64,000 bases of DNA from Stegostoma tigrinum. Lineage: Eukaryota. The DNA is taken from positions 20,792,629-20,856,628 of the forward strand of contig NC_081391.1 of the NCBI RefSeq assembly GCF_030684315.1, given 5' to 3'. The number at the start of each line of letters is the position of its first letter. Within the stretch, counting starts at the first letter, position 1. Position numbers and translations under genes: made by a program. Of this stretch, positions 1 to 64,000 are shown in pieces. Under the pieces are notes generated by a model, which was given only the letters and a program-made list of their open reading frames with translations, searched no databases and was not told the DNA's origin.

Positions 1-52
1 TCCAGGTGAGTACACCAGAGCTTTTCCTTCATTTAGAAGTGAAAAAACTCAC

Positions 53-2052
53 ATGAGGGTCCGTGTGGCCAGAGGCCAGTTTGTGCAGATCCAGCAGACT
101 CTGGTTCACATCCTTCTCCATCTGCAGAGCTCTCTGCATTGCCTCCAGACCATTGCCCCACTCATCCTGCCCTGGCTTCTGGAGGGAGGGAAGCAGTAAC
201 AAAGCACAGCTCAGCAGGCAGTTGTATCATTAGTCTATATCTGATCAGTTAGTTGTCTGTCATCATTGTAGGGAGGTACTTCAGACCAACTTTACTTTGG
301 CATCAAACAACCTCTAGATTTCACACGGTTCTGAAAGAGCAAGTTTAAGCATATCCTACATTGGGAGAATAGGTACCAATGGAAGTAATTCCTTGCTTTG
401 CTATTCTATGCCTTGGAATTGTTCTGATCACAACAACATTAGAAACATCTAGATAAGCAAGGCTGAAAGCTGCTGCTTTCTTCTCCTAGAAATCTAGTCT
501 TACCTTCTGTGGCCTCATCTTGTTTACACACTTGCTCACCTTCCAATATTCTGGATCACCTCAATTGCCTACTGTTCTTGGAACATAAAAGAGAAAAAGG
601 CATTTCCTTCAAAATGAATGTGTATTTTGTTTCAGTGAGCAACCTACCATTCAGAGCATTTACTCAGTCCTACAGGTCAACAGAGATGTACCAGTCAGCT
701 CACAAAGAGCTGCCAACTTGAAGATCAAGAATCAACCTTGATGTCCTGCAGGAGGACTCAGCCTCGATGTTTATTCTGGAATGCCATCAGTTTCTCAGCG
801 TGTGCCCGTTCCTCATGGGACTGCTCCTTGAAGAACTCAGCAAAGTGACGCAGGGCAACATCATCCCAGTCAAAGTAACAGAACTGCAAAGTGGGAAGCA
901 AACGTCAGTCTCAATGGCTCACTTTAACCAATCACTGTTTTTGCTTTCACCAACAGGATGTTGATAGATGGACCAAAAGAGAAAAAAGTTATGTCACATT
1001 GATGTGAGTCCAAAACCAGACATATTCACCCCTCAAAATAGAGGCAGTAAGCACAAGCTGCAGCCTCTGACCTGTGTCAGGGAGAGACATTGCAATGAGT
1101 GAGCTGTGGTGGACTGTGAAGTTCACAGCTGGATACAGCCATTAGACAACCCTGCGCTCATGGTCAGAAACACTTAGGGCTGGAAGCCAGTAAGGTCATG
1201 GTCCTACTGAATAGAGGGACCTGTGCATGTTGACCAGGGTGCCAGGAAATCTCAGCCAGCTCCCCATATCACTCACCTGATTAAACAGTGTCCTACGATC
1301 TACTCTACACCAAACCATGACCAATTTGGTTCTAGATCATTCACATTTCAAGTGAAAGAATGTGCTGCATCACAGTTAGCATCTAATAAAAACACTCAGG
1401 AAAGGTCATTGGGCCAAAACAACATGAACTGATTTCTCACCACAAATCCTGCTAGACCAGCAGAGCCTATCCAGCAGGCTTTGTTTTTGTTTCTTGTTCC
1501 CAGTAGTTATCCCAATTTTAAGTTAGTTGGGACTTTTTAAAAAAACTTCATTAATTGGGCATTTAAATCAAGCTAAGCTTCCACAAGGAACATTTCCAAG
1601 ATAAGGAGCAGTTGAAATCAATAAGGAAGGAGTTGAATTACAAAGCAAAGCCAGCCCATCCCTCTACACCAGAGGATGCTCTGCCGCAAGTGACAACACC
1701 CTGGGGACTCCCAGCCACAGGCCAGTTCTAACTGAAAACTGACTTTAAAATTTCAACACAGGCCTGCTGTGTTCATCCAGCCTCACATTTTATTACAATG
1801 TTAAGTGTGTTTACTTGATTCAGTCAGGGAAGAATAGCAAACAAGATATGTGCAAAAGCTAATTCATTGAGCAAGAAAACACTAAATCACTCAGTACAAT
1901 CATATCAGAGCTCCAATCAGAAATAGAAAATTCAGGATCACAAAGCTCACCATGGAGAGGTAAACATAGGAGGAATAGAGCTCCAGGTTGATCTGCTTGT
2001 TAACAGCATCCTCACAGTCCTTGTGGTAGTTCTGAGACACTTAGGAAACCAT
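53..2052 (-). pseudogene. Ferritin copy A, pseudogene (exon 4 lies outside the window)
   Basis: Exon 1 2052-1951, exon 2 883-737, exon 3 178-53, all with GT/AG ends and canonical lengths 102/147/126. Codon 4 is TAA (ATG GTT TCC TAA), and exon 2 has an in-frame TGA at 760-758 where intact copies have CGA. Confidence 0.92.
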
Positions 2053-2099
2053 CTTCACTATTATCTAAACAACTCTAAAACTGACCCTTTCCACACCCA

Positions 2100-2225
2100 C
2101 AAGCTCTTGTATTTATACTCCGGGGGGCAACATCCCAACATCAACGAGGGAATGGTGTCACGAATGATGACTGACAATTGCTAACAGCCAATCAGGTGTC
2201 ACACATGAATTCAGGCACCAATTAG
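2100..2225 (-). promoter_or_regulatory. Proximal promoter of copy A (TATA plus inverted CCAAT boxes)
   Basis: TATAAA on the minus strand at 2117-2112. CCAAT on the plus strand at 2188-2192 and ~2218-2222. Same layout as upstream of the other copies. Confidence 0.7.
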
Positions 2226-2529
2226 AGAGAGGGGGTGGGTGTGTTAAGCAAAGCTGATCAGAGGTGGAGATGTGAGCCAGGTCTGGATGGTTCTTCTGTG
2301 ATTGGAACAGCAGGAGGCCATTCGGCCTCTCAAACCTGCTGCACCACTCAATCAGGTCATGGTTCGTTTGATTCTTTTTAAAATAAATTAATTTGGATTG
2401 GAAAAGGTTGACAAGTTTACTTTTTAAATTCAGGTGGGTGTGATCGACTGCACAAGGGGCTCAATGAGGAAGGGGTGTCAGTTTCTCAGCCTGTTGTGCT
2501 GGGATTTGGGAAAGAAAGGTGCGAAATTC

Positions 2530-2900
2530 ACTATAGGTCATAGAAAAGTATAACAGGATAAGACGGGGCAAAGCCAGGAAGAATGATCCCAATGATGGGG
2601 GATTCTAGGACCAGGGTCCACAGTCTAAAGATACGGAGAAAGCCATTTAAGACTGAGATGAGGAGAAATGTCTTCATCCAGAGAGTGGGGGGCCTGTGGA
2701 ATTCTGTGCCACAGAAAACGGTTGGGGCCAAAAAATTGAATGTTTTCAAGAAGGAGTTGGGTATAGCTTTGAGGTCTAAAAGGATCAAAGGGTATGGAGA
2801 GAGAGTGGGAAGATGAGATTGAGTTAAGCGATCAGCCACAATCACATAGAGTGGCAGAGCAGGCTGGAAGGGCTGAATGGCCTACTCCAATAATTTTTTT
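2530..2900 (+). mobile_element. CR1-clade LINE 3' fragment
   Basis: Translates as SRTRVHSLKIRRKPFKTEMRRNVFIQRVGGLWNSVPQ, the typical CR1 ORF2 C-terminus, followed by the CR1-type 3' tail (gggctgaatggcctactcc). Confidence 0.85.
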
Positions 2901-3559
2901 TCTATGGTTCAATGTTGGTACAACCAGTGCAGCCAGGGTGTTGTGATGCAGGGGTAATGTCCCTAGCTGTGGACCAGGAAGTCTTGGTACAAGTCCATAC
3001 CAGATCCAGAGATTTTGTAACATCTCTACAGGCAGATTTAGAAAACAACCAGAACAGGTGCAGGCACAAGGGACCGAATGGCCTCCTGCTGTGCCATAAC
3101 AATTCTCCGATTCTGTGGTGGGTCTGTACCTGAGCAGCATCTCCCTGCCTCCAGCTCCTGCCTGTGGATTGTCACCTCGCAGTGATGGAGAGCCTCGAGT
3201 GTTCTTTTGGTTCTGAGAGTGATACCTGAAGAGGATTTCACCTCCTGGCAGGGCCACCCAGGAAGGTACGATCGAGGGGAGGGTCCTGGTAAAGTGCAAT
3301 GCAAAACAAGCCCCCAGCGGCCATCCAGGTGGAAGATAGGCGTGTGCTATCGTTGGCTGTGACAGTGGGTGAAGGTCAGCAGTGGGGGGATCCCCAGTCA
3401 ACATTTCTTTGCCTGTGGAACTGGGTCTACCTTGTGTAAAGGACCATGTCTCTGCTGATGTGTAACAGCTTTCCCACATTAAAGGTGCCTTGTACAGGTG
3501 CCCACTGAGAGGAGTACAAAACCCCTCCCCAAACTCTCAGAATTTCCTGGGTGGACATT

Positions 3560-4480
3560 GTGGATTTATAACAGCAGGAAGCCATTCAGCCCATCATGTC
3601 TGTATCGGTTTCCGAAAGAGCTACCCACCTAGACCCACTCTCCAGCCCTATGCCTGTAGCCGTGGAAATTTGTCACTTCCAAAGATACATTCAGCTCTTT
3701 CTTGAAACCATCTATGGAATCTGTCTCTGTCACTCTCGCAGGCATCACATTCCAAATCCTGACAACTTTCTGAATAAGAGATAATGGGAACTGCAGATGC
3801 TGGAGAATCCAAGATAATAAAATGTGAGGCTGGATGAACACAGCAGGCCAAGCAGCATCTCAGGAGCACAAAAGCTGACGTTTCGGGCCTAGACCCTTCA
3901 TCAGAGACTTTCTGAATAAAGAGCTTTCTCCTCATCTCAGAGCTCCCTTACGAACATATTGTGACCCCTAGTCACTGACATATCAGCTCGTGAAAACAGA
4001 ATATCCTCCTTCACCCTGACAGAATTGCTCATCACTTTGATCGCTTCAATAAGGTCATCTCTTCATCATCTCTGCTCCAAAGAGAATTAACACAATTTCT
4101 TTCATCTTTCCTGGTGTTTAAAATTCCTCATTCCTAGTGTCATTCTCATAAATCTCCTTTGAACTCTGTCCAGGGCTTCAATGTCCTTCCTTAAATTGTA
4201 TGACCAGAACTGTACATCATACTACAAATGTGGGTTGAACCAATGGTTTGTCGAGGTGTAACATCAATTACTTGCTCTTATTCTCTATCCTCTGTTTGAA
4301 AACACAAGGTTCACAAAAGCCTCCTTCATAGCAGCTGAGTCCTGCTTGGCCCCTTTTAGATAATCACATACTTAAAACCCAAAGTCCCTCTGATCCTGTT
4401 CTTACCTCAGATTTGCCATATCAAGCCTATTTTGTCTTTCCATGCTTCTTCCACCAAAATGCATTACTTACATTTTTTGG
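3560..4480 (-). mobile_element. Decayed CR1-clade LINE 3' part, interrupted by a short Penelope-derived insert
   Basis: Minus-strand translation ...LFIQKVVRIWNVMP...DSIDGFKKELNVSL matches the CR1 ORF2 end. It is split at 3778-3906. Confidence 0.7.
3778..3906 (-). mobile_element. Short Penelope-terminus-derived insert with hammerhead motif
   Basis: 13-bp target-site duplication ACTTTCTGAATAA at 3765-3777 and 3907-3919. Sequence matches the terminus of the element at 43539-45221. Minus strand 3904-3875 reads CTGATGA-AGGGTCTAGGCCC-GAAACGTCAG. Confidence 0.85.
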
Positions 4481-4688
4481 CAGATTGTAATTAGAAAGTG
4501 ATTGCCAACATCAAACCTTACCCAATAAAATTTTACCAATCAAATATTTGAAATATTTCATTCGTCCTGTGTATATGTGCATGTGCTTGTGCATGCTTCT
4601 ATTATCCTTTGTGCGAACAAGCTGTTTTTGACAGTATTCTGAATGATTTAATTCTAATGTGAAGATTATAATCCTTTTCCACACTCAG

Positions 4689-5757
4689 TCCTAGATGACC
4701 TTTGAGAAGGAACAGGTTCTCTGTCTACCCTGTCGAATCCATAAATCCTCTTAAAAATATCAATTACAGCCATCCCTTAACCTTCTATACAGAGGGACTT
4801 GGACAAACTGTTGTCATCATTTAACCAGTTCTATATCTAGTTTCATTCCAGAAATTCTGTGCATAACCATATTTGGGTCTAATCTGCCAGAACTGCGCAC
4901 TCCAGATATGGCTGGACTGGAACTTGACAATTTCACAAACGAACTTCCATCCAGAGATATTTGAACTTCTCTGAGATCAGGCCTAACATTAGAGAATGTG
5001 GTGGCTTGCCTTCTTGACTTGCTGTTGCCTCTGGGGTGTAGGCAGATCCCCAGTGCTGTTAGGGAGGGCATTCCAGGATTGTGACCCATCCACACTGGAG
5101 GAATGGGGCTATGTTTCCAAGTCAGGATGGTGAGTGTCTTGAAGTAGAACTCACAGGGGGTGGTGTTCCCATGTAGCTGCTGCCCTTGTCATTTGCAAAT
5201 TAATTGGGGTTTTGGAAGGTCTTGGCGAAAGGAGCTTTGGGGAATTTCTGCAGCATTTGGCCGATGGTAGACAGTGCAGTCCGTGAGCATCATAGAATCT
5301 CCATAGTGTGGAAACAGGCTATTCGGCCCAACAAGTCTACACTGCCCCTTCGAAGAGCATCCCACCCAGACCCATTTCCCATGTCTAACTCACTTAACCT
5401 GAACATCCCTGGGCACTATGGGCAATTTAGCATGGCCAATCCACCTAACCTGCACATCTTTGGAATGTGGGGGGAAACCCACGCAGACATGGGTAGAATG
5501 TGCACACTCCACGCAGACAGTCACCCGAGGCTGGAATCGAACCCGGGGCCTTTGGCGCTGTGAGGTGAGTGCTAACCCCTGAGCCACCGTGCTACCCTGT
5601 TCAAAACATATTAATCTGGAGGAAACAGCTTCAAAGATGGAAAACTCCTAGATGACCTTTGAGAAAAAACAGGTTCTCTCTATTTACCCTGTCAAATCCA
5701 TAAATCCTCTTAAAAATATCAATTACAGCCATCCCTAAAACTTCTACACAGAGGGAC
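4689..5757 (+). repeat. Pair of ~110-bp direct repeats (4689-4798 and 5646-5757)
   Basis: Both copies read tcctagatgacctttgag...ccataaatcctcttaaaaatatcaattacagccatccc...acagagggac with few mismatches. Confidence 0.85.
5291..5596 (-). mobile_element. tRNA-derived SINE (HE1-like)
   Basis: Minus strand begins gcacggtggctcaggggttagcact (A box) and includes ggttcgattcc (B box). It ends in a CR1-like tail (gcctgtttccacact). Confidence 0.85.
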
Positions 5758-8700
5758 GCTCTTGTAAATGCTCAGGGACGTTCTACTATGGTGGCTTCAT
5801 GTGGAGCTGCTCAGCAGATCACTCGAAGTGGCTGTTGATCCTGGGCTCGTTCACCAATCTGTTGTTCTCAGGTTCTCCGCATCGTTGTTGCCCCACAACA
5901 AACACAACAATAACCCCTGTTATGGCTGGACACATCAGCCACAATTCCAACTAACTTATGTGGAGAATATAAGAAACAGAACGGGTCCTTAGCAAAGTGG
6001 GCTAACAGCATTTCGGTCACTCTCAAATGACGCTCAGCATTGGCATCCTTACATCGGGACACGAAGGACTTCAAAAAGGAATGCTAAAATCAGGCGATAC
6101 CTCCACAAGGACCTATGATAGTGGGACTTTTTCAATGCATACAGTACAAGTCATATTATGCGAATAAAGTAGGAGGTTATAGGTGCAGTGTGATTGCTGA
6201 TACCTTGTCCTCACACCCTACGTTACCCCGAAAAGACAATATAGCATAGAAAAGCATGCTGGTGAATGTTTACAGTTCAAGATGATGGGTGCTCAGTTGT
6301 CTGCCCTTATGCAACATATCAGATCTTGGAATATCTTTATGATGCCACAGATGCCACTTTTTAAGGTCACCTGTGATTATCTCTGTTATACAGAGATGAC
6401 TGTCTTCAATCTTCATTGACCAGTGACATGGTTAAGACTGCTCGTGACACTGCATGTGTTTACATACTCCTGGAAGGGTCACCCATGAAAGTAAGGTCAG
6501 AGGGGAGGAACCAGACAAAAGCAGTCCAAAACAAGCCCGCTGTAGCGATTCAGACAAAAGATGTTTGTGACGCATCGACAGCCATGAAGAAGGATGAAGG
6601 CCGCAGAATACGGAGATCCCCAGTCATCTGGGTTTTATTGCCACTAAAAACGGATCTATGCTCTGTCCAGGAACACATGTGTGCTGATGTGCAACAGCAT
6701 TTCCACGTTAGAGGATGTCTTGTCCAAGTCATGCACCTGAAGGAATACCTGGGAAACCCTCACTCAGAAGAAACTGACCCGCAGGAACCTCCAATATGAA
6801 GGGAAATAATTCTTTGAGAACACCTGTCAGCAAGAGGAAGTATGAAAAAGGAATGCCAGTGATCTCAAGGTCAAGGACCATTTCCATCTCCCAGAAACAC
6901 CCACCAAATGTGGTTGGAGATGTGGCTCTAGGGTCAGGCTCATCAACCATGCAAGGACCCAAAGAACACATCACCAACGACATGGAAATTCCTAGATGGA
7001 CAATCATGCTCGTTAGTGAGTAATTGCTGATGACGATGACGACAACCTCTATCTGTACACTGCTAGCACCAGATTAAAGCAATAGACCCTGAGGAGCCTT
7101 GAATTAACAATTACAATTCGGGCTCTCATGCTCAGACAATAAACAAAAGTTACTCCACCTACTTTGGGTGTTGTCTCAGCCATTTTTCATTTGCAGCATA
7201 TATCTATGAGTCGCACAAGTATGGCAAGTAATATAGGTTGCCCGTGACACGAGACATAGTCACGGGTACCTCCAAGCTGAACCTCCATGATCCTTGCAAC
7301 CCTGTTGTGCCATCAGCACTGAGCTTTTAAAGATGCCCACACACCTCTTTGAATGACAGCTTTATCTATCAATATTGACCACTGAGCCCCTGCCTTATAG
7401 CTCAGTCACGCCAACCATCTTGCTCAGTAACAATACGCGCTCCCCCACCCATCAAAGGCAGGACGGTTGTGAATATTGATGATTTCCTTCTCACAGTAAC
7501 CTATGTCTTCCAATGACTACAGTCTCCAACCCCCCACCCCATTCATATGTTGAGTTGCCCCACCATCATGAATATTGTCCCCTCCACAATCCAGTGTGTT
7601 GCCTCCAATTAACTGCCCCAACTTCCTACCACAGTAGCATCCTCTGATACTCAGTGGTGGAAGAGATAATGTTCGTGGCTGTTTTGCCAATCAAGCTCTG
7701 CTGTGAGCTGGAGGCTGTCAAGATTCTGGAGTAGTTCCTGATTTTGTCTGGCAACTCTTTCTCCTCCACACCCCAAATGCATGGATAAGGTCATTATTTC
7801 TATTCCCTCACTGATCTCCTGACAATCCCCATCAAGGAGGCATCTGTCCTCAAACATAACTGTAACATTGTCTGTTCTCCCCTACCACACACTATTAAAA
7901 AAAGAATTCTGCATGGAACTGCTGATATGCAACTAGAAATGCCCTTCTGGCGTGGTGCTTAATAAAACAAAGTACTTTTGTCCTATGACGCAGAACCAAG
8001 TCTGGATTATGAGCTACATCAGTCAGTTTGGTCACATCTCTTCAAACAACTTCACTATTTCAGACAGTTTGCACACAGGGAAATTTGAATAGAACGTTTG
8101 ACCCAGCTCTGCAACTTTAAAGTGCAGTTGGCTTTAACATTTTATTCATATGTAACTCATCGCTTAATTAATCGCTTATTTAATTTCTAATTCTCCCTTG
8201 ATCAAGAAGTTTTACTTGGGAAATGTGAGTGTCACACATCAGCTCTTAGCTGCCCCACCTTTCATCCAATTCAAGCTGTTGGAAGTGCTAAGTGGAGCAT
8301 TCTGAAGTTCGTAGAACAGTCATTGATAACAAAAGGATGAACACAGCTGGAAGGCTGGCGTTTCGGGCCTAGACCCTTCTTCAGAAAATGAAGATGTGTC
8401 TCTGCCTGCTGTATTCATCCAGCTCTACACCTTGTTAACTCAGAACAGTCACTCACCTACTTTTTGCCTCTTTATTCTTTTAAAATTGGGCTGAAAAGGA
8501 AAACAGCAGGCTTGATAGTGCAGCAAGAAAGTCTGCCGGCAGAGAAACTGAATTCCCTACCTTGGAAACAATGAGCTAACAATCACCCAAAAGCAGTCAC
8601 AACAGTGTATTGTGCAATTGTGATCATTTTTATTCCTGTTGGGGGAACTCGAACCGACTGCAGTCAGTAGATGTTAATGATTAACTAAGACCCTTTGCTA

Positions 8701-9286
8701 GAAATAAAACCAGGTCAAGCAGCATTTGTAGAGATAAATCAGTCCATATTTCAGCTGGGGACCATTCAGAACGGATTTTTCTGAAGCACTGCCAGACCTG
8801 TTGAGCCAATCCAAGGAATTTGATTTTGTCCGTATTTTCAGGGTCCATTGTTCTTTTAAATTTTAGAGATTCAATCATTGCCAGGGACAGAGCACCAGTT
8901 AGGTGCTTAACATGTAGACTGTTGATTGATTTGTGGACCAGAGGTTGTTCTTAAAAATCATTCCACTCAGCACAAGACAAAACCATCAGGGGAACGAGCA
9001 TTGCTTCCAAATCAAAAAGCTTAAGCAGCCATGGAAATTCCACAACAAGAATTACTTCAAATATCAGCTAGCTACATGGGTTGTTATTGCTTTAGGATGA
9101 GACCAAAAGCTTAAGGACTAAACAGAATCAGATGCAAAACAGCCAGAACATTCAAGAGCCAAATGATGTGAAATTACATGAAGTACTCAGTTTGATCATG
9201 AATACTATTTTAGTTCTGTTCAGGGCACAAACCAAATTCTTTCACTCGAATGAAGTCACCTTGTACAAACAGTTTATTGAGCCCAC

Positions 9287-11662
9287 TCAATTCAGGGTGA
9301 GCTTGTCAAACAAGTATTCTCATGCCCTTCGCAGGGGGTTCCAGTGTCTCCAGGTTGGTGATGTGATGTCCCAGTTTCTTGATAGTCTTCACTTGCTCAT
9401 CCAAGTAGTGCCTCTCCAGGAAGTCACACAGCAGGAGAAACAAAGTCAAAATTATTCTACAGAATCAAAAAGCTATTTGAAAGTAATCTTCCATTTCAGA
9501 TGTGACCATCACCCAGCCAGACTGATGGAGAGGTACACTCAGGTGATACTGTTATAGTTTTAACAGTGTGCAGATGGCTGTTGAGAAAAATCTTTTCTGC
9601 TCGAGTGCACAGGAAGATCATTTGCTTCCAAGCTTTGGAAAGAATTTCTCCTGTAATTCCTGATAGTGCTTTCCCGGATTGCAAGCATGAAAGGGAAAGA
9701 AAACTTCTTAAAGAGGAGAAACTCACATGAGGGCCCATGAGTTCAGAGGAGAGTTTGTGCAGACCCAGCAGACACTGTTTCACATCCTTCTCCATCTGCA
9801 GAGCTCTCTGCATTGCCTCCAGACCACTGCCCCACTCATCCTGCTCTGGCTTCTGGAGGGAGGACAGGAGAAAGAACAAGCACCTCAGTCTCAACAGAGA
9901 GAGAAACACTGAATTATCTTTAATGTTTACAGTGAACAAAGGTCACAAGGTAGAGTTGTTGTTTAAAATTCACTCACAGGATGAGGGCATCACTGGCTAG
10001 TCAGCATTCATTGCCCATTCTCAATTGCCCAGAGGGCAGTTCAGAATCAACCACATTGCTGCATGTCTGGAGTCAGATGTAGTTTAGACCTGGTAAGGAT
10101 AGTAGCTTATTTCACTAAAAAGGGCATTCGTGACCCATTTGGTTCCCCCCTCCCAAACAATTGGCAGCAAATGCACAGTCATCATCGAATCCCTACAGTG
10201 TGGAGACAGGCCCTTCAGCCCAACAAGTGTATACTGACCCTCAGAGCATCCCACCCAGGCCTATCCCCTAGAACCAACCTAATCTACACTCCCTAGGGCA
10301 ATATAGCCTGGCCAATCCACCGAAGCCACACATCTTTGCAATTGTGGGAGGAAACCACAGCAAACTCACACAAACATAGGGAGAGAATGTCTGTGTGGCA
10401 TTTGCACACAGTCATCTGTGAGTGGAATTGAACCTGGGCCCATGGTACTGTGAAGCAGCTGTGCTAACCACTGAGCCACCCATCATTAGGCTTCTTTGCA
10501 GAAGTTATTGCATTCAAATTCCACCATCTGCCGTGGTGGAATTCAAACCCCAGTCCCTCAGCTGTTATCTGGATTCATAGTACAATAATACTGCTAGGCC
10601 ATCACCTCCACACTGCTGTTTTAAAATTCATTTCAAACAAATTTATGAAAAACTAAAGGTAATCCAGGCAGGAGGCAAGTCATTCCATTAAACACAACCT
10701 GGATGTCCTGCAGGAGGACTCAGCCTTCACATTTATTCTGTTATGCCATCAGTTTCTCAGCTTGTTCCTGCTTCTCCTGGGAATGCTTCTTGAAGAACTC
10801 AGCAAAGTGACGGAGGGCAACATCATCCCTGTCAAAGTGAAAGGACTGCGGAAGAAAAATAGCAGCTAGTTTTATAACTTTGAACTCACTTGTTCCTCTA
10901 AACAAAAAGCTGACAGGAGTGCCTAGACTTCATTTTGTATCAAAAGTGAGACACTGTTCACCGAGTCTTTGGAAATAGTAAAGTTTCATCTCAGATGGAC
11001 TGCAACAAATCAAACTAAACCACTGGACAAATGCCTTCTACTACAGGTGGAGAAAAGAAAAACTCAGCCATCTGTCAAAATTCTAATATGCTGAACCCAC
11101 AATAGGCTAATGTGCAAGATAAACAATTCTAAAGGAAGTTTCAGTATTTCAAAAGTAGCAAAAAAATCAAGAACATAACCACCTTGTGTTGATCAGTCAT
11201 CCCATTGAGAACTCCTTTCCCCGACTATTCGAAAGTAAAGCATTCAGACACGTGCTCAGAAACAAACTAAAAATTCCTATTCTAAGATCTGGAGCAGGTA
11301 GAAGTTGGACCTCGGCTCGAAAGCCCAATAGGAAGGACATTACCACAAGTACAGCCTTTGTAATGATTGTTACTTTGGTTTTTTTTTTTACACTGAATAG
11401 AGGAGATATGACAAATAGCAACTGAGTCACTCTAAATCACTAGGAGTAATTCGCTGTTTAAATTTTTCCCCTCACAGACTCCAACAGTCTAAACAAGTGT
11501 AATAGTTATTTTATTCAATTGGAGAAAAAAGTTGAGGAGAGTCACAGGAAGACAGCTCACCATGGAGAGGTGCACAATGGAGGAACAGAGCTCCACGTTG
11601 ATCTCCTCGTTAACAGCAGCCTCACACTCCTTAGCATAGTTCTGATGCACTTGGGAGGCCAT
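9287..11662 (-). pseudogene. Ferritin copy B, pseudogene
   Basis: Exon 1 11662-11561, exon 2 10845-10699 (TAA at 10743-10741, TGA at 10722-10720), exon 3 9852-9727, exon 4 9431-9287. The exon 4 acceptor is TG instead of AG, and there is a 2-nt deletion near GMGEY. Confidence 0.93.
10185..10480 (-). mobile_element. tRNA-derived SINE (HE1-like) in intron 2 of copy B
   Basis: Minus strand ggtggctcagtggttagcacagctgcttcacag...ggttcaattcc. Same family as 5291-5596. Confidence 0.8.
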
Positions 11663-11724
11663 CCTCACTATTCCTGCTCCCTATCACCTGGAGACAACTC
11701 TAGAACTGAGCCTCTCACCTGCAG

Positions 11725-11900
11725 GTTGTTATATTTATACTCCTGGGAGCATCCTGCACTCAAACAGGGAAGGGCATCACCAACGTTGATCGGCTATCAG
11801 GGATCACCACCAGGAATCCCTCACCAATCCAGGCACCAATGAATAAAGGAAACAGCGTTGTCGGGGAGGGGCTGAAATGCAGAGCCAGAGATTTGGATTA
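11725..11900 (-). promoter_or_regulatory. Proximal promoter of copy B
   Basis: TATAAA on the minus strand at 11739-11734. CCAAT on the plus strand near 11824 and 11837. Homologous to the promoters of copies G and I. Confidence 0.65.
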
Positions 11901-12329
11901 TCAGTAAATTTGGAAAATTAGGCTTGATGATGTCACTCAGTCTGACCTTCAGAATCTTCAAGTGACTCCCCATTTAACCCTGTGGAGCCACACCTTTGAA
12001 TTTTGAGATAACTTGTTATTTTTGCTGAAGCAGCTTTTCTGGTCACATTTGTTACTCATGAGGAGCTGTGAGCCAATACAACACTGAAAGGATTGAAACA
12101 GTCTTGAATTCAAGTTGAATTTACAAACCAGCCACTGGACAGAAATGAAAAAGGTGAGAATGAGAGCGAGTGACCATGACTGAACCCAGTGTCACCCATA
12201 GGTCTGTCTCCCATTGGTTACAGCAGGTTTGGGGACAGACGCAATGGAGCAGATGATCCTTTTCTGCCATTAATGTTGCTTGTTCAATGAGTCCTTTTCT
12301 GATCAAATTTCAACATGGCAGAGGAATAC

Positions 12330-13290
12330 TCGAATCTGAAATAATGAATCATCTTTGGCTGCTCCATCAATGACTTTCCTTCCATCATTCATTCAGAAGA
12401 GGGGAGGTTCCCCGATGATTACACAACGTTCATGTCTCAAATAGTACAGCAGCTCATGTTTATGTGGAGCAAGATCTAAATGACATCCAGGCTTGGTCTG
12501 ATAAATGGCAATTCATATTCATATCATAAATGCCTGGCAATGCCCATATCATGCAAGAATGAAACTGGCTTCACCAGAAACTGAACTGTACCATCCTTTT
12601 CAACACTGTGGCTGGAGAGCTCAGAGGTTAGGAATTCTGTCGTATATGACTCACCTCCTGATACCGATGCCCGTTTGCTACCCACAAGGCAATAAACAAC
12701 AGAATAATGTATAAAAACTGAAAGAACTGCAGATGCTGTAAATCAGGAATAAAAACAGAAGTTGCTGGAAAGGCTCAGCAGATCTAGCATCATCTGAAGA
12801 AAAATCAGAGTTAACATTTTGGGTCCGGTCACCCTTCCTCAGGAGAGACTAATGGAATACACTCCACTTGCCTGACTGGTTACAGCAGCTAACAGCACTC
12901 AACAATGTTGACAAAATTCATGGCAAAGCCAACCATTTTATTCACATCCCATCCACATTGCCTCCCACCATCCAGTGATTGGGTGCCATCTACCAAGTTG
13001 CGCAGGAGTAACTCTCCCAGGCCATTTCAACAGCACCTTCCAAATCCAAGGCCTGTATCCCTTATAAGGACAAGTGCAGCAGATACATGGGAACACCAGC
13101 CCCTGCAAGTCTCTCTCCAAGCCATTCACCATCCTGACTTGGAAATATGTCACTGTTCCTGAAGTGTCATTGGGTCAGAATCTGGGAACTCCCTCCCTAA
13201 GGACATTGTTGCTTAGCACATGGACTGCAATGGCTGAAGGCGGGAGCTCAGCACCACAATCTTAAGGATAATTATAGATGGGCAATACAT
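12330..13290 (+). mobile_element. Decayed CR1/L2-group LINE reverse-transcriptase 3' fragment
   Basis: atctttggctgctccatcaatgactttccttccatcatt...cccgatgat resembles IFSCFINDLPSII..FADD. The same family occurs inverted at ~21000-21830 and 29420-30240. A Penelope-derived piece sits at ~12710-12845. Confidence 0.7.
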
Positions 13291-14910
13291 ATTCTGGGTT
13301 AGCTACATACCATGAAGAGATGAGAATGTTGATGCTCTCTAAGTCTGTGGCTCACCATTGATCGTAGAACACAAAGGGAGGCCATTTCATGCTGTGCCTG
13401 TGCGAACTATGTAACTCCTTACATTCCCCTGCTCTTTCCTGATGGCATTGCAAATGTCTTTGCTTTTTTGAGTAAATCCAATTTTTTTTTAAAATTAGTA
13501 TCACCATCTTTCAGAGAGTGAATTCCAGGTTATTCTCATTGCTCCTAACAATTTCTCTTCTCCCCCTCTCATTTTTTTTAAACCTTGGGTGACAGTTTCT
13601 GTGAGATCCCAGGTGTTAATGTCAACTGTCAGTTCAAAACTGGTTCAGTCCTAGATCAGATGATTGGGAGGACCAGACCTTGGATGAGGTTCCCAAATTC
13701 ATAATGGCTCCAGGCAGAGGGGGGGCAAAACAATCAAGGGACGATCAAGTCATTCCACTTCTTTATCTGTCCATCCTTTGTACCAAAGCAAATGAATTTG
13801 GACTTTCAAAGGATCCAATTTGACCACAAATTCTTCAGTTGACCAGAGGTCTTTTAAAATCAAAGCTTCTACAAGAAGAGATTATAATGCAACACAGGTT
13901 AGAAATGAGAGGTCAGTGCAAAAATACTAAGTTTGAATTAAAAAAAATCTGTACAGAGTATTCTATGACAAGCAGAAAAATAGGACATTCGAGTCATTGT
14001 GTTGAGTGATAATGGCAATTGACACGTGAGACTCAAGATGCTGGCCCCTTTGGATCAGATGGAAGGTCTTAGTCCTAGTTCCTTGAATCTGTTGTTTCTT
14101 TTGGGCACTTCTGAGCAAGGACTAGTCCTCCAGGAAAAAACCGTGTGATTGCATGTTGTATCACTTAGTCACTACTGAGATAGTCTGTAGGCGTGACCTA
14201 GTAAAAGTGAGTTTGCCTTTCATTGATATCATTCTGAACATCCCACAGATCTATACTCCACTAAGTGTAAGGACAAAGCTTGCCCCAGCCAATTCCTGCC
14301 CTCTCTCAAAAGAGATAAAACCTACTTCATCCCCTCCCAAAAGGGGGCCACTGCTTGTTCAGGACAGTGGCGAAAGCAGTGATTTGTGCTACTCTGGAAC
14401 AGTTCACTCAGTTGGCAAGTAGCATTGTCAGGAAGACCTAAAAACCTCACTATTGAGGCCATGCCTGAGAAACTCATCCCTTGCCCTGGAATATTCGAGG
14501 AGCTAGTCTTGTTTGTTAGTGGAAGCCAGCCAAATATTGCAAGTGCTGGTAAAAGGTAGAGCAGTTTCTATTCAGTAAGAAAAGAATCAAATTCATCATC
14601 AGGTTTGCCAGGCAAATTCTCCAAGAAAGAAGAGTGTACTAGAAATGCAAATGATTGGCAAATAAAATTGTTGACAGAAGTGTTGTGAGCTCCATGATAG
14701 AACAATCACACTGGCTCAAATTAGAGCACTGTCTTGCCTTGGAGTGAGAAAAACCAAGAACAACCATGAAAAGACAGGACTCTGACTCCAGTCTAAACTG
14801 ATCAATTTATTCAGACAGTCATTGAGCATTTCACTAAAGCCAGATCACCCAGCACCACAAGGTCTCACTGATACAAGTACATAACACTAAACTTGCTCCC
14901 TGCAGTCAGT

Positions 14911-17149
<2,239 letters not shown>

Positions 17150-18185
17150 TTCTAACAGAAGAAACTCACACAGTATCCTAACTCTCAGCTTGTATATTTA
17201 GCCTAATATGGCTAGCACCACCTTTAATAGCAAGGCTCCTAGTTCAGCTGGTAATTGATCACTCCCAATAACCAATCGGAGCACTGTTCTCATCAAAAGT
17301 CACCAATTACAAGATGCAATGGATATTTTGGACCAGGGAACATTTTGGTGATAGATTCTGATTGGATGATTATCACAGGAAAGTACGAAATATTTGACCA
17401 TGTGTTTTATAAACTGTAAACTTTCCAAAAACTAAATATAAAGATGCACTGGGGCGCTTGTGGTAGGGTCTCTACCTCTGAGCCTAGAGGCCTGGCTTCC
17501 AGCCCCACCTCTTCCAGAGGTGTGCCTTATCACACTTGAGCAGGTTGCTTAGAAATGCCTGTACTGGGGCTCTTATTCTGTACGAGTAATGTCCCCACCT
17601 CTGAGTTAGAGGGTTCAAGTCCCACCTGCTCCAGGGTATGCCATTACATACCATGTCATTACAGATATCAGTAAGGACTTACTGCATTTCCACAGTGCCA
17701 CCAAATGTATTGGCACAGGATGTGGAGCTTTGAGGGAGAAATGTATGGCTCAGCCAAAGGATGTTTTGGTTAAATAAGCAATATGTCATTTTGGCAGGAT
17801 GTGTCGGCGCATGCTGTTGGAGCAGGAGGGTGCAGGCCAGTCCGTGGAGTTCAGGTGGCATGTTGGGGGAACTGGGTGTCACTCTGACTGCCTGCTTCTC
17901 TTCCACAACTTTACAGTTGCCTGTGTGGTCCTGGAGAGAAGCTGCATGCAGCATTCGCTGGTAAACTTTATACCAACTGTGTATCCCAAGGATTTGGAGA
18001 GTCTTGCATCAATAGTATGATCCAGCCTCAGCAAGGAAAGTACCCTTTTTGTATTAATGGCAATTTGTCCTCACATTGTCATCCTTTTAGTTGACTGGAT
18101 CAACCCATATTAGTCATGGCCTAGAAAAGGGACATTTCACTACAGCCCCACTCTGCTGTTGGCCACTTGAAACAGAGAAAAGCTG

Positions 18186-18485
18186 CAGGACGCACAGTGG
18201 CTCAGTGGTTAGCCCTGCTGCCTCACAGCACAGGGGACCCAGGTTCAATTCCAGCCTCGGGTGACTGTCTGTGTGGAGTCTGCTCGTTCTCCCAGGGTCT
18301 GCGTGGGTTTCCACTGGGTGCTCTGGTTTCCTCCCACAGTCCAAAGCTGTGCGCTTTAGGTGGACTGGTCATGCTAAATTGCCCGAGCTCAGGGATGTGT
18401 AGATTGGGTGGATGAAAGGTGGGAGGGTTGGTGTGGACTTGTTGGGCTGAAGGGCCTGTTTCCACACTGTAGGGATTCTATGACT
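18186..18485 (+). mobile_element. tRNA-derived SINE (HE1-like)
   Basis: cacagtggctcagtggttagccctgctgcctcacagc...ggttcaattcc (A and B boxes), ending gggcctgtttccacactgtagggattctatg. Confidence 0.87.
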
Positions 18486-20089
18486 TCTTCATATTTCAAC
18501 TTCTAGTCTTGGCCAACTCCTGGTCCAGGCACAGCAAAATTTTGGGGACCAGTTATCTCAGCTGCCTGGGTCCCTTCTGTGGCTTTAGCTGTGCCCAAGT
18601 GTCCCTGATCATGGGCCACACAATGCATGGAACACTTGGGATTCCTGCAATCAATCTATACAGTTGAGACTAGACTGCAGGCTGGCAAAAGGGAAGGAAA
18701 TCATCGTTTGATAGTTCTTTACTGCTGCTTTAATTTACTAATTTGTTAGAATTCTACTGCTCATGACCCATTAAAAACTCGGCACTTAATGGTTTACAAA
18801 ATGGAATCTGATTGAAGCTTGAACATAGCGAGACTTGTCACAGTGTTCATGTCACTGGGCCAATTAATCCAGAATGCCGGTCTAATTCAAGGAGTCTTTG
18901 GACAATGACTGGGATGAAAATAACATGCATGGGCGTGGGGGTTAAAACAGGGGAGTGGCACCAGGTGATGTTAACTTAGTAAGCTGGTGCAAGCAGGACG
19001 GGCCAAACAGTCTCTTTCTGCCCCATGACACTTCTGTGATTCTGTCATGTTACTGGGAGCAGGGGTTCTAATGTCACCAACGCAGATGATGATGTCTGAA
19101 TTCAGTAGAAGTCTGGAGTGACAAACATAGCCTGATTGCCAGGGTATGACCATTGCAGATTGCCATAAAAACCCATCTGGTTCACTAAAGTCCTTTAAGG
19201 AAGGAAATCTGCTGCCCTTACCTGGTCTGGACTACATGTGACTCCAGCTCCACCACGACTGATGGCTGCTTATCCAATGATGTCAGCCCACCTTGAAAGA
19301 GTTAATATTAAAAAAACTATCCCAACTGGTGTCCAGATAAAACCCTTTGACCTAGACTTTAGAAGAGCCACATAAGGCTTTTGTTCATGTCAATGTTATT
19401 GAATCATCCTAAGAGAGTCAGAGGCATGGACAGAGCCAGCTCGCCGCCCTGCATGAGCTACTGTTCGTGACAAAGGCTGTTGCTGCCTTCCCCTTTAAGT
19501 ATAGGAAACTACAGAGCCTGTTTAGTTTCGATCGGCGAGGGAAACCGCCTCCTGATCTAACTAGAAGAGTCTCTTGTGGTGAACAAGGTACACTTTATTT
19601 GCATGTTAGCAATGAGTTACCGGTTACACTGATATGATGGACATTGTTACCAAGACTTTGAGAAAGGCAGGATGTCAGCTCTCCTTCCTTCAAGATTCTA
19701 AACTGTTCTGCCAACAAGTCCACATGACACCATCGTAGTAGGTGGTCCTTGTGGCGCTCCTCAGTATTAATCCGTTCAGTGACATCACCAAGGCTAACAC
19801 CCAATACTGGCTTCTTATCAACACTAAATAGGTGGGAAAATAACAGAAACAGAAGTTGCTGGAAGAACTCAGCAGGTCTGGCAGCATCTGCGAAGAGGAA
19901 CGAGAGTTAACGTTTCAACCTGAAACAGTTCAACCTGAAACATTAACGTTGATTTCTCTTCACAGATGCTGCCTGAACTACTGAGCTCTTTCAGCAACTT
20001 CCGTTTTTGTGTCTGATTTACAGACTCCGCAGTTTTTTTTTCAGTTTAAGGTGGGAAAGTAAGTTGTACTGAACAAATAAGACATTTAC

Positions 20090-20945
20090 AAATAGATAGA
20101 GATAGGTGAGGAGAATGGGCCAAAGTTTGGCAAACGAATTTTAACACAGATGAGTTTGAGGTTTTCCATGTTGGTCAGAATAACCGAAGGCAACTTATGA
20201 TCTAAATAGAGAAAAACTTGAGAGAGCTTTGGTGCAGAGGAATCTGGGTATCCTCGTGCATGCATCACAGTAAACTCCTTTGTTGGTCCAGCAGCTAATA
20301 AGGAAGGGAAATGGAATTTGGGCATTTGTTGCTAAAGGAAGAAAAATATAAAAGTGGGGAAATGATGTTGCAACAGTACGAAGGATTTGTGAGACCACAC
20401 TTGGAGTATTGTGCACAATTTTGGTCCCCTTACTTGTGGAGAAAATGTAGTTATATTGAACCAAGTTCAGAGGAGGTTCATTAGATTGATTCCATAAATG
20501 AGGAGTTTGTCTGAGGCAGTGAGATTGACAGTTTTGGCCAACACTCTCCACAGGTTGGAAGGATGAGAGAGATCTAATTGAGATGCACAAGACGCTAAAG
20601 GGCATTGACATAGGGGACACAGAAATGATGTTTCCTCACATTGGGCAATCTAGACTGAGAGGTCACAGTTTTAGGGCAAGGGGCAGCAAATATAAAACAG
20701 AGGCAAGGAGGAATCACTTCTCTCAAAGAGTCAAGAATCTGTGGAACACTCTATCAGAGAGTGTGGTGGATGCTGAGACATCGAGTAAATTATAATAAGC
20801 AGATAGGTATATTTTTCATCAATTACAAATTAAAAGGGGTAATAGAGAGACCAGGCAGGAAAGTGGAGTTGAGGCTAAGATGATATCAGCTATCGTCAAA
20901 GGGGCTGACCGGTGTACTTCTGCTCCTAGGCCTTATGTACTTACA
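20090..20945 (+). mobile_element. CR1-clade LINE 3' fragment
   Basis: gagaccacacttggagtattgtgcacaattttggtcccct (RPHLEYCAQFWSP) and ORF 20583-20795 SRLRGHSFRARGSKYKTEARRNHFSQRVKNLWNTL. Confidence 0.85.
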
Positions 20946-20999
20946 TTCTAATTCACAGGATGGGAGCATCTCTGGCTGGGCCATCCTAAATTACACTTG

Positions 21000-21830
21000 A
21001 GATATTGGAGGTGTGCTATCTTCTTGAACTGCTGTAGTACAGCCACAATACTGTTGGGGGTGGGGTTACAGGATTTTGACCTGGTGACAATGCTAGAACA
21101 ACTATATATTTTTAAGTCAGGCTAGTAAGTGATCTGGAGAGGAACTTGTAGGTGGCGGTGTCCCAAAGTATACCCTGTCCTTCAATGATGTTGAAGTTGT
21201 GGATTTGGAAGATGTTGTCAGTAGAGCCTTGACAAGTTGGTGCAGTGCATCTTGTAAATGGGACCCACTGCTGCTACTGTGTAGCCAAAGGAGTGAATAT
21301 TCACACGGGGGGGGGTATGCCAAGCAAGCCTTTCTGAGGCCAACTTTTGAGTTGCAAGATCTTTTCTCAACATACCCGATTCAGCATGATGTAAATACCA
21401 AACACATGATAAAGGGTGTCCTTAACGTGAAGACAAGACTTTTCCTCTGCAAGCACAGTCACTCTTGCCAACTCTGTTGCGGAGAGCTGGATTTCTGTTG
21501 GGTACATTGTTGATGAAGAAATTTCTCTCTTGTGTTGACTCCTGCAGCATCTACTGAAACCCTGTCTGGCAGATAAAACTTCAGGACTAGGCCAACACTT
21601 AGGCTATTGAAATACTTTTGATGTTGGACATTGATGGTCTCCATCAAGAGTGCATTCTGTTCCTTTCCTGCGCTCAGCATTTTTCACGAGTGGTGTTCAT
21701 CCTGGTGGATTCACCTGCTATACGTGGTAGTTGATGGGAGATTTCCTTGCCCAAGTTTGATGCAATGCCATTGGGCTGCATGGGGTCCAGAGCTCATGTT
21801 AAGTCTCTCAGTCTCGCTCCATCCTGACTG
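21000..21830 (-). mobile_element. Decayed LINE fragment (family of 12330-13290)
   Basis: Reverse-complement similarity to the 12900-13290 tail. Further remnants around 22240-22460. Confidence 0.55.
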
Positions 21831-21899
21831 TGTATCATTGTGCTGCTCCCTCTGGTAAGTTTGGCCTGGTGATTATACAGGACATAGCCAGAGCTAGAG

Positions 21900-22238
21900 A
21901 TAGAATCATAGAATACATACAGTGTGGAAACAGGCCATTCGGCCCATTGGCTCCACGCTGACCCGCCAAGGAACATCCCGCCCAGACCCATCTCCCTATC
22001 TTATCGCTGCAACACCATGTTTCCCATGGCCAATCCACCTAGCCTACACATCCCTGGATACAATGGGCAATTTAGCATGGGCGATTCACCCTAGCCTGCT
22101 CATCTTTGGACTGTGGGAGGAAACCGGAGCACCCAGAGGACACCCGTGCGGGCACGGGGAGAATGTTCAAACTCCACACAGACAGAGGATAGAATTGAAG
22201 CCGGGTCCCTGGCGTGCGAGGCAGCAGTGTTAAGCACT
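21900..22238 (-). mobile_element. tRNA-derived SINE (HE1-like)
   Basis: Same family as 5291-5596, with a tagaa-type tail at 21900-21920. Retained CpGs suggest a younger copy. Confidence 0.82.
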
Positions 22239-22885
22239 GGGATGAAAGAGTCAGGATTATTGGCTGAAAGACATGAGATTGGCTATTTCAGACTGTTGTT
22301 TGTCCAATCTGTGGGACAGCTCCCCCAACGTTGGTCCTACTCCCCAGACATTAATAAGCAGGATGCAGCCGGGCTGCGTGTGCCCTCTCGCCAATTTTAA
22401 TGCTTAGTTCAACGCTGGGTGGTCTGTCCAGCTTTGTTCCCATCTGAGTTTTGTGTAGCAACTTGATCCAGCTGTGTGCCCTACCAGACCATGTCAGAGG
22501 GCGGCTCAGAATCAGAAATTGCACCAAATTAAAAAAAGATATTGCAGATTCCTTTCTTCTGTTTGCATCCCTCAGCTGCCTCGAAGGGTTGTGCACTCAT
22601 CTGAACAATCTTTAGTCCAATCTATTGAATCACTAATCCAAGCAATTAAACCACAGTTTAGGTTGATTCAGCTGACTGCCGGATATCGAGAGATTAGGAT
22701 TAAGGTCTCTATTTAACTTTGGAATTTCTACTGTCCACAGTGATGTTGCCATGATGTCAATAACTTCCTGCTCTCCACTAACTTTATTAGCAGGCTAGGT
22801 CTTTCTCTGTCTGAGAACTATATTAAATTTTGCCCTTAATGTTGTTTCCTGTTTTAGTCCTTGTTTGCTATCTGTTCCAAGGCTT

Positions 22886-23172
22886 TAGTGGCTCAGTAGT
22901 GAGCACTGCTGCCTCACAGTACCAGGGGCCTGGGCTTGATCTCAGCTTTGGATGGCTGAATGGAGTTTTGTGTCTCTATGGGTTTCGTCCCACAATCCAA
23001 AGATATGTAGGTTGGTTGGGTTGGCCATGCTAAATAGCCCATAGCGTAGGTTAGCTGGATTAGCCATTGGAAATACAGGGATACGGTAGTGGAATGAGTC
23101 TGGGTGGGATGCTGTGTGGAGAGGTGTGATGGACTTGTTAAGCTGAATGGCCTGTTTCCACAGGCTAGGAAT
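22886..23172 (+). mobile_element. Degenerate HE1-like SINE
   Basis: tagtggctcagtagtgagcactgctgcctcacag...gctgaatggcctgtttccaca. Confidence 0.75.
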
Positions 23173-24113
23173 TTAGAAAGAGCCTAATTACAGCCTTAAA
23201 CTGGTTACAGTAATTTTAGTTATTCTACATCTAAAATTAAATGTAGTTAGTAGTTAACTCCCCTTCAGGAAGGGGTACAAGCTGGTCTGGTTTGTGGAGT
23301 TCACCAATAGGGGTACTGGTGGTTATCTAGCTTCTAAACAACAAGCCCAAAATTCATTCTAAGTTTCTAGTTATGAAGCTCAACGATATGTAATTTGGCT
23401 TCAATTTCAGTTTTGGGTATTATTGCTGAAGATAACTGCTCCAGCAGTTTGGTGAAGTAAATAAGCTTGTATCTTCAGTCGGCTGGCTTTAACTGTATCG
23501 GTACAATATTCATGCAGTTTGAATTCTTTTGTAGTCGTCTTACTTTGACCGGGATGATGTGGCTCTGTGTCATTTTGCTGAGTTCTTCAAGGAATACGTG
23601 GAATGGGAACACTCTGAGAAACTGATGGCATTCCAGAATGAATGTGAAGGCAGCGTCCTCCTGCAGGACATCAAGATTGGTCTATCCTCCTACATTACAA
23701 CCACCTGAGCTAGACATGGATTTGAAACATAAGTACCCCTGAGGTAATGCAGTAATGCTATAATGCACAACTTTCCAATTATCTTTCGCTCATTTTTGAT
23801 ATAGTGACACATCTGTCTCTTCCCTCCCTCCAGAAGCCAGGGCAGGGTGAGTGGGGCAATGGTCTGGAGGCAATGCAGAGAGCTCTGCAGATGGAGAAGG
23901 ATGTGAACCAGAGTCTGCTGGATCTGCACAAACTCACCTCTGGCAACACAGACCCTCGTGTGAGTTCCTGATGTGGGCTTTTGGACAAATTGGGCTGTAG
24001 CACCTGAGGCTATTCAGTACTATTTTTGAGTAAACATCTTGCTTGTGATCTGATAACCAGGCTCTTGAGGGCTTTTGGCCGACTGGACCTTAACAAGGGC
24101 AATAAGGCACGGT

Positions 24114-24143
24114 CTGATGAAGGGTCTAGGCCCGAAACGTCAG
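24114..24143 (+). ncRNA. Minimal type I hammerhead ribozyme motif (Penelope-associated)
   Basis: CTGATGA + A-GGGTC-TA-GGCCC + GAAA + CGTC + AG, i.e. the conserved core, a short stem II and a palindromic ACGT stem III. Lies in a Penelope-derived unit at ~24113-24249. Activity not demonstrated. Confidence 0.65.
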
Positions 24144-24249
24144 CTTTTGTTCTCCTGAGATGCTGCTGGGCCTGCTGTGTTCATCCAGCCTCACATTTTA
24201 TTATCTTGGATTCTCCAGCATCTGCAGTTCCCATTATCACTGATACAAT

Positions 24250-26270
24250 AAGCCAGGGTAGGTGGCTGCAGTGTCAGTGGGGGAGCATATTATTAGAGCC
24301 AGGAACCATAAATTTGTTTTTTGCAAAATAGTGATGGAAAAGCAGAAACCAGTTACCTTTAAAAAAAGTCAAAATTGGCCACCTTCCAATTTAGAAGGTA
24401 CTAGGCAAGAACTTCCAAAAGCTTACTGGGACAGACCTTTGCAGGTAAAGGATGGCTAGAAAAATGGGAAGCTCTCAAAAATGAGAATTGCCCAGAGACA
24501 CTGTTCCTGTTAGGTTGGAAGGCAAGGCTGATAGGTGTAGGAATGCTCGATGACAAGAAAAATTGAGGTTTAATGAAAGGAAACATCCATCAGGCATGGG
24601 CATCAGCCTAAGTATACTCTTACTGCCTTTATGTTCTAAAGAAGGAAATCAGGACAGCAAAAAGGGGACATGAAAGCTTTGGCAAATAGGGTTAAAGCAA
24701 ATCCAAAGGACTCTACAAAAAGCTTGAGGAGAAAAGTGTCCCTATGTGTGGAGTCCCAAGAGCTGTGGAGATACTAAACAAGTGTTTTTCCACAATATTT
24801 AATGTGGAGAAGCTTGTGGAAGATGTAGAACATGGAAAATAGTGATATCTTGAAAGAGCTCAGCATCAGAGGTGGTGCTGGACATCTTAAAACACATAGG
24901 TGGACAAATCCTTCGGACCTAAGTAGCTGTACCGTAGAAATCTGGAGTGATTGCTGGGCCCCTTGCTGAGATAGTTGTATCATTTGCTATCAAATTTCCT
25001 ATCTAAAGATAGGAGGTTAATGTGGTAAGGAAAGGTTAGAGAACTATAGACCAATGAGTCTGACATTTGGTGTTGGGCAAGTTTGAGGGAAAGGATTTTA
25101 AGTCCTTTGCCAAGGCAAGGACTGATTAGGAATAGTCAACACAGCTTTGTATGGGAAATTGTCTCTAACTTCATTTGAAGAAATAATGAAGAGGATTGAA
25201 GGCAGAGAAGTGGGTGTGATCCAAATGGACTTCAGTAAGTCATTGAACAAAATCCCTCTTGCTAGACTGGTAAGCAAGGCTGCATCATATGGAATACAGG
25301 GAGAATTAGTCATTTGAATACTGAACTGGCTCAGGTAGACAAAAGGTAGTGGTGGGCGGTTCTTTTCAGACTGGAAACCTGTGACCAATAGTGTCACAAG
25401 GATTGATGCTCTGATGAAGGGTCCAGGCCCGAAACATCAGCTTTTGTACTGCAGAGATGCTGCTTGGCCTGCTGTGTTCATCCAGCTCCACACTTTGTTA
25501 TCTTGGATTCTCCAGCATCTGCAGTTCCCGTTATCTTTGATGCTGGGCCTGCTGCTTTTCGTCCTGTATCATTCAGATGTGAGGTATGGTTAGTAAGTCT
25601 GCAGATATCCTCAAAATGGAGGTGTATTGGACAGTGAAGAAGGGCACCTAGAGCAATTGGATCTCCATCAGATAGCTCAATGGGCTGGCGTGGGAGATGG
25701 CATTTAATTTAGATAAATGTGAGGTGCTGGATTTTGGAAATACAGATCAGGACTTGGAACGCTTGGCTTTATTGGTCAGCTCCTTGAGTATAGTAGGTGA
25801 AGTCATGGTGTGGCTGCACACAAGTGGTTATTCCACTTTGGAATACAACACGTGATTCCCATCCCCAGCTAATAAGGATATTCTGAAACTTGAAAAGGTT
25901 CAAAAGGTTTTAAGGGTGGTGCCACAGCAGGGAGAGGCTGAGTAGGCTGGAGCATTGCCCTGGAGTGTCAGGAGCTGAGGTGGGGATGCGGGAACCTTGA
26001 GGGGCATGTTTACAGAAATAGTCAGAACATTCCCCAGGGCGGAGTCCAAAACTAAAGGGCATTAGTTTAAGGTGAGGCAAAGATTTAAGAGATCTAAGGG
26101 ATACCTCTCCACACAAGGTTGTGTCTGGAATGAGTGTTGGGAAGCGATGGCTTATATAATGACAACACTTAAAAGGCATCTGGATGGGTATATGAATGGG
26201 GCGGGGAGCGGGGGGGAAGCGGTTGAGGGATATGGGCCAAATTGTGGTAAATGGGATTAGATTAAACTAA
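24250..26270 (+). mobile_element. ~2-kb decayed CR1 LINE ORF2 in intron 3 of copy D
   Basis: gagaactatagaccaatgagtctgaca (ENYRPMSLT), atggacttcagtaagtcattgaacaaa (MDFSK motif) and a CR1-like 3' end. Second Penelope-derived insert at ~25408-25537. Confidence 0.85.
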
Positions 26271-29200
26271 TCTATTTGTGGATAATTTACACTGAAGTGT
26301 CTGCTTATGCTGTACATCTGATCCAGGATCGTGACATCTCTGGATTTGGGGTCTGTATGGTAATTTCGCTACACTAGAATTATATCAGCTGTTTTCGCTT
26401 CCCCTCATTCAAGAGGAATGAACCCTTCCAAGAGAAACCACGTCTTCAATTCATTTTTCCTTTCTCCAGCTGTGTGACTTCCTGGAGAGGCACTACCTGG
26501 ATGAGCAAGTGAAGATGATCAAGAAGCTGGGAGATCACATCACCAACCTGAAGAGACTGGGAGCCCCTGACAATGGCATGGGAAAGTACCTGTTTGACAG
26601 GCTCACCCTGGGGGAGAGTGACTGAACTGCCTGCAGGGAGTGAGTTTGTTGTCATGTGTCTGAATGGGAGACCTGTAGAGACTTATCCTTTTGTAGAAGC
26701 AGCTCATTGCCCTGCACCAAGTGTAAATAGACTGGTCAATAATGGACTCTCTTTCTGGGTTAATCGTTGCTGAGAGCTGTGCTGTAGCTTGATCCTGTTT
26801 TAGTTCTGTTCCTGCTGATGGGAACACTTTCCCCACTGGGCTGTGGGTTTCACTGTGTGGACCAGTGTCCTCAAGGTGAGCTGCTGCTTTCAACAATTGG
26901 GGCCATACTCTTGAAGGATTTGATACATTTTCACCAAGGAACTGTACTTCCAAGGCAGGTTGGCAAATGGCTTGGAAGGAACTTGCAGGTGGTGCTGTCC
27001 TCTTATATCTGTTGCCTGCCTTGCTTCTCGATGGAAGTGGCCTCAGTTTTGGAAGGCGCTGAGGAGCCTTGGTGAGTTTCTGCAGTGCATAGCACAGTAC
27101 AGCCTGGCGCTAAATTTTCAGTGCAGGGAGTGAATGCGGTATCAGGGTAACATAACAAATCCTAGTTAGAATCCATTCCTTCAGACAATGCAAGCTTCAG
27201 AGAAGGCCCTATCAACTGAAATTAAACTTAATGAGACTTTTGGTCAAATACCAAAACACTTGAGATTTAGTTTTTGCTGAGCAGCAACTGCTTGGTTGTC
27301 AGTCTGCAGAGTACAAGGGATTGCCCCCATATCTCTGCCATGTCCTCTTACAATTCTGGAACAAGAATCACAGTAGGTGACTAGTACTAGATCACAGGAT
27401 TGACAGCTCTATCTTATGGTTGATGTAGAATGCAGCCAACATTTCAGTGAGCCCAGCAACACAGCAGTCAGCATACCACGAGTTGCCTCACTTGAACAAT
27501 ACTAATTTTGGCTAGATCAGAAGCTGAGCCATTGTTGCCACTGGTTACCAAGGCAAAGAAATATTCAGTGTGCAATGATTCCAGTCTATCAAATTTATTT
27601 AACCCACATCCTCTTCGAGCCAGTTCCCAATATTACAGGGTGACATGTATCTGGCAAACTCTGCCTCAATCACTTGATATGAGGTGAATTGGTTACAAAC
27701 ATACAACAGCTCAAAACCTGATATCAAAGTCAACTTCCACCATTCTGTGTCTGAACAAAATTGGTCTCAAACCTTTTTGACAAAACAGCAGCAAATGCTC
27801 CATCAATTTGTATTGGTGTGAATTAGTTTTTACGCCCAATTGTGGATCAATTTTTCCAGCTGATGTTCAAACTCCATTTGTTGCAATAGCCCCCTACGAA
27901 TAGATTTGAAAGTTGACGTTGCAGCTGTAATTATCCAGCGTCTTCAGAGGTTTCGGGAATTTTGAGAAATGCAGTAGGTGTAATAAAATTCATTTATCGA
28001 CAGTTAATTCCTTTGCATCTCCTGGGGAAGGTTTCAGGCACAACTTGCTGTTGTGTCAAAATTCAGAAATGAGACCGCATTACTTGCCAGCTCTAGTTTA
28101 TTCATCACCAGCCTTGTCACTATCGCTGCTCCTGACAGGTGCTGCCACCAAATTCAAATAATCCTGTGAAAAAGCTCTATCAATTGTTCCTGTTGCATTC
28201 AGCAGTTTCCAGACAGTCCTGTACTTGTGAAATAGCTGCATGATATCACACTGTGTGATTTTCCAGCATAAAGGTATCTGCTTTTTACTGCTTTCTCTCT
28301 AACACAGACGGTTTAGTCAGTCTGTTGTGTGAAATAGACAGTTACATTAAGGCACGCAAACCAGACTAAATGTGTTCATTGTGTAAACTACAAATTGAAT
28401 CATGGGAGCATCCCACAAACATTGACACAGAGAATGCCGTTAGCCTGCAAACCAGTGTAGATACACAAACTGAAGAACAGTGAGAGTCCATATGAGAGGC
28501 TGCCGATCTACATTCCAAGAAATAGAATTTTAAATGGCCCTTAAAGGACAACTCAAAGAACTCCTTGAAGAAAATGTATTTTAAAAGTTAAAACATTCGG
28601 TTTCTGTTTTGATAAAAAAGAATGACCTGTGTCCAGAAGTCAGCTGTTTTTCATTTTCTCCTTCCAAATTGGCAGAACAGTTGAAAACAAAAACCCCCAT
28701 GCTGTTGTGAGATCAGATTTCCCTCCGACTGAACTGCATGTAATAATTTGGGAGTAAATACCAAACCTCGTGGATATGAGTACAGTGAATAAACGTCAAG
28801 TGTATGCATGTGATGTTCAAGTTGTTAAATTCAGGCATTTCAATATCAGAACAGAACTGATGATGGTAAAAGGGTTGGAAGTTGGGATATGATCAGAACA
28901 ATGGCACAGGATAACCACCATCATGGCATCTAACTGAGGAAAGGAGTGGGTCATTGAAGAACCATGCGATGCCAGACAACTGCCATTCATAGCGCTGGAT
29001 GGTGAGAAATAACATCATTGAGCTGGTCTGTCCAGATCAAAGAGGCTGTTAAGCACTGACCATTCAGCAGAATGGCCTCAGTAAATGCACTGATGTTATT
29101 TCATTAAGGATTATCATAAGAGAAAGAACTGGCATTACAGATGGAAAGTGGGAAAGGATTGGTCGGCCTGACTCAGGCCTGCATTCAACAGAGGATGGAG

Positions 29201-29419
29201 CCGTGCTGTTGGGGATTTTGGAGATTGTGTCAGTGTTCCAGCCAAATTGGAGTGATCACAGTCTGGGAGGGGTCTGCAGTAGTGGGAGAGTCCGAATCAG
29301 TCAAGCTGGTTTGAGGGCTCATCGTTCTCACTGGAAACTGAGTGTAGAGTTGTATGCCATTTGCCATAGGGGTATTAGGGCTGAGGGCTTTTCACAATTG
29401 TTTTTCTCTCAGAGGCCAT

Positions 29420-30240
29420 GGGCATTTCTGGTGGGGTCAACATTTATTGCCCGTTGGGAAGGTGGGGGTGAGCTGCCTTCTTGACCTGTTGCAGTCCATG
29501 TGCTGTAGGTTTACCCACAATGCCCTTAGGGAGGGTGTTCCAAGATTTTCACCTGGCGACAGTGAAGGAACGGCGATACATTTCCAAGTCAGAATGGTGA
29601 GTGGCTTGAAGGGAAATATGGAGGGTGCGGTGTGTCATAGTTCTGCTGCCTTTGTCATTTACATGGAAGTGTTTGTGGGTTTGGAAGGTGCTGTCTGAGG
29701 ATCTTTGGTGAATTCCTGCAATGCATCTTATAGATGCTGCTGCTACTGAGCGTCGGTGGTGGAGGAAATGGATGATTGTAGATGTGGTGCCAGTCAAGCG
29801 GGGGCTGCTTTGTCCTGGATGGTGTCAAGCTTCTTGAGTGTTATTGGGGCTGCACCCATCCAGGCAAGTGGGGAGTATTCCATCACACTGCTGACTTGTG
29901 CCTTGTCAATGATGGATAGGCTTTGAGGAGACCAGAGATGCATTTCTCACTGCAGCATTCCTAGCCTTGAATCTACTCTTGTGGACACTATTTATGTGGC
30001 TCATCCATTTGAGCTGTGATTAATGGTAACCCCCAGGATATTGTCAGCGACAGTAAGGCCATAAAAGGGTCAAGGGAAGGCGCGATTGTTACTTGCCATT
30101 TCTCATCCATAGCCTGAATATTGTACAGATCTTGTTACATTTGACTCCGGAATCCTTCAGTATCTGAGGAGTGGCGAATCTTGCTGAACATTGTGCAATC
30201 GTCAGCAAACATCCTCAATTCTGACCCTATGGTGGAAGGA
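29420..30240 (-). mobile_element. CR1/L2-group LINE 3' fragment
   Basis: Minus strand gtcagaattgaggatgtttgctgacgattgcacaatgttcagc (SELRMFADDCTMFS). Reverse complement of the family at 12330-13290. Confidence 0.8.
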
Positions 30241-31489
30241 AATTAAAGTAATTCAAGGATAATGACTAAATGAATTGAGTACAATTCAGTCAGAAACGTA
30301 AGGTTTTGCAAGTGGAATTTTGGTTTTATTTAAATACATCATGCTGCCTGGTGCCGGTTTTGGGTGAGTGTCAGTGTTAAATCAGGGTGAGATTTAAATT
30401 GGACAGGTGTTGTATCATTTAGACCAGCTGAGAGGCGTTGTGTCAGGGCACCAGGAGGCTTATTCTATCAAGCAAATTTGTGGTTGAACCAAACGCTGTG
30501 TCTGTGTGATAGTGTTCTTTATGAAATTTTACATTCCAAGGCCCATTGTAAGGAGGGGACCAAGAACAGGAGCCGTTATGATATGTTTACCCCTTTTTGG
30601 GCCTGGATACCCTCTGTGACAAAAAAAGCCCAATCCTACAGGGCTGCAATACTTAAAAGGGCAGTGACATACAACTACCTAAAGAGGGGAGAGGCCAAAA
30701 AATATAGAAAATCATTATACAATACCATTTAAAGACCACAAAAATAAAAGCAAAATTGGTTTGGCACACAACTGACATTCTGTTAGAGCTCCAGTTATTT
30801 GAAGAAAGAATCAGTCTTACTGTATGCATCAGCAGATAACTCATAATGTTTGCGCAAAGTCCTTTGTATCACTGGACACCCACTGCATCTCCACTTTGGC
30901 CAGGACATGTGCCAATCTCCAGATACATTTTCTGTTTGGGCGGGTCAACTGTGCCCATTGGTGGAGTTTGTCCGAAGAGGGTCATGTCTGGATGGTGATT
31001 GGTGGTTCCCAATACCAATCAAAGCCCCCTCCCCCATCTGAGCCAGAGTTTAATCCAATCACATCTCATCACCTGAATTTCTGAAGAAGGGTCCTGACCT
31101 GAAACGTCAGCTTTCCTTCTCCTTAAATGCTGCCTGGCCTGCTGTGTTCATCCAGCTCCACATTGCATTATCATCACCTAATCCAGGACTGAACCCCTTC
31201 GAGAATGAAACCAGATGCAAACACTTGGGATATCGGAGAAACAGTCACAGCGACAAAAAGAAACAAATTTTGTCAGATGATGGAAAAGTGTTTCACCAAA
31301 GGTAATGGCTTTTCATCACTCCATTCCTGCGCCATTGTAACTATTTTATGAGGGACACTGGCACCTGAACTCAGAGTTTGTTGATCCAGAGATAGGGATA
31401 CTGGCGCTTTTCAATAACAGCTCGTGTGGGGTATGTTGAGGATTTGTCACTCCAAAACCAATTGCATCAGCAAGCCTTATTTCCCAAAA

Positions 31490-31711
31490 CTCCCTGTATT
31501 CCAAATTTCTGATTGGCTCTGGGTTTTAGCCCATCCCAACATCCCCCTTTCCCTATTCATTGGTAACTGGATTGATAGGAGATTCCTGATTGGATGTCAG
31601 GGATTGTCAATCATTATTAATAATGTTACGCCCTGTTTCTTCCTTGGAGGAAGAGTACAAGAGGTTGTGGTAGTGAGGCTTGGTTTTAGAGTTGTCTTGG
31701 TGATAGTGAAT
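31490..31711 (+). promoter_or_regulatory. Proximal promoter of copy E (CCAAT boxes retained, TATA box lost)
   Basis: ATTGG at ~31512, ~31559 and ~31589. Where copies G and I have tataaatacaagag, E has aagagtacaagag. Confidence 0.65.
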
Positions 31712-34360
<2,649 letters not shown>

Positions 34361-34547
34361 CTGAACTGCCTGCAGGGAGTGAGCTTGTTGTCATGTGTCT
34401 GAATGGGAGACGTGTAGAGACGACTCCTTTTTGTAGGAGCAGCTCATTGCTCTGTACAAAGTGTAAATAAACTGTGCTATAATGGACCATGTCTTGCCTC
34501 CCTTTCTGGGTTAATCCTTGCTGTGAGCTGTGCTGTAGCTTGATCTT

Positions 34548-34724
34548 GAGATAACAACAAGATGTGGAGTTGGATGAACGCAGTGGGCTGAGCAGGAAGG
34601 CTGAAGTTTTGGGCATAGACTCTTTGAGAGCCTCTGCCTGAAATGTCAGTCTTCCTGCTGCGTTCATCCAGCTCCACACCTTGTTATCGCAGATTCTCCA
34701 GCATCTGCTGTTCCTACTAGCTCA
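34548..34724. mobile_element. Degenerate hairpin Penelope-derived insert in the 3' flank of copy E
   Basis: Inverted arms (..tggagttggatgaac / gttcatccagctcca..). Flanked by gtagct(t)tgatc twice, whereas the paralogous flanks of D, G and H have a single uninterrupted gtagcttgatcctg. Confidence 0.75.
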
Positions 34725-35751
34725 GTAGCTTTGATCCTATTTGGTTCTGTTCATGCTGATGGGAACACTCTTCCCTACTAGTCCAAGCTGTAGGTTTCAC
34801 TGCCTGGACAAGTGCCTGCACCTTGCCCTCTTGGGAGGGGTGACCAGTAACCTTGAGCTAACCTACCATCTCTCGTAGGTTGACACACTTCATTTGAAGG
34901 AAGGAATAGCTTGCGGACCTATCATTTTGCTCAGTAGAATAAACTATGCGAGGGGTTACAAGCCAACAGAGCTGAGGCACACTGGGGAAAGCTGAGATTC
35001 CAGTAGTGGAAGCCTAACCAAACCCCAGGCACTTGAGTTTGAATGACCTCTGAAGGTTTTTCTGGGAGTCGAACTCCCCATTCTCCCGGTCAAGGGGTAG
35101 GGTTGCTACCACTGCACCACCAAGGGCCATTCAAATAAATCATGCTGAAATTGTGCCTATTAGGTGAGACCCAATTGTAAATCAGGGTGAGATTTCAAAC
35201 CTTAACTGGTTTGTCAACATTATCAGTTAGCAGGAGGCACTGCCAGACCCTTTCACCTGCACCCTGAGTCTTCATTTGCCAATGTTCCTTGGAGTTTGTG
35301 GACAAGGTGAGAAAGATGGCATTTGGGGTGCTTGCTGCCTTGGGTCAGTGCATGGAGTACAGGAGTTAGGTGCCCTCGGTGTAGGACAGTTGCAATTCCA
35401 CTGTGCGACTATTACAGTCAACACTGGGTCTTGCTCTTGCTCACGCGCTCTCTCTCGCTCTTCCCCCTCTCCTTCCCTGCCCCCACGCGTGCCCCCCCCC
35501 CCACCACCCCAACAGGAAAGATACATTGAAATGTAAATCTTCCTGAACATTTACAAGGAAGCTGGAGCAAGCCTCTCTGGTGAGTTCAAGGCTTGGGGAG
35601 CCTTTATCCATGCCTCTCATGAGTCACAAAGTGAGAGGAATAGTCAAGGTCACTGTTCCTTTCCCGAGGATTAAGGAAACAAGAGGGTGTAGGTTCCAGG
35701 GAGGAGTGCAGAGATTTTTTAAAAGGGGCCTGAGGGGCAACTGCCACACAG

Positions 35752-35965
35752 TGATAATGGGAACTGCAGATGCTGGAGAATCCAAGATAACAAATTGTGG
35801 AGCTGGATGAACACAGCAGGCCATGCAGCATCTCAGGAGCACAAAAGCTGACGTTTTGGGTCTAGACCCTTCATCAGAGCTCTGATGAAGGGTCTAGGCC
35901 CGAAACGTCAGCTTTTTGTGCTCCTGAGATGCTCCTTGACCTGCTGTGTTCATCCAGCTCCACAC
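35752..35965. mobile_element. Palindromic Penelope-derived insert
   Basis: Near-perfect inverted repeat centred on 35879/35880 (cccttcatcagag|ctctgatgaaggg). Intact hammerhead motif on the plus strand at 35882-35911. Inserted in a CR1 3' fragment (~35280-36090). Confidence 0.85.
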
Positions 35966-36389
35966 TGTGTGTATGGAATGAACTGCTAGAAAAGGTGGAG
36001 GAGACTGGTACAGCTCTTCACAGACCCATGCAGGTGCCGTTTAAAGGAAAGGATTTAGAGGGACAGTGCAAATGGAACTAGGTGAATTAGACCAAAGGGG
36101 CAGCTTCCAAACTGACTTGTACCAGCTGAGAGGTATTATCAGCTCATCAGGAGGTTTATCCTAACAATTTGGTGTTTGAGACAAACAGCTTTTTCTACCT
36201 TTAAAAAGCCCATTTTCCCTGAACTTTACTTCACAATATATGTTGCATTTTCCCTCTGGCTGCAATCAGCAGTCCAAAAAAAAAATCGCTTGTACAAAGG
36301 GCTGTGACAGACAAACTAACAAAACAGGAGAGACGCAAATACAAGTCCTGGGAAAGCATTGTACATCGCTGCTTAAAGACCAAAAGGAG

Positions 36390-37990
36390 GACAAGCAAAA
36401 TCATGATGGATTTGCACACCGCTGCTATTCTGTAAGCTTCAGGTCTTAAGAACACTTTTGTCTGAATCAGCAGATAACAGACAATGATGGGCAGGCTGCA
36501 AAACTTGTTCTAGCATTGGGATCTAGGGTCCTGAAGAATAACAGCCTCTGGCTTTGCTCATGAGGACAATGGCAATGAATTTCAGATGACCAATTTTGGG
36601 AGACACCGCTTGAGTTCATGTCATATGGTGAGGGGAGCTGATTGATCAGTTCACAGGTAGATGTTGAAGGGAAGGTTTGAAAAGTGATTTTACTGAAGCC
36701 AATCTATGTGGAAAGGTTATGAACTTGGTGTTATCTGTACATCCATCAAATGCTTGTAAAGGTCCCTTCTGGACAAACCTGAAGAATGTATCAATAATGC
36801 ACAGCTGGATAAAGGAAACAAGTTCATAATAATTGTCACAAGGCAGCAGCATCTGCCAGTACTTGTCTATGGAACAACTATTCCAAACCTTGAATCAGAT
36901 CTGTCTCGTCTCACCCACCAAAACACTGTCCATCCTTTCAAGAAACATCCAAGTTGTGTTCTACGTAAGCAGTTTGGGTTCAAACCTGTTGGAAGTCTAG
37001 AAATCCAAAAGTCCAATAGCTCAGAGGAACCCAAATTGTAACACAGCACCACAGGGAGAAGGGTTAAGAAGGAAACCATGCCAAAGAAGCTTGGAACATC
37101 AGCCAGGATATAATCCAACAACAAAATAAAAGGATCAGTGAGAACCTGTCAGATATCTGTGTCTTGTAGATACCGTTCTCAGAAGAATTACACTGAAGCA
37201 AAAGACAAAACTTCTTCAACTCATGATGATAGCAAGGAAACGTGGTCTTGTTTTCAACAGGACAAAAGATCAAATATGTTTGAGCCAAATCAATTTATTC
37301 GGTCGAACCTACTCATCAGCCGGTATTGGATTTCAGCCCACCAAAATAAATGATATACAAAAGATTCTTGTACAACATAGAAGTGACTTACAAAGGTGTC
37401 TCAATTTCTTCAACTTTCTCTGCCCACATGCTCTGAAGTTTGCAACCACTCAGCCGTTCTCCACAAAAACATATGGCAGGAAGGTCCCCTGCATAATTTC
37501 AATCTCTCAAAAACATTCCAGTAATTGGCGAGTGCACTTCAACACTGTATTATAGATTTCCTGCAGTGTATTTATTTGGGTGTTGACTTGAGAAGAACAT
37601 GGGTACCTGTGGTTTGTGTTACACAGACAACCAGGGAACGCCACCTATTCCCACAGAGCCAGTCACCACATTCATTCATCAAAGTCTCTGGTTACCATTG
37701 AATGACCACATAATGTCCATTAGTTGGGACAAAGCCCTTTGTGACCACTGGGCATTCCCTGTATCTCAGGTCCATTTTCGCCAGGACATCCGCCAATCTC
37801 CAGATATATTTTCTGTTTGGGCAGGTCAACTGTGTCGATTTGTGGTGTCTGTCCCGAGAGGGCTGTGCGTGGATGGTGGTTGGTGGTTCCTGATGCCAGT
37901 CACAGGCTCCACCATCTGGACCATCCAACCCAAACTAAAATCCGAAGCAACACACCTCATCACCTATTCCAGCACCAAACTGCTTCGAGT
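36390..37990 (+). mobile_element. Decayed Ty3/Gypsy-like LTR-retrotransposon relic upstream of copy F
   Basis: ORF 37223-37555 MIARKRGLVFNRTKDQICLSQINLFGRTYSSAGIGFQPTKINDIQ...DLQRCLNFFNFL resembles the post-YxDD part of Gypsy RT. The rest of the block is assigned only by homology to the paralogous blocks. Confidence 0.65.
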
Positions 37991-38098
37991 CACAGAATCA
38001 TACAGCACAGAAATAGACCCTTTGGTCCAACTCGTCCATGCTAACCAGGTATCCCAAACTGAACCAGTCCCTTTGACCTGCATTTGGCTCATATCTCT

Positions 38099-38685
38099 TG
38101 TTGACGATCAAACCAAATCCCCTCCAAATAAGTTAAGAATGTAACCTTTTCTTATTTTAAATGTAAGTGTAAGGAATTGTGTTCCAGATGAAATTTAATT
38201 GGTCAAACTACTGACGAAGTAAAACACACTTTATTTTTACAGTGCAGTTGAAATGCAGACAACGTGAAAAGAACGGTATGGCTTACCGAATGAAATGCTT
38301 AACGAAGTAACAGATATATTAACGACTACTAATTAATTAATTAGATTCAGTGAAATAGATTTTCTCACAGGCAATTCCAGCAGCCGGAGGAGAACTCCCA
38401 GCTTGGAGCAGTAACAGAGAGAGGAATAAGAGCTCCCACGGCCAGTTTCAAAACCTCAGCAACTGTGGGAGCTTGACTAACCACTGCTTCACTTCTCCCT
38501 TACCATTCCCCTCTCGCCGATACCCTTGGAAACATCCCCCTGCAATTTATGTTGCTTCAATCTGAGCATACCCACAAGCTCTTTACTTCATTGGCTTGGA
38601 GTGGAATGCTCTGCACCTCTGTCTCAACATCTCTTCGTTCAAATTAACATCAAAACGCACCTCCGAAAGCCATTGCATCATCACA
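38099..38685. mobile_element. Probable solo LTR inserted in a CR1 3' tail
   Basis: Begins TG (tgttgacg) and ends CA (catcaca). The flanks join into a continuous CR1 tail. A paralogous copy lies at 55063-55745. No clean TSD is resolved. Confidence 0.6.
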
Positions 38686-39149
38686 TCCTCTCAGCCCTTC
38701 TTGTTCATGTCCCTCTCCAAATACCTTTTAAACATTGTAATTGTTCCAGCCTCCACCACTTCCTCTGCAGTTCATTCCATACACGCACCACCCTCTGTGT
38801 GAAAAACTGCCCCTTAGGTCCCTTTTAACGCTTCTAAAATGAAGCTAGCTGTAAACACTTGGGGTATCAGTGAAACAATTGAGGCAAAAAGAACCAGCTT
38901 TGGTCTGACGGTGGAAAAGTGTTTCACTGAAGGTAACATTTTTTAATCACTTCATTCCTGTCCCAGAATAGATACTGTCTGAGCAACCCGTTCAGGAGAC
39001 AGCAGGACCTGACCACAGGACCTTCAGGTCCACTGGTATGGACACTGCCATACCATGTATCCATTTATAAATGACTAGCTGGATTGGCCTGCATTGAGGG
39101 CCTTTCACTCCGAAAGCACTTGCATATTCAAGTCCAATTTCCCAAAATT

Positions 39150-39392
39150 CTCTGTATTCCAAATCTCTGATTGGCTCTGGGTCTCAGCTCCATCCCCATA
39201 ACACCCTCTCCCTTTTCATTGGATGGTGGATTAATAGGATATTCCTGATTGGCTGTCAGCAATTGTCAGTGATGATTGGTGATGCCATTCTCTGGTTGTG
39301 AACAGGATGAGTCTAAATACAAGAGTTTGGGGGAAGAGGTGAGTGACTCTGTTCTGGTGTTGTCTAGGTAGTAGTGAGCAGGAATAGTGAAG
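39150..39392 (+). promoter_or_regulatory. Proximal promoter of copy F
   Basis: Four ATTGG at 39170, 39218, 39248 and 39275, CACCC at ~39202, and TATA altered to TCTAAATA (~39312-39319). Confidence 0.7.
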
Positions 39393-42105
<2,713 letters not shown>

Positions 42106-42334
42106 TGGACTGTGGAATTCTTTAGTGCTCTACATGAAGTTGAAATGTAAACCTGGTCTGATTTCTGACTGGATATAGAAATAAATATCTGAAATGGACT
42201 TGGTGTTGAATAACTCATTACCTGACAACTGATCCAGACCAAAGATTGCTAGTGGCATGAACTGATTCTGTGGAAGCTTTAATGTATTGTTGGCATTCCT
42301 CACTGATCCTTAAATGTGATCCTGTGTCTCTCTT

Positions 42335-42855
42335 TTATCAGTGAGACCAAGCGGAGGCTCAGACTTTTTCTTTTTCAGCACTTGTGTTCTGGTCACAACA
42401 AACAACACCTTGAAGTCACAAACCATTCTAACCACCCCAATTCCTGGGTGCCATATCACTCCTGGGCTGCCTCCAGTGTGACATCAATGCCGACTAGAGG
42501 AGCAGCACCTCTGGGAGTCTGCAGCCCAATGGTCTCAATGTGGACTTCACCAGGTTCAAGACCTCTCCCCTGTACTCATCCATGATCAACCCTCCTTCTC
42601 ATTTCCCCTTCTCCATGACCTGTCACAACTTGTCCATCTCTTCTCCCAGCTATCTGCACATTACTACTGACCCATCCCTACCACTACCTACTGGCACCCA
42701 TCCCACCTTCCTTTCCCCAGACCCATCCCTCCACTCGCAATTTATTTTGGACACCCCCTCCCATTTCTGAAGAGTCCTGACCCAACACAGCAACTTTCCT
42801 GCTCCTTGGATGAAGCCTGGCCTGCTGTGTTCCTCCAGCTTAATGCTGTTATACC
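42335..42855 (+). mobile_element. Old Penelope-like element 3' fragment
   Basis: atcagtgagaccaagcggaggctc...cagcccaatggtctcaatgtggacttcacc is a decayed homologue of the GIY-YIG region at 44520-44770, followed by the C-rich tail and a degenerate terminus. Confidence 0.75.
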
Positions 42856-44244
42856 AGTAGATGTGCGAGAACTGCCTCTACTCATGGAGCTGAAAGTCCA
42901 GTGCTCTGTCTTTTTAAACTGAAAATAAAGTGCTGCTCACACTTGCTTCCTAAAACAGACACAGGGCAAGTCATCCCCTGACCTTGCCACTGGGGATGAT
43001 TACCCTCCCCCCACCTCCCCCCCCCCCCCCCCACCTCCCCCCCCCGCCCCCACCGGAGGGCAAAAACTAAGTGCTGCTTGCAGTGTGAGATTGAATACAA
43101 GTTATGCTCCAGTTTCACAGGGCTTTGGTGGTTCCACAACTGGAGCGTGCTGTTCATCCCCTTTGCTTAAAGAAAGCACTGCATAAGCTGCTCAGAAGAG
43201 GTTTACTGAACTATTCTGGGATTGGGTCTGTTTTATGATGACCAAGCATTAGCTTGTATCTGGCAACCCCTAGAGAGTAAGTGGGACTTGACTGAGGATT
43301 TTTAATAGTGGGAAGGATGTTCTCTCTTGAGGGAGAGATTACAACAAGGTGTCACCCATTTAAGACCAAACTTGTTGTATTGATGTCAATTGCAATGTGA
43401 AATTGAATACAAGTTAGACTTCAGTTATACAGGGCATTGGTGATTCCACAGCTGGAGCATAGTGTTCATCCCCTTTTCCTAAAGCAAATACTGCACAAGT
43501 TGCTCAGAAAGGGGTTTACCAGGCTAGTTTGGGATTGGAGATAATGGGAACTGCAGATGCTGGAGAATCCAAGACAACAAAATGCAAGGCTGGATGAACA
43601 CTGCAGGCCAAGCAGCATCTCAGGAGCACAAAAGCTGACGTTTTGGGCCTGGACCCTTCATCAGAGAGGGGGATGGGGTGAGGGTTCTGGAATAAATAGG
43701 GAGAGAGGGGGAGGCGGACCGAAGATGGAGAGAAAAGAAGATAGGTTGAGAGAGTATAGGTGGGGAGGTAGGGAGGGGATAGGTCAGTCCAGGGAAGACG
43801 GATAGGTCAAGGAGGTGGGATGAGGTTAGTAGGTAAATGGGGGTGCGGCTTGGGGTGGGAGGAAGGGATGGGTGAGAGGAAGAACGGGTTAGGGAGGCGG
43901 AGACAGGTTGGACTGGTTTTGGGATGCAGTGGGTGGAGTGGAGGAGCTGGGCTGGTTGTGTGGTGCAGTGGGGGGAGGGGACGAACTGGGCTGGTTTAGG
44001 GATGCAGTTGGGGAAGGGGAGATTTTGAAACTGGTGAAGTCCACATTGATACCATTAGGCTGCAGGGTTCCCAAGCGGAATATGAGTTGCTGTTCCTGCA
44101 ACCTTCGGGTGGCATCATTGTGGCACTGCAGGAGGTCCATGATGGACATGTCATCTAAAGAATGGGAGGGGGAGTGGAAATGGTTTGCGACTGGGAGGTG
44201 CAGTAGTTTGTTGCGAACTGAGCGGAGGTGTTTTGCAAAGCGAC

Positions 44245-44904
44245 CCCACCACCCAAGACATTTTTCCAACCCCACCCCTGTCTGCATTCCAGAGAGACCA
44301 CTCTCTCCGTGACTCCCTTGTTCGCTCCACACTGCCCTCCATCCCCACCACACCCGGCACCTTCCCCTGCAACCGCAGGAAATACTACACTTGCCCCCAC
44401 ACCTCCCCCCTCACCCCTATCCCAGGCCCCAAGATGACATTCCACATTAAGCAGAGGTTCACCTGCACATCTGCCAATGTGGTATACTGCATCCACTGTA
44501 CCCGGTGTGGCTTCCTCTACATTGGGGAAACCAAGCGGAGGCTTGGAGACAACTTTGCAGAACACCTCCGCTCAGTTCGCAACAAACTACTGCACCTCCC
44601 AGTCGCAAACCATTTCCACTCCCCCTCCCATTCTTTAGATGACATGTCCATCATGGGCCTCCTGCAGTGCCACAATGATGCCACCCCAAGGTTGCAGGAA
44701 CAGCAACTCATATTCCGCCTAGGAACGCTGCAGCCTAATGGTATCAATGTGGACTTCACCAGTTTCAAAATCTCCCCTTCCCCAACTGCATCCCTAAACC
44801 AGCCCAGTTCGTCCCCTCCCCCCACTGCACCACACAACCAGCCCAGCTCCTCCACTCCACCCACTGCATCCCAAAACCAGTCCAACCTGTCTCCGCCTCC
44901 CTAA
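44245..44904 (+). mobile_element. GIY-YIG endonuclease coding fragment of the Penelope-like element (5'-truncated, no RT)
   Basis: CNRRKYYTCP...FTCTSANVVYCIHCTRCGFLYIGETKRRLGDNFAEH...VANHFHSPSH...EQQLIFRLGTLQPNGIN, i.e. VVY/YIG motifs and the PxGxN end typical of PLE endonucleases. Confidence 0.9.
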
Positions 44905-45128
44905 CCTGTTCTTCCTCTCACCCATCCCTTCCTCCCACCCCAAGCCGCACCCCCATCTACCTACTAACCTCATCCCACCTCCTTGACCTGTCCGTCTTCC
45001 CTGGACTGACCTATCCCCTCCCTACCTCCCCACCTATACTCTCTCCATCTATCTTCTTTTCTCTCCATCTTCGGTCCGCCTCCCCCTCTCTCCCTATTTA
45101 TTCCAGAACCCTCACCCCATCCCCCTCT

Positions 45129-45158
45129 CTGATGAAGGGTCTAGGCCCGAAACGTCAG
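45129..45158 (+). ncRNA. Minimal hammerhead ribozyme motif in the Penelope terminus
   Basis: CTGATGAAGGGTCTAGGCCCGAAACGTCAG, sense to the endonuclease ORF, as known for Penelope-like element termini. Confidence 0.7.
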
Positions 45159-45944
45159 CTTTTGTGCTCCTGAGATGCTGCTTGGCCTGCTGTGTTCATC
45201 CAGCCTCACATTTTGTTGTCTTAGTTTGGGATTGGTTGGACTTAATGATGGTAAAACAAAACTAGCTCATACCTGCCAATCCTTGCAGAGTGAAGGGGGT
45301 TTTGATGGGTAGTGGGGAGGATGCTGCCTCTTAAGGGAGAGATTAGAGGAAGGTGTCATCAACTGAAAACCAATTTTTTTTTTGCATGAGTAGGTTGAGG
45401 CATTGGAAGTCTCCATCAAAATGATATTGAATATTTTTGAGATTGATTCTTCCAAGGCAAAAGTGAAAGGTTGTCAGAAGTAAGTGGGAAGGTGGGGTTG
45501 AGATCATTAGATTTCTGCCTCCAGCAAATGTAAAACAATCACTCTTCAATTCTATCAGATTTTTCCAAGTGTTTCCTTAAGTTTTCCATGTGCCTGGTGG
45601 GCTGACATGCTTTTGCTTAAGAATTAATTAGAGTCCCTGGATATAGACTCTCAACAATTGTTTCCTACTTGGGCGCTTTCCAAACACTTCCCCATCTCAA
45701 CAAAAACAGAACTTGCTGGAAGAGGTGAGCTGGTCTGATAGCACCCATGAAGAAACAAAAATCAGAGTTAGCATTTCATTCCAGTGACCCTTCCTCAGAA
45801 CAGTTGGCAAGGAAAACGTCAGTTTAGATGTAGATGATAGGGAGTCAAAGGCAGGAAAAAGGATAGAGCCCAAAGACATAGAAGATTAGTTAGATAGATA
45901 AAGGAATTGATAATCTGGCTAGGAAGCTGAATAGTTGTAAATGT

Positions 45945-46160
45945 GATAACAAGGTGTAGAGCTGGATGTACACAGCAGGCCAAGGAGCATCAGAGGAGCA
46001 GGAAAGCTGATGTTTCAGGCCTAGACCTTTCTTCTGAAGAACGGTCTTGGCCAGAAACATCAGCGTTCCTGCTCCTCTGATGCTGCTTGGCCTGCTGTGT
46101 ACATCCAGCTCCACGCCTTGTTATCTCAGATTCTCCAGCATCTGCAGTGGGTACTATCTC
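45945..46160. mobile_element. Older palindromic Penelope-derived insert
   Basis: Inverted arms gataacaaggtgtagagctggatgtacacagcaggccaag / cttggcctgctgtgtacatccagctccacgccttgttatc. Nested in another Penelope-type remnant starting ~45697. Confidence 0.8.
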
Positions 46161-46759
46161 TGAAACAGCTGCAAATGGGGATAGTTTGTGATAGTAATAG
46201 GCAGTGTGTAATGGGAGGCCATCATCACTATTGCTTTGAGGCTTAAAAAAAACATAGAGTACAACTGGAACAACACCAACTCCCCGATGGCCATTGCTGC
46301 CTCTGAACTCATGATTTCCTCAATTTCAGCTCTTGACCCGAATGTGTGTCCCTCCCTCTGCTCTGGCAAGCCCTCTCCAGGTTGGCTACAAATAGCCCAG
46401 TAGTTGTAACCACATTAGACATGGCCTTGTGTCAACGGTCAAGCAGCTGACTGCTTACAATCAAAATCCTACTGTTCACAAAATTAGTGAAAGGAGGTTT
46501 TGTTTCGACCCACTTATTTGGCTTAGTATTGACCACTTTAAGATGCCTGTCATGAGAGATGCCAAATGGTGGGAACTATTACCTGCACCTGCACTGTCCA
46601 AGGGACATACAATGTATTGGATGAATAAAAGCAGAAAGGATCAAGTCCTGTTCCAAGACTCTCCAAATTTCAAATGTTAAATCTTGTCTCACAAATACCT
46701 CTCAGAATAAAGTGAACATTTGTAAAAGGAACAGAACATTAGACTTGTTGATGTTTGTC

Positions 46760-47460
46760 ATTAGCAACGAACAGGTCTACTTAAAATTGTAGGATTCTGG
46801 ACAAGGCATCTCATCAATGCATTTTCCATTTCACCAACTTTTTCACTCACAGATTGACTGCAAACTATTTGGTGCAAGTCAATATTCCTCAGTTGAGAAA
46901 TCAGAGCTAACATCTCGCATTTGGTGAGCCTCCCACAGCAGGGAGGAGGTTCTGTGGAAGTGTTATTTGACACAAAACGTTAACTCTGATTTCTCCTCAC
47001 AGACGTTACCAGACCTACTGAGCTTTTACAGAAATTGCTGTTTTTATGTCTGACTGACAGCATCCGTGGTTCTTTCAGTTTTTATTTAACATCCTTCAAC
47101 AGGTGTATTAATATCAGTATCACTGACTTCTTCTGGAACTGATGAGAGGTGTATCGCTTCATCAAGAGATGGGCAGACACAGATGCAATAGTGTTCAATA
47201 TTATATTCAAGTTTGAATCTCCCGAGATATATTGGGAATATCTGTTTTAGAAAATTCTATCCGTTTCACCTTGAGGAAAGTTACAACAAATTCCATTGCA
47301 GACAAGAGTCCATAAAATAACTGTGAGAAAGTGAAGCCTGTGGAATAAATCCTCAGAAATGGTTTGGAATTGGTAAGGGTGGAGGAGATAGAGGAGAGCA
47401 CATGACTATCTACATTGAACAGCAAAGCTATGGCAATCTTTCCCCAGGAGCCTGTACATG
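46760..47460 (-). mobile_element. Possible very decayed pogo/Tigger-like transposase C-terminal remnant
   Basis: Weak by-eye resemblance only: ...LDEAIHLSSVPEEVSDTD...EPPP..LTKCEMLALISQLRN after removing a short insert at ~46973-47087. Confidence 0.22.
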
Positions 47461-47869
47461 GTCCTGAGAGTCACATTTAGAAATGACCCTGGTATTTGAA
47501 TAGAGAGATGTGCATTTAGGTTTCCTTCACTTCCCACATAAAGAATACCATAAATCTAGACATTGCTGTCTCAAAAGCTTAAGTGAACGTTGACTCAATT
47601 GAACATTTCAAACTGAGATTTGTGATCATTTGTTAAAGTGAAGGGAGTAATGTGTGTATGGAAGATAGGTGTGTTACAGAGCGGTTAGATACAAGATTCC
47701 ATGATACGTGATTCTACAATTCAATGATTTAAAAAAGCCACCCAAGATCCAACTAAATGGTGAAATAGGTTTGATGGTTTGAATGACCTCCTCCTGTTTG
47801 CATGGTTCAAATTATCTCGATTTACTTGTGTTCCACTGTGCTGCTTGGCCCTGGCTGTATATACACCAT

Positions 47870-48057
47870 TCCCTGACTAAAATTAGTGCCTGGGTTGATG
47901 GGAGATTCCTGATTGGCTATCAAGGGTTGTCAATGATCATTGGTGACATCATTCTCTGATTGAGAACAGGATGTTCCAGGAGTATAAATACAAGAGCTTG
48001 TGCATGAGAGGCTCAGTTCTGGAGCTGTCTAGTTGGTTGTGAGCAGGAATAGTGAAG
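47870..48057 (+). promoter_or_regulatory. Proximal promoter of copy G
   Basis: ATTGG at ~47912 and ~47939, canonical TATAAA at 47983-47988. The distal CCAAT/CACCC block seen in F, H and I is not recognisable. Confidence 0.72.
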
Positions 48058-52272
<4,215 letters not shown>

Positions 52273-53949
52273 CTGAATTGCCTGCAGGCAGTGAGCTTGT
52301 TGTCATGTGTCTGAATGGGAGACCTGTAGAGACATCTCCTTTTAGTAGGAGCAGCTCATGGTCCTGTACCAAGTGTAAATAAACTGCTCAATATTGGACT
52401 GTCTTGCCTCCCTTTTCTAGGTTAATGCTTGCTGTGAGCTGTGCTGTAGCTTGATCCTGTTTAGTTGTTCTTGCTGATGGGAACACTTCCCCACTGGGCT
52501 TTGGGTTTCACTGCCTGGACCTTGTTTCCTTTGAGATTGTGAGCTGCTGCCTCAATCTTGTGTGGGTAGACTCAACACCCTTGTAGGAATTAGCACAGAA
52601 CTAGGAGCAGTGAAGGGTCAGGAATGGCTCAAGGACCTATCCTGGTCAGCAAAAGGACCAAATGAGCTGAGATTCCAGCAAATGATGCAGAAGAACCAAA
52701 TCCAGGCACTCCTGGGTTTTAAATGAATTAGTCTGAAGTTTGTGTACCTGTGGAGTTCTGATTTTAATGGATTCTCTTAATCAACCTGTTTGGTATCTGT
52801 CACAGGTGGGACTTGTTCTCATAGCATCCCTTCCCCTTGAATGGGAGACTGCACCAACAAGGATATGCAAATACAAATTAGGTGAGGGGAAAATCTGACC
52901 TCTTGGTGTGGTTTAACTTTGCTGGTTTGCTGAATTTTTCAGCTAATGGTAGGCTCCTGCAGAGCACTGAATCTGCACTCAAGGCCTTTGCTGAAAATCC
53001 TTTTGGCAGGGTGGGGAAGAAGGTATTGGGTGTTTTTTGGGCCTTCATTGATCAGTGCAGTGACAACAGGAGTTGTAATACCACCTTACAGCTCTGTCGG
53101 CCAGTGAATGTAGTAGCCTGACTAAGCTGATCTCCTTGCTGAAGGAAAATTTCTAATATCTTGATCTTTACTGAACCTTTAGCTATGAGGCTGATTGAAC
53201 TGATACTAGACTCTAGAGAGTCAGAGGTTGTGGAGAGACAACACTTGCTTTCATGAGGGGCTTGGATAGAGTAAACAGCCAAGGTCTCTGCCCTCTGGTC
53301 TCAACCCTAGGGCAGTAGTTGTAAGGTGGGGGATTGGGAAAGCTGTAAAAGGGACTGGAGGGGTAGCTTCAAAGTGGGGTGTATGGTGAAGGCTGGCACC
53401 TTTCAGTTGGAAGGGTTTGGCTGGACATAGGCAAATATGCTAGCTAATGGGACTAACTATAAATGAGTTTGGCCAAAGGGTTAACTTCCATCTTGCCTTA
53501 CCCCCTCCTTTAGACTAAAAGGTATTAGCCACTCATCAGATGGTTTATTCTAACAACATGTTTGTGGTTGAAACAAGCATAGATTTTTGTGCTCATTTAT
53601 AAATGTGAGTTGAGGGAAACATAACTGTTAGGCTATAGTCTCAATGTCACAAGAATAACATCTGCAGACACAAAAATAGCTCTTAAAACAAGCTATTCAA
53701 AGAGCTCTAACATAATGAACTGGAAAGGAAATCCCAAGTTTGTTTTTTTTAAAAAAACTGCGCCTTTTAAGAGCAAAAGGCTAGCAAACAAAACATAATT
53801 AACATTTGGCACTCTGACATTGTCAGAGTTAAGGCTATTAAAATCAGGTAATGGGAACTGCAGATGCTGGAGAATCCAAGAGTGAAGCTGGATGAACACA
53901 ATATCTCAGGAGCACAAAAGCTGATGCTTCAGGCCTAGACTGTTTGTTG

Positions 53950-54960
53950 TGGCAATTAAGAACACAAAGACTGGCAGGCTGCAAAACTAGCACTGGGCAC
54001 TGCGGGTTTAGGAAGAATAACCATCTCTGGTAATGACAGGAGTTTTGATGATCAGATATTAGATTACTTTTTGGAAGATGTGACTTGAGTTCATCTTGCA
54101 GTGCAAATGACCGATCAATTTCTGGGTGGATGTTGAAGAAAGTTTTTAGAATGGCTTCAGAGAAATAATCTAAATGGAAGGAGACTGAAAGACATCTGTA
54201 CATCCACCAAATCATTCTAAAGAACAACACAGCTCAGTAAAGGAAACCAGTTCAGAACAATTGTTACAAACCAGTAGCATTTGCCAGTGCTTGACTCTGG
54301 AACAGCTATTCCTAGCCTTGAATGGTATTGGATTTCATCCGACCAAAATAAAACATCTACAGAATAGAGATGACTTGCAAGAGTGTCTTGATTACTTTAA
54401 CTTTCCATGACCACATGTTCTGAAATTTGTAATCACTCCGGAGTTCTCTGCAAAAACATATGGCAGAAAAACCCCTGCATAATTTTGTACTCTTAAAAAT
54501 GCCCTATAAACCATTAAGTGAGAACTTAAACATTGGATTTCCTGCAGTGTATTTATTTGGATGTTGGCTTGAGAAGAACATGGGTTATTCAGACAACCAG
54601 GGAGTAAGCCAGGAACACCACCTATTCTCACAGAGCCAGGCACCACGGTCATTCATCAAAGTCTCTGGGGGCCATTGAATGACTATGCAATGTCCATTAC
54701 TTTGGACAAAGCCCTTTGTGACCACCGGAGATTCACTGTATCTCAGATCCATTTTGACCAGGACATCTGTCAATCTCCAGACACTTTTTCTTTTTGGGCA
54801 GGTCAACTGTGTCTGTTGGTGGTGTCTGTCCTCGGAGATGTGCGCGGATGGTGATTGGTGGATCCTGATGTCAATCACTGGCTCCCTCATCTGGCCTGTC
54901 AAGCCCAGAGGTAATTCCAAAGGAGCACATTTCACCACCTGTTCCAGGGCCAAACTACTC
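53950..54960 (+). mobile_element. Paralogous Gypsy-like relic upstream of copy H (internal deletion)
   Basis: Collinear with 36480-37990, but jumps from ccttgaat directly to ggtattggatttca at ~54322. Confidence 0.6.
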
Positions 54961-55062
54961 AGAGTCACAGAGTGATACAGCACAAAAACAGAACCTTCAC
55001 AACAATTCATCCGTGCTAACCAGGTTCTCAAAAAGAATTAGTCCTATTTGGCTCGTACCTCT

Positions 55063-55745
55063 TGTTGAGGAACAGACCAAATCCTCTCCAAATACATTAA
55101 GGCTGTATTTTTTTTTTCTTATTTTAAAGGTAAGTGGAAGGCATTCTGTTCCATGTGAGATTTGATTGGTCAAACTATTGGCTTCCAGCAAAGTACACAT
55201 TATTTTTACACTACAGTCACAACATAGACAAAATGAAAAGAACGGTATTGCTTACCTAATGAAACGCTTATCAAAACAGTAGATATATGAACTGTTACTA
55301 ATGAATTACTCCATTGTTTTGGCATCCCATTAACACACCCTTGGCAAAGACAGATTCAGTGAAATAGATTGTCTCACATGCAATTCTAAAAGCCGGAGGA
55401 GAACCCCCAGCTTGTAGCTGTAACAGAGAGAGGAATAAGAGCTCCCACGGCCAGCTCAAAAACCTCGGCAACTGCTGAAAGCTTAAACTAAAAACCCTGC
55501 CTCAGTGGGAGCTTGACTGACCACAGCCCCATGTTGCCCCTAATATTCCCCCCTCACCAATCCCCAAGCCACCCCACCCCTGAAATTCTGGTGCTTATAT
55601 CATTCAAACTTCAATAAAAACCTCAACGTCTCACAAACTGGTTACTTTATTGGCTTCAAAGTGACTGCTCTCCACCTCTTGTCTCACCCTTTTTTCATTA
55701 AAATTAAGTTCAAAACATACCTTTTAAAGCCATTGTATCATCATA
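55063..55745. mobile_element. Probable solo LTR, paralogue of 38099-38685
   Basis: Same start (tgttgagg..accaaatcctctccaaata) and end (gccattgtatcatcata), at the same position in the same CR1 tail. Confidence 0.6.
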
Positions 55746-56461
55746 CCTTTTAAATCCTTCCTATTCATGTGCCTGTCCAAATGGCTTTTAAATGTTGTAA
55801 TTATACCAGACTCTACCACTTCCTCTGGCAATTCATTCCGTACATGTAGCACCCTCTGCGTGCAAAAACTTGCCCTCAGGTCCCTTTTACATCTTCTAGA
55901 TTGAAACTAGTTCTAAACACTTTTTTTTTTACAGTATCAATGAAACGCTTGAGGCAAAAAGACCAGTATTGGTCAGGGATGGAAAAGTACTTCAGGAAAG
56001 GCAACATTTTTGTAATCACTTCATTCCAGTCCCAGGATACGTACTTTCTGAGTAACCTGTTCAGGAGACGTGGCACCTGGCCCCAGAGTCTTCAAATCCA
56101 GAGTTATGAACACTACCACATCACACGTCAATTTACAAATGACAGCTAAATTGGCCTGTGTTGAGGACCTATCACTCCAAAAGCACTTGTCTCATCAGGT
56201 CTAATTTCCCAAACTTTTCTACATTACAAATCTCTGATTGGCTCTGGGCCTCAGCATTGTCCCGATAGCACCCTCTGCCTTTTCATTGGTTGCTGGATTG
56301 ATGGGAAATTCCTGATTGGCTGTCAGCAATTGTCAGTGATTATTGGTGGTGTCAGTCCCTGTTTAAGAGCGGGATTTTCCCAGGAGTTCAAATACAGCCA
56401 CTTGTGTTAGAGATGTTTAGTTCTGGAGTTGTCTTGGTTATAGTGAGCAGGAATAGTGAAG

Positions 56462-58872
56462 ATAGCCTTCCCAAGTGTGTCAGAACTACCACAAGGACTG
56501 TGAGGATGCTGTTAACAAGCAGATCAACCTGGAGCTCTGCTCCTCCCATGTGAGGCTGGTGGCACTGAAAGCTCCCCTCTTCCTGCTTGTCTGCCACCCT
56601 CCCCTGCCCTGCCCCACCAAGGTCAACATGTTAGTGATTTTGATGCCCTATGTTTTTGTAGTTTTGCTTTATTATATTGGCTGGATACCCATTCTAGTCG
56701 TCCATGTGGTTTTTGTTTGCCTTGTTAACTGACCTCCTGTTCTCTGACTTTGGTTTTTTATTCTGTAATGTTTCATATGGGAGGTAAACCCAAGGCTCCT
56801 TTTTTAAGCTTCTTGAACATGTCTTTTTTTAATGATGCATAAACCTGATCAACTTCTATTTATCAGAGATAATGGGAACTGCAGATGCTGGAGAATTCCA
56901 AGATAATAAAATGTGAGGCTGGATGAACACAGCAGGCCAAGCAGCATCTCAGGAGCACAAAAGCTGACGTTTCGGGTCTAGACCCTTCATCAGAGTGCTC
57001 TCTGAAGGGTCTAGGCCCGAAACGTCAGCTTTTGTGCTCCTGAGATGCTGCTTAGCCTGCTGTGTTCATCCAGCCTCACATTTTATTATCTCAACTTCTA
57101 TTTATCTTTGATTAAAGATAATTGGGTGCCTCACTAGTGAAACAGGAATGGAGTCCTCCTGTGCATGTTTCTAAATGCCTATAATCCTGCTGTATGGGCC
57201 TTAATACCAGTGCTTCCCTGACAATTGATGTTTTGTTATTTCTTCAATGTCAAAGGGCTTTGTCTTTCGATTAGATGCTTAAAGCCCTTGGTGAAAGGGT
57301 CTCTGGTTAAATTAGTTGGTTTGAGTAATGAAACACATCTTGGCTCCCTGTTAAATCACACTTTTCTGAATTGGGTGTTGGGATCTTGAATATCTGAGGA
57401 AGTAATGGCTAATGTGTGATGCCAGTTGCAACACAAGCTCTTGCTTTAATGTGCTCTGGTCTGAGGGGTTCCCACCATAATGAAGTCACATAGGGAGAAG
57501 GCAGTAAGTGCAGAGAGTTAATCTTTGGTCCCATAAACTGATAGACCATATGACCCAATGAAGACCTCACTGTTTTTCCTAACATTGTGCTCATTTTGTG
57601 GCATTCCAGAATTTTTCTCAGGATAACCAGCAACTGTGCCTTTTCAAAAATCTCCATTTTTCTTATTTTTCAATGACAAACACCCAACCTCCTGAGTTAG
57701 ATCAAGTTTCTAACTTCAGTCAAAAGACTTTATATTCCTAAACTCTGGATTTCTACTTCCAAAGTCTACACCACCCTGATATTTGTACATTATCCAGATA
57801 TTCAGGATTGTACACCATTTTTTTTAGTCTGGAAAAATGAGGCCGGTTCTTATTGGAGTTCACAATGGATGCGATCTGGAGCTTGCTGGACTCTACCACT
57901 TCCCCTCTTCTCCCCACAGTCCTTTTACTTTGACCGGGATGATGTTGCCCTGCATCACTTTGCTGATTTCTTCAAGGAGCAGTCCCATGAGGAACAGGAA
58001 CACGCTGAGAAACTGATGGCATTCGAGAATAAACATGGAAGCTGAGCCCTCCTGCAGGGTTGATCTATCCTCTGACATTAAGACCTGAACTAGACATGGA
58101 TTTGAAGCTTACATTCTGCTGGGGCAATGCCACAATGCTATATGGCATGTGTTGAGTTACATTCTCAACTCACTGCATTGCACTTTCCTTCATGCTTCAC
58201 ATTAGTGAAGCATCTACCCCTTCCCTCCTTCCAGAAGCCAGAGCAGGATGAGTTGGGCAATGGTCTGGAGGCAATGCAGAGAGCTCTGCAGATGGAGAAG
58301 GATGTGAACCAGAGTCTGCTGGTTCTGCACAAACTCTCCTCTGGCCACATGGGCCCTCATGTAAGTCCTTGATGAATTTTTAGAGGTATTGCAAGTGATA
58401 TCAAAATCTGATCTGCACTCCATGTTGGTCAAGGGCTATGTAAGGCTGTGTTTTGGGGTAACAGTGTACTAATTGTCTCAGATTAATCTGGCTAGTAATG
58501 TTGAAGTAGCTGGGGTGTAAATTTGAGATTTTTTTTTCCTAGTTGAATGAAATTAGCTTGGAATTGGTCTGCAAGTCTGGTTTGATTTAGACTTTTGGAA
58601 TACTTGTGGCCTCTTGGAGATAAGCCAGCTGCTGCACCCATCCAAAACTGTTAGAAACCCAAATAAAGCCTATCTGTACTAATTACTCAATCTTGCAGGT
58701 TTCTTTTTGCTCCTCCAGCTGTGTGACTTCCTGGAGAGGCACTACTTGGATGAGCAAGTGAAGATGATCAAGAAGCTGGGAGATCACATCACCAACCTGA
58801 AGAGACTGGGAGCCCCTGACAATGGCATGGGAGAGTACCTGTTTGACAGGCTCTCACCTGGGGGAAGAGTGA
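56462..58872 (+). pseudogene. Ferritin copy H, pseudogene
   Basis: Start codon is ATA (56462). Exon 1 has a +1 nt insertion and a ~15-nt deletion. Exon 2 57920-~58058 has TGA at 58043-58045 and an 8-nt deletion. Exon 3 58235-58360. Exon 4 from 58719 has a frameshift at ctctcacctg. Confidence 0.92.
56865..57090. mobile_element. Palindromic Penelope-derived insert in intron 1 of copy H
   Basis: 16-bp TSD TCAACTTCTATTTATC at 56849-56864 and 57091-57106. Inverted arms. Intact hammerhead motif on the minus strand at 56993-56964 (stem GGGTC-TA-GACCC). Confidence 0.88.
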
Positions 58873-60589
58873 CTGAAATTATGACAAGGAGCTCACTTAA
58901 TGCCTTTAAATAGGAGACCTGTAGAGACTTCTTGTTTTTTTTTGTAGAAACAGATCATTGTTCTGGTACCAAATGTAAATAAACTATTCAATGTTGGACT
59001 GGGTGTTGCCTCCCTTGCTGTGAGCTGTGCTGTAGCTTGATCCTGTTTTGGTTCTGTTCTTGCTGATGGGAACACTTTCCCCATTGGGCTGTGGGTTTCA
59101 CTGTCTGGCCCAGGCAATTGCCTGGGCCTAGTTGTCTTTGACGTCGTGAGCTGCTGCCTTGAGCCACCCTGCATCTTTTGTATAGATGGACCCACAATAG
59201 TCTTGAAGGAAGGAATTGGCACTGACCCAAAAACAGTGAAGGGTTAGGAATGGCTGCTTGTCCTGTCCTTCTCAGCAAAAGGACCAACTGAGCAGAGGGC
59301 TTTAAGCCATCAGGCAAACCTGAGGACTAGTGGGAACACTTGAGACCCTGGTGGGTTAAGCATGACCAATAAACCCATGTACTTCTGGCTTTGAATTAAT
59401 GAGAAAGTTATGCTTGGGGAACTTTACTCTTAATTTTGGTGTTTTTTTTTAAACCTGTTGAGTATCTTACACTCCACTGGAGCAGGTGGGGCTTGAACCC
59501 ATATCTCCCAGACAATGGGTAGGGATACTACCCCTCCACCACCAAGGCATCTGCAAAATACAGCCTGCCAAGTGTACACATCAGGGGAGAGCCAATAGTA
59601 AATCAGGGTGAAATTGAACTTTATTGGCTTGTCAAATTTGTCAGTTATTGTTCGGCTCCTGGGGAGCAGTGGCAAAGCCCTAGGGTGCAGGCACAGTGCC
59701 TCAAAGGTGTGGACAGGGTGGGGAAGAAGGCATTTGAGGTGCTTCCCTTCATTGGTCAGTGCATGGAAGGTAGGAGTTGGGATGCCATCCTATAGCTAAG
59801 TAGGACACTGGTGAGGCCACTTTAGGAAAGGAACACAGCTTTCAATTGGTCTCTCTGCTATAAGAAGCTTTGAGAGCTCCAGGTCCAAGAAAAAGATGAG
59901 CAAGGAGACTGGTGGGGAGACTCTTTAGATTTTAGTTCATGAGGGGTATGGACAGAGTGAATAGTAGAGTCCCCTTTCCCTAGAGTTAGGTAACTAAAGG
60001 GTTTAGTTTTAAGGTGAGGGGGCAAGATTGAAGGGAGGCGGGAGAAATGATCAGAGGGGTAACTCTCCTGCAATGCCTCATGTATGGAATGAGCTAGTGG
60101 AGGCTAGTACCAATGTGACACTTAAGGCACCTGATTGGGTATGTGAAAAGAAAGGGGTTTAGAGCGATTTTAATCAAATGTTGACAAGGGGGATGAGATA
60201 AGCTTTCCATATCAGGTCATTATGGATGCATCAGATCACATGGTTAGTTTCCATACTGTCCCTTAGTCCAACTGAGAGGTATTAAGAACTGGTGATGAGC
60301 TGGTATTCTAATAGTTTGTAGTTGTGTCAAATTTGTGCTCCTTAATTAATAATCAAGTTTTGGGACCCTTGCAATGAAGAAACATGGAAAGGCTACAATA
60401 TTGTCACCCTCTTTCACTTGGGTGACATCTGTAGGCGCACTTCCCCCCCCCGCCTCAAAAAAAATCCTCCAAGCCAGTTAGTCAAAGGCCCGTGACATAT
60501 AACAAACAAAACAGGAGCAAAGCCAACAGAAATATAAGAGAGCAATATATGCTCCTTTCCTTTTTTTAAGGCTGAAATGATGGCAAGAA

Positions 60590-62390
60590 AAAGCATAACT
60601 CAGGATTGGCACACCACTGATGTTCTTTCAGAGCTTCAGGGCTTTTTGACCTCAAAAATTTTTTTTTGGGAAGTAGCAGATTATGAAGAAGGGCAAGCTG
60701 GAAAACTTGTCCCATCATTGGGCGCTGGATGGTTGGGAGGAATAACATCATTTGGCATTTCTGTTGTTGCTGTCATCAAGGGTTTTGATGACATTCACAT
60801 GTTTTGGATGATCAATTTTGGGAGACACAGCTTTAGTTCGCGGATAAACATATGGACGTATGTGGAATGGCATAGGTTAGATGGGCTTCAGATCGGTATG
60901 ACAGGTCTTTATTAGGATTATTCCACGGCACAACATCGAGGGCTGAAGGGCCTGTACTGTGCTGTTATGTTCTAAGTATGTCATACAGCTAAGGGAAGTG
61001 ATTGATCAATTCCCAGGCACATGTTGAAGGAAAGGTATGAAGAGCGATTTTTAAAAAGACTGTCTATGTGGGAGGGGTATGGAATTCATCATCAACTATA
61101 CATCTATCAAATCATTCCATAGGATGCTGCTGGACAAACGTAATGAGTGTGCCATTAATGCACAGCTAATTATAGGAAGCAAGTTCAAAACAATTGTCAT
61201 AAGCCAGTAGAATTGGCCAGTGGTTGACTGGAACGATGATTCCAAGCCTTGAATCAGATGTGGCTCATCTTGCCCACCACAGCACTGTCCATCCTTTCAA
61301 GAAACATCCAAGTTGTGCTTTATGTGAGTAGAATTTTTGGTTTCAAATCTATTGGAAGTCCAATAGCTCAGAGAAGCCCAAATAGTAATGCAACACCATA
61401 CGAAGAAGGGCCAAGAAAGAAATAACGCCAAAGAAGCTGAGAAACAGTGCATCCGCCAGGATGTAATCCAACAACAAAAGGGCAGCATCATTGAGAAACT
61501 GCCAAGGTATCTGTGCCTTGTAGATACCATTCTCAGGAAACATTTGAGCAAAACATAAATCCTTATCAACTCATGACTGTAGCAAGGAAGGCGAGAGAAC
61601 AAGGTGTAGAGCTGGATGGACACAGCAGGCCAAGCAGCATCAGGGGAGCAGGAAAGCTGACGTTTTGGGTCAAGACCCTGCTTCAGCTTTCCCGCTTCTC
61701 TGATGCTGCTTGGCCTGCTGTGTTCATCCAGCTCAACACCGTGTTATCTCAGATTCTCCAGCATCGGCAGTTCCTACTATCTCTGTAGCAAGGAATCATA
61801 GTTTTGTTTACAACAGTACAAAAATCAAATAAATTTGTGCCAAATCAATTTATTTGGTTGAATCTACTCATCAGCTGGTATTAGACCTCATCCTGCCAAA
61901 CTAAAAGATATACAGATAGAAATGACTTACACGAGTGTCTTGACTTCTTTGTATTTCTCTGCCCCCATGTTCTGAAATTTGCAACGACTCAGGAGTTCTC
62001 TGCAAAAACATATAGCGGAAAGATCCCCTGCATAAATTAACACTCTTAGGAAAGCTCTGTTAACCAGTAATTGTGTACTTCAAAGCTGTATTATAAATGC
62101 CCTGCAGTGTATTTATTTGCGTATTGACTTGAGAAGAACATGACTATCTGCGGTTTGTGTTACACAGACAACCAGGGAGTAAGCCAGGAACACCACCTAT
62201 TCCCACAGAGCCAGGCACCACAGTCATTCATCAAAGTCTCTGGTGACCATTCAATGACCATGTGATGTCCATTAATTTGGACAATGTGCTTTGTGACCAC
62301 TGGACATTCCCTGCATCTCAGGTCAATTTTGACCAGGACATCTATCAATCTCCAGATACATTTTCCCTTCTGGCAGGTCAACTGTATCCA
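60590..62390 (+). mobile_element. Paralogous Gypsy-like relic upstream of copy I
   Basis: ...QLMTVAR[insert]NHSFVYNSTK..QINLFG.IYSSAGIRPHPAKLKDIQ..NDLHECLDFF, a Gypsy RT-like stretch collinear with 36390-37830. Confidence 0.68.
61590..61782. mobile_element. Hairpin Penelope-derived insert
   Basis: 13-bp TSD CTGTAGCAAGGAA at 61577-61589 and 61783-61795. The paralogous site near 37230 is empty. Confidence 0.85.
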
Positions 62391-62639
62391 TCAGATGGTG
62401 GAAAACTGCTTCATTAAAGGTAACATTTTTTAATCACTTCATACCCACCCCAGGATAGATACTTTCTGAGTAACGTGTTCAGGAGACAGCGGGACCTGAC
62501 TGCAGAGTCTTCAGGCCCAGAGGTATGGACATTATCACAGCACATATCCATTCACCAAAAAAAAACAGCTAGATTGGCCTGTGTTAAGGGCCTATCATCC
62601 AAAAGCACTTGCATCTTTAAGGCTAATTTCCCAAAAGTC

Positions 62640-62885
62640 TCTGTCATCAAAATCTCTGATTGGCTCTGGGTCTTAGCCCCATCCCCATAACACCCTGTCC
62701 CTTTCAATTGGGTGGTGGATTGATAGGGTATTCCAGATTGGCTGACAGGAATTATCAGTGATTATGGCTGATGTCAATCCCTGGTTAAGAGCAGGATGTT
62801 CCCAGGACTATAAATACAAGAGCCTGTGGGAGAGAGAGACTTAGTTCTAGAGTTTTCTTGGTGCTTGTGAGCAGGAATAGTGAAG
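62640..62885 (+). promoter_or_regulatory. Proximal promoter of copy I
   Basis: ATTGG at ~62659, ~62708 and ~62737, CACCC at 62691-62695, TGATAG at 62721-62726, TATAAA at 62809-62814. Confidence 0.72.
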
Positions 62886-64000
62886 ATGGTTTCCCAAGTG
62901 TGTCAGAACTACCACAAGGACTGTGAGGATGCTGTTAACAAGCAGATCAACCTGGAGCTCTATTCCTCCTATGTTTACCTCTCCATGGTGAGCATTGTTG
63001 TGTACAAGGTCCCTTCTTTCTCATTGTCTGGCCCCCACCCTGTCAAGGGTAACTAGGGGTGGGCAATATGCTGATGTCTATGTCTATGTCCTATGTGTTT
63101 CACAATTGGCTTTGACTTTATGGCTTGGTTGGATTGGCTTGAAATGAAGTCTGTCCAATGACTTGGTGAATGTTTCTTACCTCATTCACTCCATTCAAGT
63201 CTGCTTTTGTGCTTGGTTAACTGATGACTCTGCATTCCATAAACTTGGTTTTACTCTGAACTGTTTTGAGACATAAATCCAAGGTTCCTTGTAGCTGGAT
63301 GACTGTCATGATGCATGAACCTGCTCAATTTCTAATCAACTCTGTTGTGACTAGGTGATGCATGTGTGATACACAAATAACTACTTATGACTCCTCTGCC
63401 TGTTTCTGAATGAGTATAATCCTGTTGGCCTCTTCAAATGCAGGGAGAAACTATTTTCTTTGCTTGCCTGAATTAACAGACCATAACACCCCTGTAGACA
63501 TGATCTCTACTCATTCTTTGTACTATTGTGCTTGTTTGGCTTGCATTCTATTTTTTCCCCTGCCTCAAGTTGATAAACTACACAGGCTCTTGTTGAATCT
63601 CTGGGTGAGATCTGGGGCTTGCCTGACTTTGCCACTTTTGTCCTCTTCTCCCACAGGTCTCTTACTTTGACCGGGATGATGTTGCCCTGCATCACTTTGC
63701 TGAGTTCTTCAAGGAGCAGTCCCATGAGGAGCGGGAACATGCTGAGAAACTGATGGTATTCCAGAATAAACGTGGGGGCTGGGTCCTATTACAGGACATC
63801 AAGGTTGGTCTATCTTCCTACACCTGAACTAGACATGTCTTTGAAGCTTGAATTTCTGCTGCTGGAATACCACGATGCTATATGGCACGAGTCCTTAGTT
63901 ACCCTTCAATTTTTGCACTGACATATCTGCCTCTTTTCTCCCCACCCCCTCCCTCCAGAAGCCGGAGCAGGATGAGTGGGGCAATGGTCTGGAGGCAATG
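62886..64000 (+). CDS. Ferritin H/M-type subunit, copy I (partial; open as far as visible)
   Basis: Exon 1 62886-62987, exon 2 63657-63803, exon 3 from 63959 to the window end. No stops or frameshifts. The conserved Arg79 is Trp (TGG 63780-63782). Confidence 0.85.

Follow-up and report, generated by a model that had tools for sequence, protein, structure and literature searches.

A 64-kb stretch of zebra-shark DNA, very likely a slice of the shark FTH1b ferritin cluster, and its likely role in ovary or egg iron storage

The window analysed here, a stretch of 64,000 nucleotides from Stegostoma tigrinum, very probably represents one portion of the FTH1b cluster of four-exon tandem ferritin genes found across sharks. 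In the explanation that we favour, and regard as moderately probable, its intact copies, with six ferroxidase ligands and no iron-responsive element (IRE), supply bulk ferritin for iron storage in the ovary or egg. We infer that this role is likely one of transcription-driven bulk storage. The expansion of ferritin genes in sharks is already published and hence not a new discovery; the details of promoter, IRE, ligands, Lys19 and homogenisation added here make its cause testable.

Exon-by-exon blastn and tblastn searches, together with alignments, revealed nine ferritin loci (A to I). Whole-exon matches were 82–100% identical (E ~1e-25 to 1e-77), and all four exons of copy G matched the Pfam family Ferritin (PF00210), with exons 2 and 3 scoring over the curated cut-off and exons 1 and 4 under it. 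The array is real and the matches are beyond chance. They bear out the ferritin identity proposed in a first-pass annotation of this DNA, as the alignments do its tally of three intact copies (E, F, G), one whose open frame runs off the window edge (I) and five broken (A, B, C, D, H). The features are as follows.

53–2052, minus strand: copy A, pseudogene; exons 1 (1951–2052), 2 (737–883) and 3 (53–178)
9293–11662, minus strand: copy B, the most decayed pseudogene
14915–17149, minus strand: copy C, a pseudogene with 1-bp deletions at two places in exon 2 and one of 14 bp in exon 3
17150–23534, no strand: switch of orientation from C (minus) to D (plus), with interspersed repeats
23535–26625, plus strand: copy D, 5'-truncated remnant with exons 2–4 only
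31712–34360, plus strand: copy E, intact, 175 aa; exons 31712–31813, 33476–33622, 33800–33925 and 34208–34360
39393–42105, plus strand: copy F, intact, 173 aa; exons 39393–39494, 40738–40884, 41036–41161 and 41959–42105
47880–48057, plus strand: proximal promoter and short predicted 5' leader of copy G; CCAAT at −146 and −119, TATAAA at −75
48058–52272, plus strand: copy G, intact, 175 aa; exons 48058–48159, 50932–51078, 51220–51345 and 52120–52272
56462–58873, plus strand: copy H, pseudogene; start codon lost, stop in exon 2
62886–64000, plus strand: copy I, with an open frame over exons 1 and 2 and 42 nt into exon 3

The annotation had spoken of nine four-exon copies. Nine loci there are, but D is without exon 1, and all four exons lie within the window in just six cases (B, C, E, F, G and H). 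Both window edges fall inside copies as claimed, in intron 3 of A and exon 3 of I, and the proposed plus-strand spacing of 6.4–8.7 kb agrees with the successive start-to-start distances of 7681, 8665, 8404 and 6424 bp. Copies D to I lie on the plus strand; the order is not head-to-tail throughout, since A to C lie on the minus strand and the two groups point apart.

The open frames of E, F and G (175, 173 and 175 aa) are built from exons of 102, 147, 126 and 147–153 nt, joined across GT-AG introns. A polyadenylation signal AATAAA lies 106 nt past the stop in both E and G, and F has a 3' UTR of its own with AATAAA. The broken copies are disabled by stops, frameshifts or broken splice sites. Copy A has a stop at codon 4 and another in exon 2, its exon 4 lying outside the window. 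B has two stops in exon 2, a lost exon 4 acceptor, a 2-bp deletion in exon 4 and altered metal-site residues (Y31H, E59K and H62Q). In D, 6 bp are missing at the exon 2 metal site and AT stands at the donor of that exon; the stretch from 17.2 to 23.5 kb yielded neither a ferritin exon 1 nor a promoter for it. Exons 1 and 2 of H are without their 3' ends, and a 1-bp insertion lies near the end of its exon 4.

Introns sit at identical positions across all copies, which rules out processed retrocopies. An independent sequencing run (X19) covered 30 of 30 bins of 45400–64000, which holds copies G to I; its intron and spacer contigs were unique and ~99% alike to the window, though no one contig spanned the whole stretch. 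Because the flanks of the units differ by ~21% and X19 covers this region, the array is, to the extent tested, no artefact of assembly, a possibility that the annotation had itself raised. X19 depth over exons was far above that of unique DNA, and is not a measure of copy number. Elsewhere in the window, nine other long open-reading-frame stretches gave no Pfam match above cut-off, no tRNA genes were found, and no gene other than ferritin was recognised.

Relatives of the window copies are mostly elasmobranch. Exon 4 of G matched 293 proteins; among the 120 listed, 109 came from 13 sharks and 3 rays by their source names, and clusters of 69–180 near-identical members each spanned several species. 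Identity to annotated zebra-shark copies was 93–97%. In a quick tree of 82 rows, the window copies fell in a carpet-shark clade of 19 rows (support 98), itself within an elasmobranch clade of 62 rows (support 97); the tree took in proteins that passed a length filter, by which 43 of the first 120 were dropped, and its placements are relative to a set without canonical shark FTH1, teleost H or M, or named H, M and L reference sequences. The window thus presents what marks the FTH1b cluster, namely multi-copy tandem four-exon ferritins in an elasmobranch-expanded clade. The cartilaginous-fish host that the annotation had implied is supported, and among these fishes a carpet shark on the side of zebra and whale sharks.

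Two Greenland-shark genome papers report such tandem clusters, of 55 to >100 copies (bioRxiv 10.1101/2024.09.09.611499; PMC13214024). The preprint (Sahm et al. 2024) gives 155–179 ferritin copies, two counts that may overlap, with ~80% in three clusters, synteny of the cluster between Greenland and white shark, and ovary-specific expression of the largest cluster; its account of Greenland and white shark (section 6) does not analyse the anatomy of single genes, their promoters or IREs. The PNAS paper by Yang et al. (2026; PMC13214024) counts 59 FTH1b copies, 55 in one cluster and 4 in another, of which five copies are 5'-truncated, and describes an expansion general to sharks. The terms 'gene conversion', 'concerted', 'pseudogene', 'iron-responsive', 'ovary' and 'ferroxidase' are absent from its main text, and the accessible text of PMC11719527, PMC13701976 and PMC13193013 adds nothing beyond a reference to it. 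Within the literature searched, most subscription papers and preprint supplements lying outside it, nothing on gene conversion or on loss of the IRE in this cluster came to light. In view of the two genome papers, the array can be called neither lineage-specific, as the expansion is common to sharks, nor possibly undescribed, as the annotation had suggested; it is largely a described, conserved locus, which the annotation had itself named as grounds for refutation.

The ferroxidase ligands E24, E58, E59, H62, E104 and Q138 (as listed in PMC4117605) are all kept in E, F and G, which match a catalytic subunit of H or M type by these ligands, with activity predicted. All six are kept in 96 of 122 subfamily proteins and in 0 of 19 proteins of a sister subfamily that is annotated on the same chromosomes in related sharks. 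The sister proteins have K59 in 19 of 19 cases; among window copies only pseudogene B does. An L-type subunit (Lys59) is ruled out for E, F and G, all with E59. Membership of B in the L-like subfamily was rejected, as its long branch lies among the catalytic copies of carpet sharks; the window holds the catalytic type only, B being ambiguous. As to H versus M or L, a ranking by score puts M best overall and L best for exon 4: the best whole-protein PDB matches of a close relative (P0011) were M-type chains, at 284 bits against 1mfr and 269–271 bits against 183-aa heavy chains, and exon 4 scored best against an L chain (76 versus 74.7 bits). Position 19 corresponds in alignment register to human Arg23, which is required for NCOA4 binding (PMC4592949). 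Lys stands there in 7 of 8 window copies and in 116 of 131 proteins of the subfamily, so that the surface Arg23 of mammalian FTH1-type NCOA4 cargo is not present in those seven.

The CCAAT/TATA promoter block of G is conserved, with homologous blocks upstream of A, B, C, E, F, H and I. A TATA-like box lies at −52 to −81 from the start codon in seven of eight copies, including TATAAA at −77 in I, whose gene is cut by the window edge, and a variant box 81 nt upstream in F; none was found upstream of E. An Rfam search run without a positive control gave no IRE match at the gathering score, none of 16 matches to E=10 belonged to an IRE family, and the CAG(T/A)GH loop was absent between the TATA-like box, from which the transcription start was predicted, and the start codon. 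The IRE of canonical iron-regulated H, M and L ferritin mRNAs is absent here, as judged from that predicted start and without a positive control. Loop-like motifs elsewhere, CAGTGA at −126 to −130 (F, H, I) and CAGTGC at −137 (C), were rejected as IREs, being upstream of the TATA-like box and without an Rfam IRE match. A FIGLA-type E-box is an oocyte promoter signal. It was rejected as such here: no E-box recurs at a shared place across the copies, and none lies within 300 nt in G. Polyadenylation-element-like U-runs, looked for in four copies, were seen in E and D alone and so lend no support.

How such genes might work can be put as follows. With a short predicted 5' leader and no IRE, iron-regulatory proteins would not throttle translation, and output would equal promoter activity times copy number. 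Because output would be set in this way, amplification would be favoured where one cell type needs very large amounts of ferritin; the dosage amplification proposed earlier holds as a reasonable inference. The subunits are predicted to assemble into 24-mer cages for the oxidation and storage of iron, probably mixed with non-catalytic (E59K) subunits of the sister subfamily. Unequal crossing-over would give rise to new copies and mutation would kill them off; gene conversion between exons probably keeps coding sequences alike and leaves introns and flanks old and diverged.

Spliced transcripts of the subfamily, joined at exact exon ends, were present in three of three putative RNA runs (X1–X3); these come from other organisms, relatives of this shark, with tissue unrecorded and RNA status guessed. 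The run search turned up no RNA run of S. tigrinum itself; in it, 18 of 22 rows held just 0.05–0.11 of the words, and 15 of these 18 were left unused. Ovary expression is reported by one preprint, for another shark (bioRxiv 10.1101/2024.09.09.611499), and a dogfish transcriptome places ferritin among liver-specific proteins (PMC5568229). The cluster could instead be an amplification of somatic antioxidant or anti-ferroptosis dosage in many tissues, not egg provisioning, and the spliced transcripts fit this also. Such a role has been proposed for Greenland-shark FTH1b and hadal-snailfish fthl27: some FTH1b copies are active in fin and blood, with a proposed link to ferroptosis (PMC13214024), and fthl27 is expressed in most tissues and lowers reactive oxygen species in cells (PMC10746142). 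We consider it unlikely, given that the largest cluster is ovary-specific in the preprint, that fin and blood are the only tissues named in the main text of PMC13214024, which does not mention ovary, that copy numbers are high also in sharks without extreme lifespans (PMC13214024), and that 7 of 8 window copies carry Lys, with a putative effect, at the NCOA4-binding position.

Much less credible still is an array that is mostly neutral clutter, or whose size assembly has exaggerated, and in which no more than one copy is useful. In its favour, five of the nine are dead, the expression evidence is from runs of relatives only, and X19 has no single contig across 45400–64000; against this, dN/dS among E, F, G and I is 0.09–0.32, the ~21% divergence of flanks excludes collapsed or split alleles, X19 covers every bin, and the expansion is conserved across sharks. 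Purifying selection acts on the open copies.

Dead copies and this selection agree with the birth-and-death evolution claimed earlier. Exons are more alike than flanks, so that birth-and-death alone is probably incomplete; the comparison suggests exon homogenisation on top of it. Four-fold sites are ~9% divergent versus ~21% in flanks. Differences at these sites number 0/48 for F–H, 2/60 for F–G and 1/50 for G–H, with alignable flanks at ~21% mismatch (binomial P ~1e-4 to 1e-5); those of E (7/63 and 8/63) give P 0.03–0.07 at 21% and are not significant at 15%. A model without gene conversion, in which synonymous sites are constrained by codon use and very high expression and the dead copies died recently, has a substantial though minority chance of being correct. 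It would account for a GC3 of 0.66–0.68 versus an intron GC of 0.42–0.44, and for a short intron 2 that mismatches by 22–35% although it lies between two homogenised exons. Divergence is also low between species, a relative's spliced contig differing from the window exons at 18 of 513 bases; because the nine differences listed all change amino acids, synonymous sites are slow between species too and constraint is possible. The same model sits poorly with pseudogene H, which differs from F at 25 non-synonymous positions yet at no four-fold site, and with promoter and exon distances that are uncorrelated (Spearman 0.07, 28 non-independent pairs). Copies also group differently by their flanks: F, H and I have in common 1.3–2.4 kb of mostly upstream DNA, and the 3' flanks of D, E and G are alike (~9% mismatch). 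Lastly, paralogues group by host lineage, with amino-acid changes fixed across them: E159 and L162 in 24 of 24 bamboo- and epaulette-shark proteins, L162 in 0 of 32 zebra- and whale-shark proteins and 0 of 6 window copies, and R132 in all 56 proteins of carpet sharks and in none of 63 from other sharks. This alternative concerns the mode of evolution only and fits either function.

If the genes are IRE-less and ovary-driven, the expansion would reflect the provisioning of very large eggs with iron, not longevity or control of ferroptosis, and would change the reading of the two recent genome papers. Exon-limited homogenisation, if true, would here have a clear example among vertebrates, in a protein-coding array that is old. 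A wider proposal, tentative and in its entirety doubtful, is that of an elasmobranch egg-iron factory: hundreds of IRE-less ferritin genes with TATA and CCAAT promoters, in two co-amplified subfamilies encoding Lys19/Met141 catalytic and E59K non-catalytic subunits, would lay down an iron-independent, possibly ferritinophagy-resistant maternal store under exon-limited conversion, with longevity and ferroptosis effects a by-product of reproduction.

Among known ferritin systems, the FTHL17/Fthl17 family is intronless, unlike the shark copies, which have introns. It resembles them in that this X-linked mammalian family consists of ferritin paralogues associated with the germ line, includes many pseudogenes and has been proposed to undergo gene conversion; human FTHL17 is without ferroxidase activity (PMC5363321), whereas the shark copies have intact ligands. 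The amphibian and teleost M subunit (PDB 1mfr; salmon M1–M3, PMC4117605) is like the shark subfamily in its ferroxidase ligands, nucleation residues E54/E61 and four exons, a four-exon, three-intron structure being stated for vertebrate ferritins in the same source. Salmon M genes carry IREs (PMC4117605), unlike the window copies, and 1mfr has Arg and Asp where the shark subfamily has Lys19 and Met141, the latter next to the ferroxidase site. Hadal-snailfish fthl27, with 14 copies, mostly tandem, is likewise a tandem dosage expansion of a fish ferritin (PMC10746142); it is recent, broadly expressed and teleost, whereas the cluster in sharks is of old origin and far greater size. The published FTH1b clusters (PMC13214024) resemble the window in their tandem multi-exon copies, some 5'-truncated, and their shark-wide expansion, and differ in species. 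The FTH1 and FTL clusters of Greenland and white shark are large and ancient, with full-length copies and reported ovary expression (bioRxiv 10.1101/2024.09.09.611499), and their H-like and L-like labels fit the catalytic E59 and non-catalytic K59 subfamilies found here.

The exons of copy E, compared with the window by blastn and tblastn, revealed nine ferritin loci, and the state of each copy was judged by exon-by-exon alignment.

Ferritin loci in the window
Copy A: minus strand; dead, with a stop at codon 4 and a second stop in exon 2
Copy B: minus strand; dead; its frame is shifted and interrupted by two stops, and one acceptor is lost
Copy C: minus strand; dead, with three frameshifting deletions
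Copy D: plus strand; remnant; exon 1 is missing, bases are deleted at the metal site and one donor is broken
Copy E: 31712-34360, plus strand; intact, four exons, 175 aa, GT-AG introns
Copy F: 39393-42105, plus strand; intact, four exons, 173 aa, GT-AG introns
Copy G: 48058-52272, plus strand; intact, four exons, 175 aa, GT-AG introns
Copy H: plus strand; dead; it no longer has a start codon, and exons 1 and 2 have lost their ends
Copy I: from 62886, plus strand; open frame up to the window edge

The first-pass annotation had proposed nine four-exon ferritin copies in tandem, and its tally of intact, open and dead copies agreed with the alignment. Copy D, however, is a three-exon remnant, and copies A to C lie on the minus strand and point away from D to I. 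The plus-strand copies start 7681, 8665, 8404 and 6424 bp apart, and a poly(A) signal lies downstream of each of E, F and G. The strand of the array switches at 17150-23534. No exon 1 or promoter for D was found between 17.2 and 23.5 kb, and the loss of both may date from the inversion that created this switch.

The possibility that the copies are assembly artefacts, raised in the same annotation, was contradicted by flank divergence and by the coverage of sequencing run X19. Alignable non-coding DNA showed 21.7% mismatch over 2390 bases between F and H, and 20.9% over 2247 bases between F and I. With about 21% divergence in the non-coding DNA from unit to unit, split alleles are excluded as the origin of the copies. 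Four runs (X1, X2, X3 and X19) were compared with 45400-64000. Run X19, whose kind is not on record, covered 30 of 30 bins, introns and spacers included, with unique contigs about 99% alike, as separate contigs none of which spans the entire stretch. Runs X1, X2 and X3 are putative RNA from other organisms; their contigs connect ferritin exons precisely at the exon ends, and a 630-nt X3 contig traverses all four exons, differing at 18 of 513 letters. These putative-RNA contigs, all from other organisms, show that the array's ferritin subfamily is spliced in relatives.

Repeats were also observed in the array. A 670-bp inverted repeat whose arms are 97.6% alike (43571-45222) flanks a 253-aa stop-free frame (44143-44904), and the whole appears to be a recent insertion separating F from G. 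The frame gave no Pfam match above cut-off; it contains a 'VVYCIHC...YIGET' stretch, which we take to resemble the GIY-YIG endonuclease of Penelope-like retroelements. Short palindromic high-copy repeats at 35750-35965, 45940-46165, 56860-57100 and 61590-61790, with very high depth in X19 and weak matches to miRNA models, probably represent the ends of a single shark repeat family joined back to back.

Purifying selection on the open copies (dN/dS of 0.09-0.32 among E, F, G and I), together with the death of five of the nine, bears out the proposed birth-and-death evolution. Non-coding DNA of up to about 2.4 kb upstream of F, H and I (36600-39400, 54200-56460 and 60400-62880) is common to the three with about 20% mismatch and outlines ancestral duplication units of larger size. 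The 5' flanks group F, H and I, and the 3' flanks group D, E and G. Certain residues are common to paralogues across whole lineages: E159 with L162 occurs in 24 of 24 bamboo- and epaulette-shark proteins and L162 in none of 32 from zebra and whale sharks, while R132 is present in 56 of 56 carpet-shark proteins versus 0 of 63 from other sharks.

The exons are less diverged than the DNA surrounding them. Among E, F and G, dS was 0.08-0.18, versus corrected distances of 0.24-0.33 for their promoters and 0.31-0.46 for intron 2, and promoter and exon distances were uncorrelated. Four-fold sites differed at 137 of 1513 over all 36 pairs, which are non-independent, and at 0 of 48 (F-H), 2 of 60 (F-G) and 1 of 50 (G-H), with P about 1e-4 to 1e-5 against 21%. 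We lean towards gene conversion of exons among the copies, a reading to which the differing flank groupings and the lineage-wide residues also lend weight, and regard synonymous constraint as a serious but less probable explanation. Against conversion stand the four-fold pairs with E, which are borderline (7/63 and 8/63), an intron 2 that is not homogenised, and high GC3. Divergence from the relative's transcript is low too, and 9 of the 9 listed among its 18 differences are amino-acid changes.

Eight copies have in common an upstream block with CCAAT boxes, and seven of the eight carry a TATA-like box 52-81 nt upstream of the start codon, from which a leader of roughly 35-55 nt is predicted. 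Copy E has lost this box (31640-31711) with its reading frame intact, and may be weakly transcribed. A search run without a positive control found no iron-responsive element (IRE) at the Rfam gathering score or among 16 matches to E=10, and the IRE loop motif is absent between the TATA-like box and the start codon, the transcription start being predicted. Since the relative's contig aligns through the 12 bases preceding the start codon of I, these bases contain no splice. The salmon H and M genes are all reported to bear IREs (PMC4117605), so the lack of a detectable IRE in the window copies is a departure.

Exon 4 of G matched 293 proteins. Among the 120 listed, source names assign 109 to elasmobranchs (13 sharks, 3 rays); the others came from turtles, lizards and one unnamed record. 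The 90% clusters of matched proteins held up to 180 members, several were cross-species, and among the members listed many per species lay on one chromosome-scale record. A quick tree was built from 82 rows, namely five window copies and 77 proteins taken by length from the first 120. In it, the window copies fell within a 19-row carpet-shark clade (support 98), alongside whale- and zebra-shark proteins, nested in a 62-row elasmobranch clade (support 97). Their top identities to database proteins were 93-97%, and none was identical. Three shark ferritins with a targeting-peptide-like N-terminal extension (P0112, P0113 and P0115) formed their own clade (support 100), in chromosome-scale sevengill- and basking-shark records that also bear array copies; they are possibly mitochondrial or secreted. 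Several turtle species have more than one related 176-aa ferritin per record (one 90% cluster; P0084, P0094, P0108-P0110 and P0114), which may point to a tandem array of smaller size in reptiles.

Two shark subfamilies were distinguished among 151 proteins whose length was suitable, out of 200 labelled ones; database proteins are automatic predictions. The catalytic shark subfamily comprised 122 proteins, 96 of which keep all six ferroxidase ligands (E24, E58, E59, H62, E104 and Q138, as listed in PMC4117605); judged by residues, E, F and G are of this type. Its non-catalytic sister, of 19 proteins, is likewise expanded and has Lys59 and no intact ferroxidase centre in 19 of 19. This sister subfamily, which includes P0079, P0093, P0095, P0103, P0105 and one 90% cluster, is annotated on the same chromosome-scale records as the catalytic one. 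In the tree it joins a lizard protein named 'light chain, oocyte isoform-like', with support 90 and a long branch. By score ranking only, a close relative matched the M-type chain 1mfr (284 bits) above 183-aa heavy chains (269-271), and exon 4 scored highest with an L chain. Two residues typify the array's subfamily. Met141, present in 122 of 131 of its proteins, is Asp in 1mfr. Lys19, present in 116 of 131 and in the 170-aa PDB ferritins matching exon 1 best, aligns by register with position 23 of human FTH1, where Arg23 is reported to be required for NCOA4 binding and R23A abolished it (PMC4592949).

In the array, the intact genes are of the catalytic type, the promoter block is conserved, selection acts on protein sequence and no IRE is detectable. 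Absence of the IRE would let ferritin output scale with transcription and copy number, not cellular iron, and such output would suit a cell type that banks much iron ahead of need. Maternal iron storage, possibly in cages mixed with Lys59 subunits, appears the likeliest job, because ovary-specific expression is reported for the largest Greenland-shark cluster (bioRxiv 10.1101/2024.09.09.611499), zebrafish follicles are described as rich in ferritin transcripts, and the eggs of amphibians and snails as containing ferritin (PMC1488847). The strongest competing reading is a general antioxidant or anti-ferroptosis function, favoured by reported fin and blood expression of some copies of FTH1b, the published name of shark tandem-cluster ferritins (PMC13214024). 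Ferritin is also listed among liver-specific proteins of dogfish (PMC5568229).

The first-pass annotation was right about the array, and the phenomenon is already known in sharks (bioRxiv 10.1101/2024.09.09.611499, PMC13214024). Literature searches and the main text of PMC13214024 yielded no mention of IRE loss, of the residue pattern of the two subfamilies or of exon homogenisation, all of which may be covered in preprint supplements, figures or subscription journals. For the Greenland shark, the preprint counts 155 FTL and 179 FTH1 copies; three clusters hold about 80% of them and show the same synteny in white shark. In PMC13214024, tandem clusters of 55 and 4 make up the 59 reported FTH1b copies, of which five are 5'-truncated, and sharks in general are said to have higher copy numbers. 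By its sequence, the window very probably represents part of the orthologous cluster of a carpet shark. The hadal snailfish likewise has a tandem ferritin array (PMC10746142), and gene conversion has been proposed for the mammalian FTHL loci (PMC5363321).
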